In this document: one piece after another, positions 1-64,000 of the stretch | How positions within the stretch are numbered: the stretch's first letter is position 1 | Layout of the letters: each line of letters opens with the position of its first letter | Source of the DNA: Vicinamibacterales bacterium | GTDB lineage: Bacteria; Acidobacteriota; Vicinamibacteria; Vicinamibacterales; UBA8438 | Assembly: GCA_965220695.1 (NCBI GenBank) | Contig: OZ244838.1 | Span: 3,395,293 to 3,459,292, forward strand | Length of the DNA: 64,000 nt | Direction: 5' to 3' | Translations under genes and position numbers: made by a program | Notes under the pieces: generated by a model | Databases searched by the model: none | What the model was told of the DNA's origin: nothing | Seen by the model: the letters and a program-made list of their open reading frames with translations, nothing else

Positions 1-307
1 CGATCCCCCGCTCCCGCAGGACGTCCGGGGTCACTTCGGCGCCCGCCTCGAATCGCTCGGACAACGTATCGAGATTCACCACCGCGTACTCGACGCGAAA
101 TGGATTGAAGAATCCGCGTTTCGGCAGCCGCCGATGCAAGGGCATCTGTCCACCTTCGAATCCGCGCTTGTGGTGGTAGCCGGACCGAGACTTCTGCCCT
201 TTGTGACCACGCCCGGACGTCACCCCGGTACCGGAGCCGTACCCCCGTCCGACACGCTTCTTCGCGTGTTTGGCGCCCTTCGGTGGTTTGAGATCGCTGA
301 GATTCAT
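1..307 (-). CDS. rplO: 50S ribosomal protein L15, first ~102 codons (gene continues past window start)
   Basis: Hand translation from ATG at 305-307 (minus): [43 protein letters not shown]... Absent from ORF track because there is no stop in the window. Follows rpmD as in spc operons. Confidence 0.9.
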
Positions 308-312
308 CGGCG

Positions 313-516
313 TCAGCCCTCCACCTCGTTCACGCGCACCAGATGCCGGACCTTCCGTATCATGCCGCGAATGGACGGGACATCCTTGAGTTGAACGGTA
401 TGCCCGATTCGTCGAAGTCCGAGCCCCCGCACGACCTCGGCTTGACGTCTATCGAACCCGATGGTGCTCCGCACCAACGTGACGGTGACTCGGTTGCTCT
501 CCGCTCTTTCTGTCAT
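313..516 (-). CDS. rpmD: 50S ribosomal protein L30
   Basis: ORF 313..552. The last 67 aa ([20 protein letters not shown]...[10 protein letters not shown]...) look like L30. Start trimmed to ATG 516, preceded by GGAG. Confidence 0.85.
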
Positions 517-660
517 CTCCGTCTCAGTATTGTCCCGCATAGCGGGTGACAACCTGCCTCAGGCAACACCTGCGCCCCCGCCCGCATGCTCCTTCGCCGC
601 ACCTGAATCCAAGAGGCTCGTCGCCACTCTCGGTGCGACGCGGCGTGTTGCTGCGGGCGG
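517..660 (-). repeat. diverged copy of the same element filling the rpsE-rpmD spacer
   Basis: The right end ctcggtgcgacgcggcgtgttgctgcgggcgg|ctag aligns with the family right TIR and abuts the rpsE TAG. Internal catgctccttcgcc box. Left TIR not recognisable. Confidence 0.5.
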
Positions 661-1173
661 CTAGGCCGTCAAATCCTCTACATCGACACCACGCAACCGC
701 GCCACGGCGACGGGGTCCTTGAGTTCGGTCAACCCGGTGAACGTTGCGCGCACGACGTTATGCGGATTGTCAGTCCCGAGTGACTTCGTGAGGATGTTCT
801 GTATGCCCGCCGATTCCATGACGGCACGCACTGCACCCCCCGCGATGATGCCTGTACCTTCCCGAGCCGGCTTCAAGAGGACCCGTCCCGCACCGAACCG
901 GCCGACGATGGTGTGCGGAATCGTGGTTCCACTCAGCGGCACACGCACCAGCCCCTTCTTGGCGGCATCGATACCCTTCTTGATCGCCGATGGAACCTCC
1001 TTGGCCTTGCCGACGCCGAATCCCACGACTCCGTGGGTGTCACCTACCACGACCAGCGCACTGAAGCTCAAGTTCTTGCCACCCTTGACGACCTTGGTCA
1101 CCCGGTTGATCGAGACGACCGTGTCCTTGAGGTCGAACTCCCCAGCGTCGATCTTCGTTCGTATCCTATTCAT
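661..1173 (-). CDS. rpsE: 30S ribosomal protein S5
   Basis: ORF 661..1230 with [24 protein letters not shown] motif. Start set to ATG 1173 ([13 protein letters not shown]...), AGGA 8 nt upstream. The upstream ORF part lies in a repeat element. Confidence 0.9.
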
Positions 1174-1187
1174 AAGGCCGTTCCTGG

Positions 1188-1356
1188 CAGCCCGTGGCAA
1201 AAGCCCCGCTGCATTCGGTCGACGCTGCATCCCGCCGACCCGTGTTGTTCATCGGTTGCATACCGCCGGCATGGTCCCTCTTTTCGCCTTACGTTGACCG
1301 GACGCGGCATCATTACAACCAAAGCTCGGTGCAACGCGGGGTTCCACCACGGGCTG
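1188..1356 (-). mobile_element. MITE-like TIR element, near-intact copy (169 bp) between rplR stop and rpsE RBS
   Basis: Ends cagcccgtggcaaaagccccgctgcattcgg ... ctcggtgcaacgcggggttccaccacgggctg are inverted repeats. Flanked by ctgg (left) and ctag (right; its TAG is the rplR stop). Shares internal boxes with 14741-14922 and 44747-44944. Confidence 0.8.
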
Positions 1357-1731
1357 CTAGAACTTCAGTCCAGCACCGCGAGCTGCACCCGCAACTTCGC
1401 GCACACGTCCGTGATACAGAAAGCCGCCACGGTCGAACACCACGCTGGAGATCCCCTTCTCAAGCGTCCTTTCGGCCACGACACGGCCAATAACCTGTGC
1501 CCCGGCCACGTTCCCTCCACTTGCTCCAGCAGGGAGGCTCGCCTTGACACCCGGCTCGGTGCTTGATGCGGACGCCAGGGTCGTGCCGGTCGTGTCGTCA
1601 ATCACCTGGGCAGAAATGTGCGCCAGGCTGCGAAACACGGCCAATCTCGGTCGCTCGGTCGTACCCTTGACCGCCTTGCGTTGCCGCAGCGCGATCCTCA
1701 GACGTCGATCCTTCTTTGTCTTGACCTTCAT
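1357..1731 (-). CDS. rplR: 50S ribosomal protein L18
   Basis: ORF 1357..1761 with [20 protein letters not shown] motif, ends GLKF. Start set to ATG 1731 ([12 protein letters not shown]...); the track start at 1761 is a TTG. Confidence 0.9.
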
Positions 1732-1765
1732 CACACGTTCCAACCGCCACGTAAGGAGCAACTAC

Positions 1766-1910
1766 TCATGGCACCAAGCCTGCGACATTGGCCGGGCGCA
1801 GCGTCCGCGTTGCACGACATTGTTCCAAGGTCAATTGCGCCCGAAATGCTCCCTCTTCTCACCTCCCGCACCGCCGATCTCGATCCGGCGCGGGGTTCTG
1901 CCACGGTCTG
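1766..1910 (-). repeat. diverged full-length copy between rplF stop and rplR
   Basis: Right end gatctcgatccggcgcggggttctgccacggtctg|ctat abuts the rplF TAG. Internal aatgctccctcttc box. Weak left TIR tcatggcaccaagcctgcgacattgg preceded by ctac. Confidence 0.6.
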
Positions 1911-2447
1911 CTATGCCCCGGTCTTGCCCTCTTTCTTTTTCAACACCTCGCCGGTGTAACGGATGCCCTTCTGCTTGTAGGGATCCGGCTTCCGGAGACT
2001 CCGAATGTCCGCGGCAACCTGACCCACCGCCTGCCGGTCGATCCCGGTCACAACGAGATGCGTTTGGTTATCGACCGCTACGCCGATCCCGCTCGGAATC
2101 TCGAAGATGACCGGATGTGAAAAACCGAGTGCCATCGTGAGCCTCTGGCCGGCAACCTCCGCCCTGTATCCGATGCCCACGATGTCGAGCTCCTTCTTGA
2201 ACCCCTCTGACACCCCGGTCAGCGCGTTGGCAACCAGACTCCGCGCCAAGCCGTGGAACTTTCTCAGCGCACGGTCCTCGCGCTCCGGCTTCGCCTCCAG
2301 CCGGCCATCGTTCATCTCAATGACGATGCCCGGCGGAAGCGCCTGACGCAACGTGCCCTTCGGCCCCTTGACCTCAACCGCCTCAGGTGAGATCTGGACC
2401 GTGACCCCGCTCGGGATCGGCATCGGCATCTTGCCCACTCGCGACAT
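1911..2447 (-). CDS. rplF: 50S ribosomal protein L6
   Basis: ORF-track 178 aa, [19 protein letters not shown]...GIGYRA...; spc operon position. Confidence 0.95.
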
Positions 2448-2465
2448 AACTTGACTCCGTCACAC

Positions 2466-2876
2466 CTACCAGACGTTGCACAACACTTCGCCGCCGACAC
2501 CGTTCTTCACCGCATCACGTCCGGTCATCACGCCTTGCGACGTTGTGAGAATGCTCGTTCCGAGACCGCTCAACACCGGTGGCACATCGTCTCGTCCGAA
2601 ATACACGCGCCGACCGGGTCGACTGACACGCTGAATCCCCGAGATGACATTCTCGCCACGCGACCCGTATTTGAGCTGGATACGGACCATCGAACGAGCG
2701 GCCTGCCCCGTCTCGACGACGACGTCAACTACCTTGAAGGCCCGGATGTAGCCCTCGTGCTGCAGAACCCGGGCGAGTTCCATCTTTAGCCGCGATGCCG
2801 GAATATCGACGCGCTTTCGACGCGCAGATGTCGCGTTGCGGATTCTCGACAACATGTCGGAAATCGGATCAGTCAT
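2466..2876 (-). CDS. rpsH: 30S ribosomal protein S8
   Basis: ORF-track 136 aa, MTDPISDMLSRIRNA...GGEVLCNVW. Confidence 0.95.
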   Translation of the reverse strand: MTDPISDMLSRIRNATSARRKRVDIPASRLKMELARVLQHEGYIRAFKVVDVVVETGQAARSMVRIQLKYGSRGENVISGIQRVSRPGRRVYFGRDDVPPVLSGLGTSILTTSQGVMTGRDAVKNGVGGEVLCNVW

Positions 2877-2935
2877 GGCTGTTCAAGTCTTGTACTCGTC
2901 GGGGCGCCCCGCGTTTAGCGGGCGGCCCGTTCCCG

Positions 2936-3121
2936 TCACCAACTACTCTTCGTGACCCCGGCGATGTCGCCTTCAAGCGCCAACTTCCTGAAGCACAGCC
3001 GGCACAGCTCGAACTTTCGCATGAAAGCGCGCGGCCGGCCGCACAGCCGGCACCGGTTTCGGAGTCGGGTCTTGTGCTTGGGCGGTTTGCTTTCCTTGAC
3101 GATCTTCGCAGTCGTAGCCAT
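2936..3121 (-). CDS. rpsN: 30S ribosomal protein S14, short type-Z (zinc-binding) form
   Basis: Internal ATG 3121 of ORF 2936..3244 gives 61 aa [61 protein letters not shown] with CxxC...CxxC. Confidence 0.9.
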
Positions 3122-3204
3122 CACTGTCCTCGTTACCATCCCTACCAGGCTTCTCCCGGAGGGACGAGCCTGAGCGCCGTTGTGAACCCACTGGCGGCCT
3201 GGCA

Positions 3205-3250
3205 CAGCGCCGATCACGGTGCCACCCGCGGTTCCCCCCCCCACGGACTG
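3205..3250 (-). repeat. right-TIR fragment of the element after rplE stop (contains a C9/G9 run)
   Basis: gccgatcacggtgccacccgcggttcccccccccacggactg|ctag aligns with the family right TIR. Its TAG is the rplE stop. Confidence 0.5.
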
Positions 3251-3793
3251 CTAGTTCGTTCGGAACGGCATCCCCATCAACTGGAGCAGCCGCCGCCCTT
3301 CCTCGTCCGTCCTGGCAGTCGTGACCACAGAAATATTCATACCGCGCGACTTGTCGACCTTCATGTAGTCGATCTCGATGAACATCAACTGGTCACGGAG
3401 CCCGAGAGTGTAGTTCCCACGTCCGTCGAACCCTTTGGGCGACACACCCCGAAAGTCGCGCACTCGCGGAAGCGCGATCGAGATCAACCGGTCAAGGAAT
3501 TCGTACATCCGGTCTCGACGCAGCGTGACGACGGCGCCTATGGGCATGCCCTGCCGCACTTTGAATTGCGCCACCGACTTTCGCGCGCGGGTGGTCAACG
3601 GCTTCTGACCGGTGATTCGGGCCAGATCGTCGCTCCCCGCGTCAATCAGCTTCCCGTTTTGCGTCGCCTCGCCCAGCCCCATGTTCACTACGATCCGCTG
3701 AACCTTCGGCACCGCCATCACGTTGGTGTACCGAAATTCCTTCGTGAGGGCGGGCACGACCGTTTCTTGATACCGCTCTTTCAATCGGCTCAT
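3251..3793 (-). CDS. rplE: 50S ribosomal protein L5
   Basis: ORF-track 180 aa, [20 protein letters not shown]...MGMPFRTN. Confidence 0.95.
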
Positions 3794-4122
3794 CTATCGA
3801 CGACCCCATCGCATTTGCGACAAATCCGTACTTTCCGACCGTCACCGAGCAGCCGACGCCCGATCCGAGTGGTTGCGCCGCACTCGGGGCAGACGAGTTG
3901 TACGTTCGAGGCATGCAACGGCGCCTCGCGCTCGACCACCCCACCCTTCACGTTCCGGGCCGGATTGGGACGAGTGTGGCGCTTGACGAAGTTCACACCT
4001 TCGACGATCAACCGGTTCTTCCCCGGCACCAACTGCAACACACGACCACGTTTACCGCGGTCCTTGCCCGAAACCACGACGACGTCGTCGTTCTTCCGGA
4101 TCGGTGTCTGAATGCTCGACAT
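3790..4122 (-). CDS. rplX: 50S ribosomal protein L24 with C-terminal CxxC...CxxC
   Basis: ORF 3790..4134. KOW-type N-terminus ([19 protein letters not shown]) and C-terminal CPECG...CRKCDG. ATG 4122 preferred (AGGAG just upstream); GTG 4134 is the alternative. Overlaps the rplE start by 4 nt. Confidence 0.88.
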
Positions 4123-4175
4123 GACTCCTACCACTCATCGGATGACCGGCACTGCAACCTCTCGATATGCTTCGC

Positions 4176-4544
4176 TCACAGCACCTCCGGCGCAAGGGAG
4201 ACTATCTTCATGAATTTACGCTCGCGCAACTCGCGTGCGACCGGACCAAAGACACGAGTGCCGATCGGCTCACCTTGCTCGTTCACCAGCACCGCCGCAT
4301 TCCCGTCGAATCGGATATAGCTCCCGTCCCGCCGGCGATGTTCCTTGCTGGTCCGCACGATGACCGCGCGCACGACCTGCCCTTTCTTCACGGCCGACGA
4401 CGGCGCCGCCTCCTTGACCGAGGCGGTAACAAGATCCCCGAGCCGCGCATAACGTCCGGTCGCGCCACCGAGCGGATTAATCACCGCGAGCTTTCGGGCA
4501 CCGGAGTTGTCCGCCACGTCGAGAATCGATTGCATCTGGATCAT
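4176..4544 (-). CDS. rplN: 50S ribosomal protein L14
   Basis: ORF-track 122 aa, [19 protein letters not shown]... Confidence 0.95.
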
Positions 4545-4560
4545 GATCGGATCTCGCTCG

Positions 4561-4827
4561 TCAAATCGCCTGAGCTCGTTCGACTACCCGGATCACGGCC
4601 CAGCGCTTGCGTCGGCTCAGCGGACGTGTCTCGACGATGGCCACCACGTCCCCCACCTTCGCGGCATTTTCGGAGTCATGGGCCATGAACTTCGAGGTAC
4701 GTCGCTGGATCTTGCCGTAGAGTTCGTGCCGCACACGGCGTTCCACCGCCACCACGACGCTCTGATCCATCCTGTCGCTTATCACCACGCCCTGAACTTC
4801 TGCCTTGGTTCCCATATCTTTGTCCAA
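4561..4827 (-). CDS. rpsQ: 30S ribosomal protein S17
   Basis: ORF-track 88 aa, ...[29 protein letters not shown]... Confidence 0.9.
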
Positions 4828-4830
4828 CGG

Positions 4831-5055
4831 CTACGCGTCGGTGTCAGTCGCCGCGGCTCCACCGGCGATCGCGTGCTCCCGCAACAGCGTCTTTATTCGT
4901 GCCATGTCGCGCCTGCTCTCCTGCAGCTTAACTGACGCATCCTGCTGCCCCATGGAGTGCCGAAGTCGCAGCCGGAACAACTCCTCGGCCAGCTCCTGCT
5001 CCCGTTGCTCAAGGGCGGCCACGCCGAGTTCACGCAACTCCACGATCTTGGTCAT
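4831..5055 (-). CDS. rpmC: 50S ribosomal protein L29
   Basis: C-terminal 74 aa of ORF 4831..5361 ([37 protein letters not shown]...). ATG 5055 overlaps the rplP stop (ATGA). Confidence 0.88.
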
Positions 5056-5477
5056 GACGACTCGGCCTTCTCCAACCGGGTCGCGAACTTCGTATGGATC
5101 GGCAGCTTCGCCGCGGCCAGTTGCATCGCCCGCTTGGCGACCGACGCCTCCACACCTTCCATCTCGAACAAAATCCGACCAGACTTGACAACCGCCACCC
5201 ATTGTTCTGGAGATCCCTTGCCCTTGCCCATCCGCGTTTCCTGGGGCTTCTTGGTGACGGGTTTGTCCGGAAATATGCGGATCCAGATCTTGCCGCCGCG
5301 CTTGATGAAACGGGTCATTGCGACGCGCGCCGCCTCGATCTGCCGATCCGTCAACCAGCATGGCTCCATCGCACGAAGGCCGTAGTCACCGAAAGACACC
5401 GTCGAGCCACGCCATGCCTTTCCGGTCATGCGGCCCCGATGCTGTTTCCGATGTTTCACCTTTTTTGGCATCAACAT
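5052..5477 (-). CDS. rplP: 50S ribosomal protein L16
   Basis: ORF-track 141 aa, [21 protein letters not shown]... Confidence 0.95.
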
Positions 5478-5590
5478 GACGAAGTACCCTCAAGTGCGAT
5501 CATCGTCCGATCGGGTGCGGCGTCGATACCGACCACACCACCGATCTCGGTGCGACGCGGGGTTTCACCACGGGCTGCTACCACAGGCTG
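5478..5590 (-). repeat. truncated copy (stop-proximal TIR plus SD-like box) filling the rpsC-rplP spacer
   Basis: gatctcggtgcgacgcggggtttcaccacgggctg|cta, then an extra 10-nt tip ccacaggctg before the rpsC TGA. In operon sense, GAGATCGGTGGTG...TTGAGGGTACTTCGTC-ATG(rplP) matches the interior of other copies. Confidence 0.6.
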
Positions 5591-6271
5591 TCAGGTTCTG
5601 GCGCCCCGTCGCGGTGCTCGATACTCTTCATCGCGCGCCAACCGGGGCTCATGCCGATCGCCCTTGTACAACCACACCTTCACACCGATTTGCCCGTACG
5701 TGGTGTTTGCCTCCGCAAACCCGTAGTCCACATCCGCCCGCAGGGTCTGCAGCGGCAACTGACCGTGCAGATACCATTCGTTTCGCGCGATCTCCGCGCC
5801 GTTCAACCGTCCTCCGACACGGATCTTGATTCCCCGTGCGCCGAATCGTAGCGCCGATTCGACCGCCTTGCGCATTGCCCGGCGGAACGCGACCCGTTTG
5901 ACGAGCTGCAGCGCCACCGACTCGCTGATGAGCTGCGCGTCAAGTTCAGGCTTTTGAATTTCCTGAATATTGATGAAGACCTCACGCTTGGTCCGCTTTT
6001 GGATCTCGGTCTTGAGCTTGTCGACTTCAGTGCCCTTCCGCCCGATGATGATGCCCGGCCGGGATGTGCAGATGTCGATCTTCAACTTGTTCGCGGCGCG
6101 CTCGATCTCGATCTTCGATACCCCCGCGTGCGCGAACCGCTTCTTCAGATCTGCGCGCAACGCGAGATCTTCATGAAGGAGCTTCGCGTAGTCGCGGTCG
6201 GCATACCAACGTGACCGCCACGTCTTGTTGAAACCGAGCCTGAATCCGTATGGATGTACCTTCTGCCCCAT
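5591..6271 (-). CDS. rpsC: 30S ribosomal protein S3
   Basis: ORF-track 226 aa, [24 protein letters not shown]... Confidence 0.95.
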
Positions 6272-6356
6272 ATAGCCAACCCCGCGCCCGCGGGCGCTGT
6301 CCCCTACTCCAACCCCTCGGCCGTCGTCTCTGTCGCGGTCTGACTGGCGACCTTCC

Positions 6357-6770
6357 TCACTGGCGCTTCGCCGTCTCGGCCTCGCCGCTGCCTGGCAATG
6401 CCGGCGACGGGACGCGCGTTACAATCTCGGACCGCTCAGCTACCTTGACCGTGAGATGTGCAGTGCGTTTGACAATCCGAAACGCCCGCCCCATGGGTGC
6501 CGGCCGGATTCGCTTCATCGACGGCCCCTGATCGGCGAAACAATGGGACACGTACATCCGCTCGGCATCGCCGCTGGCCCCATCTTTCTGCTGCGCGTTC
6601 GCGACCGCCGAGCGCAGGACCTTCTCTATGTCCCGAGCGATGCGCTTGCGGGCGAACCGCAGGATGGACAGTGCACGGTCTACATCTTGTCCCCTGATGA
6701 GATCCATCACCAGCTTGGCCTTTTGCGCCGATGTCCGGACAAATCGGGCCGTGGCGCGCCCTTCGATCAT
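6357..6770 (-). CDS. rplV: 50S ribosomal protein L22
   Basis: ORF-track 137 aa, [27 protein letters not shown]..., with a C-terminal extension. Confidence 0.9.
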
Positions 6771-6776
6771 CGTCTG

Positions 6777-7064
6777 CTACCTCTTGACGGCCGCAGCCTT
6801 GTCACGTCTTCCGGTGTGTCCTCGAAACAGCCGCGTCGGGGAGAACTCGCCCAGCTTGTGGCCGACCATGTTCTCGGTGAGATACACCGGTACGAATTTC
6901 TTGCCATTGTGTACGGCGATGGTGTGTCCGACCATTTCCGGAACAACCGTGGATCGCCGTGACCAGGTCTTGATCACTCTCCGGTCCCCCGCCCGGTTCA
7001 TAATCTCGACCTTTTCCAGCAACGGCAGGTCCACGAACGGTCCCTTTCTCAGCGATCGACTCAT
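6777..7064 (-). CDS. rpsS: 30S ribosomal protein S19
   Basis: ORF-track 95 aa, [12 protein letters not shown]...[10 protein letters not shown]... Confidence 0.95.
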
Positions 7065-7104
7065 ACACGCCTCGTCTCAAATCCCACGCTCAAGGCCAAG
7101 TCCG

Positions 7105-7935
7105 TCACTTACGTCGTTTCCGGCGTTGGGTTATGAATTTGTCGGACGGCTTCCGGCCGCGAGTCTTGTACCCCTTGGTTGGCACACCCCAGGGCGTCAC
7201 TGGATGGCGTCCGCCAGCAGAGCTGCCTTCGCCACCTCCCAGCGGGTGGTCGACCGGATTCATCGCCACCCCGCGAACAGTGGGTCTGCGACCTAGCCAC
7301 CGCGCGCGACCGGCCTTGCCGAGCGACACGTTTTCGTGATCGACATTGCCGACCTGGCCAACGGTGGCCATGCATTCCTTCAATATCCGCCGCACCTCGC
7401 CGGATGGCATACGCAGCGAAGCGTAGTTGCCCTCCTTCGCGATCAACTGAACGGACGATCCCGCGCTACGGGCGATCTGACCGCCCTTGCCCGGCTTCAA
7501 CTCCACGTTGTGGAGCTGGGTGCCAAGTGGAATGTTCTTCAATGGCAACGCGTTGCCCGGCAGAATATCGACCGCGTCGCCGGCCACGACCGTGTCGCCG
7601 ACTGAGACCCGCGCCGGCTGCAGGATGTAGCGCTTGTCGCCGTCGGCGTAGGCCACCAACGCGATGCGGGCGGAACGGTTCGGATCGTACTCGACGCTGG
7701 ACACTGTACCGGGCACGTCCTTCTTGTTGCGCTTGAAATCGATGATTCGGTAGGTCCGTTTGTGCCCACCGCCACGCTGCCACATCGTGACCCGGCCGCG
7801 GTTGTTGCGACCGCCGGACTTTGGCAACGGCTCGGTCAAAGGCTTGTACGGTTTCGTTGCGGTGATATCGTCGAACGTCTGCACCGTCTGAAACCGCCGT
7901 CCCGGCGATGTGGGCTTGTATTGGCGAATTGTCAT
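7105..7935 (-). CDS. rplB: 50S ribosomal protein L2
   Basis: ORF-track 276 aa, [16 protein letters not shown]...[18 protein letters not shown]... Confidence 0.95.
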
Positions 7936-7978
7936 GGTCCTGTGCGGCTCTTGTCGCTAGTCGATTCGCGTGATCCGT

Positions 7979-8269
7979 CTATGCGCCTTCCAGGAATTCC
8001 GGAATGCTCTCACCGTCCCGCAACCGCACGTACGCTTTCTTCCAATCGGGGCGCTGGCCGATGAATCGCCCCTGCCGCTTGATCTTGCCATGGCTGATAG
8101 CCGTGCGGACGCTTGCCACTTTCGCACCCAGCAACCGCTCGACCGCCTGCTTGATCTCAACCTTGGTCGCCCGCATTGCCACCTCGAGCACGACAGTCCG
8201 GCCGTCTTCGCGCTGCAACGTCGTCTTCTCGGTAATGAGCGGCCGCCGAATCACGTCGGTCTCTTTCAT
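7979..8269 (-). CDS. rplW: 50S ribosomal protein L23
   Basis: ORF-track 96 aa, ...[16 protein letters not shown]... Confidence 0.92.
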
Positions 8270-8889
8270 GATCCCAGCACCTGCTCGAGCCGCTCTACCG
8301 CAGCACGCGTAATGACGATCCGGCGCGCATCGACGACTTCGCGCGCACCAAGGTGACGGGTTGAGAACATCTTCACGGTCGTGAGGTTGCGAACCGCAAG
8401 CGACATGTTCGCATCTGGATTCACATCCACCAGGAGCGTCTTGCCATCCACGTCCAATCGATCCAGCAATTCCGCCGCGTGGCGTGTGCGCGGTTCCTCA
8501 ATGCTCAGCTTGTCGACCACCAGGATCGCTGCATCCTGGAACTTCTGACTCAGCGCCGCCCGCAGCCCGCCGCGCACTACCTTCTTCGGCAACCGATACC
8601 CATAGCTGCGCGGCTGCGGACCGAAAACGATCCCGCCCGACCTCCACAAAGGGTTGCGGCTCTCGCCCACACGGGCGCGACCAGTACCCTTCTGGCGCCA
8701 GGGCTTCTTTCCAGTGCCGCTGACATTGCCTCGGGTCTTGGTCGCGTGGGTGCCACGACGTTCGGAAGCCTGTTGATGTACTACAGCCTCCCAAATCACG
8801 TCAGTATTCACATGACCACCGAATATCTCATCGCTGACCTCGAGCGCCCCGACCTTTTCGTTCTGCAAATCGACGACATCCAATGTCAT
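8266..8889 (-). CDS. rplD: 50S ribosomal protein L4
   Basis: ORF-track 207 aa, ...[27 protein letters not shown]...; 4-nt overlap with rplW. Confidence 0.95.
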
Positions 8890-8914
8890 GGCCGCAATCC
8901 GTCCATCGCTACGA

Positions 8915-9574
8915 CTACTTTTCCGGCGCGACGGTCGCCGGTCCTGCCGCTACCGCCTTACGTACCACCACGAACCCACCGGGCGCCCCGGGCACCGCGC
9001 CCTTGACGACCAGGACATGCTGCTCGGCGTTCACCTGCAACACGCGCAAGTTCCGCACCGTGACCCGGTCGCCGCCCATGCGCCCCGGACCACGCATCCC
9101 CTTGATGACACGCGAGGGGTACGACGACGCCCCGATCGAACCAGGCGCGCGATGAAACATCGACCCGTGGGTTGCACCGCCGCCACCGAAGCCGTGCCGT
9201 TTCATCACCCCCTGAAAGCCCTTGCCGCGGCTGATGCCGATAACGTCGACTGTATCGCCATCTGCGAACACGGATGCCATGACCTGTTCGCCTTCGACGG
9301 GACCGTCGCTGCCCGCGACAACTCCGACTTCCCGCCGCAACTTCGTCGGCGGTACGTTGGCCTTCTTGTAGTGACCGGCTATCGGCTTGTTCACGTTCGC
9401 GGGGGCATCCTCGACCAACCCGAGCTGCACCGCTTCGTAGCCGTCTCGTTCAACGGTCTTCCGCTGCACGACGACACACGGACCGGCCTTGATGACCGTG
9501 GCGGGCGTGACAGCGCCGTCGTCGGCAAACACCTGTGTCATCCCGATCTTGCGCCCGAGGATTCCGGTCACCAT
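8915..9574 (-). CDS. rplC: 50S ribosomal protein L3
   Basis: ORF 8915..9658. Start set to ATG 9574 ([16 protein letters not shown]...), the canonical L3 N-terminus. Confidence 0.92.
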
Positions 9575-9614
9575 GTCGTTCTTCCATTTCACACACCGCC
9601 CCATGGCGGTGTCG

Positions 9615-9941
9615 CTACTTGCTGTCCTTCCCGAACGCCTTGATCTCGACATCGACACCGGCCGGCAAATCGAGCTTCATCAGAGCATCCACAGTTTGCG
9701 GGGTCGGCTCGAAGATATCGATCAACCGCTTGTGCGTCCGGATCTCGAATTGCTCACGAGATTTCTTGTCGACGTGGGGCGACCGCAACACGGTCCACTT
9801 GTTCAGGTCTGTCGGCAGCGGAATAGGCCCTGCGAGGCGGGCGCCGGTGCGGCGGGCAGTATCGACGATTTCCGAGGTCGACTGGTCAAGCACCCGATGG
9901 TCGTACGCCTTGAGACGGATCCGGATCTTGTCGCTGAACAT
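9615..9941 (-). CDS. rpsJ: 30S ribosomal protein S10
   Basis: ORF 9615..10034. Start set to ATG 9941 ([19 protein letters not shown]...). Confidence 0.92.
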
Positions 9942-9984
9942 GTCTTTCTTCGACTCTCTATGGCTCTCGGTAACCCCAACCCCT

Positions 9985-11179
<1,195 letters not shown>

Positions 11180-11192
11180 GCGATAGCCTCTG

Positions 11193-13286
11193 TTACCTTC
11201 CCTGAATCCGCGCCACGATCTCCTCACTCACCACCTGTGGGACTCGCTTGTAGCGATCGAAATTCATGGTGTACGTTGCGCGCCCCTGTGTCCGCGACCT
11301 CAGTTCAGTGGCATAGCCGAACATCTCCGCGAGAGGTACGCGGGCGTTCACGATCTGCGTACTGCCGTGCGCTTCCATCGAAAGCACTTTGCCGCGGCGG
11401 CTGTTGAGGTCGGCCATGATGTCGCCCATGTGCACCTCGGGTACAACCACTTCGACCTTCATGATCGGCTCGAGCAGCACCGGCCCCGCAGTCCGCGCCG
11501 CTTGACGAAAGGCCATCGATCCGGCGATCTTGAACGCCATCTCGGACGAGTCCACGTCATGGGACGAACCGTCGTACAGCGTCACCGTCACATCTTCGAT
11601 CGGATACCCGGCCAATACGCCGGTCGTGAGCGCCTCCCGGATACCGGCTTCGATCGAACTGATGAACTCCCTCGGCACCGCGCCACCGAAAATCTCGTTC
11701 TTGAAGACGAAGCCGTCTCCTGGCACGACACGGATCTTGACGTGCCCGTATTGCCCTCGCCCGCCGGTCTGCTTGACATACCGTCCTTCGGCCGCGGATG
11801 GTCTGGTCAACGTTTCCCGGTAGGCGACCTGCGGCCGCCCGACGGTGGCTTCGACGTCGAATTCCCGCCGCAATCGATCGACGATGATCTCGAGATGCAG
11901 TTCGCCCATCCCGGAGATGACCACCTGCCCGGTCTCGTCGTCGGTACGAACCTGAAACGTCGGATCCTCGCTGGTCAGCTTCGCGAGCCCCTGCCCGAGC
12001 TTCTCCTGGTCGACCTTGGTCTTTGGCTCGATAGCCAGCGTGATGACGGGTTTTGGAAACTCCATCGTCTCCAGCACCACCGGGTGCTGGTGGTCGCAAA
12101 TCGTATCCCCTGTCGCCACACTCTTGAGCCCGACCGCAGCCGCGATGTCGCCTGAATAGACTTGCCGGATCTCCTCGCGCTTGTCGGCATGCATCTTCAG
12201 CAACCGACCGATCCTCTCCTTGCGGCGGAGACGCGGGTTGTAGATGGTGGCGCCAGACGCCAGCACCCCGGAATAGACACGGATAAAGGCGAGCTGACCG
12301 ACGTAGGGGTCAGTCACTATCTTGAAGGCCAACGCCGAAAACGGCGTTGTGTCCGCGCACGGACGCTCGAGTCGGGTGTCCACGTCACCCGGATCGCTAC
12401 CGCTCACGGCCGGCACATCCAGCGGCGACGGCAGATAATCGATCACCGCGCCGATCAACGGTTGCACGCCCTTGTTTTTGAACGCACTGCCACACAGTAC
12501 CGGTACGAAGGGAACGTCCTCCTCGCGCACTGACTCAACGGTGCGGCGCCGCAACGTCGCGATGATTTCCGCTTCTTCGATCGGCGTGCCGTGCAGATAC
12601 TTCTCAAGCAGCCGATCGTCGACTTCGCAGACCTTCTCTACCAGCAGTTCGCGAGCCGCCATGGCAGCGTCCATGCGGTCCGCCGGAATGTCCTCCACGG
12701 TCGATCCGGCTCCCAGTGTCTCGTCATGGTAACGAACGGCCTTCATGCGCACGAGGTCTATGACCCCGACGAATTCGTCCTCGTCCCTGATTGGAAGCTG
12801 AATCGCCACCGGGTTACCTTGAAGCTTCTCGCGAATCTGCGTCAGGGTGCGATTGAAATCTGCGCCGACGCGGTCCATCTTGTTGACGAAACAGATCCGT
12901 GGCACACGATATTTGTCAGCCTGTCGCCACACGGTCTCCGACTGCGGCTCCACGCCCCCCACCGCATCGAATACTGCCACGGCGCCGTCCAACACCCGCA
13001 ACGATCGCTCGACCTCCGCGGTGAAGTCGACATGCCCAGGGGTATCGATGATGTTTATTCGATGATCACGCCACATGCACGTCGTGGCGGCAGAGGTGAT
13101 GGTGATGCCCCGCTCCTGCTCCTGCTCCATCCAGTCCATCACCGCAGTGCCCTCATGCACCTCGCCGATCTTGTAGGTGATGCCCGTATAGAACAGGACG
13201 CGCTCGGTGATGGTCGTCTTGCCGGCATCAATGTGAGCCATGATGCCAATATTGCGCGTCTGCTCCAGCGCCACCTGTCTCGGCAT
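11193..13286 (-). CDS. fusA: elongation factor G
   Basis: ORF 11193..13370. Start set to ATG 13286 ([25 protein letters not shown]...). DTPGHVDF and NKMDR present. Confidence 0.95.
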
Positions 13287-13430
13287 CACTGTGTCCGTTC
13301 GTGACTGCTTGTGTCTCGCAACACTGGCGACGGCGACCGGCGGTGGACTCTTCAACTCTGCTGTTGCCACTTGTCTACTATGACCTGCTCTTCTCTTCTA
13401 ATCGAGACACCGCCGACGGACCAGGAATGC
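13287..13430 (-). repeat. possible decayed copy in the rpsG-fusA spacer
   Basis: Operon sense TCGGCGGTGTCTCGATTAGAAGAGAAGAGCA resembles TCGGCGGTGCGGGAGGTGAGAAGAGGGAGCA of copy 1766-1910. No TIRs recognisable. Confidence 0.3.
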
Positions 13431-13904
13431 CTACCAACGGTAATGAGCAAATGCCTTGTTGGCCTCAGCCATCCGATGCGTGTCCTCACGCTTCTTTACC
13501 GACCCGCCCCGAAGATTCGACGCGTCGACGAACTCGTTCGCCAGCTTTTCCTTCATCGTCTTGCCGTCGCCGCGCGCCCGAGCATAACCAGACAGCCAAC
13601 GAATGCTCAGCGACAATCGACGGTTCGGGTTGACCTCGATTGGCACCTGGTAGTTCGATCCACCCACACGGCGCGATTTCACCTCAAGGCTCGGCTTGAC
13701 GTTGTCGACCGCTTTCTTGAACACCTTGAGCGGGTCTTCCCCGGTTCGCTCCCTGATGATTTCCAGGCTGCCGTACAGGAGGCCTTCGGCGGTACTTCGC
13801 TTGCCGTTCTTCATGACGCAACGTACGAACTTCGTCACCAGGGTACTGTTGTAGATTGGATCAGGGGGTACCTCGCGTTTGGGAACTTCGCGTCTGCGTG
13901 GCAT
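13431..13904 (-). CDS. rpsG: 30S ribosomal protein S7
   Basis: C-terminal 157 aa of ORF 13431..14219 ([20 protein letters not shown]...AFAHYRW). The upstream ORF part overlaps rpsL in another frame. Confidence 0.93.
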
Positions 13905-13921
13905 GATTCCTCTCGCCGCTC

Positions 13922-14296
13922 TTACGCTTTCGGCCGTTTCGCACCGTACTTGGATCGACTCTGCTTGCGGCCCTGCACGCCCGTGGTGTCGAGCGTCCCC
14001 CGCACCACGTGGTAGCGGACACCAGGCAGGTCCTTCACACGACCGCCGCGCAGCAACACGAGCGAGTGCTCCTGGAGGTTGTGGCCCTCGCCCGGAATGT
14101 AGCTCGTGACCTCGATCTGATTGGTCAGCCGAACACGAGCGACTTTGCGCAACGCGGAGTTCGGCTTCTTCGGCGTCTGGGTGAACACCCGTACGCAGAC
14201 CCCGCGCCGCTGCGGGCACCTCCGCAACGCCGGGCTCTTGGTCTTCGTCTCGGCCCGGAACCGGCCCTTTCTGACGAGCTGACTGATCGTCGGCAC
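13922..14296 (-). CDS. rpsL: 30S ribosomal protein S12
   Basis: ORF 13922..14554. GTG at 14294-14296 gives (M)[11 protein letters not shown]..., with GGGAG 5 nt upstream. Confidence 0.92.
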
Positions 14297-14740
14297 AAGC
14301 ACTCCCTGCGTCGATGACGCTACGGCATCCAGGCCGTCGGACCAGGACGCCAACGACAAATCACCCCAGGCCTGAAAGCCACCGGCTTCGCACCTGAGGC
14401 GGGTTGACCCTATTAGTGTGTGCGCGCTGTAAGGGAAATCCGTACCCCACAAACTGCCGGGTCGGTCGCTCCCAAGCTGGAAAGAGGCGAATCGCGCATC
14501 CCTGTGACCTCTTCGCGGTGCGCCGACACAGGCGCCCGGCGCACCGTCGGCCACACGGCCTCTTTCGGACGGATCGAAGTTAGATAGGGTGTCCTAACTC
14601 CGACAGAACCTTGCGAGGTTACCACGTTCGTCCTGATCCACGCAACAATTGCGCCGGCCCGGTCTTTCCGTTCTCCGATGGCCGCAACATTCCGAAACCG
14701 CACACCGGCGTCCGATTTCATTACCGCACCGATGCGCTGG

Positions 14741-14922
14741 CAGCACGCGATGAAAGCCCCGCAGCATTCGCTCGGCGCTGCATCCCGCAAAGAGCGTCGC
14801 TGGGCGTCTGATCGCCGAGGGCACACACGTCCCAATGCGCTCCCTCTTCGTGCCGTGCACTGGCCGGGCGCGACGTTATGACGAACAGATCTCGGTGCAC
14901 CGCGGGGTTTCACCACAGGCTG
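14741..14922 (-). mobile_element. MITE-like TIR element, near-intact copy (182 bp) immediately after rpoC stop
   Basis: cagcacgcgatgaaagccccgcagcattcg ... ctcggtgcaccgcggggtttcaccacaggctg. Flanks ctgg / ctat (its TAG is the rpoC stop). Internal gctgcatcccgc and gctccctcttcg boxes shared with the other copies. Confidence 0.8.
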
Positions 14923-17900
14923 CTATTCGGTCACCTCGTCTCGACCGAACGCGGCCTCCGGCTCCGCCATATAGTCCATCTCCCGTTCACTCTCGATGTC
15001 CTCTACGGTTCGCGGCGGCGGCGGCGGCTCGTCCGGCGGAATCTGCACGTGGCGGTAATAGTTGAAGCCGGTTCCGGCCGGAATCAACCGTCCCATCGTC
15101 ACGTTCTCCTTCAATCCACGGAGATGATCCACCTTGCCGGAGATGGATGCCTCGGTGAGCACCCGGGTCGTCTCCTGGAATGAGGCCGCCGAAATGAACG
15201 AGTCGGTGGACAGCGACGCCTTGGTGATGCCGAGCAGCATCGGACGGCCGGTTGCCGGACGTCCTCCTTCGGCGATGACCCGATCGTTCTCCTGCAGGAA
15301 CCGGAACCGGTCGACTTGCTCGTCGATCAGGAACTCGGTCGTGCCGACGTCCTCGATCTTCACCCACCGCATCATCTGGCGTGCCACGACCTCAATGTGC
15401 TTGTCGTTGATGGTGACGCCCTGCAGGCGATACACCTCCTGGATTTCGTTGACCAGGTAGCTTTGGAGCGCCTTCTCGCCAAGCACGCTCAGGATGTCGT
15501 GCGGGTTGCTCGGACCGTCCATCAGTTGCTCGCCGGCCCGCACCCGGTCGCCATCCTGCACATTGACGTGCACGCCGCGTGGCAGCGAATATTCCCGCGG
15601 CTCGGCGCCGTCCTCGTCCGGCACGATGATCACCTTACGCATCCCTTTGACGATGCTGCCGATCTTGACCGTGCCGTCGATCTCGCTGATGACCGCCGTT
15701 TCGCGCGGCTTCCGTGCCTCGAACAGCTCCTGGACACGCGGCAAGCCGCCCGTGATGTCCTTTGTCTTGGTCGTCTCGCGCGGAATCTTCGCCAGCACCT
15801 CGCCGGCAGTGACGTTCTGGGCGTCGGTCACCATGAGGTGGGCATGCGAAGGCATGTTGTACTTGCGCTCAAGCTTGCCGGCGGAATTGCGGATCTCCAT
15901 GGACGGCTGCTTTTTCTCGTCAGGCGAATCGACGATGATCAGCCGCGACAGCCCCGTCACCTCGTCCACCTCCTCGTGCACGGTCACGCCCTCGACGATG
16001 TCCTTGAACTTCACGACACCGGCCTTCTCCGTGATGATCGAGAACGTATAGGGATCCCACTCGACCAGCACCTGGGCCTGTTCTACCTGCTGGCCGTCAT
16101 ACACCCGCAGATGGGCGCCGTACACGACCGGGTACCGCTCGCGATCACGCCCCTTGGCGTCCTGAACCACCAGCGACCCGGTACGGTTCATGACGACCAA
16201 TGTGCCGTCCTGGGCCTTGACCCACTGGATGCCATTGAATTTGGCAGTACCGGCATGCTTCGCTTCCAGAGTCGACTGGGCCGACACCCGGGAGGCCGTT
16301 CCCCCTATGTGAAAGGTCCGCATCGTGAGCTGCGTGCCCGGTTCACCGATCGATTGCGCGGCCACAACCCCGACAGCCAACCCCAACTCGGCCAACTCGC
16401 CGGTGCCGAGGTCGCGTCCATAGCACTTGGCACATACCCCGCGTCTCGCCGCGCACGTGAGTACAGACCGGATCTTGACCCTCTCGACCCCCGAGTCCTC
16501 AATTTGCGAGGCAAGATCCTCGGTCACCAGATCGCCGGCCGACGCAATGGCCTCAGCCGTGAAGGGGTCGCTGATGTCCTCGAGCAACACGCGCCCCACG
16601 ATCCGATCACGAAGCGGTTCGATAATCTCGCCGCTCTCGACGATGGCCCGGGAATCGATCCCGTCGAGCGTACCGCAGTCAATCTCCGAGATGATGACGT
16701 CCTGGGCCACGTCGACCAGCCTGCGGGTGAGATATCCCGAGTCGGCCGTCTTCAGCGCGGTGTCCGCCAGTCCCTTCCGCGCACCGTGGGTGGAAATGAA
16801 GTACTGCAACACCGTGAGCCCTTCTCGGAAATTCGACGTGATCGGGGTCTCGATAATCTCTCCGGATGGCTTGGCCATCAACCCACGCATTCCAGCCAAT
16901 TGGCGGATCTGCTGCTTGCTTCCTCTGGCGCCAGAGTCCGCCATGATGTAGACGGCATTGAATTCCTTGCCGCCGGAATCCATCTCCTCCATCTCGTTGA
17001 ACATCTCGTCAGCCACGCGCTCGGTCACGTCCGACCAGATGGCGATAACCTTGTTGTACCGCTCCCCGTTGGTGATCGCCCCTTCCAGATACTGCTGCTC
17101 GACCCGGATCACCTCTTCACTTGCCGTCTTCACCAGTGACGCTTTCTGAGCGGGCACAATAAGGTCGTCGATACCGATCGACAGACCCGACCGGGTGGCG
17201 TAACCGAACCCGAGCTGTTTCAGGCCGTCCAGCATCTCGACCGTCTTGTCGACGCCGTGCCGCAGATAGCAGTACTGCACCAGTTGGCCCAGCCCCTTCT
17301 TCTTGAGCAACCCGTTGACATAGGGCAACTCCGGCGGCAGCGCGCTGTTGAATATCGCACGACCCACAGTGGTATCGATGACCTTCTGCTCGATCTCCAA
17401 CACCTCGGTGCGAAGCACATCCTGGTCGTCTCTGGATGCGGTCAGATCCATCAATCCGCCGCTGATCCGAAGGCGGATGGGGGTCAGGGTCTCCACTTCT
17501 CCGGCGGCCACCGCCAACATCACATCCTCGACGTTGCCGAAGACCCGACCAGCTCCCTTGGCGTTGTCCTTTTGCTTGGTCAGGTAGTAGCACCCCAGCA
17601 CGATGTCCTGCGAGGGGGTGGTAATTGGGGCGCCGTTCGCCGGTGACAGAATGTTCTTCGACGACTTCATCAACACCGACGCCTCGATTTGCGCCTCCGG
17701 CGCCAGTGGGATATGAACCGCCATCTGGTCACCGTCAAAATCGGCGTTGAACGCCGTACAGACGAGCGGGTGAATCCGAATCGCCTTCCCCTCGACGAGC
17801 ACGGGCTCGAACGCCTGAATCCCGAGACGATGCAGCGTGGGCGCGCGGTTCAAGAGCACCGGATGCTCGCGAATCACCTCTTCCAGTACGTCCCAGACTT

Positions 17901-19113
17901 CCGGCAATTGCTGTTCCACCATCTCCTTGGCCTGCTTGATGGTCGCAACCAGGCCACGCTTCTCGAGCTTGTTGTAAATGAACGGCTTGAACAACTCGAG
18001 GGCCATCTTCTTCGGCAATCCGCACTGGTGCAGACGCAACTCGGGACCGACAACGATGACCGAGCGCCCCGAGTAGTCGACACGCTTGCCTAGCAGGTTC
18101 TGCCGAAATCGCCCTTGCTTCCCTTTGAGCGTGTCCGACAGGGACTTGAGCGGGCGGTTGTTGGCGCCGCGCAGCACACGTCCGCGCCGGCCGTTGTCGA
18201 ACAACGCGTCAACGGCCTCCTGCAACATCCGTTTCTCGTTCCGAATGATGACATCCGGCGCCTTCAACTCAATCAGCTTCTTCAGCCGGTTGTTGCGGTT
18301 GATCACACGACGATACAGGTCGTTGAGATCAGAGGTGGCGAACCGGCCTCCGTCGAGCGGCACCAACGGACGCAACTCCGGGGGAATCACCGGAATCACG
18401 TCCAGAATCATCCACTCCGGACGGTTGGTCGACTTCCGGAACGACCCGACCACCTTGAGCCGTTTGGCGTACTTGAGCTTCTTTTGCACCGAGGTTTCGG
18501 CGCGCATTCGGTCTCGCAACTCCTCGGCGAGTTCCTCGATGTCGGCGCGCTTGAGCAGCTCCTTGATCGCCTCGGCGCCCATCCGCGCGCGAAACTGCGG
18601 GCCGTAATCCTCCAACGCTTTCCGATATTGCTCCTCTGTCAATAGCTGGTTTTCTTTGAACTCACCATCGCCCGGGTCGATGACCACGTAAGCCTCGAAG
18701 TAAAGAATCCGCTCGAGGTCGCGCAGCGAAATGTCCAGCAAATGGCCGATGCGGCTCGGGAGCCCCTTGAAGAACCACACGTGGCTGACCGGTGTGGCCA
18801 GGGTGATGTGTCCGAGGCGCTCACGCCGCACCTTGGCCTGGGTCACTTCGACCCCGCATTTGTCGCAGATCACGCCCCGATGCTTCATCCGCTTGTACTT
18901 GCCGCACAAGCATTCCCAGTCGGTCACGGGGCCGAAGATCTTCGCGCAGAAGAGCCCGTCCCGTTCCGGCTTGAAGGTCCGGTAGTTGATCGTCTCCGGT
19001 TTGGTGACCTCGCCGTGCGACCACGATCGGATACGTTCCGGCGAGGCCAAACTGATCCGAAGGGCATCGAAATCGGCGGTCAGTGAACTGCGTTCCGAGA
19101 AACTAGGTCTCAT
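14923..19113 (-). CDS. rpoC: DNA-directed RNA polymerase subunit beta'
   Basis: ORF-track 1396 aa. [12 protein letters not shown] catalytic motif; trigger-loop region carries an SI3-like insertion. Confidence 0.97.
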
Positions 19114-19147
19114 GAAATACCTTCACTCCTGCCAGAAACTCCACAGC

Positions 19148-22100
19148 TCAGGCCTCGTCGAGAGCCGGAGCCACCTCGGCATCGGTACCTTCCCCGGTTT
19201 CCGCATCTGTGCCGGGATCCTCTGCCGCTGCCGCGGTCAACGCGACCGAGGTGGGTCGCGTCTTCAGTAGCTCGACATCGAGACACAATGCCTGCAGTTC
19301 GCGGATGAGCACGTTGAAGGACTCTGGCAAGCCCGGTGTGAAAGAGGCGTCACCCTTGACGATCGCCTCGTAGATCTTCGCCCGTCCGGTGACATCGTCC
19401 GACTTGGCGGTCAACAACTCCTGGAGGATGTGCGCGGCGCCATACGCCTCGAGCGCCCAGACCTCCATTTCGCCAAATCGCTGTCCGCCGAACTGCGCCT
19501 TGCCGCCCAGGGGCTGTTGCGTAATGAGCGAGTACGGTCCGATGGACCGCGCGTGAATCTTGTCGTCGACCAGGTGTGACAGCTTCAACATGTAAATATA
19601 GCCAACCGTCACTTTCTGCTCGAACTGTTCACCCGTCATGCCGTCGATCAGCCGGCTCTTCCCGCTGGAGGGAAGACCTGCGTTCTGAAGCCAGCCCTTG
19701 ATCTCGGACTCGGTCGCTCCATCGAACACCGGCGTCGCGAAATACAGCCCCAACGCCTTGGCCGCCCAGCCAAGGTGAGTCTCGAGAATCTGTCCCACAT
19801 TCATGCGTGACGGCACTCCCAGCGGATTGAGCACGATCTCGACCGGCGTGCCGTCCGGGAGGTGCGGCATGTCCTCTTCCGGCAGCACGCGCGCTATGAC
19901 GCCCTTGTTGCCGTGCCGCCCGGCCATTTTGTCACCCACCGACAGCTTCCGCTTCATCGCGACGTAGACCTTGACGAGCTTGATCACACCGGGCGGCAAC
20001 TCGTCGCCGCGACGAATCTTCTCCTTCTTCTCCTCGAACGTCCGTCTGATTACCTCGACCTGCCGCTCTGTACGTTCCTCGAGCGAGCGCAATTCGCTCT
20101 CGAGCTGCCGGTTCCCGTCCGACAGCCAGATCCTGGTGATCGCCTGATACGGGAGTTCGCGCACCACCTCCGGCTTCAGGACAGTTCCCTGGGCCAACAG
20201 ACGCTCGCGACCGTAGTCATCGAACAGGTCGTTGCCGAGCACCTGCCCGTCGATCATGACCGCCACACGTTTCTTGACCTCTTCGTGCAGGATCCGAATC
20301 TCGTCCTGGAGATTCTTCTCCATCATGTCGAGTTCATCGGCTTCGATCGCCTTGGCCCGATCGTCCTTTTCAATACCCTTCCGGGAAAAGATCTTGACGC
20401 TGACGACGATGCCGTCAATCCCCGGCGGGCACAGCAACGAGGCATCGCGCACATCGCCGGCCTTCTCTCCGAAGATGGCCCGCAGCAGCTTTTCCTCGGG
20501 GGTCAACTGAGTTTCCCCCTTCGGTGTGACCTTGCCGACCAGAATGTCGCCCGGCTTGACGTAGGCGCCGATTCGGATGATGCCACTATCGTCGAGGTCC
20601 TTCAGGAACCCTTCGGATACGTTCGGGATATCCCGCGTGATTTCCTCCGGACCCAGCTTGGTGTCGCGCGATTCGGTCTCGAACTCTTCGATGTGAATCG
20701 AGGTGTAGTAGTCCTCCTTGACCATCCGCTCGGACACTAGAATCGCGTCTTCGAAGTTGTAGCCGCGCCACGGCATGAACGCGACGAGCACATTGCGTCC
20801 GAGTGCGAGTTCTCCCAATTCGGTGCAGGGGCCGTCGGCCAGCACCTGGCCCTTGGATACCTTCTGACCAACACGGACAATCGGCTTCTGGCTGATGCAG
20901 GTATTTTGATTCGACCGACGAAACTTGGTCAGGTTGTAGATGTCGGCGCCCATCTCGCGTGACATCTCACCGGACTCTCCCTCGACCCGGACGACAATCC
21001 GCTGAGAATCGACGTAGTCGACCGTGCCGCTCCGGCGGGCGACGATCACAGCGCCCGAGTCGCGCGCGGTGATGTGCTCCATGCCTGTGCCGACAAACGG
21101 CGCGCGCGCCCGCAGCAGCGGCACGGCCTGGCGCTGCATGTTGGAGCCCATCAACGCGCGGTTGGCGTCGTCGTGCTCCAGAAACGGAATGAGCGATGCT
21201 GCCACAGACACCAGTTGCTTCGGTGAAACGTCGATAAAATCGACCTTTTCACGTGGAGCGAGGATGAAATCGCCCGCCTGACGAGAATTGACTCGGGGAT
21301 CGATCAGATTGCCCTCCGCGTCAAGCCGGGCGTTGGCCTGTGCGATGATGTACTGATCTTCCTCCCAGGCTGACAGATAAAACGAGTACGGTTCGTACTC
21401 GACGCCGTTCTTCTTGCGCGCCTTGGCCGCTGCGCTCGCCGCGTCCGCCTCAGACAGGTCCACGATGTCGCCAGCGTGGTATCGGGTGCCGCCGGCGTTC
21501 GTAATCTGCACGTAATCGGCGGCGCGGTTGTCCTTGATTCGACGATAGGGCGACTCGATAAAACCGAATTCGTTGATTCGGGCATAGCAGGACAGCGACG
21601 AAATCAATCCGATGTTCGGTCCTTCGGGAGTCTCGATTGGACAGATTCGACCGTAGTGTGTCGGATGGACGTCGCGAACCTCGAACCCTGCGCGTTCACG
21701 CGACAATCCGCCGGGTCCCAGCGCCGACAAACGGCGCTTGTGTGTAATCTCCGACAGCGGGTTCGTCTGATCCATGAACTGAGACAACTGGGACGAACCG
21801 AAGAACTCCCTGATCGCCGCCATAACGGGTTTGGCGTTAATCAGATCGTGCGGCATCGCCGTCGCCATCTCCTGATAGACGGACATCTTTTCCTTGATGG
21901 CCCGCTCCATCCGCACCAGCCCGATTCTGAACTGGTTCTCGAGAAGTTCGCCGACCGAACGGACCCGGCGGTTGCCCAGATGGTCGATGTCGTCAGCGTT
22001 TACCGGATTGCGCCGTAACGACAGCAGGTACTTGATGACTGCGTAGAAGTCGGGCGGATGCAGAATCTTCTCGTCGAGCGGGGTCTCGAGTCCGAGCTTG

Positions 22101-23500
22101 GTGTTGAGTTTCAACCGTCCGACCCGCGAGAAATCGTACTTCTGCGAGTTGAAGAACATGTTCTCGAACAGCGACCGCGAACTGTCCAGGGTTGGCGGGT
22201 CTCCGGGCCGCAAGCGCCGGTAGATCTCTATCAACGCCTCCTCGTGCGTCCGAATCGTGTCCTTGCGCAAGGTCATGGACAGCACGGTCCCGATCTCGTC
22301 ACCCTCGGGGAAAAACAGTTCGATCTCTTCGACCTGCTTTTCCTGCGCCATGGCCACGATTCTGGGCGTCAGTTCCTCGTTGGCCTCGAGAATCACCTCG
22401 CCTGTGGACGGGTCGACAACATCGGCCGCCGCAAACGCCCCCTCGAACTCTGTCTCCGCCACCTCCACCCATTCGATGCGGGCCTTCCGGAACGCATCGA
22501 GCGCCGACTTGCCGATCTTCTTGCCAGCACCGACCTTGTGGTTGTCGTCAATGAGAATCTCCGACTTCGCCCGGCGTCCGACCAGTGTTGGACTCACCGC
22601 CCACTGCACGTCCGCATTGCGAAGCGAGATGCGATCCAACGCATGAAATGTTCGGATGATCTCGTCCGCTCCACGCAATCCAAGCGCCCGCAGGAAGACC
22701 GTTGCCAGGAATTTCCGCTTGCGGTCGATACGCACGTACAGCAGGTTCTTGGCGTCGTACTCGAATTCGACCCAGGATCCGCGGTACGGAATGATCTGCG
22801 CGACGTAGAGTTGCCGATCCTCTGAGTGAAAGAAGGCACCGGGCGATCGATGCAATTGCGACACCACGACCCTCTCGGTGCCGTTGATGATGAAGGTCCC
22901 GTTGTTGGTCATCAGCGGGACATCGCCGAAGTAGACCTCCTGCTCCTTGATATCCCGTATCGACTTGACCCCTGTCTCCGCATCCTTGTTCCAGACCACC
23001 AGGCGAATCGTGACCTTGAGTGGCACGGCATAGGTCATGCCGCGCTCCTGACACTCTTCGACGTCGTACTTGAGCTTCAGCGCGACGGTGTTCTCACAAA
23101 TGTCACAGACGACGCCGCGCGCGTTGTTGGCGGTCCCACAACTCTTGCAGAGCACCTCGTGCTCGCCGTAGGGCTCGGCCACCAGCGTGGTCCCACAGGA
23201 GGCACACGGCTGCCGGAGATGATGCAAGCCTGATAGACGGCCGCACTTGCACTCCCAGTTGCCGATGGAATACTCGATGAACTCGAGTGAGGAGTTTTCG
23301 CGAAAGTCGCTGATCGGAAAGACCGACTTGAACACCGACTGCAGCCCGGCGTCATCGCGCTCGGACGCCAATCGGGTCATCTGCAAGAAACGTTCGTAAG
23401 ATTTTTTCTGGATCTCAATGAGATTCGGGATCGGAATCGTCGTCCGGATCTTCGAAAACCCTATGCGTTCCCGGTAGACGTTCTTGGGCTGACTCTGCAT
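19148..23500 (-). CDS. rpoB: DNA-directed RNA polymerase subunit beta (with Cys-rich N-terminal insertion)
   Basis: ORF 19148..23605. Start set to ATG 23500 ([19 protein letters not shown]...). [13 protein letters not shown] motif present. Confidence 0.95.
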
Positions 23501-23535
23501 TCTGCAACACCCTCGGACTAGCAAGCCGGGCCTGG

Positions 23536-23633
23536 CAGCGAGGACCGACGCCGCGCTGCATTCGACGAAACCGCGGCCGTCGTGACACATGATCGCGGCG
23601 GGCAACCACCCGCCGCCATAGCGCCAACGACGG
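23536..23633 (-). repeat. left-half copy in the rplL-rpoB spacer
   Basis: ctgg|cagcgaggaccgacgccgcgctgcattcgacg aligns with the family left TIR (ctgg|cagcccgtggcaaaagccccgctgcattcgg). The rest, up to the rplL TAG, is diverged and includes hairpin ggcgggcaaccacccgcc. Confidence 0.5.
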
Positions 23634-24029
23634 CTATTTCAGCTCCGCCTTCGCTCCCACGGCCTCGAACTTTTTCACGATGGCCTCGGCTTCGTCCTTG
23701 GGGATGGCTTCCTTGACCACCGTGGGGGCGCTTTCGACCAGATCTTTCGCTTCCTTCAGACCGAGGCTGGTCACTTCGCGGACGGTCTTGATGACGTTTA
23801 TCTTCTTTGCACCGATCTCGGTCAGCGAAACCGTGAACTCGGTCTGCTCCTCGACCGCTTCGGCAGCCGCACCAGGCGCCGCCGCGCCGGCCATTGCAAC
23901 CGGCATCGCGGCCGCCGCCGACACGCCGAGTTCTGCCTCAAGCGTCTTCACCAACTGAGACAACTCCAGCACGGAGATGCCCTTGATGTACTCAACGACC
24001 TGTTCTTGCGTCACGTCAGCCATGGTCAT
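23634..24029 (-). CDS. rplL: 50S ribosomal protein L7/L12
   Basis: ORF-track 131 aa with Ala-rich hinge and C-terminal ...[13 protein letters not shown]. Confidence 0.95.
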
Positions 24030-24080
24030 GTCACTCCTGCGAGTTCCGACGGGTCGACCCGCTTCGGACCCGTGATTGAG

Positions 24081-24605
24081 TCAATCCGATTTCTTCTTCT
24101 CCGCCTGCGAAAGCACACTGAGCAGGTCACGCGGCACGGCGCTCAACACCCGCAGGAACTGGGTCATCGGCGCCTGCAGTTGCATCAGCAACGTGGCCTG
24201 CAACACCTCCTTTGAGGGCAATTCGGCCAGATGCTCGACCTCAGCCGCCGCCACCAGACGTCCGGCCACCATCCCGGTCTTGACCTTCAGTTCCGGGCTG
24301 TCCTTGGCGAACGTCACTAGCGCCTTGGCCAGTCCGACGGGGTCGTCGTCGCTGTAGGCGATCGCCGTCGCGCCCTGGAACGCGTCCCCCAACAACTGGA
24401 AGGCGGTGCCCTGAACCGCACGCCGGGCCAGTCGGTTCTTGACGACGCGATAACTGCCCCGCGCCGCACGCACCTGGCGGCGCAACGCCGTCACTTTCGG
24501 CACGTCCAGGCCGGTAAAGTCCAGCAGAACCATGCTGTCGGCGTTGGACAGTGCCTCACCCAGTTGCTTGACCGATTCTTCCTTGACGCTTCTACTGACC
24601 GGCAT
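24081..24605 (-). CDS. rplJ: 50S ribosomal protein L10
   Basis: ORF 24081..24650. Start set to ATG 24605 ([15 protein letters not shown]...), AAGGA upstream. Confidence 0.9.
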
Positions 24606-24672
24606 TCGATTATCTATCCTTAACGTGCACGGCACCTTTCCCGGCGCCACACAGGATTCTCATCATGGACTG

Positions 24673-25383
24673 CTAGGCACTCGCCGCCAGCGCATCGGCG
24701 TTGGTAGCGTCAATCGTGACCCCTGGCCCCATCGTCGACGCCACCGTCACACTCCGTACATACTTGCCTTTGGCCGCCGACGGCCTGGCGCGGATGACGC
24801 TGGCGATGAGCGCCTGCGCGTTCTCCACCAAGCGTTCGGCATCGAAGGACGACTTGCCGATCGGGGCATGTACCACACCGGCTTTGTCAACCCGATAGTT
24901 CACCTTGCCGGCCTTGATTTCCCGCACAGCCCGGGCGACATCGAACGTCACCGTGCCGGTCTTGGGATTCGGCATCAACCCTCGCGGCCCGAGCACCTTT
25001 CCCAGCTTCCCGACCACCCGCATCATGTCCGGCGTCGCCACGACGGCATCGAACTCGAGCCAACCGCCCTGAATTCGATTGACCACTTCCTCGCCACCGA
25101 CGATGTCGGCGCCCGCGTCCTCGGCCTCTCTTTGTTTCTCACCTGACGCCACCACCAGGACCCGCTTCGAGCGTCCCAATCCATGCGGAAGAATGACAGT
25201 GCCCCGTACCATCTGGTCCGCGTGCTTTGGGTTCACCCCCAGACGCAGGGCGATCTCCACCGATTCATCGAACCCGGCGAAACGCACTTTCTGCACCAGC
25301 GGAATTGCCTCGTCGAGGGTGTACGCTCGTTTCTCGACCTGCTCTTCGGCGGTCCTGAGTTTCCTGCCCTTCTTCGCCATCAC
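24673..25383 (-). CDS. rplA: 50S ribosomal protein L1
   Basis: ORF-track 236 aa, ...[26 protein letters not shown]... Confidence 0.95.
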
Positions 25384-25415
25384 TGCCCCCGCCCGTTTTG
25401 ATTCGTTGCTACCGG

Positions 25416-25841
25416 TCAGCGTTCAATTGAAATGCCCATGGAGCGCGCCGTCCCCGAAACGACCCGGACGGCGCCTGCCAGGTCACTGCAATTGAGATCC
25501 GGCATCTTGGTCTTCGCGATTTCTTCGACCTGGGTCGTGGTGACCGTGCCGACCTTCGTACGATTCGGCTCGTCAGACCCTTTCGCGATGTTCGCCGCGC
25601 GCTTCAGGAGTACCGCGGCGGGCGGAGTCTTGGTAATGAAGCTCAACGTCCGATCCGCGTAGATCGTGACCACCGCCGGAATAATGAGTCCCTCCTGGCT
25701 GGCGGTCTTCGCATTGAAGGCCTTGCAGAAGTCCATGATGTTCACACCGTGGGGACCGAGCGCCGTGCCGACCGGCGGGGCGGGTGTCGCCTTCCCCGCG
25801 GCGATCTGGAGCTTGACCATTCCGATGACCTTCTTCGCCAT
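25416..25841 (-). CDS. rplK: 50S ribosomal protein L11
   Basis: ORF 25416..25889. Start set to ATG 25841 ([29 protein letters not shown]...). Confidence 0.93.
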
Positions 25842-25854
25842 GTCCCTCTGACCT

Positions 25855-26397
25855 CTACAGTTTTTCGACTTGCAGGAAATCGAGCTCAACCGGAGTCGAT
25901 CGCCCGAAAATCGTCACCATCACCTTCAATGTGTTCTTGTCGATATTGACGTCGTCCACCACGCCATTGAAACTGGCGAACGGACCCTCGTTGATCCGAA
26001 CCTGATCGCCCTTCTCGAACGTGTATTTCGGTTTGGGCTTTTCCGCCGCCACGGTGACCTGGTAGAGGATCTGGTCAACCTCATCACGCGTCAGCGGTGT
26101 CGGTTTCGACCCCGCACCGACGAATCCGGTCACCTTGGGCGTATTGCGCACCACATGCCAGGCGTTGTCCGACATCTGCATTTCGATCAGGATGTATCCG
26201 GGAAAGAACCGCTTGGAACTGACCACCCGCTTCCCACCGCGCATCTCGACGACATCCTCCGTCGGGATCAACACGTCGCCAATCTCCGCCTCGAGCCCGT
26301 AGGCCTGCACTCGTTGCCGAAGCGACTCCGATACTTTCTTCTCAAAGCCGGAATAGGTGTGGACGATATACCACTGCCTGGTGGTGACGTCGGTCAT
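25855..26397 (-). CDS. nusG: transcription termination/antitermination factor NusG
   Basis: ORF 25855..26595. Start set to ATG 26397 ([22 protein letters not shown]...). KOW C-terminus. Overlaps the secE stop by 4 nt. Confidence 0.92.
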
Positions 26398-26651
26398 TGC
26401 GCTCCAAACGTGGTGAAAAAGAACTGGGCCACTCGGACCAGAACCACATCGATGGCTGACAGATACAGGCCAAAAAACACGGACGTCAGGACCACGACGA
26501 GAGTGGTCGCGTACACCTCCTTGCGGGTCGGCCAAGTCACCCGCTCCATCTCGTTCTTGACTTGAGCGAGAAACACACGCGACCGACTGACCCACCCCGT
26601 TACCTTCGAGTGCGAGGTGTCCTTGGTGTGTTCGAGCCGTGCTGTCTTCAC
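26394..26651 (-). CDS. secE: preprotein translocase subunit SecE
   Basis: C-terminal part of ORF 26394..26819 (...[31 protein letters not shown]...). The N-terminal ORF part is tRNA-Trp read as protein. GTG 26651 is a tentative start. Confidence 0.75.
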
Positions 26652-26731
26652 AAACTGACCGGTCCCTTCATCGCACGCAAACGAGCGGGCCTCGGCCCGC
26701 CCGCGTATGACCTGATCGCACCGGGCGTATC

Positions 26732-26807
26732 TGGCAGGCCAGGAGGGAATCGAACCCCCAACCCCCGGTTTTGGAGACCGGTGCTCTGCCAATTGAGCTA
26801 CTGGCCT
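26732..26807 (-). tRNA. tRNA-Trp (anticodon CCA)
   Basis: Hand-folded cloverleaf: AGGCCAG acceptor pairs with CTGGCCT; anticodon loop CTCCAAA; T-loop GGTTCGATTCC; CCA encoded. Confidence 0.9.
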
Positions 26808-26855
26808 ACGTACGTGCACGGGGTCGCACCCCGGACGCGCATCCCCGCACTTCCT

Positions 26856-27005
26856 CTACTTCGACTCTCGATGCACCGTATGCGTGCGGCACCACCGGCA
26901 GAATTTCTTGAACTCCAGCCGGCCCGTCGTCTTTCTCTTGTTCTTGGTCGTACTGTAGTTGCGCCGCTTGCAACCGGTGCACGCCAGGGAAATGATGTCC
27001 CGCAT
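26856..27005 (-). CDS. rpmG: 50S ribosomal protein L33 (Cys-containing form)
   Basis: Not in ORF track (<60 aa). Hand translation: [49 protein letters not shown]. Confidence 0.9.
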
Positions 27006-27062
27006 GGTCCTGATTCACTCGTCGCAACAGGAGTTCCGATCTCCCAATTACTGGTCTCGACC

Positions 27063-28257
<1,195 letters not shown>

Positions 28258-28351
28258 TGTCCGCTCACTCTGACGTCAATGCACCTGTTTCGGTGACTGG
28301 CCGTTCTCCGTCACCCGCCTCACCACCCCAGAGGATCTGGGCCTTGAACGC

Positions 28352-28427
<76 letters not shown>

Positions 28428-28500
28428 CCTCGGTCGCGTTCGTCTGCCGCCTTGCACCCCGGGCGTCTCGTCTCGATTCGGCCCATCGGCAACCGAAAAG

Positions 28501-28575
28501 TGGAGCGGGAGACGGGGATCGAACCCGCGACCAACAGCTTGGAAGGCTGTGACTCTACCACTGAGTTACTCCCGC
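28501..28575 (-). tRNA. tRNA-Gly (anticodon TCC)
   Basis: Hand-folded: acceptor GCGGGAG/CTCCCGC, anticodon loop CTTCCAA, GGTTCGATCCC T-arm, CCA encoded. Confidence 0.9.
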
Positions 28576-28707
28576 CTTCGTGACTCGCCTGCCTTCCGTG
28601 TCAATGGGGCAGACCCTCCTGGTTTTCCGCCGCCTGACGCGCCAAACCGCCGCTCCCGTCCACTCGACCCGCCGACACTGCCCAGGACCGCCGATCCGGG
28701 CGGAAGG

Positions 28708-28794
28708 TGGTGGCGAGGGGAGGATTCGAACCTCCGAAGGCGCTAGGCCGACAGATTTACAGTCTGTTGCGTTTGACCGCTCCGCAACCTCGCC
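28708..28794 (-). tRNA. tRNA-Tyr (anticodon GTA), long variable arm
   Basis: Hand-folded: acceptor GGCGAGG/CCTCGCC, anticodon loop CTGTAAA, long variable arm, GGTTCGAATCC T-arm, CCA encoded. Confidence 0.9.
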
Positions 28795-29182
28795 GATGAC
28801 ATCGACCTCAGCGGCCGTTGTACTTTCGTTCTTCTCGTTTGTCGCCGATTCCGCCCCGGCGGGCGCGTGGCCGCCTTGCGGTCACCTGTTCACTCGTGCC
28901 GTATCACAGACTGCGGACGAATCGCAGTGAGGGACACCATCAAACCGATATCTGCTGCTTGGAATACTCCATCGCGGCGCCGGATGGCGCTCGCTTGACG
29001 ATCGGATGGCGGCCTCCCCCTCGCAGCGGCGCCTGACCGTGAAACCAAGATGGCAGCGTTGCTCTCCCCTGGAGTATCGCCCCCGTTTACAGGGCGCTAC
29101 GACTGACCAACTCGGCACTGCGACCTTGACGCGACCGGAGCCCGCCGATCCGGCTCACACACCCGTGAAGTGTCAACGTTCC

Positions 29183-29259
29183 TGGAGCTGGCGAAGGGAT
29201 TCGAACCCCCGACCCGCTGATTACAAATCAGCTGCTCTACCGGACTGAGCTACGCCAGC
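29183..29259 (-). tRNA. tRNA-Thr (anticodon TGT)
   Basis: Hand-folded: acceptor GCTGGCG/CGCCAGC, anticodon loop TTTGTAA, GGTTCGAATCC T-arm, CCA encoded. Confidence 0.9.
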
Positions 29260-29273
29260 CGGACCAAACGGAA

Positions 29274-29304
29274 ATCATAGCACAATTCGTGCGACCCGTG
29301 GCAA
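29274..29304 (-). promoter_or_regulatory. candidate sigma70-type promoter of the tRNA-Thr/Tyr/Gly/Thr-tuf operon (extended -10)
   Basis: Minus strand TTGCCA-N19-TGC-TATGAT. The -10 ends 14 nt before the mature 5' end of tRNA-Thr(TGT). Confidence 0.5.
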
Positions 29305-29314
29305 CCGTCCGACG

Positions 29315-30112
29315 CTATTCCCCAACAACCTGGCGAGGGCGGGCGCCGGCGTCCGGCGTACGTCGTCGTTCCGTGACCTGCGGCGCCGATGTACGGCGTG
29401 ACGGGTCGACTTGCCGTTGGCGCACCGCTTCGTACAGCACAACCCCGGCCGCCACACCGACATTCAGGCTGTTCACCCATCCGAGCATCGGGATCGACAC
29501 AACGCGGTCGCATCGTTCGCGTACGAGTCGCCTCAGCCCCCGGCCTTCGCTGCCCAGAACCACCGCAGTGGACACCGTGAGGTCAAGACCGCCATAGAGC
29601 GGCTCCCCGTCGGCCTCGAGCCCCACCACGGAGATTCCAGCCGCCTGCAGTCGGTTCAGCGTACGAGCGATGTTCACGACCGACGCCAGCCGCACATGCG
29701 CCAACGCTCCAGCCGACGTCTTCGCTACGGACGCCAGCGGTGCCGCCCGGCGCGTCTGCCTGATGACGCCTGCAACACCGGCCGCATCCGCCGTCCTGAG
29801 AATCGCGCCGAGATTCTGAGGATCCTCGATCCCATCGAGCACCAGGTACAGCGCCGGTTCGGCTGACCCCGCGAGCAGCTCCTCCAAACTCAGGATGGCC
29901 GGCGCCGTCGCGTCGGCTACCACTCCCTGGTGCGTCCTACCGCCAGCGGCGCGGTAAAGTGCCGACACCGGCACCTGTGTAACCGGCACCCCCGCCCGCG
30001 CTGCCAAACGGCGGACCTCGGCCGTCTTTCGCGACACGCTCGCCAGACGGATCGCCCGCACCCGACCGGCGCGGAGTCCTTCAATGACGGCATTGACGCC
30101 GTAGATGATCAT
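29315..30112 (-). CDS. rlmB: TrmH/SpoU-family rRNA 2'-O-methyltransferase (RlmB-like)
   Basis: ORF-track 265 aa. N-terminal substrate-binding-like region, then SpoU motifs (LDGIEDPQNLGAILRTADAAG, VLGSEGRGL, IPMLGWVNSLNVGVAAGVVLYE). Confidence 0.75.
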   Translation of the reverse strand: MIIYGVNAVIEGLRAGRVRAIRLASVSRKTAEVRRLAARAGVPVTQVPVSALYRAAGGRTHQGVVADATAPAILSLEELLAGSAEPALYLVLDGIEDPQNLGAILRTADAAGVAGVIRQTRRAAPLASVAKTSAGALAHVRLASVVNIARTLNRLQAAGISVVGLEADGEPLYGGLDLTVSTAVVLGSEGRGLRRLVRERCDRVVSIPMLGWVNSLNVGVAAGVVLYEAVRQRQVDPSRRTSAPQVTERRRTPDAGARPRQVVGE

Positions 30113-30124
30113 GACGTCTGTTCT

Positions 30125-31282
30125 TCAGATTGATCGCAGCATCGCCACTGCCTGGGTGGCAATTGCCTCGCCCCGACCAGTCGCATCGACACCCTCGTTG
30201 GTCTTGCCCTTGATACTCACCCTCGACGGGTCGATACCAATGACCGAGGCGAGCGACTGACGCATCCGGGCAACGTGTGGACCGATCTTCGGCCGCTCGG
30301 CGATGACCACCACGTCCAGGTTTACTACCTCGAACCCCCGGTCCCGCACGAGATCCACGACAGCGCGCAGGAGTTCCGTGCTCGCGGCGCCGCTCCAGCG
30401 AGGGTCCGAATCAGGGAAATGCTGGCCAATGTCTCCGGCCGCGGCCGCTCCGAGGATAGCGTCCGTCACGGCGTGACAGACGGCGTCGGCATCCGAGTGT
30501 CCACTCAACCCGCGATCATGCGGTATTTCCACGCCGCCCAGGATGAGCGGCCGTCCCTCAACGAACCGGTGCAGGTCGTATCCCAATCCTACGCGGCCGG
30601 TCGCCATGTTGTCCCCAAGCAATCGATGCGCGGTGGTCAGATCGCGCACGGTCGTGATCTTGATGTTGTGCGGGTCGCCCTCGACAAGCGCTACGCGGTG
30701 TCCCGCGTGCTCGGCCAGGACAGCTTCGTCGGTTGCCTGCACCCCTCGCCGGCCCAGACGAATGGCATCGGCCAGGACGGAGCGCCGAAAAGCCTGCGGC
30801 GTCTGGGCCAGGACGAGCATCTCCCGCGCCAAAGTCCGACCGACGAATTCAGCGTCGCCGACCGACCGCTGCTTGACAGTGTCATGGGCAGAGAGCGCTG
30901 CAATCGCGGCACCATGCCGTGCGGCGGCGTCGATGGTGCGAACTATGAGGTCGTCCGGGCATAGTGGTCGGGCAGCATCATGAATGACGATGATCCCGCT
31001 CTGCGGCGACGCTGCATCGAACCCGGCCGCGACCGACTCCTGGCGCCGCACTCCCCCGGTAACGACCCGTAGCGCAGTCCCCTGATACGCCGTGGCCGGC
31101 GGCACGTCTGTCGACTCCTCCGGGGACACGACGAGCACGATCTCGTCCACCCGGCTGCAGCGGTCGAAGGCATCGACGCTCCGTTGTACGATGGTCGTCC
31201 CTCCAAGCGACAGAAACTGCTTGGGCGTATCGTCGCCGATCCTGGCACCCCGTCCCGCGGCCGCGATGATCGCCGTCACCAT
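30125..31282 (-). CDS. ispDF: bifunctional IspD/IspF (MEP cytidylyltransferase / MECDP synthase)
   Basis: ORF-track 385 aa. N-terminal AAGRGARIG...PKQF (IspD); C-terminal GLGYDLHRF...GHSDADAVCHA (IspF). Confidence 0.9.
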   Translation of the reverse strand: MVTAIIAAAGRGARIGDDTPKQFLSLGGTTIVQRSVDAFDRCSRVDEIVLVVSPEESTDVPPATAYQGTALRVVTGGVRRQESVAAGFDAASPQSGIIVIHDAARPLCPDDLIVRTIDAAARHGAAIAALSAHDTVKQRSVGDAEFVGRTLAREMLVLAQTPQAFRRSVLADAIRLGRRGVQATDEAVLAEHAGHRVALVEGDPHNIKITTVRDLTTAHRLLGDNMATGRVGLGYDLHRFVEGRPLILGGVEIPHDRGLSGHSDADAVCHAVTDAILGAAAAGDIGQHFPDSDPRWSGAASTELLRAVVDLVRDRGFEVVNLDVVVIAERPKIGPHVARMRQSLASVIGIDPSRVSIKGKTNEGVDATGRGEAIATQAVAMLRSI

Positions 31283-32676
31283 TCGGAGTGCCGTTCTTCG
31301 GGAAGCGAAGACCAGAGACCGTCGATCGCCGCGCCAATAGTATCGACCCCGTACAGCTCACAGCCAGGGGCGGTGACGTCCGGCCCGCAGTTTCCGGACG
31401 GCATGATGCACCGCGTGAACCCCATTTGCTGCGCCTCACGCACACGCAACTCAGCCTGCGTCCCAGCCCTGACCTCACCCGCGAGACCAATCTCGCCGAA
31501 CATGACGATGTGAGATGGTACCGGCTGGTTGCGCACGCTCGATGTGACTGCCGCAGCGATGGCCAGGTCGGCCGCAGGTTCAGTCACCATGACGCCGCCC
31601 GGCACGTTGACAAAGACATCCTCGCCCGCCAGATGCAAGCCGGCCCGCTTCTCGAGCACCGTCAGCAACAGTGACAAACGCTGCCGATCGATGCCGCTCG
31701 TCACCCGTTGCGCGTTGCCGTATGCGCCGGTACCGACAAGCGCCTGCACTTCAACCAGGATCGGCCGCGATCCTTCTACCGAACACAGTACGACCGAACC
31801 GGCGACGCCCGCTTTGCGCTCGGCCAGGAAGAGTTGAGATGGGTTGGGCACGACTTCGAGCCCGCCAGCGGTCATGCGAAACACGCCCAGTTCACTGACG
31901 GGGCCGAAACGATTCTTGACGGCCCGGACAATGCGGTGCGAATGATGGCGGTCACCCTCGAAATAGAGCACCGTATCAACCACGTGCTCCAACACTTTGG
32001 GTCCGGCCAGGCCGCCCTGCTTTGTCACATGTCCAACCAGAAGCACCGGTACGTTCCGGCTCTTCGCCCAGAACAGCAACTGCATCGCCGCCTCGCGAAC
32101 TTGACCAATCGTTCCCGGCGCCGCCCCGAGCTTCGAAGAATACAGCGTCTGAATGGAATCGACGATGACGAGCCCGGGCAACACCCGAGCGCACTCGTCC
32201 AACATCCGCTCGAGACAGGTCTCCGCCAACAGATACAGCGGCGCCGCTTGCACTCCGAGCCGCTCTCCCCGGACCCGGACCTGATGGGGCGACTCCTCGC
32301 CAGAGCAATACAACACCGGCCGCCCACTCGTGGCGACTTGCCCTGCCGCCTGCAACAGCAGCGTCGACTTGCCGATCCCGGGCTCACCTCCCAGCAGCAC
32401 CAGGGAGCCCGGCACCAGCCCACCCCCCAGCACGCGGTCAAGCTCGCTCACGCCCGTCGGCGACCGCTCGGCGTCGTGCGAGTCAATCTGCGAGTAGAGC
32501 TGCGCGTGTGCGCCATCGCCAGTCAGGACCGCTCGCGTGTCCGGAGCGGACGTGGCGGTCTGCACTTGTTCCTCGGCCAGCGCGTTCCATTCACCGCAGT
32601 CCGGGCAGCGCCCCAACCACTTGCGCGATTGCGAGCCGCAATTCTGGCAGACGAAGACGGTACTTGGTGTCTTCAT
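31276..32676 (-). CDS. radA: DNA repair protein RadA/Sms
   Basis: ORF-track 466 aa. Zn-finger CQNCGSQSRKWLGRCPDCGEWN; Walker A GEPGIGKSTLLLQ; Lon-like C-terminus. Confidence 0.93.
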   Translation of the reverse strand: MKTPSTVFVCQNCGSQSRKWLGRCPDCGEWNALAEEQVQTATSAPDTRAVLTGDGAHAQLYSQIDSHDAERSPTGVSELDRVLGGGLVPGSLVLLGGEPGIGKSTLLLQAAGQVATSGRPVLYCSGEESPHQVRVRGERLGVQAAPLYLLAETCLERMLDECARVLPGLVIVDSIQTLYSSKLGAAPGTIGQVREAAMQLLFWAKSRNVPVLLVGHVTKQGGLAGPKVLEHVVDTVLYFEGDRHHSHRIVRAVKNRFGPVSELGVFRMTAGGLEVVPNPSQLFLAERKAGVAGSVVLCSVEGSRPILVEVQALVGTGAYGNAQRVTSGIDRQRLSLLLTVLEKRAGLHLAGEDVFVNVPGGVMVTEPAADLAIAAAVTSSVRNQPVPSHIVMFGEIGLAGEVRAGTQAELRVREAQQMGFTRCIMPSGNCGPDVTAPGCELYGVDTIGAAIDGLWSSLPEERHSEW

Positions 32677-33848
32677 GACGCAGAGTGGGCAGCCATGGTG
32701 GCCGGATCCGGGTCATACGTCCGCACGATGCGGCTCCCGGTCCGGCAGAGAATCTCGTGTGGCACGGTGCCGATCGTGGTGGCCACCTCGTCGGCTCCGA
32801 TGCTGTCCCCCGCCTGAGCACCGAGCAGCACGACTTCGTCTCCAGGAGTGACGTCAAGTCCGGTGACGTCAATCGTGATCGAATCCATACAGACGGACCC
32901 CAGGACCGGCGCCCGCCGGCCGCCGACGATCACCGACCCCCGCCCAGCCAGACGAACGTCCAGCCCATCCGCGTAGCCCGCCGGCACCACCGCCACGGTC
33001 GTGGGCCGCGTCACGACCGACCGCGCCCCGTAGCCGGCAGTCTCCCCGACGCGGATGCCCTTCACCGCCACCACCCGACTGTGCAGAGTCATCGCCGCGG
33101 TCAGCGGCAGTAATCCGGCCTGTCCGCGGGGCGCCACACCGTACAGCAACAGCCCGGGCCGCACTGCCTCGTACCACGTGCGGCGGTCCCGCAGCAGGGC
33201 GGCGCTGTTTGCGGCATGGCGCAGTCGGGGACGGACGCCGAGCGTTGCCAGATGCTCGACAGCATGATCGAAACGCTCAATCTGCTGGTCGAACAGACGG
33301 TGTGACGGGTCTTCAGCGGTTGCGAAGTGGGTATACACAGCGTCAATGTCCAGCCCGGATCCGCCGCATACATCAGGCATGGTGGACGATAGGTTGTCAT
33401 GCCGGAATCCAAATCGGTTCATTCCGGTATCGATCTTCAGATGGCAGACCACCTTCGTGTGTCGCCGGGAGGCAGCGTTGCGCAGCGCCAGCGCCGCGAA
33501 CGGCGAGGATATCGTGGGAGTCAGACCGTAGGAAAACACGCCATCGAGATCACTGACACTGAGAGCGCCGAACACCAGGATCGGCACACCAACCCCGCCG
33601 CGTCGAAGCTCCACCCCCTCTTCTATGTCGGCGCACGCCAGCATGCGCGCCCCGGCAGCCTCGAGCGCTCGGGCCACAGGCACGGCACCATGTCCATACC
33701 CGTTCGCCTTGACGACGGCAATCACGTCAGCACACCGCGAATCGCCGCCGAGATGCGCCACAACCGACAGGAAGTTCGCGCGGACCGCGTTGAGATCAAT
33801 GTGGGCAAACGTCGGTCGAGCCACGACAATTGGGGTGTCGGGAGCCAC
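32673..33848 (-). CDS. alr: alanine racemase
   Basis: ORF-track 391 aa. VVKANGYGHG PLP-Lys motif. GTG start with GGGAGG 5 nt upstream. ATGA overlap with radA. Confidence 0.9.
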   Translation of the reverse strand: MAPDTPIVVARPTFAHIDLNAVRANFLSVVAHLGGDSRCADVIAVVKANGYGHGAVPVARALEAAGARMLACADIEEGVELRRGGVGVPILVFGALSVSDLDGVFSYGLTPTISSPFAALALRNAASRRHTKVVCHLKIDTGMNRFGFRHDNLSSTMPDVCGGSGLDIDAVYTHFATAEDPSHRLFDQQIERFDHAVEHLATLGVRPRLRHAANSAALLRDRRTWYEAVRPGLLLYGVAPRGQAGLLPLTAAMTLHSRVVAVKGIRVGETAGYGARSVVTRPTTVAVVPAGYADGLDVRLAGRGSVIVGGRRAPVLGSVCMDSITIDVTGLDVTPGDEVVLLGAQAGDSIGADEVATTIGTVPHEILCRTGSRIVRTYDPDPATMAAHSAS

Positions 33849-33865
33849 AAGCGCCTCCCAGGTCT

Positions 33866-35215
33866 CTACTCGTAAGTGGCGTCCAGACTGGCGAACCGTG
33901 TCTGCTGCTTGAGGAACGCGAGCTTGACCGTGCCGGTCGGACCGTTCCGCTGCTTCCCGATGATGATCTCAGCCAGGTTCTCGTTCTCCCGGCTGGGTTC
34001 GTATTGCTCCTCACGATAGATGAACATCACGACGTCGGCATCCTGCTCGAGCGCGCCGGACTCTCTGAGATCCGAGAGTTGGGGACGCCGGTTGGACCGG
34101 CCTTCCGGCGCCCGGCTCAACTGCGACAGCACGATGACAGGAATCTTGAGCTCTTTGGCCAGCCCCTTCAGCGCGCGCGAAATCGCGGCCAACTCCTGGG
34201 TTCGGTTGTCGAACCGCCCCCGCCCCTGCATGAGCTGGATGTAGTCGACCACGACCATTTGCAAACCGTGCTCGGACTTCAGCCGGCGCGCCTTGGCGCG
34301 CATCTCCAGTACCCCGATTGATGCGGTGTCATCGATGAACACGTTGGCCTCGGCCAACCGACCCAGCGCGGCCGACAGCTCGCCGTAGTCATGATCGTTG
34401 AGAAACCCACCGCGGAACTTGTGCGAGTCGACCTGGGCCTCCGTGGTGAGCATGCGCATAAACAGTTGCTCTTTCGACATTTCCAGGCTGAACACACCGA
34501 TCGTCATGTCGGTCTTCACCCCGAGGTGTTGCGCGATGTTCAGGACGAACGCGGTCTTGCCCATCGATGGTCGCCCGGCGACAATGATCAAGTCCGAGGG
34601 CTGAAAGCCAGACGTCAGCGCGTCAAGGTCGGCGAACCCGCTCGCCACCCCGGTGACCAGCCCCTTGTGCTCTTGCAGCGTCTCGATCGCGTCAAAGCTA
34701 CCCTGTACGAGGTCTCGCAATGGAACGAAACCGGCATGAATCTTGTCGTCCGCGATCGAGAAGATGGATTCCTCGGCGCGGTCAAGCAGAGCGTCAGCAT
34801 CTTCTTCCGCGTTGTAGGCAGAGTCGAGAATGCGATTGGATGCGAATATCAAGTTACGGAGCGTCGCCTTCTCCTTGACGATGCGCGCGTAGTACTCCAC
34901 GTGCGTGGACCGTGGCACGCCATCGACCAATCCGGCGACGTATGCCGGCCCACCAACGGCGTCCAGGTCGCCGGTGCGGCCCAATTCGTCCTTGAGCGTC
35001 ACGAGATCGATCGCCTCGCCCCTTTCGTTGAGATCGACTATCTTGTCGAAGATGCGCCGGTGCGCGTCCCGATAGAAGTCATCGGCGTCGATCAGTTCGG
35101 CCGCCTGGTTGAACGCGTCGTTGTGAATGAGGATCGCGCCGAGGACACAGCGTTCCGCTTCGAGGTTGTGCGGCAGCGTACGTTCCGAGATGGCAGGGGA
35201 ATCCGGCATGGCCAT
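33866..35215 (-). CDS. dnaB: replicative DNA helicase DnaB
   Basis: ORF-track 449 aa. LPHNLEAERCVLGAIL N-terminus; Walker A GRPSMGKTAF. Confidence 0.95.
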   Translation of the reverse strand: MAMPDSPAISERTLPHNLEAERCVLGAILIHNDAFNQAAELIDADDFYRDAHRRIFDKIVDLNERGEAIDLVTLKDELGRTGDLDAVGGPAYVAGLVDGVPRSTHVEYYARIVKEKATLRNLIFASNRILDSAYNAEEDADALLDRAEESIFSIADDKIHAGFVPLRDLVQGSFDAIETLQEHKGLVTGVASGFADLDALTSGFQPSDLIIVAGRPSMGKTAFVLNIAQHLGVKTDMTIGVFSLEMSKEQLFMRMLTTEAQVDSHKFRGGFLNDHDYGELSAALGRLAEANVFIDDTASIGVLEMRAKARRLKSEHGLQMVVVDYIQLMQGRGRFDNRTQELAAISRALKGLAKELKIPVIVLSQLSRAPEGRSNRRPQLSDLRESGALEQDADVVMFIYREEQYEPSRENENLAEIIIGKQRNGPTGTVKLAFLKQQTRFASLDATYE

Positions 35216-35244
35216 GGCGCCATCCAGGACGGTGAGCGCGGGGG

Positions 35245-35787
35245 TTACTCTTCGGTCGGCTCGATAGCCTGGTCGTCCGCAGCGTCTGTGCGCGTACCGT
35301 CGGCAGAGTCTGGTGCAGGTGCCGGTTCGTCTTCCTCGCCTTCCTTGACGATGCGGACGAGGACCTCGGCAGTCACCTCGCGATGCACCTTGATACGTAC
35401 GCGGTGCTCGCCCTGGTGCTTGAGCGGCTCGTCGATCTGGATCTTGCGGCGATCGACCTCCAGAGACTGCACGGCCAGACTGGCCGCCACGTCCGAACTG
35501 GTCACCGAACCATACATCGTGTTGGTCTCGCCAAAGCGCCGGACTACGACACAGACAGCCTGATTCAAGCGACCGGCGAAGACCTCGGCAGCGTCCTTCT
35601 CGGCCAGATCACGTGCATCGGCTCCCACACGTTCGCGGTCGATCTGACGCTGGTTCGACTCGGTCACCGGCAACGCCAGATTGCGAGGCAGCAGGTAGTT
35701 GCGCGCGTACCCGTTGGCCACCTTGACGACATCTCCTCGACGACCGAGATTCTCGATCGGTTCTCTGAGAATGACCTGCACAGACAT
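35245..35787 (-). CDS. rplI: 50S ribosomal protein L9
   Basis: ORF-track 180 aa, MSVQVILREPIENLGRRGDVVKVANGYARNYLLP...; acidic C-terminal tail. Confidence 0.92.
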   Translation of the reverse strand: MSVQVILREPIENLGRRGDVVKVANGYARNYLLPRNLALPVTESNQRQIDRERVGADARDLAEKDAAEVFAGRLNQAVCVVVRRFGETNTMYGSVTSSDVAASLAVQSLEVDRRKIQIDEPLKHQGEHRVRIKVHREVTAEVLVRIVKEGEEDEPAPAPDSADGTRTDAADDQAIEPTEE

Positions 35788-35826
35788 CTATTTCGCTCCG
35801 TCGCGGCATGCGCCCCCACGGACGCG
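35788..35826 (-). repeat. collapsed remnant directly upstream of rplI (tip plus SD-like box)
   Basis: Operon sense CGTCCGTGGGGGCGCATGCCGCGACGGAGCGAAATAG-ATG. GTCCGTGGGGG matches the tip of copy 3205-3250; CGCGACG-GAGCGAAAT matches the box CGCGACGAGGGAGCAAAT of copy 44747-44944. Confidence 0.35.
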
Positions 35827-35967
35827 CCGCCGGGTGTGTCGCCGCCGACCATGACACAACGGACCCCGAGCGGGAACCAGAAACTCGACCCGGCGCACAC
35901 ACGCCGAATCACACATTCTCACCAGCCTGAACCGCTGGACCGACCGGACGGTCCCCGGTCCGCGACA

Positions 35968-36234
35968 TCAATCGGTAACGTACGGAATCAACGCCAACTG
36001 CCGGGCACGTTTGATGGCCGTCTGCAGCTTGCGCTGATGCTTCGCGCACGTACCCGACAGCCGGCGGGGCTGAATCTTGCCGCGCTCGGGAATGCTGGCG
36101 ATCAGCATCCTGACATCTTTGTAGTCGATGTAGTCGACCTTGTCGACGCAAAACCGACACACCCGCTTGCGTCGAAACATTCCGCGACGAGGTCGTTCGG
36201 TCTTCGGTTGGCGTCCACCAGCTCCGCCCCTCAT
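35968..36234 (-). CDS. rpsR: 30S ribosomal protein S18
   Basis: ORF-track 88 aa, ...[19 protein letters not shown]...[16 protein letters not shown]... ATG overlaps the rpsF stop (ATGA). Confidence 0.92.
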
Positions 36235-36791
36235 TCCTTCACCTCCACTGTCTCAGCAGCAGCGTCGGTAGACCCGACCACCACGGGGGACTCCGGCGGT
36301 GCATGATCAGAGGCCGGCGCCGGCGCGACAACCTCGGCGGGCGAATCGTCCGACGGCGGCGGCGCGGCGGCGGCCTCTGCCGACTCCGCCTCGGCGACCG
36401 GCGCATCGGCATTGCGAGGAGCAAGACCGCGAGCGGCGCGACGCTGGTCCGCCGTGGCCTTGCGCTTCTCCGCCACGCGGCGGGCCTTGCGCATGTCCTC
36501 GTCAATGCGCACGATCAGATGGCGCAGCACCTGATCGCGCACCCTGAGCCGGCGCTCGAGTTCGCTGACCATCCCGGCCGGACCGTCGATCATCTGCGCT
36601 ACATAGATGCCTTCCCCGTAGTGGGCGACCGGATAGGCAAGCTTCCGGCGTCCCCAGACGTCGGTGTTCTGAACCACCCCGCCGAGCGATTGAATGTGCC
36701 CGTCAATCTCGGCCTTCAGCGCCTCCACCTCTGCATCGGTGGCGACCGGGGCTACGATATACACAAGTTCGTATTGTCGTTCGTTTGGCAT
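36231..36791 (-). CDS. rpsF: 30S ribosomal protein S6 with long Ala/Pro/Glu-rich C-terminal tail
   Basis: ORF 36231..36872. Start set to ATG 36791 ([13 protein letters not shown]...), GAAGGAG upstream. Confidence 0.9.
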
Positions 36792-36901
36792 GATGCTCCT
36801 TCTGGACTGGCGGCCACCTGGTGGTGGCAAGGAGTTTCGTGAACGCGCGGTCGACCCGCACGTGTAGTCCATACGAGGCTACCGGACCAGCGCCGTCGCG
36901 G

Positions 36902-37525
36902 TCAAGACCTGATACCGCCTCCATCCGTGGTCTTGTCGGCGACATCCTCCTCTTCGCGCCGATTGAACTGGTTCATCACCGGCTCGATACCTGACTCGGC
37001 AAACAGGGCGACGGCATCGGCGGCGCGGCTGACCGCACAGTCCATGACGGATCGTTCCTCCGGAGCGAATCGCGACAACACGTGGCCCACGAGTCCGCGC
37101 CGTGGATCGCCACGGCCAACTCCGATCCGGATTCTGGCAAACCGTTCGGTCCCCAGCTCGTCGATCACCGACCAGAGTCCGTTGTGCCCGCCCGCCGACC
37201 CCTGATGTCGCGCGCGCAGGCGCCCGAGCGACAGGTTGACGTCTTCACTCACCACGAGCAATTCGGACACATCGACCCGGTAGTACCGCTGCACGGCGCC
37301 GACGGCAATCCCGCTGCGGTTCATGTAGGTCATCGGCTTGACAAGCAGCACTGACGAGGGACCGCCCTCGATACCGTGCGACCTGGCTAACACCGCGTCA
37401 GCGGGTCCGGACTGAAACACAAGACTCCACCGGCGCGCGAGCTCGTCCACGACCTCGAAGCCGACGTTATGCCGCGTTCCGCGGTACTCCGAACCCGGAT
37501 TGCCAAGCCCGACAATCAGCTTCAC
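36902..37525 (-). CDS. pth: peptidyl-tRNA hydrolase
   Basis: ORF 36902..37831. GTG 37525 gives (M)KLIVGLGNPGSEYRGTRHNVGF...; ATG 37546 is the alternative. The upstream ORF part overlaps rplY. Confidence 0.88.
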   Translation of the reverse strand: MKLIVGLGNPGSEYRGTRHNVGFEVVDELARRWSLVFQSGPADAVLARSHGIEGGPSSVLLVKPMTYMNRSGIAVGAVQRYYRVDVSELLVVSEDVNLSLGRLRARHQGSAGGHNGLWSVIDELGTERFARIRIGVGRGDPRRGLVGHVLSRFAPEERSVMDCAVSRAADAVALFAESGIEPVMNQFNRREEEDVADKTTDGGGIRS

Positions 37526-37563
37526 GGTGAAGGCCCCGCAGGGCATTGAAAGGACAGCGCCCG

Positions 37564-38247
37564 TCAGGCGCCGCTCTTCGCGCCCTGTTCCTGCGTCTGG
37601 TCGTCCGTGGGAGCCTCGGCGGCAGCTTCGTCCTCTTCCACCGTCTCCTCCTCCTCCTCCTCCTCCTCCTCCTCGACCTTCGGCGCGATGACATGGACCA
37701 GCAACGTATCGGCATCGGCGACCGGCCGCCAAGACGTCCCCTCGAGCAGATCTCCCACGCGCACGCTCTGCCCGATGGTCAGCGGTGACACGTCGACGGT
37801 GATGTGCTCCGGGATCTCGCTGGGCAGGCACTCAACGGCGATCTCGCGCTGCACGAATTCGATCAGCCCGCCTTGGACCTTGACACCCTCGGCTTCGCCC
37901 TGCAACTCGATGGGCACGGTCACCGTAATGGCCTTGTCCATCGCGACTCGGTAGAAGTCGACGTGCAGCAGAGCGTGCGTAATGGGATTTACCTGATAGT
38001 CCTTGATGAGGACCTGACTGGGTTCCCCCGAGTCGACGGCCAACCAGATCAGCGTGTTGACGCCGCTCTCAGACTTCAGAATCCTGGATATCGCATCAGG
38101 ATCGACGCTGACGGCGACCGAACCGGCGCCCGACGAAGCGCCGCTCTCACCATAGACGATGCCCGGCACCTGCCCATTCCGGCGAAGCAGGCGAGCATGG
38201 TTCTTTCCTCGGCCCGACCGGGCCTCGGTATTCAATGTGGTGTTCAT
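37564..38247 (-). CDS. rplY: 50S ribosomal protein L25 / general stress protein Ctc
   Basis: ORF 37564..38508. Start set to ATG 38247 (MNTTLNTEARSGRGKNHARLLRRNGQVPGIVYG...). Poly-Glu C-terminal tail. Confidence 0.9.
   Translation of the reverse strand: MNTTLNTEARSGRGKNHARLLRRNGQVPGIVYGESGASSGAGSVAVSVDPDAISRILKSESGVNTLIWLAVDSGEPSQVLIKDYQVNPITHALLHVDFYRVAMDKAITVTVPIELQGEAEGVKVQGGLIEFVQREIAVECLPSEIPEHITVDVSPLTIGQSVRVGDLLEGTSWRPVADADTLLVHVIAPKVEEEEEEEEEETVEEDEAAAEAPTDDQTQEQGAKSGA
37645..37674 (-). repeat. (GAG)n trinucleotide run of about 10 units, coding the poly-Glu tract of L25
   Basis: ctcctcctc... run read directly; translated as VEEEEEEEEE(E)TVEEDE in rplY. Confidence 0.9.
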
Positions 38248-38281
38248 GGCAGACCTGTTGTCGACGAAAACACGCTCCGCG

Positions 38282-39226
38282 TCAGACGAACAGTGACGAC
38301 ACGGAGGTCTCCTGGTGAATGCTCTGGATTGCCCGGCCCAACAAAGGCGCAACGGACAGGATTTCGAGTTTGGCCGATTCGGTGAATTCCGGTTTGGGCG
38401 GAATGGTGTTCGTGACCAGTAGCTTCTCGATTGGCGACGCCTCGATGCGTTCGAAGGCCGGTCCGGACAGTACTCCATGCACGGCACAGGCGAGCACACG
38501 CGCCGCACCGTTGGTCCGCAAGGCCACCGCCGAATGGGTCAGCGTGCCGGCTGTATCGACGAGATCGTCGGCGATGATGCACACACGCCCTTCCACTTCG
38601 CCCACCACGTGCATCACCTCGGCGGTGCCATCTTCCGACCGCCGCTTGTCGATGATGGCCAGGTCGGCTCCGAGTCGCTTCGCGTAGGCGCGCGCGCGCT
38701 CCACGCCACCGGCATCAGGCGACACGATCGTCAAACCCGGCTCCATGCGACTCGACAGATACTCGATGAAGATCGGCGCAGCGAACAGGTGGTCAACGGG
38801 AATGTCGAAGAACGCCTGAATCTGCGCCTTGTGCAGATCCATGGTCAATATGCGGTTCGCCCCGGCCGCGCTCACGAGATTTGCAACCAGCTTGGCCGAA
38901 ATCGGCACCCGCGGCTTGTCCTTCCGATCCTGACGGGCGTAGCCGTAGTATGGCATCACTGCCGTGATGCGGGACGCGGAGGATCGCCTGAAGGCGTCGA
39001 TCATCACGCACAACTCCACCAAGTGAGGATCGACCGGCGTACACGTCGGCTGCAGGATGAACACGTCGGTGCCCCGGATGTTCTCGTCAATCTGAAACGA
39101 CACCTCAGTGTCGGCGAAACGCTTCAGGTTCGACCTGCCGAGAGGCACTCCCAGGAAACCGGCGATTTCCTGCGCCAGCTCCCTATGCGCACTACCGGAA
39201 AAAATCTTCAGCTGCCCGTTCTGCAT
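38282..39226 (-). CDS. prs: ribose-phosphate pyrophosphokinase
   Basis: ORF-track 314 aa, MQNGQLKIFSGSAHRELAQEIA...AVMPYYGYARQDRK... Confidence 0.95.
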   Translation of the reverse strand: MQNGQLKIFSGSAHRELAQEIAGFLGVPLGRSNLKRFADTEVSFQIDENIRGTDVFILQPTCTPVDPHLVELCVMIDAFRRSSASRITAVMPYYGYARQDRKDKPRVPISAKLVANLVSAAGANRILTMDLHKAQIQAFFDIPVDHLFAAPIFIEYLSSRMEPGLTIVSPDAGGVERARAYAKRLGADLAIIDKRRSEDGTAEVMHVVGEVEGRVCIIADDLVDTAGTLTHSAVALRTNGAARVLACAVHGVLSGPAFERIEASPIEKLLVTNTIPPKPEFTESAKLEILSVAPLLGRAIQSIHQETSVSSLFV

Positions 39227-39293
39227 CGCCGTGTGTCACCGCCGTCGGCCCGGCCGCTCTCATCATCGAGAGATGGAGATTACCGGGCCCGAT

Positions 39294-39368
39294 TGGTTGG
39301 GGCGGAAGGATTCGAACCTTCGAATACGGGATCCAAAGTCCCGCGCCTTACCACTTGGCCACGCCCCA
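39294..39368 (-). tRNA. tRNA-Gln (anticodon TTG)
   Basis: Hand-folded: acceptor TGGGGCG/CGCCCCA, anticodon loop CTTTGGA, GGTTCGAATCC T-arm, CCA encoded. Confidence 0.9.
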
Positions 39369-39380
39369 TCCCCAGGGGTC

Positions 39381-39462
39381 CGGCTCGGAAAGTACCCTCG
39401 TCGCGTCTTGCCGGTCGCGTGCAGCACGTGATCGGCACCACCCGCGACAGCACCAGGGGTTG
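39381..39462 (-). repeat. right-half copy between ispE and tRNA-Gln
   Basis: gtaccctcgtcgcgtcttgccggtcgcgtgcagcacgtgatcggcaccacccgcgacagcaccaggggttg aligns along its length with gctccctcgtcgcgccttgccacgcgggcgcagcgccaatctcggtgcaacgcggggtttcaccacgggctg (44868-44944 region). Confidence 0.5.
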
Positions 39463-39539
39463 GCGGCAGGCCTCCCGGTCGCCGACGCAAACTTCTATGC
39501 TATCGCGGGTGATCCAACCTGGGCAAGAGCCCCGTCGAG

Positions 39540-40448
39540 TCAGGTCTCCCGGGCCAGGTGCGCACGATTGACGGTCCGGGTGAAGACCGCCCGCCACCCC
39601 TGTTGCCGTACAGCGATCACTGCCTTCAGGGCGCGCGTTCTGGTCGCGAACAACCCGAACACCGCCGATCCGCTCCCTGTCATGGCAGCGGCCAGCGCTC
39701 CGGTGCCGGCCAAGGCTCGCGCCGCGTCCCGGATTTCACTGCGGCGACGGAAGATTGGCCGCTCGAGATCATTGGTCAGCGCCGTAAGGTCGAGTCGTGA
39801 GCCGATGACCGGCGGTGGGCGACGGCGCCGCGCGGCGGTGACGTCCTGGTCCAGCCACGCATAGGCGCGTGCCGTCGGCACGCCATCGGCCGGCACGATG
39901 ATGACGAGCCACTGGCGCGGTAGATCGACCAGTGGATATATCTCGTCGCCGCGTCCCACACCGAGCGCCGTACCCCCTACGAGGAAGAATGGACCGTCCG
40001 CCCCGACATCGGCGGCCACGTCACGCAAGAGCTCTTGCGGGGGCGATGCCTTCCACAGCCGGCACAGCCCCCGGAGCGAGGAGACGGCATCCGACGTCCC
40101 ACCGCCAAGACCCGCTTCGATCGGTATCCGTTTGACGATTGTCGCCGCGACGCCCCGAGGCTCGCCGCGACGCCCCAGCGCCAGCCAGAGCGACTGCGCC
40201 GCGCGCCACACCAGGTTGTTCCGGTCATGAGGAACGCCCTGCGCTGTACAGCGTACCTGACACGGACCCTCAACGGCTCGCAAGGTAACGGTGTCGTGCA
40301 ACGCCACCGACTGCAAGACGGTGGTCAGATCGTGAAAGCCGTCTTCACGAATGGGACCGATTCGAAGATCGAGATTGATTTTCGCGTACGCCCTCAGCTT
40401 GAGTACGTGCGGCGCTGGCCCGGCACCAGACGTGGAGGAGGCGGTCAT
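39540..40448 (-). CDS. ispE: 4-diphosphocytidyl-2-C-methyl-D-erythritol kinase
   Basis: ORF 39540..40802. ATG 40448 (MTASSTSG...LKLRAYAKINLDLRIG...) overlaps the upstream stop (ATGA). GHMP motif IPIEAGLGGGTSDA. Confidence 0.9.
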   Translation of the reverse strand: MTASSTSGAGPAPHVLKLRAYAKINLDLRIGPIREDGFHDLTTVLQSVALHDTVTLRAVEGPCQVRCTAQGVPHDRNNLVWRAAQSLWLALGRRGEPRGVAATIVKRIPIEAGLGGGTSDAVSSLRGLCRLWKASPPQELLRDVAADVGADGPFFLVGGTALGVGRGDEIYPLVDLPRQWLVIIVPADGVPTARAYAWLDQDVTAARRRRPPPVIGSRLDLTALTNDLERPIFRRRSEIRDAARALAGTGALAAAMTGSGSAVFGLFATRTRALKAVIAVRQQGWRAVFTRTVNRAHLARET

Positions 40449-41281
40449 TTCGAACCCGGCGACGACTCGTCCGCAGGAGACGCCTCGAGCGGCCCGGCTC
40501 GCCGCAGGTCCAGGAGCGTCATCGGCATGACATCTGGCGGCAGGTCGATGATGAACGCCTGGTCGGAGATCGGGATGTTCAGATTGACCTGGGACAGAGT
40601 GGCAACAAGATCGGTCAGCGGTCGGTTCTCGGCCCCGGGCTCCATGGCCGCCGAGATCACTCGCACGTGCCGCGGAATACCCCGGCGGAAATCGCCGTAC
40701 TCGATCGTCAACCCGTCGCGTGTGCCGGCGACCAGTTGGTGCACACCATCCACCCGCCGAAGATACGCCACCGCCCCCCCAGCAAGATCGACTGCGGTCC
40801 ACCCGTCATAATCGCGTCCAGCGACCGGTTCAGGGTCCGGCACGAGACACCCGGTAAGTACCGCGCGTAGGTCGGCCGGACTCAACGACACCCCGGTGAG
40901 ACTCTCCAGCATATCCGCCGCCGGCACACCCGTCAGTACACGGCCCTCACGGGTCAACCACAACAGCGCTTCGCCCGGTCGAGCCACGAGATAGAAGCCG
41001 GGAGTCCCGAACGGCGCCAGACCCTCGAGACGCACTGACCCGGGAGCCGCGAGCCCAGCCCGGATCCGACCGTTGAGATCGGTGCCGCCACCGCGTCCGC
41101 GAAGCCGAATGAGCGCTTCAATGGTTCGGATGTTCCGGCATTCCTCCACGACCGGACGAAACACCGACTCGAAATCGGGCAGTGGTATCCCGGGTCCCCG
41201 CGGCAACGCCAAACGCGGCTGAGCGCAGCCGGCCACGACCACGAGCAGGATCGCTGTCGGGATGATACGGATGCCGGTCAT
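40445..41281 (-). CDS. LolB-like / DUF4292-like outer-membrane lipoprotein
   Basis: ORF 40445..41650. ATG 41281 gives MTGIRIIPTAILLVVVAGC (signal peptide plus lipobox). The position upstream of ispE-prs mirrors lolB-ispE-prs synteny. Family assignment rests on context only. Confidence 0.6.
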   Translation of the reverse strand: MTGIRIIPTAILLVVVAGCAQPRLALPRGPGIPLPDFESVFRPVVEECRNIRTIEALIRLRGRGGGTDLNGRIRAGLAAPGSVRLEGLAPFGTPGFYLVARPGEALLWLTREGRVLTGVPAADMLESLTGVSLSPADLRAVLTGCLVPDPEPVAGRDYDGWTAVDLAGGAVAYLRRVDGVHQLVAGTRDGLTIEYGDFRRGIPRHVRVISAAMEPGAENRPLTDLVATLSQVNLNIPISDQAFIIDLPPDVMPMTLLDLRRAGPLEASPADESSPGSK

Positions 41282-41321
41282 CGGTCGCCGCGACGGGCCA
41301 CCGCGGGAAAAGTGCCGGACC

Positions 41322-43172
41322 TCACCTGGCTTGCCGAGCGCGCGCGGCGTCGAGCTTCCGCTCGATCTCAGCCCGTTCGACGCCGTCGCCGTCACCAGCC
41401 AGCGCGCGTTCCCAGGCCGTGATCGCCTCGGCATAGCGTTCGAGCCTGTACAGGAGATCGCCCAGGTGGTCCTGGACCACCGAATTGTTTCGAAGCTGGT
41501 TACCGGCCTGCCGCAACGGCGGCTCAGCCAACTCGAGCCGGTCCTGTTTGAAGTACGCCCATCCGAGACTGTCAAGATATGAGCCGTTGTTCGGATCCAG
41601 TTCGAGCGCCCGCTGAATGAGATCGACCGATTCGTCGAGCCGCTCGCCACGCTCGGCTAGCATGTATCCCAGGTAGTTCAATGTCTGGGCGTCATCGGGG
41701 TCTCGCTCCAATACACGTCTGAACGCGCGTTCCGCCTCGCCAAAACGCTGTCCCCGCTCGAACACGGCACCCAGCTGGAAGACGATGAGCGTGTTCCTCG
41801 GAAACTGGACCTCTGCTGCAGTCAATACACGCACCGCATCATCGACCCGGTCATGCTCGCTGTACAGATTTGCCAGCGCGACATGCGCAATCGGTTCTGC
41901 CGGAAGGCGATCGAGCGCACCCTCCAGGACCGCGACCGCCTCGGCGAGGTCTCCCCGAGCCGACAAGGTCTGCGCCTGGAGTCGAAGCAACGCCAGGTTG
42001 TCCGGACGGTCGCGGCGAGCTCGGGCGACGATATCCTCTGCGTCGTCATACCGACCAGCCGAGAGATAGGCCTGCGCCAACTGCGCTTGAAGACGCAGAT
42101 CCGACGGCACCAGTGCCAGCGCCGCAACCAGACTCTCAATGGCGGCGTCCTGGTCCCCGAGTTGTACGTGCGCCGCGCTCACGCTCTGTAGCAGGCTCGC
42201 GATCTGTTCAGGTGCGTCCCGGGCCGCCCTGGCCCTGTCGATCACGGGTTCAATCGTTTCGATCATCGACTGGTAGCGCCCGAGAGCTCCAAGCCCCCGA
42301 GCCAGCATGAACGGCCCCCGCAGCCCATCCGGTTCCAACTCGGTCACCCGGCGAGCCGCCGCCACAGCACCATCGAAATTGTCGAGTTGAAACTCGATCT
42401 GCGACAAGGAAAACCAACCACCTGCGTCATCCGGTCTGGCCCGCACGAGGTTCCGCAGCACCTCGAGCGCTCGTTCCATCTGACCGGCATTTACCAATGC
42501 GGCAGCGAGTTGGCGACGGTATCTGACGTTGCGGGAGCCCCCAAGGATCGCGCGCTCGTAGGCGGCCACCGCTTCGTCCCACCGCCCCTCCGCCTCGTAC
42601 GCCTGGGCAAGCAGCGCAAGCGCTTCGGCGAATTGCGGCTCCGCGTCGATCACCTCATTCAACACGTCGATCGCGGCCGACACGTTCTGGGAAACGAGGT
42701 AGAGTCGACCGAGCGTCAAATACAGGGCGAGATCTGGAGACTGCGGGTCGCGAGCACGCTCCAGGTGATCGACGGCCCGGTCGAGGTCCTCAGGACCAGC
42801 TCCGCGCGAACCTGCGCGAGCGGCGAACACCAGCCCGAGAATGCGGTGCGCCTCCCTGTTCTCGGGATCCAACTCAAGCGCCGCGTCGGCTGCATCGAGT
42901 GCTTCATCGCTCCGATTGGCACGAGCAAAGAGTCCCGCCAGTTCGGCCTGAATATCCGCCGCGTTCGGGTCGAGCGCGGCAGCGCGACGATGCGCGGCAG
43001 CTGCTCCGTCGACATCCCCGTCAGCTTCCAGCGACCGTCCCAGGATGAACGCATGATACGCCGCGGCGCGGTCCTCCGCGGAGGGCTGGCTTTGCGCTTG
43101 CGCCTCGGCGCGTGTCGGCACTCCAGGGGCGAGAACCGCAATGCATGAGATGAAAAAGCATAGAAACCGCAT
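41322..43172 (-). CDS. secreted tetratricopeptide-repeat (TPR) protein
   Basis: ORF 41322..43388. ATG 43172 gives the signal-like MRFLCFFISCIAVLAPGVPTRAEA. Many A..Y/LG..Y..G..D.A TPR-type repeats. Confidence 0.8.
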   Translation of the reverse strand: MRFLCFFISCIAVLAPGVPTRAEAQAQSQPSAEDRAAAYHAFILGRSLEADGDVDGAAAAHRRAAALDPNAADIQAELAGLFARANRSDEALDAADAALELDPENREAHRILGLVFAARAGSRGAGPEDLDRAVDHLERARDPQSPDLALYLTLGRLYLVSQNVSAAIDVLNEVIDAEPQFAEALALLAQAYEAEGRWDEAVAAYERAILGGSRNVRYRRQLAAALVNAGQMERALEVLRNLVRARPDDAGGWFSLSQIEFQLDNFDGAVAAARRVTELEPDGLRGPFMLARGLGALGRYQSMIETIEPVIDRARAARDAPEQIASLLQSVSAAHVQLGDQDAAIESLVAALALVPSDLRLQAQLAQAYLSAGRYDDAEDIVARARRDRPDNLALLRLQAQTLSARGDLAEAVAVLEGALDRLPAEPIAHVALANLYSEHDRVDDAVRVLTAAEVQFPRNTLIVFQLGAVFERGQRFGEAERAFRRVLERDPDDAQTLNYLGYMLAERGERLDESVDLIQRALELDPNNGSYLDSLGWAYFKQDRLELAEPPLRQAGNQLRNNSVVQDHLGDLLYRLERYAEAITAWERALAGDGDGVERAEIERKLDAARARQAR

Positions 43173-43293
43173 AACGGTCAGATTGTTCCACAACAGACTA
43201 CCGTCGGACAACCGGGACCACCCCAAGGCGCACGTGCCGGCCGCGCGGAACAGTCTGATATAGTCTGCCTGTCCGAGATCGAAGAGGAGCCGC

Positions 43294-43464
43294 ATGGGTG
43301 TCGACGCAGAATTATTGAGCATTCTGGCCTGCCCGGAATGCAAGACCCCGGTCGTGCTGGTGCACGACGGCAGCGCCTTGAAATGCACCGCCTGTCACCG
43401 CGTGTATCCGATCAAGGACGACATCCCGGTGATGCTCGTTGAAGAAGCCACCGTCGAGGAGTAG
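43294..43464 (+). CDS. Trm112 / UPF0434 (YcaR-like) small zinc-ribbon protein
   Basis: Not in ORF track (56 aa). Hand translation: MGVDAELLSILACPECKTPVVLVHDGSALKCTACHRVYPIKDDIPVMLVEEATVEE*. GAGGAG 4 nt before the ATG. Confidence 0.85.
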   Translation: MGVDAELLSILACPECKTPVVLVHDGSALKCTACHRVYPIKDDIPVMLVEEATVEE

Positions 43465-43478
43465 GGACCGACACCACC

Positions 43479-44681
43479 GTGGACATGCGTGCGTTCCTTG
43501 ACGCCGACGACGGCGAACCCACGCTGGAAACGGCGGCGTATGCGGCACTTCTGGCCTTCGTCGTTGCGCTGCAGATTTCGATTGCAGCCTCTGGCATCCT
43601 GCTGACCATTACTCTCGGATGCTGGATCGGCCTGCTCATCACCCGCAATGAGCGTCCGTCGGCACCACCCTTCTTCGTGGCGCTGCTGATCTACGCGGTG
43701 CTGACCCTCGTCTCGGTGGCGTTCTCGCTCGACCCCGGAATAAGCATCGTCGACTCGAAGGAGGTACTGCTGTTTCTCGTGGTACCGGTCGTGTTCCGAC
43801 TAGCCAGTGGTCGGCGAGCTCAAACGGTGGCGACGGTTATCGTCACCGTGGGTGCCGCCAGCGCCGTGTTCGGCGTGGTGCAGTACGGCATCTTCGAGTA
43901 CGACAACCTGGGCCAGCGCCCCTCCGGTTCGATGGGGCACTACATGACATACTCCGGCCTGCTTGTGCTGGTGCTCGCGCTGGCGGGGGCGCGGCTCCTG
44001 TTCGACACGAAGGAGCGCATCTGGTCCCTTCTGGTCATGCCGGCGCTGCTGGTCGCCCTGGCGCTCACGTTCACCCGCAGCTACTGGATCGGCGCCGGCG
44101 CCGCACTCAGTCTGCTATTCGTGTTGCGAGATTTCAGGCTGCTCGCGGTGATTCCGGTGCTGGCGGCACTGTTCCTCGTGCTTGCACCGCCGCAGATCAC
44201 GGCCCGCTTCTACTCCACCTTCGACCCGCAGGACCCGACCGCCAGAGATCGGTTCGCCATGGCCCGATCTGGAATCCGGATCATCCGTGACCATCCGATT
44301 ACCGGCGTCGGTCCCGACATGGTCAAGGAGGTGTATCCCGACTATCGCGACGCCGGCGCAGTGCAGGACGAAAACCCGCACCTGCACAACGTGCCGCTGC
44401 AGATCGCAGCCGAACGCGGTCTGGCCGCCCTTGCCTCGTGGCTCGTCTTCTTGTGCCTGCTGCTGCGCGACCTGTTCCGTCTGTTTCGCAACGACCACAC
44501 GCGGCCACTGGCGGCGGCAGGTCTGGCCGCGGTGACAGGGATGCTGACCGGCGGGTTGTTCGAATACAACTTCGGTGATTCGGAATTCCTGATGTTGTTC
44601 CTGGTGATCGCGACTCTGCCACTGGCCGCGGCCCAAGACCGGGAATCCCTGCCGGCTGCCGCCGACCGCGCCGTCACGTAG
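43479..44681 (+). CDS. O-antigen ligase (Wzy_C) family polytopic membrane protein
   Basis: ORF-track 400 aa (GTG start). About 10 hydrophobic segments; ...FTRSYWIGAGAAL... and NPHLHNVPLQIAAERG motifs typical of the family. Confidence 0.75.
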   Translation: MDMRAFLDADDGEPTLETAAYAALLAFVVALQISIAASGILLTITLGCWIGLLITRNERPSAPPFFVALLIYAVLTLVSVAFSLDPGISIVDSKEVLLFLVVPVVFRLASGRRAQTVATVIVTVGAASAVFGVVQYGIFEYDNLGQRPSGSMGHYMTYSGLLVLVLALAGARLLFDTKERIWSLLVMPALLVALALTFTRSYWIGAGAALSLLFVLRDFRLLAVIPVLAALFLVLAPPQITARFYSTFDPQDPTARDRFAMARSGIRIIRDHPITGVGPDMVKEVYPDYRDAGAVQDENPHLHNVPLQIAAERGLAALASWLVFLCLLLRDLFRLFRNDHTRPLAAAGLAAVTGMLTGGLFEYNFGDSEFLMLFLVIATLPLAAAQDRESLPAAADRAVT

Positions 44682-44746
44682 CTCGCCGGACGCGGGAGCC
44701 GACCTCGTCCCCACCACCAGACACCCCCCAGCGGGTGTGCGGCTAG

Positions 44747-44944
44747 CAGCCCGTGGTGAAAGCCCCACTGCATTCGATCCCCGCTGAATTCTGCGCTTCC
44801 CCGCGGAATTCTGCTGTTTCACGCTGCATCCCGCGTGGCGGCGTTGCTCCTCGGTCACAAATGCCCCAATTTGCTCCCTCGTCGCGCCTTGCCACGCGGG
44901 CGCAGCGCCAATCTCGGTGCAACGCGGGGTTTCACCACGGGCTG
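44747..44944 (-). mobile_element. MITE-like TIR element, best-preserved copy (198 bp), flanked by CTAG on both sides
   Basis: The terminal 15 nt are perfect inverted repeats (cagcccgtggtgaaa / tttcaccacgggctg). ctag at 44743-44746 and 44945-44948 (the latter holds the purH TAG stop). Carries two extra tandem 20-mers at 44779-44818. Confidence 0.85.
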
Positions 44945-46561
44945 CTAGTGCCTGAAGTGCCGGCGCCCGGTGAACACCATGGCGATGCCGTGCTCATTCG
45001 CGGCGTTGATCACCTCCTCGTCGCGAACGGAGCCACCGGGCTGAACAACCGCTTTGGCGCCAGCCGAGGCAATGGCATCGAGGCCGTCCCGGAACGGAAA
45101 AAACGCGTCCGACGCGGCGGCCGTACCGGACAGGCCGGTTGTCGCCTTCATGACAGCCACATTGACTGCGTCGACCCGACTCATCTGACCGGCACCGATC
45201 GCAGCCAGCCTGTCCGCGGTGGCAAAGACAATCGCATTCGACTTGACGTGCGCGCAGACCCGCCACGCCATGCGCAACGCCGCCCACTCCTCGCCGGTCG
45301 GCTGCCGGGTGGTGACGACCCGGCGATCATCTCCGGCGGCAGTCTGGCCCACGCGGCCCCACGCAGACGCCGCTTCGGTCACCCGATCGTAGCGCTGGAC
45401 GAGAATCGCCCCCAGGATGGAGCGCACTTCCCGGAACATCGGCAGATCCGACGCGCCGTTCCGGCAGTCCGCCAGGACCACGCGCAGGTTCTTCTTCGTC
45501 GTGAACACCGCACGGGCTTCCACGTCGGCGTCTGGTGCGACTACCGCTTCGATGAAGGTCGACGTGATCTCCCTGGCCGTGTCACGGTCGATCGGGCGAT
45601 TCAGACCTACGATGCCGCCAAACGCCGACAGCGGATCAACCTCGCGCGCGGCCACGTAAGCCTCGCGCAGCGACGGCGCGGTGGCCACTCCGCATGGATT
45701 CATGTGCTTCACTACAACCGCTGCCGGCTCTTCGAACTCGCTGATCAGCCTCGCCGCCGCGTCGAGATCCAGCAGATTCGTGAACGAGAGCTCCTTCCCC
45801 TGCACGACCTCGGCGCCGCCGAACCCCCGCGGGCCGGCGCCATACATGGCCGCAATCTGGTGCGGATTCTCGCCATACCGCAAGCGGCGTTGCCGCACCG
45901 CTTCCAGAACCAGCGTGTCGGGGACCAGCTCATCGGAGGACGAGGTCCCGCGTGAGAAGACACCGTCGTTGACCTCAACCTCGGACAGGGCCCTCGAAAT
46001 CATGGCGTCGTAGGACCGGGTGTGCGAGAACGCCTTGATCGCCAGCGACAACCGGAACTCGGCAGTGGGTCCTCCGGCCCGGTCGAGTTGTTCCATCGTG
46101 CTGCGATAGTCCGCCGGCTCAACCACCACAAGCACATGCTGGAAGTTCTTGGCGGCGGCGCGGACGAGCGTCGGTCCTCCGATGTCAATCTCTTCGACAA
46201 GCGCCTCGACAGTCGTGTCGGGATCGGCAGCGGCCTGCGCGAACGGGTAGAGATTGACGACGACGATGTCGATCGGCTCGATGCCACGGGCTCCGATTGC
46301 CTCCAGATCGCCCTGGCGATCGCGGCGCGCGAGAATGCCGCCGTGTACCGCCGGGTGCAAGGTCTTCACCCTCCCATCCAACATCTCAGGAAACCCGGTG
46401 ACAGAGGACACGGGGGTCACCGGGAGCCCTGCCCGGGCCAGGATTCGCGCGGTGCCACCGGTCGACACGAGTTCGTATCCGCGGGCCTCCAACCCTCGCG
46501 CGAATTCGACGAGATCCGATTTGTCCGACACACTCAACAATGCTCGCATCCGCTCGCTCAC
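44945..46561 (-). CDS. purH: bifunctional AICAR transformylase / IMP cyclohydrolase
   Basis: ORF-track 538 aa, ...[18 protein letters not shown]...GGTA...[12 protein letters not shown]..., ends [12 protein letters not shown] 46561 preceded by GGGAGGAG. Confidence 0.95.
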
Positions 46562-46679
46562 TCTCTCCTCCCTACAGATCGACAGCGCGCCTGTATTCTG
46601 AACTTCTTGTCCGAATCACCACTCCAGCCTCGGGAATCACCGCCGCAATTCGCCCCCACGGTCCCTGTCCCGGGTAATC

Positions 46680-46709
46680 TTGACAACGGTAGACCGGCTT
46701 GGCTACGAT
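46680..46709 (+). promoter_or_regulatory. candidate promoter of the cold-shock gene
   Basis: TTGACA (46680-46685), N18, TACGAT (46704-46709), about 140 nt upstream of the csp ATG. Confidence 0.5.
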
Positions 46710-46737
46710 GCTGCACGGGTATGAGGGTGAGACCCGC

Positions 46738-46761
46738 AGACCGCTCGGGCGGTCTTTTTTT
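46738..46761 (+). terminator. intrinsic-terminator-like hairpin plus T7 inside the csp 5' leader
   Basis: AGACCGC-tcgg-GCGGTCT followed by ttttttt. There is no plus-strand gene upstream to terminate (purH diverges). Confidence 0.55.
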
Positions 46762-46847
46762 GTGCCCCCACGACGGCTCCCGCCGTCCTGGATCTCGTAA
46801 GCCGGGCGACATGCAACGTTGTCCACAAGCAAGTCAGGGGAAGCACG

Positions 46848-47054
46848 ATGCGCATTACAGGCAAAGTCAAATGGTTCAACAACGCCAAGGGGTATGGATT
46901 CATCGAACGTGAAGGCGGCAGTGACGTCTTCGTTCACTTCTCGGCGATTCAGGGCAACGGTTTTCGCACGCTCGAAGAGGGCCAGGCCGTCGAGTTCGAA
47001 ATCGTCGACGGACCCAAGGGCCCGCAGGCCGGGAACGTGACCCGCAGCGAATAA
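46848..47054 (+). CDS. cspA: cold-shock protein (CspA family)
   Basis: ORF-track 68 aa, [34 protein letters not shown]... (RNP1/RNP2 motifs). Confidence 0.95.
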
Positions 47055-47062
47055 CCGCTCCA

Positions 47063-47089
47063 GCCCGGGCGCGCCCATCGCGCCCGGGC
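47063..47089 (+). terminator. GC-rich hairpin 9 nt after csp stop (possible terminator, no U-tract)
   Basis: GCCCGGGCGCG-cccat-CGCGCCCGGGC: perfect 11-bp stem. Confidence 0.4.
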
Positions 47090-47274
47090 AACGTTCCCTC
47101 CCGGTCGCTCCATTCCATTCCCGACTTCACGCGCGTGCACGCCGGCGCCGACTCATGATGCGGCCCACGGTGGCATCCCACCACGGCGCGGTCGGCTGTC
47201 ACATGGGAGACCGACCCGCGGCACCCCGCACGGTTCTGCCAGTTCGACCGGCGCTCGAGAGGCCGGCTCACCGG

Positions 47275-47330
47275 CAGCCCGCGGCAGCAGCCCCACTGCA
47301 TGCGCCCAGTGCTGCGCGCGGTTTTATCAC
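47275..47330 (-). repeat. left-TIR fragment upstream of selA
   Basis: cagcccgcggcagcagccccactgcatgcg aligns with cagcccgtggtgaaagccccactgcattcg. Downstream part diverged. Confidence 0.4.
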
Positions 47331-47416
47331 ATCCCCGGTCGCCGGCGTGGTGATATCCTGACAACCCGCGCTGGGGCGAGGCGTCCGTCGACCACGCCGC
47401 GCCACCGGACCTGTTC

Positions 47417-48802
47417 ATGACCACGCCGCGCGTTCTCCCGTCAATCGACCGCCTGCGTCAACGACCCGCGGTGCGCGCCCTTGAGGCAGAGTACGGACCC
47501 AACGCGGTCGTCGAGGCGCTACGGTACGTAGCCGACGGACTACGCAACGAATTGAACAGCAAGCACCCGCCGTCCATCAGGAATGGAGAGGAAGCCGCTG
47601 TCGCGTTGGAGCAGCGCACGGCAGAACGGCTGGCGGACGACTTCGCACCCTCGTTGGTGCCGGTGATCAACGCCACAGGCGTCATCGTCCACACGAATCT
47701 CGGGCGGGCGCCACTGGCGACCGCGGCCGTCCGGCGGGTCACCCGGTTGGCCGCCGGGTACTCGAATCTCGAGTATGACCTGGAGATTGGAACGCGCGGA
47801 TCCCGCGACAGACACGCCGAACACCTGCTCACCCGGATCACCACCGCGCCGGCCGCCGTCGTGGTCAACAACAACGCCGCAGCGGTGCTGATCGTGCTTT
47901 CCGCCCTGGCGAACGGCCGGGAAGTCATCGTCTCACGCGGCGAACTCGTTGAAATCGGCGGCGGGTTCCGAATTCCTGACGTCATGCGGCAATCTGGCGC
48001 CGATGTCCGGGAAGTCGGGACGACCAACAAGACTCGAGCGGCGGACTATGCGGCGGCCATCAGCAACCGCAGCGCCATGATCCTGCGAGTCCATCCGTCG
48101 AACTTCCGTATCCAGGGGTTCACGGAACGCCCCCGGCTCGATGAGCTCACGGCACTCGGCCGACAGTTCGATCTGCCAGTCGTCGAGGATCTCGGCAGCG
48201 GCAACCTGCTCGACGCCCAGGCCGCCGGGCTACTGGGAGAACCCTCGGCCGCGGCCAGTCTTGCGGCGGGGGTGACAGTCTGCTGCTTCAGCGGCGACAA
48301 GCTCCTTGGCGGGCCTCAGGCGGGGATACTCGTTGGCGAAACGGACGCCATCAGCCGGATCCGCGCCCACCCACTGATGCGCGCCGTCCGGATCGACAAG
48401 ATGACCTGCGCCGCGCTCGAGGCCACGCTGCTGGAGTACGCACGTGGACGGGCCGCCGAGACCATCCCTGTGGTCAGGATGATTGCCGCGAGTGCAGCCG
48501 GTATTGGAACACGCGCCGCCGCGTTGGCGGAGGGACTCGACGGGCACAGGTCATTCGAGGCCGACCTCGTCGATGGTGTCTCGACCGTCGGGGGTGGGGG
48601 CGCCCCGGGGTCGGCATTACCGACGTGTCTCATCCGGCTGACGCCCCGAAACGGATCCGCGGACGCTCTGGAGCGACGCCTGCGACAGTTGCGCCCGCCC
48701 GTAATCGCCCGGATCGAGAACGACCGGGTGCTGCTCGATCTGCGTACCGTCGCGCCCGATCAGGACGAACAGCTTGCTACCGCGCTGACCACCCTTGCCT
48801 GA
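47417..48802 (+). CDS. selA: L-seryl-tRNA(Sec) selenium transferase
   Basis: ORF-track 461 aa. LPSIDRLRQ N-terminus and FSGDKLLGGPQAGILVG PLP-Lys motif. Confidence 0.88.
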   Translation: MTTPRVLPSIDRLRQRPAVRALEAEYGPNAVVEALRYVADGLRNELNSKHPPSIRNGEEAAVALEQRTAERLADDFAPSLVPVINATGVIVHTNLGRAPLATAAVRRVTRLAAGYSNLEYDLEIGTRGSRDRHAEHLLTRITTAPAAVVVNNNAAAVLIVLSALANGREVIVSRGELVEIGGGFRIPDVMRQSGADVREVGTTNKTRAADYAAAISNRSAMILRVHPSNFRIQGFTERPRLDELTALGRQFDLPVVEDLGSGNLLDAQAAGLLGEPSAAASLAAGVTVCCFSGDKLLGGPQAGILVGETDAISRIRAHPLMRAVRIDKMTCAALEATLLEYARGRAAETIPVVRMIAASAAGIGTRAAALAEGLDGHRSFEADLVDGVSTVGGGGAPGSALPTCLIRLTPRNGSADALERRLRQLRPPVIARIENDRVLLDLRTVAPDQDEQLATALTTLA

Positions 48803-48985
48803 GGCCACGGGCCGTCCAGGCGTTCGGATTCGAGGCCGGAACCGTTCCAGGGACCCGAGCAGGTGACGCGCAGGAACGTCGCCGCGTCCCGCGCCACCTC
48901 GTTGCGCATGCCCAGGGCCAACTGATACACACCGAACCCTGTGGGTATGTGTCGCGCAGACTCCGCACTGGTCGGCAGCTCTTGG

Positions 48986-49189
48986 TCAGATGGCCGACAC
49001 ACTTCGATCGGTCTTGCGGTTCGGGCAAGCGGCGCATGTCAGCGGTTCGCCGTCCGATCCCACGGCATCGGGACCGCCGCACGAACCTCGCAGGCAGCGC
49101 CCGTCGACGATGACGCCCACCGCCATGATGGCCATTACAATCGCGATGCCGCCGAGGGTCAGCAGAAACAGCGCCACGTCACTTCCCAT
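48986..49189 (-). CDS. nqrM: (Na+)-NQR maturation protein NqrM
   Basis: C-terminal 67 aa of ORF 48986..49252: one TM helix (VALFLLTLGGIAIVMAIMAVGVIV), then RGSCGG...CAACP. Sits directly after apbE as in nqr loci. Confidence 0.75.
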   Translation of the reverse strand: MGSDVALFLLTLGGIAIVMAIMAVGVIVDGRCLRGSCGGPDAVGSDGEPLTCAACPNRKTDRSVSAI

Positions 49190-49190
49190 T

Positions 49191-50252
49191 CTACGACGTC
49201 CCGCTCCCGACCAGTCGTTCAAAATCCACGGTAGCCCGCGCCGTGATGCCACCGGTATCGCCGCGAATCAAGAACAGCGCCGCCCACCCCTGCTCGACCG
49301 CCAGGGCGTACCCCTGCTCGTGGCCCAGGACGCTCAACGCTGTCGCCAGTCCGTCCGCGACAACACAGTCGTCGGCAATAACGGTCACCGAGGCGAGCCG
49401 ATGCTCGACTGGCCGCCCGGTACGGGGATCGATCGTGTGCGAGACCAGCCTGCCGTCCACTTCCCGCACGTTGTGATAGTCGCCTGATGTCGCCATTGCC
49501 TTGTCGCTCAACGGCACGACGCGCTCAATGCCGCCTTCCTCGCTCGGGCGCTCGATGCCGATCCGCCAGGGACGCCCGTGCTGGTTCAGACCCCCGGCGA
49601 CAATCTCACCGCCCACTTCGACCATGTACCGGGTCACACCCATCTCGACGAGCGTGCGGGCCACCTGGTCAACTGCGTAACCTTTCGCCACCGCTGACAG
49701 GTCGCATTCAAGCTCGGGATCGGTCTTGCGAAGCGTCGAATTTCCCGCATCGAGCACAAGCTTCGAGAATCCTGTCCGGCCCCGCAATCGGGACAACTGT
49801 GCATCGTCCGGTGGGAGCACGTCGGGCTCGTCCGGGCCGAAGCCCCACGCATTCACCAACGGCCCGACCGTGACGTCAAGCGCGCCACCGGTCAACTCGC
49901 TGATCGCCTGTGCCTGGCGGACGACTTCAAAGGTGGCCGGCGACACCTGAAACGGTTCGGTGGTGCGGGCGTCGTTGAAACGCGACAACTCGGACACCGG
50001 CTCGTAGGTGGACATGGCCGACTCCACCGCGTCGAGGGCCGCCTGAATCCTCTCACCGATCCGTTGGCGCCACGCGTGTTCACGATCATCGGCGGACACC
50101 ACCCGCACCGTATAGGTGGTACCCATCGTGGCCCCATCGAAGACGGGAACGACAAGTCCCGCCTCCGGCGCAGCGACAGTCGGACCGCACGCAGCGGTTC
50201 CGATCAGCAGCGCGGCCGGCAGGAGTCTCGGTATCGCGCGGCAGATGGCCAT
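49191..50252 (-). CDS. apbE: FAD:protein FMN transferase ApbE (lipoprotein)
   Basis: ORF 49191..50354. ATG 50252 gives MAICRAIPRLLPAALLIGTAAC (lipobox). ApbE-type ...MATSGDYHN... motif. Confidence 0.88.
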   Translation of the reverse strand: MAICRAIPRLLPAALLIGTAACGPTVAAPEAGLVVPVFDGATMGTTYTVRVVSADDREHAWRQRIGERIQAALDAVESAMSTYEPVSELSRFNDARTTEPFQVSPATFEVVRQAQAISELTGGALDVTVGPLVNAWGFGPDEPDVLPPDDAQLSRLRGRTGFSKLVLDAGNSTLRKTDPELECDLSAVAKGYAVDQVARTLVEMGVTRYMVEVGGEIVAGGLNQHGRPWRIGIERPSEEGGIERVVPLSDKAMATSGDYHNVREVDGRLVSHTIDPRTGRPVEHRLASVTVIADDCVVADGLATALSVLGHEQGYALAVEQGWAALFLIRGDTGGITARATVDFERLVGSGTS

Positions 50253-50260
50253 GAGCGGCG

Positions 50261-51532
50261 TTAACCGAAATCGTCGAACAGGATATTCTCGGGTTCCACT
50301 CCGATCGAGTCGAGCATGTTCATGCAGGCCTTGAGCATCATTGGTGGGCCGCACAGGTAGTACTCGATGTCTTCAGGCGCCCGGTGCGTCGCGAGATAAT
50401 TGTCGAACACGACCTGATGGATGAAGCCGGTATAGCCGGACCACTTGTCCTCCGGCAACGGCTCGGACAACGCCAGGTGCCACGCGAAATTCTCGTGCTC
50501 ATTCGCGATGGTATCGAAATCGTCGAGGTAGAACGCCTCGCGCAAACTGCGCGCACCATACCAGTACGACACTTTTCGGGAGGTTCCCAGCCGCCGGAAC
50601 TGGTCGAAGATGTGAGACCGCATCGGCGCCATGCCGGCGCCGCCGCCAATGAATATCATCTCGGCTTCGCTCTCCTTCGCAAAAAACTCGCCGAACGGCC
50701 CTGAGATGGTCACGTCGTCGCCCGGCTTCAGGTCGAAGATGTACGAGCTCATCTTCCCCGGCGGCGTCCCTTCCGGCGCCCGCGGCGGTGGCGAAGCCAC
50801 CCGTATGTTGAGAATGATGACGCCACGTTCCTCCGGATAGTTCGCCATCGAGAACGCACGGGTCACCGGTTCTTCGATCGTCGACACGTAGCGCCAAAGA
50901 TTGAATTTATCCCAGTCGGCGCGATACTCCTCGTCGATGTCGAAATCGGCGTAGTTCACGGTACCCGGCGGTGCTTCGATCTGGATGTAGCCTCCCGCAC
51001 GGAACGGCACCGACTCCCCCTCAGGCAGCACGAGTACGAGTTCCTTGATGAAGGTGGCGACGTTGTTGTTCGACCGCACCCTGCAGCGCCACTGCTTGAC
51101 CGTGAACACCTCGGGCGGCAGTTCGATCTCCATGTCCTGTTTCACCTTGACCTGACAGGACAGGCGTTGTCCGTTGCGCGCCTCGCCGCGCGAGATGTGA
51201 CTCAACTCCGTGGGCAGAATCACGCCGCCGCCGTCACGCACCGTGACCGTGCAGACACCGCAACTACCCTTCCCGCCGCAAGCCGACGGAATGAAGATAC
51301 GGTTCGACGCCAAGGTGCCGAGCAGGGTCCCGCCGGCACTGGTGCAGAGGGCCTTGTCCGGATCGCCGTTGACGGTGATGGTCACGTCGCCGGTGGCCAC
51401 GAGCTGCCGCCGGGCAAGCATCAGCAATCCCACCAGCGCCACGACGGTGAACGTGAACATGCCGACACCCAGCAGGACGGTGGTCACAACGGTGAACGTG
51501 AACATGCCGACACCCAGCAGGACGGTGGTCAC
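50261..51532 (-). CDS. nqrF: Na+-translocating NADH-quinone reductase subunit F (N-terminal TM segment duplicated)
   Basis: ORF 50261..51679. GTG 51532 overlaps the nqrE stop (GTGA). 2Fe-2S motif [12 protein letters not shown]; [12 protein letters not shown] motif. Confidence 0.9.
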
Positions 51533-51533
51533 A
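51444..51533 (-). repeat. perfect 45-bp tandem duplication (2 units) spanning nqrE stop / nqrF start
   Basis: 51444-51488 and 51489-51533 are identical (acggtgaacgtgaacatgccgacacccagcaggacggtggtcaca). This encodes (V/M)[14 protein letters not shown] twice. Confidence 0.95.
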
Positions 51534-52143
51534 GTTGCACCCCGGCGAACGCCATGAAACCGATGGCCATCAATCCCACGATGATGAATGTCAACCCGAG
51601 ACCGCGCAGTCCCGTCGGCGGATTGCTGTAGCGCAAGCGCTCGCGGATACCGGCGAGCGCCACGATGGCGAGCGCCCACCCGACACCTGAGCCGAATCCG
51701 AAAACGGCGCTCTCGACCAGGTTGTAGCTGCGCTCCATCATCCAGAGAGAGGCGCCCAGGATGGCGCAGTTGACCGCGATCAGCGGCAGAAAGATGCCCA
51801 GCGCCGCGTAGAGCGCCGGGGCGAATCGATCCAGCGTCATTTCGACAATCTGGGTCATGGCCGCGATCGTGCCAATGTAGGTCAGGAATCCGAGAAACGA
51901 CAGGTCATAGGCTGCCAGCGATGGCGACACCCAGGCCAGGGCGCCCGGCTTCAGCGCGTAGGTGTAGACCAGGTTGTTCAGCGGCACCGTTACCGTCAGT
52001 ACGAAGATCACGGCGGCGCCAAGACCGAGGGCGGTCGACACCCGCTTCGACACCGCGAGAAACGAGCACATGCCGAGAAAGAAGGCGAGCGCCATGTTCT
52101 CGACGAATATCGCCTTGACCGCCAGATTCAGGTAGTACTCCAT
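51529..52143 (-). CDS. nqrE: Na+-NQR subunit E
   Basis: ORF 51529..52254. ATG 52143 ([26 protein letters not shown]...) overlaps the nqrD stop. Confidence 0.9.
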
Positions 52144-52763
52144 CAGTCGGCCTCCACCTGTTCCGGTTTCCAGATCCTGATGGCCCAGATGAAGAACCCG
52201 ATGATGAAGAACGCGCCGGGCGACAACACCATCAACCCGTTGGGCGTGTACCACCCGCCCTCGCTCGCCAGCGCCAGCAACTGCACCCCGAACAAGGACC
52301 CCGAACCGAACAGTTCCCGGATGACCGCGGTCCCGGCCAGGATCACGGCATACCCCAGCCCGTTGCCGATGCCGTCGATCATGCTCATGCGAGGCGGGTT
52401 CTGCATGGCGTAGGCCTCGGCCCGGCCCATGATGATGCAGTTGGTGATGATGAGCCCGACAAACACCGAGAGCTGCTTCGAAATCTCGAATACATAGGCT
52501 TTCAATACCTGGTCGACCACGATCACCAGCGAGGCGATGATGGTCAACTGGACGATGATCCGGATGTTGGTCGGGATCTGATTTCGCAGCAGACTGACGA
52601 ACAGGTTCGAGAACAGCAGCACGAACACGACCGCCGCGCTCATCACCAGCGCGGTGTCCATCTTGGTCGTGACCGCCAGTGCAGAGCAGACACCGAGTAC
52701 CTGCAGCGCGATCGGGTTGTTGTTGAAGAGCGGATCGATCAGCGCGTCACGTGACTTGGACAT
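52143..52763 (-). CDS. nqrD: Na+-NQR subunit D
   Basis: ORF-track 206 aa, ...[20 protein letters not shown]... Confidence 0.9.
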
Positions 52764-53545
52764 CAGTCGCCGCCTCCCTCATCGCGCAGCCGGGTCAGAT
52801 ACGGTCCGAATCCGTCCGCCCCCAGCCAGAACTTCAGAAGCTGCTCCACCCCCCGGCTCGTGATGGTGGCGCCCGACAGCCCGTCGACCGCATAGGGATC
52901 GCTGTCGGCCGGACCAGCGAGCCCCTTCACGACCGCGATTGCGGGCACGAGATCGTCATCGAACGCGAGCCGGCCGGGCCAGAGCGCCTTCCAGCGCGGG
53001 TTGTCCACTTCGCCGCCCAGGCCTGGCGTCTCCTTGTGCTCGTAGAAGGTCAGCCCGCGAATCGTGCGCAAATCGCCCTCCAGCGCGACGAACCCATATA
53101 GCGTACCCCAAAGCCCCAGCCCCTCGACGGGCAGGACCACCATCTGGAGACGACCGCTCCCATCGCGCACCTCGTAGACGAGCGCCTCGGTCGGCAGACG
53201 CATGACCCGCGCCGCGTTGTCGGGGGCCTCCCTGCTGCTTTCCGGATCGATCGCGGCTGCGCGCTGGTCGAACCCGGCGGGGTCGATGCCGTCGACCGGC
53301 GCGCCGCTGACCAGATTCAGCACCACCGGAGCAATCGGTGCGAATCGCGCCGCGACTTCATCCGTGTCAAGCGACTCGGCATCGGTCGCCAGCCCGGCGG
53401 CCAGCAGCACGTTACGCTGCTTGTCGAGTCTCGCATTCCGATCCTGCCGATCTGCCAGCGTCACGGCGGCCGCCGACACCACGACCGCACAGACGAGGCA
53501 GACCACGGCCGCGAAGCCCAGGTTGTAGCTGACGCTACCCTGCAT
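52763..53545 (-). CDS. nqrC: Na+-NQR subunit C
   Basis: ORF 52763..53587. ATG 53545. One N-terminal TM segment and the FMN-attachment motif SGATITS. Confidence 0.88.
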
Positions 53546-54755
53546 GGCGGGCCCTCCTGCGCCGGACGTTTGCCCGCACGGCGACATAGTCGATCAGCGG
53601 CGCAAACAGGTTCATGAACAAGATGGCCAACATCATCCCTTCGGGATAGGCCGGATTCACCACCCGGATGAGCACGGCGAGCAGACCGATGAGGAACCCG
53701 TATGCATAGTGCCCGCCAGGGATCGACGGTCCAGACACCGGGTCGGTCGCCATGTATACGGTGCCGAAAGCCCAGCCACCCGCCAGCATGTGCCAGAGAG
53801 GCGTGACACCGAAAAACGGATTGGTCGTCGACCCGACCGCGTTGAGCAACAGGGCGGTCCCGACCGTGCCTGCCACCACGCTCAGCATTATTCGCCACGA
53901 ACCTATTCCGGTCGCGATGAGCACCGCCGCCCCTGCCAGGCACGCCAGAACCGACGTTTCTCCCATCGACCCGGGCATCAACCCGAGGAACGCCTGCCAG
54001 ACATCGGCGGCGCCGCTGACACCGTCCATGCCACTCTCGGTAGCCAGGGCCAGCACCGTCGCGCCGCTCACACCGTCGGGCGCGGTACCGGCCGCAATCC
54101 AGATCGCGTCGCCGGACATCTGTGCCGGATAGGCGAAGAACAGAAACGCGCGCGCGGTCAGCGCCGGGTTCAGCACGTTCATGCCGGTGCCGCCGAAGAT
54201 CTCCTTGCCGACGACAACCCCGAACGACACTCCGAGGGCGACCTGCCATAGCGGTATGGTGGCCGGCAGTGTCAGCGGCAGCAGCATGCCGGTGACCAGA
54301 AACCCCTCGTTGATTTCGTGTCCCCGGATACTTGCGAACAACGCCTCCCAAACACCGCCCACCGCAAAAGTGACCACAAGCACCGGCACAAAGTAGAGCG
54401 CCCCGTGCACCAGACAGGCCCACCAGTCCTCGGGAGCGAACGACAGCCCCAGCGATTCCATGGTGTACGTCTGCCAGACATCGAGGGGCGCCGCACCGGC
54501 GGCGATCGCCAGGTGCGCCTGATAGCCAGTGTTGTAGAGCGCCATGTAGATGCATCCGACCAGCGCAATGATGACGGTCGTCATCAGACGCTTCATGTCG
54601 AGCGCGTCCCGTACATGGGGCGCCGACCGGGTTACCTCGCCCGGGGTGTACAGGAACGTGTCCTGCGCTTCCCAGAGCGGATACAACCGCTCGAAGCGCC
54701 CGCCCTTCTCGAAGTGACGGGCCTGCTTGTCGAGCAGGTCGCGCAGAAACGCCAT
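53535..54755 (-). CDS. nqrB: Na+-NQR subunit B
   Basis: ORF-track 406 aa, polytopic, GVSGATVLA FMN site. Confidence 0.9.
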   Translation of the reverse strand: MAFLRDLLDKQARHFEKGGRFERLYPLWEAQDTFLYTPGEVTRSAPHVRDALDMKRLMTTVIIALVGCIYMALYNTGYQAHLAIAAGAAPLDVWQTYTMESLGLSFAPEDWWACLVHGALYFVPVLVVTFAVGGVWEALFASIRGHEINEGFLVTGMLLPLTLPATIPLWQVALGVSFGVVVGKEIFGGTGMNVLNPALTARAFLFFAYPAQMSGDAIWIAAGTAPDGVSGATVLALATESGMDGVSGAADVWQAFLGLMPGSMGETSVLACLAGAAVLIATGIGSWRIMLSVVAGTVGTALLLNAVGSTTNPFFGVTPLWHMLAGGWAFGTVYMATDPVSGPSIPGGHYAYGFLIGLLAVLIRVVNPAYPEGMMLAILFMNLFAPLIDYVAVRANVRRRRARHAG

Positions 54756-56125
54756 CAGCCTTCAGTCTCGAGCGTCGTCAGCACATCACGCAGTGCAGTC
54801 CCGTAGTCCAGCTTGCTCGGACATACGAAGGTGCAAAGCGCCAGATCTTCTTCGTCGAGCTCCAGGCACCCCAGCTCTTCCGCGCGCTCGACGTCCCGCA
54901 TGACCAGCGCGCGCAGCAGCGGCGTCGGCAGCAGATCCATCGGCAGTACCTTCTCGTAGAGCCCAATCGGGACGATTGCACGGCGTGAGCCGTGGGTGCC
55001 GGTGGTCAGCGCGAGCTGTCGGCGCGGGAGCAGCGTTGAGAGGAACGACCGCGACGCCGAGAACTTGCCGAAACCTGGCGCAAGCCAGCCGAGCAACTTC
55101 CGGTCGCGGCCCTCGCGCAGCACGCACACATGACGATGGTAGCGGCCGAGAAATCCCTCGACATCGCCGGTGGCGGACCGCCCGGACAGCAGCCCCCCGG
55201 ACACCACACGGGTGCTCTCCTCCAATGGATCGTCGACCAGCAAATCGGCGGTCGACGCCCCGAGGCGCGCACGCACCAGCCGGGGGCGGGGGTGAGCAGG
55301 GCCGGCCAGGGAGACCACGCGATCGACGTGCAACTCTCCACTGTCGAACAGCCGGCCAATGGCAACGACGTCCTGGTAGCCAACGTGCCACGCCAGCGTG
55401 TTGCGATCCACGGGGTCGAGGAGGTGGATGTGCAACCCCGGCGTTCCGGCCGGGTGCACTCCGGCGAACTCCTGATGCCGAATCTGTTCGCCTTCCTGCA
55501 CGGGCAGGCGCCTGCCCGGCGCGGTACAGATATGGACCGGACCATCGGTCAATCGGGTCAGCACCGCCACTCCCCGCTCGAACGGTCCGTGGACTCGATC
55601 GAGCACAACGTCGACGTCGGGCGCGAGTGGCTCGGTGTCTATGGCCGTGACGAAGATCGAGTCGGGTCGAGTCTCAGGGTCGGCCACGCGGCTGAACGGT
55701 CTCGCGCGGAGGGCCGTCCAGAGTCCGGATTCGACGAGCAGCTCGCGCACCTCATCGCCGTCGAGCCCGCTCGGATGCCGTCCGCTGAACGCGCCGAACG
55801 CCACCGCATCGCCCCGCCCCTCGCGTTCGTCGCGACCGAGTTCGATGACGAGGGACAGGAATCGTCTGCGATCGCCTCGGTGAATAGCTGATACCTGCCC
55901 CGATCCGGATGCCGTGAATCGAACGCCGGGCCGTTTCTTGTCTTCGAACAGCAGCTGCCCGCGGCGCACATGGTCGCCGACCGACACGTGCATGGTCGGA
56001 CGGAGCCCGATGTAATCGGCACCGAGCAGCGCCACCCGTCGGATCATCCGACCCGACTCGATGACCTGTTCAGGCTGGCCCGTCACAGGTACGCGAAGCC
56101 CCTTGCGAATCTTGTGGAGCCGCAT
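54755..56125 (-). CDS. nqrA: Na+-NQR subunit A
   Basis: ORF 54755..56206. ATG 56125 (MRLHKIRKGLRVPVTGQPEQ...) matches the usual NqrA N-terminus and lies downstream of the candidate promoter. The longer TTG/ATG start is not excluded. Confidence 0.85.
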   Translation of the reverse strand: MRLHKIRKGLRVPVTGQPEQVIESGRMIRRVALLGADYIGLRPTMHVSVGDHVRRGQLLFEDKKRPGVRFTASGSGQVSAIHRGDRRRFLSLVIELGRDEREGRGDAVAFGAFSGRHPSGLDGDEVRELLVESGLWTALRARPFSRVADPETRPDSIFVTAIDTEPLAPDVDVVLDRVHGPFERGVAVLTRLTDGPVHICTAPGRRLPVQEGEQIRHQEFAGVHPAGTPGLHIHLLDPVDRNTLAWHVGYQDVVAIGRLFDSGELHVDRVVSLAGPAHPRPRLVRARLGASTADLLVDDPLEESTRVVSGGLLSGRSATGDVEGFLGRYHRHVCVLREGRDRKLLGWLAPGFGKFSASRSFLSTLLPRRQLALTTGTHGSRRAIVPIGLYEKVLPMDLLPTPLLRALVMRDVERAEELGCLELDEEDLALCTFVCPSKLDYGTALRDVLTTLETEG

Positions 56126-56159
56126 CAATGTCTCGAAGGCAGGAACACTGCCTTCCGAG

Positions 56160-56188
56160 ATTGTGAAATTTTTCTCAAGGCCGATCAA
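56160..56188 (-). promoter_or_regulatory. candidate nqr operon promoter
   Basis: Minus strand TTGATC-N17-CACAAT in the only AT-rich patch upstream of nqrA. Followed by 5'-UTR hairpin GAAGGCAG-tgttc-CTGCCTTC (56135-56155). Confidence 0.35.
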
Positions 56189-56334
56189 AAAAAGCGCCGT
56201 CATCAACCACGACGGCTCGCCAGCACAGATGCCAGTGTCAACTGCATCGTAACAAGAGGGTGAAGATTAAGTCAATTTGACGTCACCTCATCTGGAACTA
56301 TCGTCGTAACTCCTGATCGGACAATCTCTTACAC

Positions 56335-56364
56335 TTGACTTCATGGGTCGTCGCGGGATACGCT
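56335..56364 (+). promoter_or_regulatory. candidate thiSG promoter
   Basis: TTGACT-N18-TACGCT, ending 38 nt before the thiS GTG. Confidence 0.3.
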
Positions 56365-56401
56365 CCAACCCGGCGTCAGGCTTGCAGGACCAGGATATCC
56401 C

Positions 56402-56602
56402 GTGCGAATCACGTTGAACGGCGAGCCACGCGATCTCGCCGAACCGTTGACCATCAGTCGTCTGCTGACAGTACTTGACATCGATCCTCGCCGAGTCGCC
56501 GTCGAGCACAATCTCGTCATCATGAAGCGGCCGACTTTCGACACAACGATCGTCCAATCCGGCGACAGGGTGGAAATCGTGAACTTCGTGGGCGGAGGGT
56601 AA
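56402..56602 (+). CDS. thiS: sulfur-carrier protein ThiS
   Basis: ORF-track 66 aa (GTG start) ending ...VNFVGGG. Confidence 0.88.
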
Positions 56603-56763
56603 CCGCCGTTGGCTCGTGGCGATATTGCGCACGGCACCGAACTTCCGGTGGATCAACGCCGCGCAGAGCCACGGCCAGACGGGGAACGGCGTATGGCGGG
56701 TATGTACAACCGAGGATGCACGGCGTGCGGACGGGATGCCGCGCAGGTTGGCGCAACAGTGTC

Positions 56764-57546
56764 ATGAACAGCGATCCATTCACCATAGCAGGCAAGACCT
56801 TTTCGTCGCGCCTGATCGTCGGCACCGGAAAGTACGAATCGAACGAGATCATGAGGCAGGCGCATGCGGCCTCCGGCACCGAGATGGTGACGGTAGCGGT
56901 GCGGCGGGTGAACGTCAGTGACCGGACCAGCGAGTCGTTGCTCGATTACATCGACCCGAACGAGTATGCCTTGCTCCCGAATACGGCCGGATGCTACACC
57001 GCCGATGACGCGATCCGTACCGCCCGGCTGGGCCGCGAGGTGGGGTTGTCCGAATGGGTCAAGCTGGAGGTGATCGGAGACGAGCGCACGCTCTTTCCGG
57101 ACAACGACGGCTTGCTCGCCGCGACACGGGTATTGGTGAAAGAGGGCTTCGTCGTTCTGCCCTATACGAACGACGACCCTGTCGTGTGCAGGAAGCTCGA
57201 AGACGCCGGCGCCGCCGCGGTAATGCCGCTCGGCGCCCCGATCGGATCGGGGCTCGGCCTCCAGAACCTCAACAACATCCGGATCATCAAGGAGTTCGCC
57301 GGAGTGCCCGTCATCGTCGACGCCGGGGTCGGCACTGCCTCCGACGCTGCTGTCGCAATGGAACTTGGCGTCGACGGCGTGCTCATCAACACCGCCATCG
57401 CCGGCGCCCGGCATCCGGTAGCCATGGCCGCGGCGATGAAGATGGCCGTGGCCGCCGGGCGCCAGGCATTCCTGGCCGGACGAATCCGGAAACGCCGTTA
57501 CGCCACGGCAAGCAGCCCGGAGGACGGCCTGCTGACCGGTTCCTGA
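56764..57546 (+). CDS. thiG: thiazole synthase ThiG
   Basis: ORF 56716..57546. ATG 56764 gives [24 protein letters not shown]...; KLEVIGD and PLGAPIGSG motifs. Confidence 0.92.
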
Positions 57547-57572
57547 CGACCCCCGGCGCTCCGTCCAACGGA

Positions 57573-59585
57573 TTACGGATCGATAAACCGCCAACTCACA
57601 CCCGGACCGAGCTGGCGAGCGTCAGGCTGATCCCAATCGCAGGGACACCAGGTCCGGTCCACTTCGGCTTCTACCAGCACCCGGGTGCGGTCCTCCGGGA
57701 TGCGTACCGCCTCGGTCAGCGGGGAGGCGTCCTGCCGGACAGCGTTGATCAGCGGCACCCCGTCAACCCGGACCTCGAGTGTGACGGGACGTTCCACCAC
57801 GTCGCGGTGATGGACCCAGGCTGAAACTTCGATCCACCGGTCGCGCAGCGGGACCACTGCCAGACCGCGCCGGCCGGCCCAGCGGAACTCCGTGCCCGCG
57901 GAGTCCAGCTCCGGTTCGTAAAACCCGTAGCTGTAGTCCCAATCGGCGCGTTGAGCGCGATAGGGCACGCGAAGATCGAACCAGGAGGCAGCAGCGAGCC
58001 CGGCGGCATATCCGAACGCCAACACCCAGACCCCCGCCCAGACCGCGACCGGAGGCACACGCGAACCGGTCGACCGGACGGGATCCGGCGCCATCAGCCG
58101 ATCGTACCAGAACGCCAGTGTCCAGAACGTCAGCGCCAGCGCGGCGTTTTGCGTCGGCATGCCGACCAGAGACACCAGCCCCAACGCGATCAGGGCTCCG
58201 CGCACGAGGCCGCCCGCCGCTACCCGGTCCTCGCGCAGCCTCCCACGGAACAGCAGGCGCAGGAAAAGAAGCACCCAGACGATCCAGCCCAGACTGCCGA
58301 CAATGCCGAACTCGGTGAGTTGATGCCGGAACCAGTTCTGCGCGTTGTCCGGTGCGATACGTCCATGGCCCAGTTCGTAGGCGACGTCCGGTACGAGCAC
58401 ACGGAAACTGCCGACACCGATGCCGACCAGCGGCGAGTCCGCGAACATCCGGACGGCAGCGGTTCCGTACCAGTTGCGGTTCCACAGTTCCTGGCCGAAC
58501 GCGCGGAACGAGTCGACCGATGCTGACGGCAACGTTGGTGCCAGCCGCTGCCACGGCCCGACCGACGAGCCGCTGGCAACGAGTGCGCCGACACTCAGCG
58601 CGACCACCAGCAGACCGGCCAGCGCGGGCCGGCGTCCCGACGCCCGGAACGCCACTGGCGCCACCGCGCGGGTTATAAAAAGAAACAGGAACCCGCCGGC
58701 CAGCAGCGCCGAGCGCGAGCCCGACACCCAGAGGCCGAACCAGGACGCGGCCAGAATCGCGCAAGCGGCCGCCACTAGTCGAGTTGGCGCCGCACCGACC
58801 ATTCGGCGCCAGGACAACAACATCGCGATGCCGATGGCGCCCCAGAGCGCCGCCAGCATCCCGAACGGGTTCGCGTCCATCAGCGTGCCGGACACCCGCC
58901 GCAGCGTGGCCCAAGCCATCGGGTTGAGGAATCCGATATCGAACACCGACTGGTACGCCGCCACGAGCGTGGCCAATCCGCAACTGACGGCCAGCGGAGT
59001 CAGCACCGTACGGAAGAGGCGTACTTCGTCGTCTCGCGAGACCGTCGCGAACAGCCAGTCGATCCACAGCAGGCCGACTCCGTGGCAGAGCACTACGCTG
59101 TAGACCCACAACAGTATGTTGTCGTGCGTCATCCCCAAGCCGTTGTTGGCGGTGTCAATCGCCCCGACAATGGCGGGGGCGAAATCAAGCTCGCGCAGCC
59201 ACACCACCGGCCACGCCACAGCAACCACCATTCCCCAGGCGACCAGCGGTGTCCGCCAGGGCGCGGGCAGGTGCCAGCGTGTCGGCTCGACCGTGGCCAG
59301 CATCATGCCGGTCAGACCGGCGAACCATGGCGTCAGATCTCCGAGCTGAAAGTCGCCCAGTATCAGGGTCAGCAATGCCGGCGTGACATACGTCAGCCCC
59401 ATCCACCCCTGCGCAACAGCTGTGGGGAATCGCCGTGCCGCCAGGTATGAAGCACACAGCGCGATGACACTGACCCATGGCAACCCCCCCCAGCGGGAAG
59501 CGGTCGTCACCGTCAACGACGCCGCGCCGAACAGCGAGAATAGGATGAACGGCTTGGTGCCGCGCTCAAGCAACGCCGCGATCAT
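57573..59585 (-). CDS. large polytopic membrane protein, O-antigen-ligase/polymerase-like, with soluble C-terminal domain of ~170 aa
   Basis: ORF-track 670 aa. More than 10 hydrophobic segments, then a hydrophilic C-terminus. 4-nt overlap with the upstream gene. Family call is by general architecture only. Confidence 0.55.
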   Translation of the reverse strand: MIAALLERGTKPFILFSLFGAASLTVTTASRWGGLPWVSVIALCASYLAARRFPTAVAQGWMGLTYVTPALLTLILGDFQLGDLTPWFAGLTGMMLATVEPTRWHLPAPWRTPLVAWGMVVAVAWPVVWLRELDFAPAIVGAIDTANNGLGMTHDNILLWVYSVVLCHGVGLLWIDWLFATVSRDDEVRLFRTVLTPLAVSCGLATLVAAYQSVFDIGFLNPMAWATLRRVSGTLMDANPFGMLAALWGAIGIAMLLSWRRMVGAAPTRLVAAACAILAASWFGLWVSGSRSALLAGGFLFLFITRAVAPVAFRASGRRPALAGLLVVALSVGALVASGSSVGPWQRLAPTLPSASVDSFRAFGQELWNRNWYGTAAVRMFADSPLVGIGVGSFRVLVPDVAYELGHGRIAPDNAQNWFRHQLTEFGIVGSLGWIVWVLLFLRLLFRGRLREDRVAAGGLVRGALIALGLVSLVGMPTQNAALALTFWTLAFWYDRLMAPDPVRSTGSRVPPVAVWAGVWVLAFGYAAGLAAASWFDLRVPYRAQRADWDYSYGFYEPELDSAGTEFRWAGRRGLAVVPLRDRWIEVSAWVHHRDVVERPVTLEVRVDGVPLINAVRQDASPLTEAVRIPEDRTRVLVEAEVDRTWCPCDWDQPDARQLGPGVSWRFIDP

Positions 59586-60781
59586 GGCATTGGGGCATTG
59601 GACCGGGGTACAGCGCGGGACACCCGGTCGGGTGGCGGGGCGCTGGCGCTCAGCATGAGCGTGCGCAGCGCGAGCAGGATGAGGCGCGGTTGCGTCAGAC
59701 AGAGCTGGAGCAACACGCGGCCCGGCTCATCGCGGGTATGAGTGCTGAGCACCGCCTTGACGTCCGGAGTCAGGACATCGAGCAGCACGCCATAGTCATC
59801 ATTGCTGAAACGTCCCAGAGACCGCCGCAGCAGGCGATGCCATTCGAGTTCGCGGCGCAGCCGGCGCAGCCGGCCGCTGGGACGACCCTTCAGGATTGAC
59901 TCGGTGACCCCGAGCGCGCCGCGAAACCCGGTAACGATGCCGCCGACGGTGGTCACCTTGACGTGTGCGGCCGCGTCGCCGACGAGATAGATGTCGGCCA
60001 CCCCGAGCCGGCAATGCGGCGTCACCCACTCCGAGTAGCACGGGATCCGGGCGGCCTGGAACTCCAGCGGCTCCAGTCCCTGGCGATTGAGGAACCGATC
60101 AAGGCTTCGCCGGGTTTCCGGCCCGTCTTCGCCAATCAATCCGAGCGCCGCCTTTTCGTCCGACTCTGGAATCAGCCAGTAGAAGTACGGCGTGTCATCA
60201 GGTTGGAACCAGACCCGGGTCGTATCCCGCGGCAGGTCGGCCGGCAGTCGCACGATCGCTTGAATCAGCGGCACCGTAGGAAGCTGGGGCCAGCCTGCGT
60301 CGAGCGCCACCCGGCTGCCGGCGCCGTCGGCGCCTATCACGATGGTGGCGCTCAATTCCTGCGTCGCGCCATTTGTCCCGACCTCGAGTCGCACTCCCTC
60401 GGCCACGCTTCTGAGCGCGCGGACCTGGCACCCCATGCGCAGATCGACACCGGCAGCCGCAGCGCTGCCGGCAAGCTCACGCACGAGCACCGACCGTTCG
60501 ATGACCAGATCGGGTTGCGCCAGATCGACCGTCGCCACGCGGCTGTCAGTCAGAAGCTCGAACCGGTTGATGGTATTGACGATCGCTCGATCGCCGGGTT
60601 CGCCCAGCAGGTCGCGCATCCGCCGCGTCACGATCAGCGTCCGCCGCTCCGGATCCCAGTGTCCGGCTCTCTCGAGCAGGGTGACCGACCGCCCCGCGTC
60701 CGCCAGACGCTCGGCTGCGAACAGACCGGTCGCTGATCCGCCGACAATCGTCACTGCCGCCGGCGCACCACTCCAGGTCAT
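59582..60781 (-). CDS. FAD-dependent oxidoreductase, geranylgeranyl-reductase-like
   Basis: ORF-track 399 aa. N-terminal dinucleotide fold VTIVGGSATGLFAAERLADAG; IGADGAGS; LVGDAAAHVKVTTVGGI. Confidence 0.7.
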   Translation of the reverse strand: MTWSGAPAAVTIVGGSATGLFAAERLADAGRSVTLLERAGHWDPERRTLIVTRRMRDLLGEPGDRAIVNTINRFELLTDSRVATVDLAQPDLVIERSVLVRELAGSAAAAGVDLRMGCQVRALRSVAEGVRLEVGTNGATQELSATIVIGADGAGSRVALDAGWPQLPTVPLIQAIVRLPADLPRDTTRVWFQPDDTPYFYWLIPESDEKAALGLIGEDGPETRRSLDRFLNRQGLEPLEFQAARIPCYSEWVTPHCRLGVADIYLVGDAAAHVKVTTVGGIVTGFRGALGVTESILKGRPSGRLRRLRRELEWHRLLRRSLGRFSNDDYGVLLDVLTPDVKAVLSTHTRDEPGRVLLQLCLTQPRLILLALRTLMLSASAPPPDRVSRAVPRSNAPMP

Positions 60782-61854
60782 CCGTCGCTGCCGGCCATTT
60801 CCTGTCGTTCAAACGGAACGCGCTCGAGCCAGACGATCGCCGCCACGGTAAGAAGACCGGCCAGGATCGCCACCGGCGCGCCGGCCCGCGGGCCGCCCAG
60901 GGCCACGACCCAGGCCGCACACCCACCGAGCACCCCAACACCGTACAACACGCGAACCGCACGCTGATGACACAGGCCCAGCGCCACCAGACGATGCGCC
61001 GCGTGGTCCTTGCCCGGCGAGGAAAACGGCACCAACCCGCGACGCAGCCGGGACACGGTGACCAGCGTCGTATCGAAGATCGGGACAATCATGAGCAACA
61101 CCGGAATCATCCAGCTCACGGTCGGAGACAACCCGGAGAATCGCAGCTTTATGCCGAGAGTGGCCGCTACAAGGCCGAGCAGCATCGCACCGCCGTCGCC
61201 GAGAAAGATACGCGCGGGTGGTGTGGCGTTCCACCGCAGAAACCCAAGGGCGGCGCCCAATACGGCGGCGGCCAGCGTGCCCACCAGCAACTGACCCCCA
61301 TCGGCCGCGAACGAGAAGGAGAAACCGGCCGCGATCGCCGCCACTCCGGCGCACAGACCGTCCATGTGGTCGAGGATACTGAACGCGGCGATGATGCCGA
61401 CAAACCACACGAACGACAGCCCATAGTCGAGCCACACGCCCGGCGCTCCCACCAGGGGCAGAGCCGCGATTGGTTGGAAGATCTCGCTGTGCATCTCGGT
61501 GGCGATCAGGATGATCGCTGCGAACGGCATCGCCAGCATCAGCTTGATCTGATGATGCAGCCAGCCCCGGTCGTCCAGCGTACCCACGACCATCACCAGC
61601 GTCGACGCCACGACGATGCCGAGCATCTGCGACCACTCTTCATCCGTGACGAAGACGGAGATCGCGAAGACCATAGCCAGGTAGACGGCCAAGCCTCCGA
61701 GTAGCGGCATCGGTGCGGCGTGCACCTTCCTGGGACCCGGCTGATCGATGAGCCCGACCTTGAACGCCAAGTCCCGCACGGCCGGCGTGAATGTGACCGA
61801 GGCGAGAAACGCGGCCGAAAAGGCCAGCAGACCCGACAAGACAACCCCTCTCAT
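60778..61854 (-). CDS. polyprenyl-phosphate N-acetylhexosamine-1-phosphate transferase (MraY/WecA, GT4 family)
   Basis: ORF 60778..61923 (TTG). ATG 61854 (MRGVVLSGLLAF...) preferred. DQPGPRKVH, LDDRG, ILDHMDGLCAG and FLGDGGAMLLG motifs. Confidence 0.85.
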   Translation of the reverse strand: MRGVVLSGLLAFSAAFLASVTFTPAVRDLAFKVGLIDQPGPRKVHAAPMPLLGGLAVYLAMVFAISVFVTDEEWSQMLGIVVASTLVMVVGTLDDRGWLHHQIKLMLAMPFAAIILIATEMHSEIFQPIAALPLVGAPGVWLDYGLSFVWFVGIIAAFSILDHMDGLCAGVAAIAAGFSFSFAADGGQLLVGTLAAAVLGAALGFLRWNATPPARIFLGDGGAMLLGLVAATLGIKLRFSGLSPTVSWMIPVLLMIVPIFDTTLVTVSRLRRGLVPFSSPGKDHAAHRLVALGLCHQRAVRVLYGVGVLGGCAAWVVALGGPRAGAPVAILAGLLTVAAIVWLERVPFERQEMAGSDG

Positions 61855-61926
61855 GATCGATCCGAATCGGAACCGTCGCCCAAGGAACCTGAGCGGCGCG
61901 TCGAGCCACCGCGCGCAACGCAAGGG

Positions 61927-63156
61927 TCAGTCCGGCGAATGTCTCCACGGCGGACACGCAACGGTCACCCCCTTGGCGGCCAGAAGCTCGAAATATAACG
62001 ACTGCATGTCCTCCACCAGTCTGGAAGCCATGAAGCGGCGCTCGACATCGACTCTGGCCTCCGCCCGCATCGACATGGACGAAACGGGATCCGCCAGTAC
62101 GCTGCCGACGGCGGTCGCCATCGCGCCCGGATCATCCTCCGCAACCAGGATGCCTGTGCGCCCGTCGTCGATCAAGTCCGGCAACCCTCCGACTCGAGTG
62201 GCCACCACCGCACACCCGGCTGCCATCGCCTCGATGGCAGAGACCGGTGTACCCTCGTTCCGGGACGACACGACGAGCACGTCCAGATCAGCGTAGATCG
62301 CCGCCAGGTCGTGACGCCAGCCGGTGAAGAACACGCGGCCAGCGAGTTCCTGCCTCCGAGCTTGATCCTCGAGTTCGGCCCGAAGCACCCCATCACCGAC
62401 GACGACATACCGGACATCGGGACGAATCACCGCCAGCCGGGCCGCAGCCTCAAGGAACAGGGCATGGTTCTTGATCGGAAACAGCCTGCCGACGATGCCT
62501 ACCAGGGGAGCGTCCGGGGCGACGCCCAGCTCGGCGCGGAACTCGCCCCGGTGCGCGCAAGCGCGGAACATGGGGGCGAGATCGAGACCGAGCGGCACCA
62601 CGCTGAATCGTTCGGGCGGAGCCACCCGCAACGCAATCAGATCATCCCGGACGCGGTCACTCACGGCAATGAGCCGATCGGACAGTCGGGCCAAGCCGCG
62701 TTCCATCGTCTGGAGTGCGCTCGTTTTGGCCCGACCGAAATACCCGCTCAGCACATGACCGTGGTAGGTGTGCACAACGACCGGCACACCGGCGGCCCGC
62801 GCCGCCAGGCGGCCCAGAAACCCCGCCTTCGCCGTGTGGGTGTGAACGACGTGGGGACGGATCCGGCGGAACAGTGCGAACAACTTTCGGATCGCGATCG
62901 CGTCTCGCGGCGCCAGCGACGACCGTCCCAGGATTTCAGGGATCACCAGCGGTTCGACTCCGCGGTCCAGCGCGTAGTCGCGCAACGATCCTTCGCCGGG
63001 ATTCTCATTGCCGGTGACGAGCCAGGATCTGAAGTGTTCGGGGTCCATACCAGCGTTGAGCAACGCGACCTGACGCGCGGGGCCGCCGATGTTGAGCCGC
63101 GCGATGACACGCGCTACGCGGACCTGGCCAGCCGCGTTCCCATCCGTCCCCTTCAT
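61927..63156 (-). CDS. glycosyltransferase, GT1-fold (CAZy GT4-like)
   Basis: ORF-track 409 aa. ...HTHTAKAGFLGR... and SRNEGTPVSAIEAMAAGCAVVATRVGGLPDLI (E-x7-E region). ATGA overlap with the upstream gene. Confidence 0.85.
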   Translation of the reverse strand: MKGTDGNAAGQVRVARVIARLNIGGPARQVALLNAGMDPEHFRSWLVTGNENPGEGSLRDYALDRGVEPLVIPEILGRSSLAPRDAIAIRKLFALFRRIRPHVVHTHTAKAGFLGRLAARAAGVPVVVHTYHGHVLSGYFGRAKTSALQTMERGLARLSDRLIAVSDRVRDDLIALRVAPPERFSVVPLGLDLAPMFRACAHRGEFRAELGVAPDAPLVGIVGRLFPIKNHALFLEAAARLAVIRPDVRYVVVGDGVLRAELEDQARRQELAGRVFFTGWRHDLAAIYADLDVLVVSSRNEGTPVSAIEAMAAGCAVVATRVGGLPDLIDDGRTGILVAEDDPGAMATAVGSVLADPVSSMSMRAEARVDVERRFMASRLVEDMQSLYFELLAAKGVTVACPPWRHSPD

Positions 63157-64000
63157 GACACCGGCCGTGCAGACAGCGTGGCCGCATCCTCACTTGTCTC
63201 GACGAGATCGGTTCGGCGGTCAATGAACCGCCTGTGCCACAGTTCGAGCATCAGCATCGCCCAGATGCGGGCGTGATGCTGTGCACGGCCGGCTGCATGA
63301 TCGAAGAGCCAGCGACGGACCACCTCCGGTCGGAAAATGCCTCGTGCGGCGGCGGTCTGGTCGAGCAGCAGGTCGTGGGCCATCTCACGCAGCCCGTTCC
63401 GCAGCCAGTGATCGATCGGTACGCCGAACCCCATCTTGCGTCGATTCACGATTTCGGACGGCAGGTGACGGCGCATGACCCGCTTGAGCAGGTATTTTGG
63501 CGTCCGGCCGCGAAGTTTGAAGGCCAGCGGCAACCTGGCGGCGAACTCGACCACATGATGGTCAAGCAGCGGCGACCGCACCTCAAGCGAGTTGGCCATC
63601 GAGGCGATATCCATCTTGACCAGCAAATCGTCCGGCAAATACGTCTCGATGTCGGCATGCACCAGCTTTTCTACCGGCGAGGTTGCGTCCGACTGCGTGC
63701 AGAGGGGCTCAAGCAGTCCGAGCGACGCGGTCCGTCCCCTGCGGGCCGCGAACTCAGGGGTATACAGTTCGGCCTTCTGCTCGTCGAGCATCACGCTGAG
63801 CCATCGGCCGTGACGGCGTACCGGATCGAGCGGCAGTCCGGCCGCGAACCGACGAATGCGGGCCGCGGTCGACTTGGCCGCACTCCCTTGCAGCGGACGT
63901 ACGCTCAGCGCCGCCAGTCGGCGCATCCCGAGCGGAAGCCAGTCGACCCGGCCCGCGACCGCCGCCCCGGCATAGCGGTCGTAGCCCACGAACGATTCGT
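63153..64000 (-). CDS. asparagine synthase (glutamine-hydrolysing) family protein, C-terminal part (gene continues past window end)
   Basis: ORF 63153..63989 and beyond. ...DIETYLPDDLLVKMDIASMANSLEVRSPLLDH...KYLLKRVMRRHLP... is typical of the AsnB synthetase domain. Confidence 0.85.
   Translation of the reverse strand, partial: ESFVGYDRYAGAAVAGRVDWLPLGMRRLAALSVRPLQGSAAKSTAARIRRFAAGLPLDPVRRHGRWLSVMLDEQKAELYTPEFAARRGRTASLGLLEPLCTQSDATSPVEKLVHADIETYLPDDLLVKMDIASMANSLEVRSPLLDHHVVEFAARLPLAFKLRGRTPKYLLKRVMRRHLPSEIVNRRKMGFGVPIDHWLRNGLREMAHDLLLDQTAAARGIFRPEVVRRWLFDHAAGRAQHHARIWAMLMLELWHRRFIDRRTDLVETSEDAATLSARPVS

Follow-up and report, generated by a model that had tools for sequence, protein, structure and literature searches.

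A hairpin repeat family at CTAG sites and stop codons in Vicinamibacterales, and an insertion sequence with the same ends

Several families of abundant intergenic hairpin MITEs, 100-200 bp in length and co-transcribed with their neighbours, are known in bacteria, such as Correia/NEMIS, ERIC and RUP, and none of these is known to sit on stop codons through a CTAG target. REPs are shorter (20-40 nt), do not duplicate their target and are linked to a Y1 transposase. IS5 itself uses a YTAR/CTAG target with a 4-bp duplication. Acidobacteriota, including the Vicinamibacterales, are dominant and poorly studied soil bacteria. A literature search covering MITEs of Acidobacteria, IS1182 elements with a CTAG target and MITEs at stop codons returned MITEPsy1 as the sole precedent. 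In Pseudomonas syringae pv. phaseolicola, MITEPsy1 and its parent, the IS5-family element ISPsy2, target CTAG or YTAA and duplicate 4 nt on insertion; MITEPsy1 is 100 nt long with 18-nt repeats and is present in few copies in one species (PMC3189936).

The repeat analysed here resembled MITEPsy1/ISPsy2 in its small size, its lack of coding capacity, its terminal inverted repeats matching those of an IS, its CTAG target and its 4-nt duplication. However, it had no sequence relationship to MITEPsy1, was 158 nt long, folded into a full-length hairpin and was found in at least about 36 species, with a copy number estimated at a few hundred per genome. It shared its abundance, intergenic location, size, long hairpin and co-transcription with Correia/NEMIS, ERIC and RUP, but these differ in having a TA duplication or other targets and partners, and no sequence similarity to them was found. 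Like the REP/BIME sequences with RAYT, it formed abundant extragenic palindromes after gene ends, but with a 4-bp duplication and a DDE partner. The element is of an ordinary kind, a MITE, but apparently of an undescribed family; the initial annotation had likewise not recognised it, and no description was found in the literature or in Rfam. Very probably the repeats represent a non-autonomous DNA transposon that inserts at CTAG and is moved in trans by a partner IS, most of the copies being old and decayed. The analysis gives a name and boundaries to a repeat that is very abundant in Vicinamibacterales and related Acidobacteriota, and points to its likely autonomous partner.

Copies in the window

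The window is the whole 64-kb stretch of DNA that was analysed. A profile built solely from copies of other genomes detected six secure, two probable and three marginal copies in it:

44747-44944, - strand: full copy of 198 bp whose 3' arm contains an internal duplication (E 2e-32, plus 1e-8 for the end that this duplication separates)
1188-1356, - strand: full copy of 169 bp between rplR and rpsE, 5' end abutting the rplR TAG stop (E 1e-30)
14741-14922, - strand: full copy of 182 bp directly 3' of the rpoC TAG stop (E 3e-22 for the match 14742-14922)
1767-1910, - strand: nearly complete, diverged copy, model positions 2-152, without the 3' terminus (E 4e-13 for the match 1768-1909)
5530-5590, - strand: 5' fragment, model positions 1-48, 3' of the rpsC stop (E 1e-10 for the match 5530-5577)
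585-660, - strand: degenerate copy 3' of the rpsE TAG (CTAG) stop (E 1.5e-5 for the match 585-648)
3192-3250, - strand: probable 5' fragment with a G9 run, 3' of the rplE TAG (CTAG) stop (E 0.005 for the match 3192-3249)
56612-56749, + strand: probable degenerate copy between thiS and thiG, both on the + strand (E 0.005)
47275-47316, - strand: marginal fragment of the 3' terminus, lying between the + strand genes csp and selA and antisense to both (E 0.05 for the match 47276-47316)
39389-39445, - strand: marginal internal fragment with the GACGCGACGAGGG box, upstream of tRNA-Gln (E 0.04-0.15; 0.15 for the match 39389-39427)
24623-24672, - strand: marginal remnant 3' of the rplA CTAG stop (…GGACTG followed by CTAG), without statistical support (E 0.2-0.5)

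The three full copies aligned end to end and shared the four parts described in the initial annotation, whose boxes were confirmed, and the match to the independent model was significant. Twelve copies had been proposed. Six secure, one probable and two marginal ones among them were recovered, but 13287-13430, 35788-35826 and 23536-23633 (2.3 bits) received no support from the independent profile; the copy at 56612-56749 had not been listed. The copy at 1767-1910, directly 3' of the rplF TAG stop, was not a small fragment. A copy placed at 5478-5590 held for its inner part (5530-5590), which had a second, 10-nt copy of the terminus ahead of it (TGA CAGCCTGTGG TAG CAGCCCGTGG), but its outer part was native: GAGGGTAYTTCGTC ahead of rplP was the ribosome-binding region, also present at the empty sites of relatives, and the remainder of the rpsC-rplP spacer was the native rplP leader. 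All six junctions at which the element follows a TAG stop with zero spacer were correct (rpsE 661, rplR 1357, rplF 1911, rplE 3251, rpoC 14923, and purH 44945). The window copies scored 20-112 bits against a family median of 153. As had been noted, there was no transposase in the window; tblastn revealed neither a transposase nor a full IS there or in the 8 kb beyond, a point against the MITE account.

The repeat family and empty sites in relatives

The canonical element was 158 bp long (CAG...CTG) with the ends CAGCCCGTGGTGAAACCCCGCG...GCGGGGCTTTCGCCACGGGCTG, and its two halves paired with each other in a single long hairpin with a consensus folding energy of -104 kcal/mol. Terminal inverted repeats were present (CAGCCCGTGGTGAAACCCCGC / GCGGGGCTTTCGCCACGGGCTG), the first and last bases were mirror images in 86 of 87 copies, and the length was 155-161 bp in 59 of the 87 full copies. 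Neither the canonical 158 bp nor the 169-198 bp of the window copies had coding capacity, and short ORFs 3' of the SD-like box varied among copies, so that no conserved peptide was encoded. A 24-nt core matched more than 109 stretches from about 36 species-level genomes, chiefly Vicinamibacterales and a few labelled Bryobacterales or Terriglobia. The profile matched 155 times across 859 kb of loci, from which a few hundred copies per genome were estimated by rough extrapolation (about one extra copy per 20 kb). Searches of PLSDB plasmids with the consensus and of IMG/VR viral sequences with the 24-nt core gave no match and thus pointed to no vector that could have carried the element from one order to another. 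Genes were called by a model of codon usage that had been trained on these loci; one relying on GC content at codon positions overlooked most of the ribosomal-protein genes.

Comparison with 55 orthologous ribosomal-protein loci revealed that the five junctions were mostly 0-30 nt long, i.e. empty. Only two loci (L119 and L115) carried the element at rplR-rpsE, where the spacer of relatives was 2-22 nt, and the junction at the rplF stop was 0-30 nt in most cases. The tRNA-Thr/tRNA-Tyr spacer was filled in L018 and not in the window, where it was long and unalignable. The element was multi-copy with presence/absence differences at orthologous ribosomal-protein junctions, and these may serve as strain markers. 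The occupied junctions could also be read as a conserved, immobile motif of ribosomal-protein operons, either structured RNA or regulatory DNA, that is inherited vertically; this would fit the strong hairpin covariation, the placement directly after stops within operons and the high sequence conservation across many species. However, orthologous sites were empty in most relatives, and the direct target duplications described below are also at odds with it; together these two observations refute it as the sole explanation. Copies also occupied all kinds of gene context, including 26 positions between divergent gene starts, stood in tandem in L008 and had ends in common with an IS. No Rfam family matched: Rfam 15 at the gathering score returned only tRNAs for the whole window, and a search with E up to 10 of one window copy and one canonical copy gave chance matches with nothing relevant. 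A non-mobile motif is therefore extremely unlikely. The repeat inflates intergenic spacers and can pass for a regulatory RNA.

Target site and partner insertion sequence

CTAG was present on both flanks of 33 of the 88 full copies. It was present on one flank in 15 others, 12 of which had the other flank one base off CTAG. Among the 40 copies with CTAG on neither flank, 15 had identical direct 4-mers (TCAG, CTGG, TTGA, CAAG, TCGA, TCCA, TTTA, and others), whereas shuffling gave a mean of 1.7 and a maximum of 7. The target-site duplication is 4 bp. The proposal of a non-autonomous transposon family targeting CTAG was borne out by the CTAG flanks and direct 4-nt duplications of copies across genomes and by the empty junctions of relatives. 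In the window, the copy at 44747-44944, the 5' end of which abutted the purH TAG stop, had CTAG on both flanks (44743-44746 and 44945-48). The other two intact copies had mismatched flanks (CTAG and CCAG for 1188-1356, ATAG and CCAG for 14741-14922), which counts against the MITE account and requires later mutation under it.

The initial annotation had left the choice between IS630 and IS5 open, and the partner IS described below settled it for the IS5-like 4-bp duplication against the TA duplication of IS630. A MITE of the IS630/Tc1 type would target the TA inside CTAG and duplicate the TA only, the element proper being GCAG...CTGC. CTAG is the preferred target of IS630 too, and since it is palindromic, CTAG/CTAG flanks alone fit a 2-bp or a 4-bp duplication. 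Direct 4-nt duplications without TA (TCAG, CTGG, CAAG, TCGA, TCCA, and CCAG) nevertheless make this type highly unlikely, as does the IS with the same ends, which encodes DUF772 and DDE_Tnp_1 with IS1182 and IS5 as the best models and no transposase of the IS630 type.

This IS, of the full-length kind with a DDE transposase that the initial annotation had proposed to look for, was 1465-1487 bp long and had the same termini as the MITE. Pairing of terminus-like 14-mers gave 571 matches, mostly by chance in GC-rich coding sequence, and the IS was found once MITE-sized pairs were dropped and matching flanks were demanded. The 12 copies sampled, from four subfamilies (L042, L061, L166-L175), were all bounded by CAGYCCGTGGTRAA...TTCTRCCACGGRCTG at different genomic sites, with flanks of CTAG/CTAG in 11 and CTAA/CTAG in one. 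In three loci (L061, L166 and L170) the IS was joined to the MITE through one shared CTAG. The two had only the outer 15-17 bp of each end in common, so the MITE was not a simple deletion derivative of the IS. The predicted transposase of 456-467 aa, with DUF772 and DDE_Tnp_1 and more than 8000 homologues, scored 64.5 bits for PF05598 (cut-off 23.1) and 25.3 bits for PF01609 (cut-off 23). By its sequence it is classed as a DDE enzyme of the IS5/IS1182 type, in line with the terminal inverted repeats and the CTAG 4-bp duplication of its IS. It is longer than those of the IS5 group, and its scores were below the curated NCBIfam cut-offs for both IS1182 (159.7 bits, cut-off 270) and IS5_4 (83.7 bits, cut-off 140). 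The putative enzyme is thus a divergent lineage, related to IS1182 and IS5 and assignable to neither by the curated thresholds.

What the analysis established directly is that the repeats form a family, that they fold into a hairpin and duplicate their target, that orthologous sites in relatives are empty, and that an IS exists with matching ends and the same target. In the proposed mechanism, the 158-bp non-coding hairpin element would be the active form, and the DDE transposase of the partner IS probably mobilises it in trans, as the shared ends and target suggest. It would insert at CTAG, less often at a one-base variant, with duplication of the tetranucleotide; where that CTAG overlaps a TAG stop, the stop codon and the protein would be unharmed. 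Insertions in genes would be purged by selection, which probably accounts for where copies persist, namely at stop codons and at other intergenic CTAG in the GC-rich host genomes, which are strongly depleted of this tetranucleotide. In the window, insertion would have taken place at the ribosomal-protein, rpoC and purH junctions, followed by decay that left the stop-proximal end best preserved.

The rarity of CTAG, also noted initially, was evident in the window, which had 17 sites where 213 were expected from base composition (about 12-fold depletion). Five of the 17 were stop codons, and all five abutted a copy or remnant. Of the unoccupied CTAG in the loci, 54 were at stops, 103 were intergenic and 55 lay within genes, and the repeat accounted for about one third of all CTAG sites in the sampled regions. 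The homing to stop codons that had been proposed was real in that 46 of 128 elements (about 36%) lay on a stop, but it was no stronger than CTAG availability predicts: about one third of the free non-genic CTAG were stops, so that homing is a by-product of target choice. Target choice and tetranucleotide depletion can in this way pile transposons on stop codons without stop-codon recognition.

Hairpin covariation and orientation

Hairpin cells were paired in 98.1% of cases, and both sides had changed in 23 of 53 pairs, compared with 11.2 in shuffles and 5-7 in slid controls. Compensatory covariation was strong along the entire hairpin, far inside the transposase-binding ends. In 80 of 82 copies the sense strand folded more stably than the complementary one; G.T occupied 245 cells and A.C 15. 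The interior compensatory change and the strand asymmetry are not predicted by a plain double-strand cut-and-paste model. The asymmetry was equal whatever the orientation to the flanking genes and in all gene contexts, which argues that it was inherited from master copies and not selected per locus; RNA selection at the level of the locus was rejected on this ground.

A single-strand element (IS200/IS605 or REP/RAYT-like), in which a folded single strand inserts 3' of a fixed tetranucleotide, would explain the strand-asymmetric hairpin, the left end that always adjoins a fixed short sequence and the location of the window copies on one strand, apart from the probable + copy at 56612-56749. But the target was duplicated on both sides, unlike with Y1 (HUH) transposases, the ends were true inverted repeats, the partner encoded a DDE enzyme, and no Y1/RAYT gene was seen beside any copy. 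Orientation relative to GC skew was 42:42, by which replication-linked orientation was also rejected. Insertion as a single strand is almost certainly not the mode used here.

All copies had initially been assigned the same absolute orientation. This held for the supported listed copies, which were all on the - strand, but not for the probable + copy or for the family, which had 42 sense and 32 antisense copies in co-directional gene contexts and 11:9 in tight operon contexts within 60 nt. The supported window orientation is better put as sense to local transcription, the marginal 47276-47316 fragment being antisense. All six secure and two probable copies were sense, and this is unlikely under the family-wide ratio (P about 0.01-0.04), which counts against the plain-MITE account. 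A rival reading is a host-adopted MITE, of which a sense RNA hairpin with two exposed purine-rich SD-like boxes (GAGGGAG, GAGGAG) would act in cis after stops, for instance by stabilising the mRNA at its 3' end or between cistrons or by serving as a ribosome standby site, with the sense orientation kept by selection in highly expressed operons. The pairing, double-sided changes and sense-strand stability agree with it, as do the likewise sense copies in the ribosomal-protein operons of L119 and L115 and the excess of copies with their 5' end on the stop codon over those with their 3' end there (31:15, p = 0.03). However, the strand asymmetry was independent of flanking-gene orientation, no orientation bias was seen elsewhere, the same junctions were empty in close relatives, and the window copies were decaying, as their low scores indicate. 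Host adoption is therefore unlikely, although a cis function, if true, would account for the fact that the ribosomal-protein, rpoC and purH transcripts of the window carry copies in the sense orientation only.

The MITE reading is accordingly preferred, and it is doubtful that the element exceeds a passive MITE. If it did, the full-length hairpin would be kept on one strand, the one in the sense of the partner's transposase gene, either through single-strand fold-back (DNA or RNA) in IS5/IS1182-like propagation or as a sense RNA hairpin with exposed SD-like boxes acting in cis after stops. The observations behind this reading are the interior compensatory substitutions and the fact that G.T mismatches, unlike A.C ones, are tolerated. 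Of all its features, only the covarying hairpin with its strand asymmetry might point to a new mechanism. A terminator or promoter role was rejected: copies in the ribosomal-protein region (window 1-6000) contained no consensus for either, and terminator-like stems inside elements numbered only two, one each in the copy at 44747-44944 and the fragment at 47276-47316, both on the + strand, antisense to the element.

The element family and its copies in the window

The repeats noted in the window between positions 517 and 47330 belong to a real family, a CTAG-homing non-autonomous transposon as the initial annotation had proposed, and this was borne out by CTAG or other 4-mer duplications, by empty sites in related genomes and by the presence of a partner insertion sequence (IS). 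At the sequence level, the element had all the features that define a MITE. The three window copies described as intact were aligned from end to end, and a model built from them matched additional pieces in the window. The window was also scanned with an independent profile of 59 copies, all from other genomes and none from the window, and a second time with a wider profile of 82 copies. The full-length alignment and the independent profile (E 3e-22 or better) placed the three copies in one family. Three of the twelve copies initially listed lacked support, and the rest were recovered by the profile as secure, probable or marginal.

Copies and fragments of the element in the window (coordinates, strand, feature, profile result, grade)
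44747-44944, - strand, MITE copy, E 2e-32, secure
1188-1356, - strand, MITE copy, E 1e-30, secure
14742-14922, - strand, MITE copy, E 3e-22, secure
1768-1909, - strand, MITE copy, E 4e-13, secure
5530-5577, - strand, MITE copy, E 1e-10, secure
585-648, - strand, MITE copy, E 1.5e-5, secure
3192-3249, - strand, MITE copy, E 0.005, probable
56612-56749, + strand, newly found MITE copy in the thiS/thiG spacer, E 0.005, probable
47276-47316, - strand, MITE fragment, E 0.05, marginal
39389-39427, - strand, MITE fragment, E 0.15, marginal
24623-24672, - strand, MITE remnant, E 0.46, marginal
13287-13430, initially listed copy, no profile match, not supported
35788-35826, initially listed copy, no profile match, not supported
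23536-23633, initially listed copy, 2.3 bits, not supported

The window copies were longer than the canonical element (169-198 bp vs 158 bp) and far more diverged (20-112 bits, where full copies from outside the window had a median of 153 bits), and were therefore regarded as old insertions. In the copy at 44747-44944, the motif GAATTC(C/A)GCGGGG was duplicated internally at 44775-44815 in the 3' arm, giving two EcoRI sites, which accounted for its length of 198 bp and its two-part profile match. All six junctions reported without a spacer were found as described, with the element starting right after the TAG of rpsE, rplR, rplF, rplE, rpoC and purH. Past the TGA stop of rpsC, which is TAG in most relatives, the sequence at 5578-5593 read CAGCCTGTGG TAG CAGCCCGTGG. 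Here the element terminus is duplicated over 10 nt, with a TAG behind it, just ahead of the copy after rpsC, perhaps as the trace of an insertion that was nested or aborted.

The gene clusters of the window (names assigned from Pfam) were tuf, secE-nusG-rplKAJL, rpoBC, str, S10 and spc plus some biosynthetic genes, nearly all on the - strand, and its GC content was 60-67%. The closest syntenic piece among those retrieved was L018, from a Vicinamibacterales MAG, which places the source of the window among the acidobacteria, in this order or close to it. L018 carried a 155-bp copy within its tRNA-Thr(tgt)/tRNA-Tyr spacer (6107-6404). The same spacer in the window (28795-29182) was longer, at 388 nt, and contained no recognisable copy (best E 0.24). 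No gene was called in the roughly 440 nt (14303-14740) that separate rpsL from the rpoC-proximal element. The two tuf genes (9988-11178 and 27066-28268) shared a 300-nt block of 100% identity (9985-10284 and 27063-27362) with further identical segments beyond it, a pattern that suggests gene conversion between the paralogues. The coding sequence at 50261-51532 contained an in-frame tandem duplication of 45 nt (51440-51529, 98% identical) that repeated 15 residues (family D5).

Distribution of the family and its partner insertion sequence

The 24-nt core GGTGRAACCCCGCGNNGCACCGAG was scanned across one genome per species and, among the matches listed, was present in more than 109 stretches from at least about 36 genomes, nearly all of them Vicinamibacterales MAGs and a few labelled Bryobacterales or Terriglobia. 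The canonical length of 158 bp was closely kept (59 of 87 full copies within 155-161 bp), the mean pairwise identity of canonical copies was 85%, and the consensus folded into a single hairpin over the entire element (-104 kcal/mol). The boxes GACGAGGGAGC, GCGGGATGCA and CGAATGCAGCGGGGC of the initial annotation were conserved segments of this consensus. The terminal bases were mirrored, C...G in 65 copies and G...C in 21 with 1 exception, which defined CAG...CTG and GAG...CTC subfamilies. Such mirrored-terminus variants were noted in and around alignment A1 (58 canonical copies, loci L004-L110), and a doubly mirrored variant, CAGGCCATGG...CCATGGCCTG, occurred in locus L031. Locus L008 held, from 5882-6201 onward, three head-to-tail tandem copies at a spacing of 162 nt whose junctions were CTGC, not CTAG.

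Neither the window, as initially noted, nor the 8 kb added to it in L001, the extended window locus, contained a transposase homologue, and the predicted full-length IS with the same termini and a DDE transposase was found elsewhere. When paired termini were searched and MITE-sized pairs were removed, two 1465-bp elements remained with MITE-type ends and CTAG-type flanks (L061 6352-7816 and L042 6013-7477); they came from separate MAGs and were 97% identical. Their 456-aa ORF contained DUF772 and DDE_Tnp_1. The best NCBIfam models were IS1182 and IS5, both with scores under the curated cut-offs, so the transposase, whose family gave more than 8000 matches at E <= 1e-20, was filed as IS5/IS1182-related and as a member of neither. 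Ten further IS copies at differing genomic sites formed three subfamilies with transposases 81-88% identical, and all had the ends CAGYCCGTGGTRAA...TTCTRCCACGGRCTG and CTAG on both flanks. The left end of the IS resembled the 5' end of the MITE (GTGGTGAAA) and the right end its 3' end (GTGGCRRAAG); therefore, the sense of the MITE is that of the transposase. The sequence common to both was limited to the outer 15-17 nt. A full IS adjoined a MITE with a single common CTAG in L061 (7813-7825), in the same orientation, and in L166 and L170 (about 2897-3059), in the opposite orientation.

The element thus described works like an IS5-type MITE, and the closest described precedent found was MITEPsy1/ISPsy2 of Pseudomonas syringae, for which the target is CTAG or YTAA and the duplication is 4 nt long (PMC3189936). 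IS630/Tc1, REP/RAYT, IS200/IS605 and any Rfam family were each tested by their defining feature, which was absent, and were rejected. Rfam, the plasmid and viral collections and the searchable literature, ISfinder not being among these sources, yielded no description of the family.

Target sites, stop codons and orientation

Outside the window, CTAG was present on both flanks of 33 of 88 full copies and on a single flank of 15, the opposite flank being one base off CTAG in 12 of these. The remaining 40 had CTAG on neither flank, and 15 of them were bordered by identical direct-repeat 4-mers (TCAG, CTGG, TTGA, CAAG, CTAT, TTTA, TCGA, TCCA, CCAG, GTAG, ATAG) vs a mean of 1.7 and a maximum of 7 with shuffled flank partners. 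Since several of these 4-mers lacked TA, the duplication is the 4-bp one of the IS5 type and not the 2-bp TA of IS630, which settled the choice initially offered. Orthologous spacers were compared in 55 metagenome loci encoding RpsE 57-94% identical to that of the window. Five junctions of 113-183 nt in the window were mostly 0-30 nt in these relatives, including the closest ones (L111, 2 nt; L114, 21 nt; L116, -8 nt), and the element was found only at rplR/rpsE in L119 (full copy) and L115 (3' half). The stop codons of the relatives were at the same position and in many were already TAG with a preceding C.

For the 64-kb window, base composition predicted 213 CTAG sites and a second-order model 36, and 17 were present; five of the 17 were stop codons, each adjoining a copy or remnant. 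In 859 kb of retrieved loci (L002-L110), 111 of 324 CTAG sites were flanks of this MITE, a share of about one-third that is an upper estimate because the sample was enriched for elements. The family is clearly a major source of CTAG in these genomes. Of the free sites, 54 lay at stops, 103 were intergenic and 55 were genic; thus, about 34% of the free non-genic targets were stop codons. One end lay exactly on a stop codon in 46 of 128 elements (about 36%), so the association with stop codons held and the proposed homing to them was explained by target availability. It is a by-product of the CTAG target, CTAG depletion and the loss of intragenic insertions, and nothing pointed to recognition of the stop codon as such. 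The protein is unchanged because the duplication keeps an intact TAG in the upstream target copy.

Orientation counts of the family, window left out
Sense vs antisense, co-directional genes: 42 : 32, p 0.30
Sense vs antisense, co-directional genes, both gene distances <= 60 nt: 11 : 9, not significant
Element strand vs GC skew: 42 : 42, p 1.0
Same vs opposite to majority gene strand: 45 : 26, p 0.03
5' end vs 3' end on stop codon: 31 : 15, p 0.03

All six secure and both probable window copies were sense to local transcription, including the thiS/thiG copy among + strand genes, and the marginal fragment at 47276-47316 was antisense to csp and selA. The single orientation initially reported therefore applied to these window copies but was not a family property, given the 42 : 32 elsewhere; likewise, the common absolute strand held for the supported listed copies but not for the new, probable one. 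Eight of eight in sense is mildly unlikely given the family ratio (P about 0.01-0.04) and could stem from selection in operons with very high expression.

Covariation and strand asymmetry of the hairpin

On the 58 canonical copies, the hairpin had 53 pairs with 98.1% of cells paired. Changes on both sides were found in 23 of the 53 pairs vs 11.2 +/- 1.7 in shuffles (0 of 500 reached 23) and 5-7 in slid controls, and they included GC<->CG swaps in the deep interior, outside the part shared with the IS. G.T was seen in 245 cells (26 pair columns) and A.C in 15 cells (11 columns). In 80 of 82 copies, the sense strand folded more stably than the complementary strand (-98.5 kcal/mol against -88.9 kcal/mol), and DNA parameters gave a difference in the same direction; these covariation and asymmetry counts are inflated by relatedness because their unit is cells, not independent events. 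Part of the asymmetry was explained by positions 11-12, at which the left and right ends inherently differ. The asymmetry was equal across all gene contexts and therefore came from the source copies of the family, not from locus-by-locus selection. Neither feature is predicted by a plain double-strand cut-and-paste model; they may have arisen through RNA-level selection on the source copies or through a step in which a single strand folds back. This covarying, strand-asymmetric hairpin is the sole lead that deserves an experiment.

Follow-up and report, generated by a model that had tools for sequence, protein, structure and literature searches.

The five long spacers that interrupt the ribosomal-protein operon of this Vicinamibacterales genome are probably the remains of separate MITE insertions at CTAG sites, most of them now tolerated relics. 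In the 64-kb window (the whole stretch of DNA analyzed here), the operon genes lie on the minus strand, a point absent from the first-pass annotation. With manually set gene boundaries, we reproduce the gap lengths given there: 85 nt for rplV–rpsC and 113, 129, 179, 183, and 144 nt for rpsC–rplP, rplE–rpsN, rplF–rplR, rplR–rpsE, and rpsE–rpmD, respectively (the last is 120 nt if the upstream ATG of the public gene call is used). The remaining junctions are overlaps or gaps of at most 59 nt. The host is a soil acidobacterium (Vicinamibacterales).

The repeat finder places seven copies of one family in the window, one in each of the five long spacers, one after rpoC, and one after purH (Table 1). 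Among the five spacers, only the rplR–rpsE copy is complete, with a terminal repeat at either end; the copies in rplE–rpsN and rplF–rplR are degenerate yet full-length, and those in rpsC–rplP and rpsE–rpmD are truncated or reduced. The rpsC–rplP copy, which supplies the reference copy of repeat-finder family D2 (5536–5580), has no recognizable right end, and the remaining ~60 nt of the rpsE–rpmD spacer (517–577) have no clear similarity to the family.

Table 1. Element copies and related features in the window
Feature	Coordinates	Strand	Remarks
Truncated copy, rpsC–rplP spacer	5492..5577	-	Left terminal repeat and ~60 nt of interior; starts after TAG 5578–5580
rpsC stop TGA 5591–5593, relic, and TAG 5578–5580	5578..5593	-	Present copy inserted at TAG
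Degenerate full-length copy (106 nt), rplE–rpsN spacer	3145..3250	-	Between rplE stop TAG 3251–3253 and TAG 3142–3144
Degenerate copy (146 nt), rplF–rplR spacer	1765..1910	-	Between rplF stop TAG 1911–1913 and TAG 1762–1764
Complete copy (169 nt), both terminal inverted repeats, rplR–rpsE spacer	1188..1356	-	Repeat-finder families D2 and D3; flanked by rplR stop (C)TAG 1357–1359 and CCAG 1184–1187, a mutated duplicate
Reduced copy (83-nt hairpin), rpsE–rpmD spacer	578..660	-	Starts after rpsE stop TAG 661–663
Complete copy (182 nt), 626-nt rpoC–rpsL spacer	14741..14922	-	Adjoins rpoC stop TAG 14923–14925; right flank CCAG 14737–14740
Young complete copy (198 nt), directly after purH stop	44747..44944	-	CTAG flanks 44945–44948 and 44743–44746
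Solo fragment like the element's right end, upstream of selA	47271..47336	-	D3, 69%; 10.1 bits, E 3.4, weak

That each long spacer contains a copy or fragment of a repeat family, as had been claimed earlier, is borne out by both the repeat finder and alignment scores. Local alignment to family members gives z values against shuffles of 20.6 for rpsC–rplP, 12.5 for rplF–rplR, 36.4 for rplR–rpsE, 11.4 for rpsE–rpmD, and 4.7–7.2 for rplE–rpsN, and the control spacers rplV–rpsC, rplN–rplX, and rpsN–rpsH give z values of ~0. A covariance model of the element, built from 28 copies in other genomes, matches four of the five operon spacers, namely rplR–rpsE (91.2 bits, E 2e-15), rpsE–rpmD (32.9 bits, E 2e-4), rplF–rplR (23.6 bits, E 0.01), and rpsC–rplP (16.4 bits, E 0.2), as well as the copies after rpoC (52.7 bits, E 3.5e-8) and purH (95.7 bits). 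The rplE–rpsN spacer has no match to this model; the repeat finder gives it 64% over the left 45 nt, and its orthologues in the relatives' loci L189–L191 are nearer to the family consensus. This spacer would belong to the family on the modest similarity of its 5′ end and of those orthologues.

The element has a canonical length of 158 nt (a sharp peak), with variants of about 55–260 nt, those of 169–217 nt among them, and subfamilies near 60, 177, 197, and 217 nt. It has no conserved ORF and forms one full-length hairpin of 55 pairs, 21 of which have compensatory changes. Its terminal inverted repeats measure 16–22 nt (left CAGCCCGTGGTGAAA..., right ...CCACGGGCTG), the left end CAGCCCGTGGTGAAACCCCGC pairing with the right end GCGGGGCTTTTGCCACGGGCTG. 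G–U pairs far outnumber A–C mismatches in the hairpin (64 versus 11 cells; among rare variants, 16 versus 9, which is not significant), and this excess hints at constraint on one strand. The canonical consensus also carries a sigma-70-like motif, CTGACA-16-CATATT. The left end matches more than 107 genomic loci, mostly in Vicinamibacterales MAGs, where the element is abundant (at least 12 copies on one chromosome, OZ253576.1), and the host range includes some Bryobacterales and Gemmatimonadota MAGs. The element thus combines the features by which MITEs are recognized: it is short and non-coding, has terminal inverted repeats, a target-site duplication, and many dispersed copies, and has its termini in common with an autonomous element. 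A literature search found no published description of it.

The mobile-element origin proposed in the first-pass annotation is upheld by an empty and filled site pair, by the target-site duplication, and by a partner insertion sequence. At the rpsC–rplP junction, the empty site of L190 reads ...GGGT CTAG CAGCCGATGG..., and the filled site of L189 and L191 reads ...GGGT CTAG [197 nt] CTAG CAGCCGATGG.... This CTAG contains the rpsC stop codon; in the filled site, insertion has restored the TAG and left the following ribosome-binding site as it was. L189 (filled) and L190 (empty) have identical S5 proteins, and gain or loss of the element between near-identical genomes is recent. The insertion in L189 and L191, at the first CTAG, is separate from the one in the window. 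There, a 10-nt half terminal repeat, CAGCCTGTGG (5581–5590), lies between the rpsC stop TGA and the TAG; we take this relic to be an older footprint because relatives have CTAG-CAGCCGATGG-TA at the corresponding place. Family-wide, CTAG is the commonest flank on either side of the element (48 of 136 left and 35 of 96 right ends), and the other flanks are mostly one-base variants of it. The duplicated flank fits a 4-bp CTAG duplication or a TA duplication within a CTAG target alike.

The partner insertion sequence (L058, 6013–7477, and L196–L201) is 1465–1484 bp long, encodes a DDE transposase of 454–466 aa, and has ends equal to those of the element over the outer 16–18 nt. Identical insertion sequences occupy five different sites (L197–L201), each flanked CTAG...CTAG. 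The transposase contains two Pfam domains that score higher than their gathering thresholds, DUF772 (E 9.5e-18) and DDE_Tnp_1 (E 1.5e-5). Among NCBIfam models, IS1182 matches it best (E 1e-45) and IS5 models come next, and it falls below the curated cutoff of every IS model there (156 versus 270 bits for IS1182, 83 versus 140 bits for IS5_4). Plasmid homologues of 48–53% identity are annotated as transposase, one listed match as “IS5 family transposase.” The protein would best be described as IS5/IS1182-like, whether as a divergent member or as a subgroup of its own.

Each copy starts precisely at a TAG, a regularity that had gone unremarked in the first-pass annotation. The likely reason is that the target CTAG is depleted and the remaining sites are often stop codons. 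The window contains 17 CTAG sites versus 213 expected from composition (~12-fold depletion), and about a third of them (5–6 of 17) are at stop codons. Elements occupy four of five C-TAG stops, two of five A-TAG stops, and none of nine G-TAG stops; one of the occupied A-TAG stops, that of rplF, is C-TAG in relatives. Across the whole family, 25 of 117 left and 10 of 81 right ends exactly abut a stop codon.

These properties suggest how the operon could have been colonized. First, the transposase of the insertion sequence presumably mobilizes the element, whose integration into CTAG leaves CTAG on either side. Second, to judge from the counts, CTAG is strongly depleted in this genome, and many of the surviving sites would be a C followed by a TAG stop. 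Third, insertion at such a site would regenerate the TAG, leaving the protein unchanged and the next Shine-Dalgarno sequence and start codon intact, so that stop codons would be the main harmless landing sites in packed operons. Finally, the copies drift at a roughly neutral rate and lose their hairpin, which would make tolerated relics of most copies in the operon. Each downstream gene presumably uses its own ribosome-binding site for translation, not termination-reinitiation.

The comparison with the orthologous operon of close relatives, which the first-pass annotation had recommended, bears on the age of these insertions. Four of them are common to all close relatives and have kept nearly constant length across about 23% neutral divergence; their spacers are 72–83% identical, versus 76.5% identity at four-fold degenerate sites. 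The rpsC–rplP junction, in contrast, varies among close relatives: it can be empty, filled, or occupied by a different insertion. In L193, L109, and L124, junctions measure 9–36 nt where the window has 129–183 nt. The colonization of five junctions is real, and it was not found in the more distant relatives, where the counterparts are 9–14 nt long. Young copies fold with z values of −5 to −7, and their hairpins are stabler in the sense strand by 7–10 kcal/mol (the purH copy reaches −125 kcal/mol, z = −5.8). Within the operon, the rplR–rpsE copy forms a long hairpin (−89.5 kcal/mol, z about −3.3 to −3.6) that the orthologues in L190 (z = −0.8) and L191 (z = +0.5) have lost, and the rpsE–rpmD copy has z = −3.2. 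The rplE–rpsN and rplF–rplR copies have no excess folding (z ~0 in all four genomes), and altogether, hairpin potential is lost in three of the five operon copies, which fold no better than shuffled sequence.

Orientation is a separate matter. Of the independent insertions seen near r-protein genes, rpoC, or purH, nine out of nine have the sense orientation (p ~0.004 versus 50:50 and ~0.03 versus a roughly 2:1 background), which pure neutrality does not predict. Elsewhere, the element is found in either orientation, operon-like contexts included (7 versus 4).

We searched the spacers for regulatory signals. Neither intrinsic terminators (two matches in 1–6500 fall inside rpsH and rplE) nor sigma-70 promoter-like sites were found in the five spacers, and an Rfam scan of window positions 1–30000, with hits accepted to an E of 1, yielded nothing but tRNAs and a single sub-threshold sRNA match elsewhere. 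No conserved coupling ORF was seen; an in-frame ATG before rpsE looks incidental. The known r-protein regulatory RNAs of the E. coli type are missing from Acidobacteria (PMC3616713), and the L4 and S8 autogenous control that had been invoked as established knowledge does not transfer here. Of the two options offered at the time, neutral or co-opted, the former fits better, given the synonymous-rate divergence and the loss of the hairpin in old copies. The accompanying idea that coupling is preserved is unlikely because genes more than about 20 nt apart no longer undergo termination-reinitiation coupling (PMC10666635); what has been kept is the stop codon and the ribosome-binding site of the next gene.

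It is conceivable, if rather unlikely, that the insertions were co-opted as RNA elements in the polycistronic mRNA. They could possibly serve as RNase III/RNase E processing sites or as 3′-exonuclease barriers for segmental mRNA stability. Alternatively, a self-folding insert could possibly bring the stop codon before it close to the ribosome-binding site after it, keeping expression coordinated. Such roles would suit the very stable full-length hairpins of young copies, which favor the sense strand, the covariation and G–U excess that point to one-strand constraint, the uniform orientation of the nine operon insertions, and the retention of four insertions in all close relatives. In the rplR–rpsE fold, moreover, the base of the stem joins the last codon to the rpsE Shine-Dalgarno sequence by pairing, and unrelated hairpin spacers lie at these r-protein junctions in many other Acidobacteriota. 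However, three of the five operon copies fold like shuffled sequence, two of three orthologues have lost the rplR–rpsE hairpin, and the spacers diverge at the synonymous rate. Occupancy of the rpsC–rplP junction also varies among close relatives, the element lies in both orientations elsewhere, and target choice, not function, accounts for the dependence of occupancy on the base that precedes TAG. On balance, the sequence comparisons favor tolerated relics over co-opted RNA elements.

A broader proposal, more doubtful still, is that self-folding inserts between r-protein genes are not junk but have been selected for across the whole phylum Acidobacteriota. In Vicinamibacterales, these inserts would be copies of the MITE; in other lineages, they would be heptamer-repeat hairpins specific to each junction. 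Such a hairpin would place the upstream stop codon next to the following ribosome-binding site or act as a processing or stability module. Survival in highly expressed operons would have molded the covarying, sense-biased hairpin of the MITE, whose conserved CTGACA-16-CATATT motif could supply an internal promoter as well. Long r-protein spacers of other Acidobacteriota have z below −3 in 80 of 171 cases; in the heptamer spacers, a heptamer run pairs with its complement, and the heptamer differs from junction to junction. These heptamer-repeat hairpin spacers are unrelated to the window element.

Two further explanations are far less probable. REP/REPIN-type palindromes, moved as single-stranded hairpins by a RAYT (Y1/HUH) transposase, might be expected to have a full-length hairpin, compensatory changes, and strand-asymmetric G–T tolerance, as for single-stranded DNA recognition, and the conserved head tetranucleotide recalls the GTAG-tagged REPs (PMC3733652). 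This seems very improbable because the head is CTAG, not GTAG or CGTC (48 CTAG versus 5 GTAG), the filled site has a clean CTAG duplication, the termini are common to a DDE-transposase insertion sequence that is flanked likewise, and no RAYT gene was encountered in the loci examined. Least credible is that the spacers are native, lineage-specific regulatory leaders (r-protein binding sites) that only look alike, for although kinds other than the E. coli-type RNAs could exist in Acidobacteria (PMC3616713), the same sequence also follows rpoC and purH and recurs at more than 100 unrelated loci across many genomes, relatives only slightly further removed have compact junctions, presence differs between near-identical genomes, and no Rfam family matches in window positions 1–30000.

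As the probable remains of MITE insertions, the spacers can be set beside several known systems. The Correia elements of Neisseria, the ERIC/IRU repeats of Enterobacteria, and REP/BIME sequences are intergenic repeats that form hairpins and can act as substrates of RNase III/E, stabilize the mRNA upstream, or carry promoters. Like the element here, they are imperfect palindromes of 100–200 nt co-transcribed with flanking genes, but sequence, transposase, and target (CTAG, not TA) differ, and old operon copies of our element have lost the hairpin. The MIRUs of Mycobacterium tuberculosis are 40–100-bp intergenic repeats in operons, whose small ORFs overlap the flanking stop and start codons. They too separate genes that are transcribed together, starting at the stop codon of the upstream gene, but they are tandem direct repeats without terminal inverted repeats or a known insertion sequence partner, whereas our element is a single hairpin with a target-site duplication. 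The short tandemly repeated heptamers (STRR) of heterocystous cyanobacteria and the TAACTGA repeats of Beggiatoaceae (PMC4679880) resemble the heptamer hairpin spacers in the r-protein operons of other Acidobacteriota and not the family in the window. With bacterial MITEs linked to IS5/IS1182, the element has in common its short, non-coding nature, ends of 16–18 nt common to an insertion sequence with DUF772 and DDE_Tnp_1, a CTAG target with duplication, a high copy number, and presence/absence polymorphism. IS5 itself produces a 4-bp duplication at targets resembling YTAR/CTAG. The element differs from these MITEs in that its interior is unrelated to the partner insertion sequence, so that it is not a simple deletion derivative, and in that the whole of it is a covarying hairpin.

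With gene starts placed by homology, the five long spacers of the S10/spc operon and the shorter rplV–rpsC gap have the lengths that the first-pass annotation had assigned to them (table), and the remaining junctions are, as it had also stated, overlaps or gaps of at most 59 nt. The str, S10 and spc genes occupy the minus strand of the window, whose G+C content is 62% and whose GC skew is negative. Each of the five spacers does contain a copy or fragment of a single repeat family. A repeat finder grouped them with copies after rpoC and purH, local alignment to family members gave z scores (relative to shuffled sequence) of 4.7–36 for the five versus about 0 for three control spacers, and a covariance model trained on copies from other genomes matched four of the five. 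Only the rplR–rpsE copy is intact; the other four are degenerate or truncated.

The seven copies found in the window are all on the minus strand, and each starts directly after a TAG. This TAG is the stop codon of rplE, rplF, rplR, rpsE, rpoC or purH; rpsC ends in TGA, and a 10-nt relic (CAGCCTGTGG) separates this stop from the TAG that precedes the copy. Complete copies run from a left end, CAGCCCGTGGTGAAACCCCGC, to a right end, GCGGGGCTTTTGCCACGGGCTG, that is its inverted repeat, and are bounded on both sides by CTAG, the commonest flank at either end, or a one-base variant of it. The commonest length is 158 nt, and subfamilies lie near 60, 177, 197 and 217 nt. When aligned, 28 copies taken from different genomes (mean identity 89%) fold into one hairpin that spans the full length and has 55 pairs, of which 21 show compensatory double changes.

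Several further features of the copies were observed. A sigma-70-like motif, CTGACA-16 nt-CATATT, lies at about positions 50–77 of the canonical 158-nt consensus, at the highly conserved and poorly paired hairpin tip. It occurs in 16 of 39 distinct canonical copies, always directed from left end to right end and never on the opposite strand (0.7% of shuffles), and is missing from the operon copies of the window. One locus holds a tandem array of three to four copies, head to tail at a spacing of 162 nt and joined by CTGC instead of CTAG. After rpoC, the 626-nt spacer before rpsL leaves a remainder besides its 182-nt element that is presumably the str promoter and leader region; an exact-match look-up with RpsL, aimed at the same site in relatives, returned the same species only.

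The mobile origin claimed for these repeats is borne out by two lines of evidence. First, a search for pairs of ends 0.4–5 kb apart found an insertion sequence (IS) with the element's termini. Its 456-aa product has DUF772 and DDE_Tnp_1 domains; the top NCBIfam models are IS1182 and IS5, with every score under the curated cutoff. More than 8000 homologues of this transposase were found at E < 1e-30; plasmid homologues are annotated as transposase, one among the hits listed as "IS5 family transposase." Six more IS copies were retrieved, all flanked by CTAG on both sides and with the same 16–18-nt ends, and five of the six are the same IS, identical in sequence, at as many separate sites. No further copies were found by tblastn with the transposase in the window or the first 107 loci. 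The interiors of the small element and the IS are unrelated, and only the termini and the target are in common. In the locus of the first IS, a small-element left end lies about 140 nt before the complete IS; it looks as though the IS either landed within the right part of such a copy or took the place of that part. Two other stretches between end-like motifs were rejected as IS candidates, one being selA and the other a membrane-protein gene (table).

Second, orthologous operons of relatives, retrieved through S5 homologues, include an empty and a filled site. The close relatives L190 and L189 have identical S5 proteins and differ at the rpsC–rplP junction, which reads GGGT-CTAG-CAGCCGATGG in L190 (spacer 44 nt) and GGGT-CTAG, a 197-nt element and CTAG-CAGCCGATGG in L189 (245 nt); a third close relative, L191, is like L189. 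The pair shows duplication of CTAG, or of TA inside a CTAG target, and this CTAG includes the rpsC stop codon. The window has a separate, truncated insertion here, at a second TAG 10 nt downstream. The other four junctions are occupied in all close relatives (94–99% protein identity) and are compact or differently occupied farther away: the rplE–rpsN and rplR–rpsE gaps are 9 and 14 nt in L193, and the gaps of L109 and L124 are 9–36 nt. At rplR–rpsE, L189 carries a 197-type interior on a right end common to L190 and L191, which have a 169-type interior. This indicates that copies have replaced one another through recombination or gene conversion. Unrelated long spacers that start at C-TAG stops were also seen in more distant Vicinamibacterales relatives, at rpsQ–rplN (150 nt), rplR–rpsE (176 nt) and rplN–rplX (145 nt) in L194/L195, and at rpsQ–rplN (157 nt) in L193, which resembles that of L194. 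They may represent additional element families that share this target.

A pattern scan that covered a single genome from each species gave more than 107 element loci among the matches listed, nearly all in metagenome-assembled genomes (MAGs) of Vicinamibacterales; the minority hosts among these matches are Bryobacterales, Palauibacter/Longimicrobiales (Gemmatimonadota) and one MAG labelled Gammaproteobacteria. The MAGs from other orders or another phylum have the same termini, and some of them carry full canonical copies as well, which implies horizontal spread of the pair or mis-binned contigs.

Because the element targets CTAG, TAG stop codons can serve as its landing sites. The window has 17 CTAGs versus 213 expected from composition (about 12-fold depletion) and 36 by a Markov estimate, and five or six of those present coincide with stop codons. 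Window TAG stops are occupied at 4 of 5 C-TAG, 2 of 5 A-TAG and 0 of 9 G-TAG sites; the occupied A-TAG of rplF is C-TAG in relatives. TAG ends 18 of 49 crude gene calls in the window, unusually many for 62% G+C. Family-wide, genes that read into the element have their stop codon directly at its edge for 25 of 117 left ends and for 10 of 81 right ends. Genes were called here as stop-to-stop ORFs with a GC3 test, with unreliable 5' ends, and 22 elements fell "inside" ORF calls, so orientation statistics are limited to exact stop-codon abutment. Insertion into C-TAG regenerates the stop and keeps the native Shine–Dalgarno and start region downstream; GAGGGTACTTCGTC-ATG before rplP and AGGACA..G-ATG before rpsN are unchanged in empty-site relatives. 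We infer that stop codons are the chief harmless CTAG sites of compact operons. Landing on a TAG stop, which alters neither protein, would give a simple mechanical reason why an operon that ranks among the most conserved and compact of bacteria can be riddled with elements.

Are the insertions neutral or co-opted? Between these two possibilities, which the first-pass annotation had left side by side, the evidence favors the former, with the operon copies for the most part old relics, tolerated and decaying by drift. Four of the junctions are shared among close relatives, and the spacers of the window lineage are 72–83% identical to those of relatives, compared with 76.5% for four-fold degenerate positions in the flanking genes. 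Folding has been lost in old copies: young copies have fold z scores of −5 to −7, but the rpsC–rplP, rplE–rpsN and rplF–rplR spacers are near 0, and the rplR–rpsE hairpin, which the window retains with z = −3.3 to −3.6, has disappeared from the L190 and L191 orthologues. A scan of positions 1–6500 found no promoter-like or terminator-like sites in the five spacers, and an Rfam scan of positions 1–30000 gave no family match to them. The accompanying idea that neutrality reflects preserved translational coupling is unlikely to hold; coupling by termination-reinitiation reportedly disappears once the gap exceeds about 20 nt (PMC10666635), and thus it is probably lost at the long junctions. Nor does autogenous control by L4 and S8, also invoked, provide relevant background, as these structures are reported from Gammaproteobacteria only, with none of the E. 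coli-type RNAs in Acidobacteria (PMC3616713).

A functional role is conceivable for the hairpin of young copies, where several features that sit poorly with pure neutrality hint at selection on the RNA, although they fall short of proof. The nine independent insertions seen in r-protein, rpoC or purH contexts all have the sense orientation, among them a canonical copy directly after rpsK in L193; elsewhere the sense bias is weak (about 2:1), and either orientation is seen between co-directional genes. G-U pairs exceed A-C mismatches in the hairpin (64 versus 11, at 24 versus 9 positions), an excess that is strong among common variants and not significant among rare ones (16 versus 9), so the argument does not lean on it. 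In intact copies the sense strand is 7–10 kcal/mol more stable than the antisense, and at the stem base of the rplR–rpsE fold the rpsE Shine–Dalgarno is paired with the last codon. Near-identical genomes with young, old and empty junctions form a natural series in which the effects of a 150–200-nt hairpin on transcription, mRNA stability and translation of an r-protein operon could be measured.

Two side observations concern annotation and the tuf genes. An ATG in the right arm of an element is in frame with rpsE and adds 19 codons (189 aa); public S5 calls of 189–208 aa in relatives (P0018, P0021, P0022, P0024 and P0052) are probably the same artefact, an example of how the elements lead to mis-called gene starts in public records. 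The two tuf genes of the window are 100% identical over their 3' 300 nt, and more blocks, again offset by 17078 nt, are identical too, which suggests that the two genes evolve in concert or undergo gene conversion.

Coordinates, lengths and loci of the features discussed
Feature	Sequence	Positions or loci	Length or remark
rplV–rpsC junction	window		85 nt
rpsC–rplP junction	window		113 nt
rplE–rpsN junction	window		129 nt
rplF–rplR junction	window		179 nt
rplR–rpsE junction	window		183 nt
rpsE–rpmD junction	window		144 nt; 120 nt with upstream ATG of a public gene call
rpsE in-frame extension	window	1174-1230	
tuf genes	window	9985-11178; 27063-28268	
rpoC–rpsL remainder	window	14297-14740	~440 nt
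selA ORF	window	47417-48802	rejected
IS	L058	6013-7477	1465 bp
Small-element left end plus IS	L058	5872-7477	left end at 5872
Membrane-protein gene	L093	873-2360	rejected
Tandem array	L008	5726-6201	
Sigma-70-like motif, example copies	L065; L037	4025-4182; 1627-1784	
Palauibacter/Longimicrobiales loci		L004, L038, L047, L050, L060, L073, L077	
Bryobacterales loci		L022, L028, L032, L033, L062	
"Gammaproteobacteria" MAG locus		L042	
Heptamer-hairpin loci		L155, L131, L132, L133, L136, L137, L141, L156, L158, L110, L138, L172	

In Acidobacteriota, r-protein operons often have hairpins between their genes. In 80 metagenomic acidobacterial operons there are 171 r-protein junction spacers of 60–200 nt, 80 of which fold with z < −3. 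Among these strong folders, 55 have heptamer-periodic arms, in which tandem heptamers pair with their complement; the heptamer differs from junction to junction, and 12 contigs have at least three such junctions. These hairpins, which lie at many S10/spc junctions of other Acidobacteriota and are 70–150 nt long (e.g. (CAGTTTT)x4 ... (CTGAAAA)x4), extend from the stop codon and stop short of the Shine–Dalgarno, and an Rfam scan of these relatives gave only sub-threshold miRNA-hairpin noise. They are a phenomenon apart from the MITE and suggest that the architecture of r-protein operons in this phylum merits experimental attention.

Among known systems, a REP/RAYT reading of the element was rejected on its head sequence and partner transposase. 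No published description of the family was found in the literature on acidobacterial or r-protein-operon MITEs, IS1182 with CTAG, or heptamer hairpins. The IS and its MITE are a pair of a well-known kind, a previously undescribed member that is abundant in a major group of soil bacteria.

Follow-up and report, generated by a model that had tools for sequence, protein, structure and literature searches.

An old CTAG-targeted hairpin MITE between rplR and rpsE in Vicinamibacterales, probably tolerated as a by-product of its family structure

In the window analysed here, a stretch of 64,000 nt from a Vicinamibacterales bacterium, the minus strand of positions 1-9600 carries part of an S10/spc ribosomal-protein operon (ORF list), and within it the genes for ribosomal proteins L18 (rplR) and S5 (rpsE) are separated by a spacer of 183 nt from the rplR UAG to the rpsE AUG. 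The spacer holds a repeated element that starts directly at the stop codon of one gene and ends beside the ribosome-binding site of the next, which raises the question of whether this placement serves the junction or follows from the way in which the element inserts. A first-pass annotation had proposed that the insert folds out as a long hairpin, so that a ribosome terminating at the L18 stop stays close to the S5 start and coupling could be preserved. We consider it very probable that the insert is a fixed, old MITE insertion into the CTAG at the rplR stop codon, with its hairpin tolerated there as a generic by-product.

In the operon sense, rplR ends in AAG UUC UAG (1359-1357), followed at once by the 5' arm of the insert, CAGCCCGUGGUGGAACCCCGCGUUGCA (1356-1330). 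The other end reads UGCAGCGGGGCUUUUGCCACGGGCUG (1213-1188), CCAG (1187-1184), GAACGGCCUU and AUG (1173-1171). The insert begins at the base after the rplR UAG (1356), as had been described. It also ends 14 nt before the rpsE AUG as described, but it does not strictly adjoin the AGGA, which begins 2 nt later: the A of CCAG (1185) opens this motif, and the G (1184) completes it with the GA that follows. The L18 C-terminus preceding the insert is conserved in relatives. The features of the junction and the related elements are listed in Table 1.

Table 1. Features of the rplR-rpsE junction and related elements (positions in the window unless given for genome G000)
Feature	Position	Strand	Remarks
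rplR (ribosomal protein L18)	1357..1734	-	Stop UAG 1359-1357; start may lie further upstream
Left CTAG	1357..1360	-	C 1360 is the last base of the Phe codon, followed by rplR UAG 1359-1357; target tetranucleotide and left flanking repeat of the MITE
MITE body, 169 nt, long subfamily	1188..1356	-	Genome searches with blastn and nhmmer; aligned to 25 further full copies
Terminal stem, 5' arm CAGCCCGUGGUGGAACCCCGCGUUGCA	1330..1356	-	Initial 16 nt are the terminal repeat of the resident IS
Terminal stem, 3' arm UGCAGCGGGGCUUUUGCCACGGGCUG	1188..1213	-	Sequence and RNAfold
Right flanking repeat CCAG	1184..1187	-	Degenerate CTAG, T to C
rpsE Shine-Dalgarno AGGA	1182..1185	-	8 nt upstream of AUG
rpsE (ribosomal protein S5)	661..1173	-	AUG 1173-1171; ORF list; L001 orthologue 96% identical
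Decayed copy, rplF-rplR	1767..1913	-	Starts at rplF UAG; terminal stem largely lost
5'-half copy, rpsE-rpmD	583..664	-	Starts at rpsE UAG; without 3' arm
Family 5' end (TAGCAGTCCGTGG) then G9 run, rplE-rpsN	3205-3249		After rplE stop
5' fragment (52 nt), rpsC-rplP	5530..5580	-	
Full copy at stop codon of 1375-aa gene	14738..14925	-	Gene 14923-19050, rpoC by position
Full copy, convergent gene junction	44744..44948	-	CTAG flanks
Resident IS, full copies	G000 316989-318453; 1553239-1554702; 3820207-3821671		

Folding of positions 1150-1400 (minus strand) with RNAfold reproduced, pair for pair, the 25-bp terminal stem of the first-pass annotation: 10 Watson-Crick pairs, 3 G-U pairs, 2 A-U pairs, a 1-nt C bulge, CCCCGC/GCGGGG, a 2-nt internal loop and UGCA/UGCA. 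The order along the 5' side of this predicted helix is UAG, CAGCCCGUGG, UGG, AA, CCCCGC, GU and UGCA, and along the 3' side UGCA, GCGGGG, C, UUUUG and CCACGGGCUG, followed by CCAG, GAACGGCCUU and AUG. The MFE of this region was -104.9 kcal/mol (z = -2.67), and none of 200 shuffles folded as well; for the element alone, at -81 kcal/mol, a single long hairpin is predicted, as had been proposed. In addition, the MFE structure carries the helix further outward than had been described, with the G of UAG paired and with UUCU (the last rplR codon and the first base of the stop) pairing with AGGA. The L18 stop and the S5 Shine-Dalgarno sequence (SD) thus both lie at the base of one predicted helix. 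In partition-function folding, the probability that the SD core (GGA) is unpaired was 0.12-0.15 in the free mRNA and 0.66-0.99 when a ribosome footprint was imposed at the L18 stop. An SD masked by the base of the stem and unmasked by a ribosome at the upstream stop is, as predicted, the classical logic of translational coupling, and these models make hairpin-bridged coupling a plausible and fair hypothesis for how operons tolerate such insertions.

A consensus scan of positions 500-2500 for promoters and terminators found nothing, and the element shows no sign of an rpsE promoter or terminator. MIRUs have been proposed to keep coupling by means of small ORFs that reach into the stop codon on one side and the start codon on the other. 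A MIRU-like coupling ORF was rejected here because no reading frame is conserved in the family, which differs from MIRUs in this respect. A frame ending in AUGA at the rpsE start is open in the rplR-rpsE copy, but it is not conserved in the family, and its phase relative to rplR differs between the window and the sister species L001. The three frames were open in 29, 27 and 47 of 116 copies (23-41%), which is about the level of chance.

The insert belongs to a large family. A 21-mer from the arm (CAGCCCGTGGTGGAACCCCGC) had five matches in the window at up to 3 mismatches, against 0.00 expected, and the 5.8-Mb, 67% GC genome G000 gave 437 nhmmer matches (roughly 430), equally split between the strands, including 119-130 full-length copies. 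Full copies are 160-180 nt long, start with CAGCCCGTGG and end with CCACGGGCTG, and most have CTAG on both flanks. Across the order, the family was found in 33 of the 41 Vicinamibacterales genomes sampled, with up to ~500 candidate copies per genome. The copy at rplR-rpsE is intact but old, since it is only ~80% identical to other family copies and 82% identical at best. The remnants at rplF-rplR, rpsE-rpmD, rpsC-rplP and rplE-rpsN retain 0-9 terminal pairs, compared to 23 at rplR-rpsE.

The RNAalifold consensus of 68 copies of the main subfamily is one long hairpin in which 95.6% of cells are paired. Double-sided changes were found at 31 pairs (277 cells) among these copies, compared to 14-19 pairs (21-46 cells) in a control in which the partners were slid by 1-3 columns. 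Copies from ten other genera also carry compensatory changes in the arms, with the variants GTCCTG/CAGGAC, GTGCCGC/GCGGCAC and GTCCAGC/GCTGGAC as opposed to ACCCCGC/GCGGGGC, and the inner stems and the apical stem-loop covary as well. The hairpin is a property of the family and not a local adaptation.

The two strands of the element are not equivalent. The sense RNA is predicted to be more stable than the antisense RNA by 9 kcal/mol on average, which holds in 105 of 116 copies, and G-U pairs far outnumber A-C mismatches. This asymmetry is equally strong in copies that are sense and antisense to local genes; selection in the transcribed strand after insertion was therefore rejected as its cause, and it came with the source copies instead of arising locally. 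Among co-directional intergenic copies, 160 are sense and 84 antisense (p = 1e-6). The direction of replication was rejected as the cause of this bias (227 leading and 205 lagging copies, p = 0.31), and the bias follows transcription, indicating that either retention or insertion is sensitive to transcription. It follows that some selection at the transcript level acts on the family and that a purely neutral view is incomplete. About 26 copies in the genome fill the entire spacer from stop to start, 17 in the sense and 9 in the antisense orientation; an extra sense bias among these bridging copies was predicted but not seen (17:9 versus 160:84).

The family is mobile. The copy at 5798199-5798363 in G000 is absent from the sister genome G001 of the same genus, where the clean empty site reads GCTGCTG-CTAG-CCAACG with contiguous flanks that are 98% identical, compared to CTAG-element-CTAG in G000. 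A copy flanked by CTAA/CTAA provides a second empty-site candidate, at which G001 reads GCGT. For another copy (5720633-5720797 in G000), the flanks lie ~1.9 kb apart in G001 (C1:3546250-3548348), suggesting that something larger, possibly a full IS, occupies the site there.

A likely partner is a resident IS of 1465 bp, present in G000 as three full and several partial copies. Its ends are CAGYCCGTGGTGAAAGT... and ...CTGCCACGGGCTG (the 3' end can also be written CTTCTGCCACGGGCTG), and their first 16 nt are the terminal 16 nt of the MITE (CAGYCCGTGGYRRAAG). One copy of the IS is flanked by TTAG/TTAG. The IS product of 456 aa contains DUF772 (PF05598, 9e-18) and DDE_Tnp_1 (PF01609, 2e-6) domains. 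Its best NCBIfam model is NF033551 (IS1182) at 1e-47 and 163 bits, below the cut-off of 270, and it scores 86 bits against NF033581 (IS5), below the cut-off of 140; from these matches the IS1182/IS5 superfamily is clear, with IS1182 the best-scoring candidate, although below the curated cut-off. The genome also holds about 12 IS630-family copies (G000:C1:1025483-1025941 and ~11 others), each in CTAG with a TA duplication, and thus a second mobile element that competes for the same rare tetranucleotide. An IS630 origin of the MITE was rejected, as the ends of these DDE_3-type copies (TA-GTGCTGCGCCAC.../...GTGACGCAGCAC-TA) are unrelated to CAGCCCGTGG, and the comparison of IS ends supports IS5/IS1182 ancestry as the more probable one. 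The family is short, noncoding, bounded by TIRs, dispersed in many copies, flanked by repeats, polymorphic and matched to an IS, which are all the features by which a MITE is recognised.

The target of the family is CTAG/YTAR. CTAG was found at 111 of 279 left ends and at 92 of 270 right ends, and TTAG and CTAA also occur as flanks. This tetranucleotide is ~14-fold depleted in the genome (1303 occurrences versus ~17,700 expected). The left ends of 65 of the 279 copies and the right ends of 43 of the 270 lie at called stop codons, which amounts to ~39% of insertions, and the stop codons of ~100-108 genes in G000 abut an element end. Unoccupied CTAG sites comprise 273 stop codons, 467 other intergenic sites and 344 intragenic sites. 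When the non-genic sites are taken as those that tolerate insertion, 37% of them are stop codons, and adjacency to stop codons is therefore expected from target choice. It also holds in either orientation: in tandem (co-directional) intergenic regions the upstream stop is adjoined by 34% of the sense copies and 33% of the antisense ones.

The target duplication may be either TA or the full CTAG, as the flank statistics conflict: concordance of T with T and of A with A at position 1 favours 4 bp, and GTAG/CTAG pairs favour TA. The CCAG at the right end of the rplR-rpsE copy is the commonest variant at right ends of the family (44 of 270), and it is also present in the L001 orthologue and at the same junction in L007, L008, L010 and L011. 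Flank decay in the family is asymmetric, with CCAG on the right (44) and CTGG on the left (38) greatly exceeding the opposite changes (13 and 15). Together with the depletion of CTAG, this pattern resembles the outcome of a directional repair bias from T:G to C:G, of the very-short-patch kind, or of selection acting against CTAG.

Many relatives without an insert carry TTCTAG at the rplR stop, so that this CTAG is ancestral, and in more distant relatives the rplR-rpsE junction is only 2-3 nt (TTCTAGGCATG). Before the insertion, the junction would have read TTC-TAG-GAACGGCCTT-ATG, with the stop overlapping the SD. The MITE, of a family presumably mobilised by the resident 1465-bp IS1182/IS5-like IS, would then have inserted into the CTAG in which the UAG stop is preceded by the closing C of the last rplR codon. 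Duplication of the target would have kept the L18 UAG on the left and supplied the A that opens the S5 AGGA on the right, and because the target is duplicated on both flanks, rplR and rpsE would both have kept their signals. Within the operon transcript, a fold-back of the insert is the most likely structure; the base of its helix would mask the SD weakly, and the helix would be opened by a ribosome that terminates on reaching the L18 stop. From the predicted folds we infer that the hairpin forms in vivo and makes the insertion tolerable; in our reading, this tolerance is a generic by-product of the hairpin and not a function selected at rplR-rpsE.

The sister species L001 carries this insertion too, with an element that is 79.9% identical, compared to 76-85% identity at the third codon positions of the flanking genes. 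The L001 stem is interrupted by C·A, A·A and A·C, none of them compensated, and its predicted energy is -68.6 kcal/mol versus -80.9 kcal/mol for the window copy. The SD in L001 is predicted to be free even without a ribosome (0.95 unpaired). Divergence at the rate of third codon positions, with uncompensated mismatches, gives no sign of local selection on the stem. The long hairpin with stop and ribosome-binding site brought together, as envisaged in the first-pass annotation, is borne out by the models, which also predict the unmasking of the SD, but selection for this arrangement at rplR-rpsE left no sign: the CTAG target accounts for the adjacency to the stop, the stem is generic and the orthologue decays. 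In L001 (2310-2320) the rplR stop is UGA rather than UAG; two substitutions, TAGCAG versus TGACAG, preserved a stop there and altered the element at its first base.

An insert persists at the rplR-rpsE junction in L001, L007, L008, L010, L011 and L012, and those in the latter five have a common right junction, GGGCTGCCAG(A/G)AA. A weak closing helix, UUCU/AG(A/G)A, was found for the persisting inserts in every fold of the isolated spacer. Constraint and not common ancestry could lie behind this recurrence; common descent together with a target that is partly a palindrome accounts for it without selection. In L010 (2200-2500), the rplR-rpsE spacer is 290 nt long: the 5' arm of the family follows UAG directly, another, unlike element is nested within, and the right junction is the shared one, GGGCTGCCAGAAA. 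Either this site attracts insertions repeatedly, as a landing pad, or an ancient insertion there was invaded again later.

It is unlikely, in our estimate, that the stem is an adaptive device kept to juxtapose the L18 stop and the S5 SD and to maintain coupling despite the 183-nt spacer. The idea draws on the predicted 25-bp stem, whose base holds both stop and SD, on the predicted masking of the SD in free mRNA and its unmasking by a ribosome footprint at the stop, and on the retention of the insert in at least two species and the recurrence of the closing helix in other lineages. However, the L001 copy has diverged as fast as third codon positions, its stem mismatches are uncompensated and its SD is predicted to be free, remnants without a stem lie at other junctions of the same operon, the bridging copies (17 sense and 9 antisense) show the 2:1 ratio of the family without extra enrichment, and the stem is a generic family property. 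The same long, near-perfect 25-bp duplex would be a plausible substrate for RNase III, and cleavage of the paired ends, as for Correia elements, could split the spc transcript between rplR and rpsE into halves of different stability. The genome encodes RNase III (rnc, 238 bits, above the cut-off), paired Correia TIRs in transcripts are cleaved by this enzyme (PMC10969869), and the orientation bias of the family with respect to transcription fits an effect at the RNA level. This reading nevertheless appears doubtful, as RNase III could be hindered by the G-U pairs and the bulge as antideterminants, cleavage at up to five junctions of an essential ribosomal operon would have to be harmless, and the stem decays in the L001 orthologue.

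The first-pass annotation had also pointed to stalling of terminating ribosomes by REP hairpins in E. coli. The precedent is real: according to Liang et al. (2015), as relayed in PMC12306157, REP hairpins no more than 15 nt from a stop codon stall ribosomes and cut expression, and the stem at rplR begins 0-1 nt after the stop. A stem that stalls the ribosome might lower L18, trigger mRNA cleavage or trans-translation and so regulate stoichiometry. We regard such a termination brake as very improbable, because it would be costly for L18, which is essential, highly expressed and needed in equimolar amounts, because ~108 genes of all kinds share the arrangement simply through target choice, and because the stem is not conserved at rplR-rpsE. 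Finally, full-length covariation, strand-specific G-U pairs and conservation of the family across the order might suggest a conserved structured RNA gene or an rpsE regulatory leader, repeated by chance and not a transposon at all. Against this stand hundreds of dispersed copies in both orientations, CTAG on both flanks, the clean empty site in G001, terminal repeats common to a transposase-encoding IS, no Rfam match to window positions 1-8000 at E <= 1 and no promoter-like site in positions 500-2500. The polymorphic presence of copies and the ends held in common with the IS in practice refute this reading, and we give it next to no weight.

Read as a MITE insertion, the element resembles several known systems. 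MITEPsy1 of Pseudomonas syringae, derived from the IS5-family ISPsy2, is a precedent for a 4-nt CTAG/YTAA duplication by an IS5-type MITE (PMC3189936). Like MITEPsy1 and the IS5-group MITEs, the Vicinamibacterales element is short and noncoding and shares its TIRs with a resident IS of the IS5 superfamily. In contrast to MITEPsy1, its ends are unrelated, it is 165-180 nt rather than 100 nt long, it occurs in hundreds of copies per genome across the order, it has a full-length covarying hairpin, and its partner transposase matches IS1182 better than IS5 proper, though below the cut-off. Correia elements of Neisseria and ERIC elements of enterobacteria (Yersinia) are abundant MITEs that are co-transcribed with their neighbours, with ends that fold in the mRNA and an orientation that matters, and ERIC insertion at the 3' end of a gene alters transcript levels (PMC10969869). 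The Vicinamibacterales family is likewise an abundant MITE, whose ends are predicted to pair and which would be co-transcribed with its neighbours. It has no sequence relationship to Correia or ERIC and no Rfam match, and it targets CTAG, whereas the target of Correia elements is TA.

Like the E. coli REP elements near stops studied by Liang, Rudd and Deutscher (2015), the insert is predicted to form a stable hairpin outside genes, no more than 15 nt from a stop codon. REPs are palindromes of 20-40 nt associated with a REP-specific transposase, TnpA(REP) (PMC8266576), whereas the hairpin at rplR-rpsE spans 169 nt, belongs to a TIR-bounded MITE and has a 3' arm that adjoins the SD of the next gene. 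Assignment to REP/BIME, defined by an imperfect palindrome of 20-40 nt with a GTAG/CGTC head, was rejected in view of the length of 165-180 nt, the DDE-type repeats and the CTAG flanks. Repeats that lie between operon genes without destroying the operon are also indicated by the titles, cited in PMC3184786, of papers on the mycobacterial MIRU (Supply et al. 1997) and the Chunjie MITE of Geobacter uraniireducens (Chen et al. 2008). A literature search found no published description of this order-wide Vicinamibacterales MITE; the family is an undescribed CTAG-targeting hairpin MITE family of a kind that is already known.

The hairpin could also be an evolved feature of the family that is self-insulating, in that a sense insert loops out of the host mRNA and the duplicated CTAG regenerates the stop codon. 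We think this rather improbable. If true, it would allow stop codons to be colonised at low cost, even at tightly coupled operon junctions (five in the ribosomal operon), it would account for the covariation and the conservation of the family across the order as well as for the G-U asymmetry and the 2:1 excess of sense copies, and the rplR-rpsE copy would offer a natural case in which to test translational coupling bridged by a long-range hairpin. Under the preferred reading of a tolerated insertion, the design-like placement at stop and SD is explained by the CTAG rule and target duplication, which is a caution against reading function into the positions of MITEs. The ~100 stop codons that abut an element and the several occupied junctions of the S10/spc operon form a natural system for studying the tolerance of coupled operons to spacers and structure. 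The family also allows a test of RNA-level selection on MITE hairpins, given its 2:1 sense bias and the sense advantage of 9 kcal/mol.

Two repeats of another kind were observed in the window. Positions 9985-10284 and 27063-27362 form a perfect direct repeat of 300 nt, 17 kb apart, and these positions match two tuf genes. Positions 51440-51529 consist of two tandem units of 45 nt that are 98% identical.

What the first reader, a model, noticed from the sequence alone, without database searches (positions are those of the whole stretch)
44743..44948. Best-preserved copy: CTAG on both flanks, perfect 15-bp termini, subterminal direct repeats, at a convergent gene junction
Seen: ggCTAG|CAGCCCGTGGTGAAA ... 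TTTCACCACGGGCTG|CTAGtg. The flanks fit either a 4-bp CTAG duplication (IS5-like) or a TA duplication inside CTAG (IS630-like, in which case the element would start with G). Inside the left end the motif CCCC(A/G)C(T/G)G(C/A)ATTC occurs three times (44764-, 44779-, 44799-). The last two are a tandem 20-mer pair (17/20 identical, each containing GAATTC) that is absent from the 169-bp copy. Inference: subterminal repeats are what transposase-binding sites typically look like. The clean flanks suggest a recent insertion. The element lies between the convergent O-antigen-ligase-family gene and purH, and it supplies or retains the purH TAG.
Basis: partly seen in the sequence, partly recalled or inferred. 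Interest (0 to 1): 0.7.

Follow-up and report, generated by a model that had tools for sequence, protein, structure and literature searches.

The report
Recently inserted MITE at purH stop codon
This is a 198-bp non-coding jumping element from a large, apparently undescribed family in Vicinamibacterales soil bacteria; it landed very recently on the CTAG that holds the purH stop codon, duplicating those four bases so the gene stays intact.

Summary
Window 44747-44944 is a 198-bp element with perfect 15-nt inverted termini, flanked by CTAG on both sides, between a Wzy_C gene and purH.

- A genome 99.7% identical over this locus has the clean empty site GGCA-CTAG-CCGCACA.
- A second near-identical genome carries a different 225-bp variant at the same CTAG.
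- The 89%-PurH relative is also empty.

Across about 110 loci from Vicinamibacterales MAGs, the family (usually 158 bp) has 4-bp direct target duplications. CTAG is strongly preferred, but CTAT, ATAG, TGTA, TCCA and TCGT also occur. This fits the IS5-type YTAR rule and refutes the TA (IS630) reading.

CTAG is 12-fold depleted in the window, and many of the CTAGs outside genes sit at C-TAG stop codons. That explains why copies abut stop codons.

The three "subterminal repeats" are a subfamily-specific tandem duplication that folds into a side hairpin. They are not a general family feature.

Unexpectedly, the interior is a long hairpin with strong compensatory covariation, and copies at stop codons favour one orientation.

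No parent transposase was found.

Verdict: a new member of a known kind, of moderate interest.

The parts
44747..44944 (-). The MITE itself, 198 bp. The family's A-to-B orientation is on the minus strand, the same sense as purH.
   Evidence: covariance-model hit of 90 bits on the minus strand. It is absent from the orthologous site in L195, L192 and L194.
44743..44746 (.). Target-site duplication, copy 1 (CTAG), next to the B end.
   Evidence: The empty alleles have a single CTAG. The family-wide 4-bp duplication is shown.
44945..44948 (.). Target-site duplication, copy 2 (CTAG), next to the A end. CTA at 44945-44947 is the purH TAG stop on the minus strand.
44930..44944 (-). A-end terminal inverted repeat, CAGCCCGTGGTGAAA. 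It continues imperfectly as CCCCGCGTTGCACCGAGA.
44747..44761 (+). B-end terminal inverted repeat, CAGCCCGTGGTGAAA. It continues as GCCCCACTGCATTCGA.
44763..44775 (+). It is part of the near-invariant GAATGCAGCGGGG segment of the family.
   Evidence: Invariant columns of alignment A1.
44779..44818 (+). Two tandem 20-mers (17/20 identical, each with GAATTC). This is a subfamily-specific duplication of the B-arm box. The two copies pair with each other to form a side hairpin.
   Evidence: A terminator-like match on the + strand is no more than chance.
44830..44900 (-). Core of the hairpin. The inner stem is CCCGCGTGGC (44830-39) paired with GCCACGCGGG (44891-900). The apex stem-loop is CAAAT/ATTTG at about 44858-44873.
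   Evidence: These pairs covary across the family.
44945..46561 (-). purH. Its stop codon lies in the duplicated CTAG.
   Evidence: The C-terminus ...RHFRH* is conserved in all orthologues.
43479..44681 (+). Wzy_C (O-antigen ligase family) gene, convergent with purH.
   Evidence: The synteny is kept in L192, L194, L195 and L196.
44721..44738 (.). Native small hairpin ACACCC..GGGTGT in the original 61-nt spacer. It is present in the empty alleles too, so it is not part of the element.
1188..1356 (-). 169-bp family copy between rplR and rpsE, with flanks CTGG and CTAG.
   Evidence: (100 bits).
14741..14922 (-). Degenerate copy directly after the stop codon of the rpoC-like 1399-codon ORF.
   Evidence: 33 bits.
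1762..1910 (-). Degenerate copy directly after the rplF stop codon.
   Evidence: (26.7 bits; no residual fold, z = 0).
578..660 (-). Short degenerate copy after the rpsE stop codon.
   Evidence: (19.5 bits).
5541..5577 (-). Truncated A end only (35/37 identical to the family), 10 nt downstream of the rpsC TGA.
3201..3250 (-). A-end remnant abutting the rplE TAG. The CTAG is at 3251-3254.
47275..47304 (+). B-end remnant upstream of purH, flanked by CCGG.
   Evidence: L112 and L113 have full copies at a comparable distance upstream of purH; orthology was not verified.

Best explanation
Window 44747-44944 is a non-autonomous DNA transposon (MITE) of a large family found mainly in Vicinamibacterales (Acidobacteriota).

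Shown:
- It has 15-19-nt terminal inverted repeats (CAGCCCGTGGTGAAA).
- It has two distinguishable arms, A and B.
- It encodes no protein.
- It inserts with a 4-bp target duplication that strongly prefers CTAG.
- This copy entered the CTAG formed by the last base of the purH His codon plus the TAG stop. The duplication left purH with its own stop codon, so the insertion is harmless to the protein.
- The insertion is very recent. It is polymorphic among genomes about 99.6% identical at this locus.

Inferred:
- Mobilisation is in trans, by a DDE transposase with IS5-type (YTAR, 4 bp) target behaviour that was not found here.
- Copies pile up at stop codons because CTAG is about 12-fold depleted in this GC-rich genome. 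Many of the CTAGs that are not inside genes are C-TAG stop codons.
- The whole element folds into one long imperfect hairpin whose interior pairs covary. That structure is probably maintained by selection on the element lineage, either for mobility or for being tolerated when co-transcribed. It is probably not maintained by the host at each site, because old copies in the window lose the fold.
- In this copy the extra 40 nt (two 20-mers) add a side hairpin.
For: Empty and occupied alleles:
- L195 (99.65-99.70% nt identity over purH and wzy) reads GGCACTAGCCGCACACC. The window has the same flanks with CTAG[198 bp]CTAG.
- L192/L193 (PurH 89%) and L194 (80%) are also empty.
- L196 (99.55% identity) has a 225-bp variant at the same CTAG.

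Target duplication:
- Of 70 complete copies, 25 have CTAG/CTAG.
- 18 further copies have other identical direct 4-mers, including non-palindromic and TA-less ones: CTAT, ATAG, TGTA, ATAA, TCCA, TCGT, CGCG, CCAG, CTGG, TTGA, TTAG, CTAA.
- The flank logo shows specificity only at the 4 bp.
- IS5 duplicates YTAR (PMC5009759).

Copy number and distribution:
- More than 111 genome loci hold the exact 19-mer, nearly all of them Vicinamibacterales MAGs.
- The covariance model finds more than 90 copies in these loci.
- Among 80 purH loci, it finds copies only in the two with PurH at 78-79% identity.

Recent activity:
- The window copy is 97% identical to L088:7466-7663 in another species' genome, which has a TTAA duplication.
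- L192 has a copy after selA that the window lacks.
- L003 holds tandem arrays.

CTAG scarcity: 17 observed against 213 expected, and 5 of the 17 flank elements.

Structure:
- 54 pairs, 96.8% of cells paired.
- 25 pairs have double-sided changes against 12.5 +/- 1.8 in shuffles (0 of 500 shuffles reach this).
- Slid controls score 0.052 or less against 0.255 observed.

Decay of the fold in old copies: z = -3.6, -1.5, 0.0 and +0.2.
Against: - No autonomous element with these termini was found in 1.48 Mb of held loci, in plasmids or in viral contigs. The transposase family is therefore inferred from target behaviour alone.
- The only candidate is a Planctomycetota repeat that shares the 22-nt terminus and starts an ORF (MALGKRKPLEQPLFIAF). 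It is cut by contig ends after 17 codons.
Young copies are therefore over-represented.
- A purely selfish reading does not explain the orientation bias at stop codons (A end 19, B end 6) or the strand asymmetry in fold energy.
- The origin of the L196 allele is unresolved. Its A half is 100% identical to the window copy and its B half is different. It could be an independent insertion or a recombination.
Confidence: 0.85

Rival explanations
1. The hairpin is an RNA-level module kept by the host. Co-transcribed in the sense (A-to-B) orientation after stop codons and between cistrons, it would protect or process mRNA 3' ends, as REP, ERIC and Correia elements do. On this reading the element is a mobile, partly domesticated 3'-UTR structure.
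For: - Interior covariation includes isolated pairs next to conserved asymmetric loops: 68/105 CG<->UA and 71/102 CG<->GC<->AU.
- The A-to-B strand folds better in 39 of 40 copies, mean -97.2 against -88.6 kcal/mol.
- G-U outnumbers A-C 135 to 15 on the A-to-B structure.
- The A end lies on the stop codon 19 times against 6 for the B end in the loci, p = 0.015.
- All 6-8 copies in the window are sense to their genes.
- Orientation of neighbouring copies is not uniform along the chromosome, so it does not follow replication direction.
- There is precedent: RNase III and RNase E effects of Correia and ERIC elements (PMC10969869).
Against: - Old copies in the ribosomal-protein operons have lost the fold (z about 0), so there is no sign of in-situ maintenance.
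- With pairs taken from both strands' predictions, G-U against A-C is only 136 against 100.
- Co-directional sense against antisense is 19 against 12, not significant.
- The gene calls behind these counts are crude.
- There are no expression data.
Confidence: 0.25
2. The hairpin is required for transposition itself. A 158-bp duplex is too stiff to bring its two ends together, so a cruciform or a single-strand hairpin would pair the two termini. Covariation would then reflect selection among element lineages for mobility, not any host function.
For: - Covariation is seen between subfamilies, that is, between active lineages, while immobile old copies decay.
- The termini (helix 1) are sequence-conserved, with only one-sided G-U changes, as expected for protein-bound ends.
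- Very short derivatives of 56-89 bp keep arm-to-arm pairing: L025, L066, L031, L095.
Against: - No DDE transposase of the IS5 type is known (to my knowledge) to need a hairpinned substrate.
- Strand asymmetry and orientation bias relative to genes are not predicted by this reading.
- It cannot be tested with these tools.
Confidence: 0.3
3. It is an IS630/Tc1-type MITE that duplicates TA inside CTAG and begins with G.
For: This copy alone fits it: C-TA-[G...C]-TA-G.
Against: - 4-bp direct duplications lacking a central TA occur: TCCA, TCGT, CGCG, CCAG, CTGG, TTGA.
- Non-palindromic duplications occur where position 4 varies together on both sides: CTAT/CTAT, CTAA/CTAA, TTAA/TTAA.
Confidence: 0.02
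4. It is a REP/REPIN-type palindromic repeat moved by a RAYT (Y1) transposase, or a fixed structured RNA gene, rather than a cut-and-paste element.
For: It is a long palindromic repeat with compensatory changes, intergenic and multi-copy.
Against: - There are variable 4-bp direct target duplications and a clean empty site.
- There is no GTAG or CGTC head.
- No Rfam family matches, even at E <= 10.
Confidence: 0.02
5. It acts as a bidirectional transcription terminator for the convergent Wzy_C gene and purH.
For: - It is a very stable hairpin (-115 kcal/mol) between convergent genes.
- One terminator-like site lies on the + strand at 44786-44811, formed by the two 20-mers.
Against: - There is no T/U tract after the main stem.
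- The scan result is within chance: 2 found against 0.6 +/- 0.8.
- The empty alleles already have their own spacer hairpin.
- Sister copies sit inside the spc and rpoBC operons, where termination would be harmful.
Confidence: 0.08

Closest known systems
IS5-group insertion sequences and their MITE derivatives (4-bp YTAR target duplication)
   Same: A 4-bp direct duplication with consensus C-T-A-G, plus CTAA, TTAG and TTAA variants, exactly the YTAR rule reported for IS5 (PMC5009759). It has terminal inverted repeats of about 15 nt. Tandem arrays arise by re-insertion into the duplicated CTAG (L003).
   Different: No IS5-family transposase or full-length IS with these termini was found. The termini (CAGCCCGTGGTGAAA) do not resemble the IS5 ends as I recall them. 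Non-YTAR duplications also occur (TCCA, TCGT, CGCG).
Correia elements (NEMIS/CREE) of Neisseria
   Same: A MITE of about 100-200 bp with long inverted termini, hundreds of copies, often co-transcribed with neighbouring genes. It folds into a hairpin that RNase III cleaves (PMC10969869). Size variants arise by internal indels.
   Different: Correia elements duplicate TA and occur in Betaproteobacteria. No processing, promoter or IHF site was tested here. There is no sequence similarity.
ERIC/IRU elements of enterobacteria and Yersinia
   Same: An imperfect palindrome of about 127 bp in transcribed intergenic regions. Its effects on mRNA stability depend on orientation (PMC10969869).
   Different: ERIC elements lack clear target duplications and present-day mobility. 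The element here shows strain-level insertion polymorphism.
Chunjie MITE of Geobacter uraniireducens
   Same: A recently active MITE with size variants and partial copies, inserted within an operon without disrupting it (PMC10969869). This parallels the copies between rplF, rplR, rpsE and after rpoC.
   Different: It is an unrelated sequence in an unrelated host. I did not check its target rule.
REP/REPIN elements with RAYT transposases
   Same: Palindromic intergenic repeats whose hairpins show compensatory changes.
   Different: REPINs have no target duplication and carry GTAG or CGTC heads (PMC3733652 title and abstract). Both features were tested here and not met.

Membership tests
MITE (generic definition) | Small size (under about 500 bp) and no coding capacity | tested here: met
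   Copies are 158-226 bp. No conserved ORF exists, and the only ATG in the consensus is followed at once by TGA.
MITE (generic definition) | Terminal inverted repeats | tested here: met
   This copy has a perfect 15/15 repeat. The family consensus is CAGCCCGTGGTGAAA at both ends.
MITE (generic definition) | Target-site duplication of fixed length | tested here: met
   The duplication is 4 bp. 43 of 70 complete copies have identical flanks, with 19 different 4-mers.
MITE (generic definition) | Many copies at unrelated loci, with presence/absence polymorphism | tested here: met
   More than 111 loci hold the terminus. Empty sites are in L195, L192 and L194. The reverse case lies after selA in L192.
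MITE (generic definition) | An autonomous partner IS with the same termini | tested here: inconclusive
   None was found in the held sequence. A truncated candidate lies at Planctomycetota contig ends, L038/L085.
IS5 family (IS5 group) derivative | 4-bp duplication of YTAR | tested here: met
   Flank frequencies are C 0.75, T 0.85, A 0.76, G 0.80. The reference rule is in PMC5009759.
IS5 family (IS5 group) derivative | Termini matching those of a DDE_Tnp_1-type IS5-family element | tested here: inconclusive
ISfinder was not available.
IS630/Tc1-mariner derivative | TA duplication | tested here: not met
   Duplications without TA occur, and position 1/4 co-varies on both flanks.
REP/REPIN (RAYT-associated) | No target duplication, and a conserved GTAG or CGTC head | tested here: not met
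   Variable direct 4-mers flank the copies and there is no GTAG head.
IS200/IS605-type palindrome-associated elements | Insertion 3' of a fixed tetra- or pentanucleotide, without duplication and without inverted termini | tested here: not met
   Inverted termini and duplications are present.
Any Rfam RNA family | Covariance-model match | tested here: not met
   Only tRNAs reach gathering score in the window. On 44650-45050 nothing is better than E = 0.59.
Intrinsic terminator | GC-rich stem followed by a U tract | tested here: not met
   The main stem is followed by CUAG plus non-U sequence. The scan result is within chance.

The most novel reading that the evidence does not exclude
The family is a mobile structured-RNA module rather than transposon debris. 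Its roughly 110-nt core hairpin covaries and also occurs with different termini, for example GGTTTYMGGGCG.../...CGCTCCGRAAAC in L015 and L112. The core would be the selected cargo. Delivered in sense orientation onto TAG stop codons, it would shape mRNA 3' ends or operon processing in Vicinamibacterales. Alternatively, the hairpin would be an obligatory substrate of a transposase that works on folded DNA.
Probability: 0.2. Interest if true: 0.7.

Novelty: new member of a known kind. Interest (0 to 1): 0.5.

Why it matters
- It documents a currently active transposon family in Vicinamibacterales, an abundant but almost uncultured soil lineage. Three alleles of one site (empty, 198 bp, 225 bp) occur among genomes about 99.6% identical.
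- The family gives a ready strain-typing and population-genetic marker.
- It is a warning for annotation: repeated 150-200-nt inserts sit after stop codons, even inside ribosomal-protein and rpoBC operons.
- It is a clean natural example of how a CTAG-seeking element is channelled onto TAG stop codons in a genome where CTAG is 12-fold depleted.
- The strong interior covariation and the orientation bias make it a good test system for a long-standing question: are MITE hairpins selected for mobility or for an RNA role?

Tried and rejected
- **Parent IS, by paired termini.** I looked for termini with up to 2 mismatches, 400-5000 bp apart, in 111 loci. Only L036 1900-5595 qualified. It is a run of tandem short copies next to an ordinary 859-codon ORF.
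- **Parent IS, by neighbouring ORFs.** ORFs next to solitary ends gave nothing transposase-like. The L015 ORF between an end and a core copy looks like an ordinary secreted protein by eye; it was not scanned against any family library.
- **Parent IS, by homology.** tblastn with E. coli IS5 InsH found no hit.
- **Other collections.** The viral contig scan found 0 hits. Plasmid blastn with the MITE found no match, and with the candidate IS end found only a chance 35-nt Klebsiella match.
- **Source genome.** Exact look-ups of the window's PurH (both the window translation and P0001) and S5 returned 'not on record'. The r-protein-operon copies could therefore not be compared between strains.
- **G-U against A-C as proof of an RNA strand.** The 135:15 ratio shrinks to 136:100 once pairs predicted on the opposite strand are added. 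I treat it as suggestive only.
- **Replication-direction explanation for orientation.** Rejected, because neighbouring copies within 8 kb are as often opposite as alike.
- **Possible remnant at the 24673 CTAG (ggactgCTAG).** There is no further similarity, so I dropped it.
- **Literature.** Searches for Acidobacteria or Vicinamibacter MITEs found nothing specific.
Full report
**1. Observation**

The window reads ggCTAG|CAGCCCGTGGTGAAA ... TTTCACCACGGGCTG|CTAGtg at 44743-44948.
- The termini are a perfect 15/15 inverted repeat.
- The 15-mer, allowing up to 3 mismatches, occurs 9 times in the window against 1.9 expected; 0 of 100 shuffles reach that number.
- The three CCCC(A/G)C(T/G)G(C/A)ATTC boxes are at 44763, 44779 and 44799.
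- The last two boxes head a 17/20-identical tandem pair of 20-mers, each with GAATTC.
- The flanking genes are a Wzy_C-family gene (43479-44681, +) and purH (44945-46561, -).
- The purH TAG is the CTA of the right-hand CTAG.

Every factual statement of the finding holds.

**2. Other copies in the window**

BLAST, repeat finding and a covariance model built later find further copies:
- full or degenerate copies at 1188-1356, 14741-14922, 1762-1910 and 578-660;
- truncated ends at 5541-5577, 3201-3250 and 47275-47304.

All are on the minus strand. That is the sense strand of the genes they follow: rplR/rpsE, the rpoC-like ORF, rplF, rpsE, rpsC, rplE. In most of them the end I call A (CAGCCCGTGGTGAAACCCCGCGTYGCACCGAGA) sits directly on the TAG of the upstream gene.

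**3. The family**

- Nearly all are Vicinamibacterales or other Acidobacteriota MAGs.
- A few are Bryobacterales, Thermoanaerobaculia, Myxococcota, Planctomycetota and Longimicrobiales.

The elements have two different arms:
- A, as given above;
- B, CAGCCCGTGGTGAAAGCCCCGCTGCATTCGA.

Of 70 complete copies, 40 are 157-159 bp long. Longer subfamilies (about 176, 198 and 225 bp) and short deletion derivatives (56-89 bp) also exist.

Among 80 purH loci pulled from metagenomes, the model hits only the two with PurH at 78-79% identity, and none at 63% or below. The family is therefore lineage-restricted.

No Rfam family matches, and I found no paper on it.

**4. Target duplication**

- CTAG flanks 55 of 123 A ends and 41 of 90 B ends. 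The other flanks are mostly one-step variants.
- The decisive point comes from the complete copies. Besides 25 CTAG/CTAG pairs, there are identical direct 4-mers that are neither palindromic nor TA-centred: CTAT/CTAT (x2), ATAG/ATAG (x2), TGTA, ATAA, TCCA, TCGT, TTGA, TTAG, CTAA, TTAA, CGCG, CCAG (x2) and CTGG (x2).
- This is a genuine 4-bp target-site duplication, not an extension of the inverted repeat and not a TA duplication.
- Specificity is confined to those four positions.
- It matches the 5'-YTAR-3' 4-bp rule measured for IS5 (PMC5009759).
- L003 holds three head-to-tail copies separated by 4 bp. That is expected if new copies re-enter the duplicated target.

**5. Empty site and age of this copy**

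PurH homologues gave the orthologous junction in relatives.

| Locus | Similarity to the window | State of the site |
|---|---|---|
| L195 | 99.65-99.70% nt over purH and the Wzy_C gene | ...CACTTCAGGCACTAGCCGCACACCCGCTGGGGGGTGTC..., the window's flanks with one CTAG and no element |
| L192/L193 | PurH 89% | empty |
| L194 | PurH 80% | empty |
| L196 | 99.55% nt | same CTAG occupied by a 225-bp variant |
| L113 | PurH 79% | a decayed copy with its A end on the same TAG |
| L112 | PurH 78% | TGA stop, followed by the family core in the opposite orientation with other termini |

- The first 99 nt of the L196 variant are 100% identical to the window copy. The remainder is of the L007 type (92% identical to L007:2217-2441).
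- The purH TAG therefore pre-existed and was kept by the duplication.
- The insertion is a strain-level polymorphism.
- The site has been hit more than once.
- The window copy is 97% identical to a copy in another species' genome, L088, which has a TTAA duplication.
- L192 carries a copy after selA that the window lacks.

**6. Why stop codons**

- CTAG occurs 17 times in the 64-kb window against 213 expected from base composition. TTAA, CTAA and TTAG are similarly rare.
- Five of the 17 flank elements. Of the other CTAGs outside my crude gene calls, one (24673) is itself a C-TAG stop.
- In the loci, 25 of 70 elements have an end exactly on the stop codon of a called gene. 29 lie between convergent genes and only 10 between divergent ones.
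- I infer the following. A CTAG-seeking element in a CTAG-poor genome is channelled to stop codons. The duplication regenerates the stop, so such insertions survive.

**7. Structure**

- An alignment of 40 canonical copies (A1) folds into one long imperfect hairpin of 54 pairs.
- 96.8% of cells are paired.
- 25 pairs show changes on both sides against 12.5 +/- 1.8 in column shuffles (0 of 500 shuffles reach this).
- The covariation score is 0.255, against 0.104 in shuffles and 0.052 or less when the partners are slid.
- The terminal helix (the inverted termini) varies only by one-sided G-U changes.
- The covariation is in the interior. Examples are the apex stem CATAT/ATATG <-> CCTCT/AGAGG <-> AATAC/GTATT, and the isolated pairs 68/105 and 71/102 beside conserved asymmetric loops.
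- A simple 'foldback of one IS end' origin cannot give conserved asymmetry together with covariation. The fold is therefore under selection at some level.

**8. Which level of selection?**

For an RNA or sense-strand role:
- The A-to-B strand folds better in 39 of 40 copies, mean -97.2 against -88.6 kcal/mol, and the alifold energies are -80.9 against -44.6.
- G-U outnumbers A-C 135 to 15 on that structure.
- The end on a stop codon is A 19 times and B 6 times, p = 0.015.
- All window copies are sense to their genes.
- Neighbouring copies are not uniformly oriented, so replication direction is not the cause.

Against a host-level role:
- The G-U excess largely disappears when pairs predicted on the other strand are added, 136 against 100.
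- Co-directional sense against antisense is 19 against 12, not significant.
- The old copies in the spc and S10 operons have lost the fold: z = 0.0 and +0.2, against -8.5 for the young copy.

My reading is that the hairpin is maintained in the propagating lineages, for mobility or for tolerability when transcribed. It is not maintained by the host at each locus. A real RNA effect of young copies is not excluded.

**9. The 'subterminal repeats'**

- Canonical members have one copy of the B-arm box. It is part of the near-invariant GAATGCAGCGGGG segment.
- The two extra 20-mers occur only in the roughly 198-bp subfamily: L088 and L013, partly in L065, and diverged in L108.
- In the predicted fold they pair with each other through their GAATTC cores. 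This makes a side hairpin on an otherwise unchanged main stem.
- They are a tolerated tandem duplication, not a general array of binding sites.
- The terminator-like match they create on the + strand is within chance.

**10. The missing transposase**

- No long element with these termini and no IS5-like ORF is present in the 1.48 Mb held.
- Viral contigs and plasmids have nothing.
- One lead remains. In a Planctomycetota MAG, two contigs end 126 nt inside an identical repeat. The repeat starts CTAA/CTAG|CAGCCCGTGGTGAAACCCCT and, after a GGAGGA box, opens an ORF MALGKRKPLEQPLFIAF....
- It looks like the start of an IS, but it is too short to classify.

**11. Verdict**

This is a real, recently inserted MITE of a large undescribed Vicinamibacterales family with IS5-type target behaviour.
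- The main interpretation is right: a CTAG duplication, a recent insertion and a retained stop codon.
- The TA alternative is refuted.
- The binding-site reading of the repeats is not supported.

The kind of element is known, so novelty is 'new member of a known kind'. Interest is moderate, for three reasons: the three-allele strain polymorphism, the stop-codon channelling, and the unusually clear interior covariation with orientation bias.

Noticed in passing
L015:5037-5150 and L112:5606-5719: A 'core-only' relative of the family, about 113 nt long. It has the same covarying central hairpin (GCATCCCG.CTGGCGGCGTTGCTTCCTCGGTCACAGCCCGCCTGGCTGCTCCCTCGTCGCGCCTGGCCAGCCGGGCGCC) but different short inverted ends (GGTTTYMGGGCG / CGCTCCGRAAAC) and no CAGCCCGTGG termini. 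The two copies are nearly identical, lie at unrelated loci in different organisms, and both sit right after a stop codon.
   Followed up: partly
L196:3118-3342 versus window 44747-44944: Two genomes about 99.5% identical carry different element variants (225 bp and 198 bp) at the same CTAG. The first 99 nt are 100% identical and the rest unrelated in layout. This could be an independent insertion or a recombination between copies. The 225-bp form contains an extra 42-nt palindromic insert (TAAGCGGATCGGCAGGTTTCCATGCCGATCCGCCCACTGTAG).
   Followed up: partly
Flanks of copies in L001-L111 and window 1184-1187: The commonest non-CTAG flanks are CTGG and CCAG, often on one side only and opposite a CTAG. 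This looks like decay of CTAG by single transitions. It may be related to the strong CTAG depletion (17 observed against 213 expected), while CCAG is above expectation (476 against 406).
   Followed up: partly
L003:5726-6201: Three head-to-tail copies at 162-bp spacing, separated by 4 bp (CTGC). L036 and L080 also have adjacent copies.
   Followed up: partly
L038:7387-7513 and L085:1-124: In a Planctomycetota MAG, two contigs end inside an identical repeat. It starts with the family terminus, is flanked by CTAA or CTAG, and opens an ORF MALGKRKPLEQPLFIAF after a GGAGGA box. It is a possible autonomous IS cut by assembly.
   Followed up: partly
L192:469-644 versus window 48803-48900: The 89%-PurH relative has a family copy (CTGG/CCAG flanks, sense to selA) downstream of selA. 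The window has none there.
   Followed up: yes
window 47275-47304; L112:2629-2790; L113:2669-2840: A B-end remnant lies about 0.7 kb upstream of purH in the window. Full copies lie about 1.2 kb upstream of purH in both 78-79% relatives. This may be an old shared insertion.
   Followed up: no
window 9985-10284 and 27063-27362: Two 300-nt stretches are 100% identical. The first lies inside a 411-codon minus-strand ORF (9988-11223) that I take to be tuf, so this is probably a duplicated tuf gene kept identical.
   Followed up: no
window 51440-51529: A 45-nt unit is repeated twice in tandem at 98% identity.
   Followed up: no
window 44816-44872 (+) and the family consensus: The sense (A-to-B) strand carries two Shine-Dalgarno-like boxes (GAGGGAG, GAGGAG) inside the hairpin. 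The opposite strand therefore carries CUCCCUC/CUCCUC. This gave a weak, non-significant Rfam hit to CcsR1 (E = 0.59).
   Followed up: no
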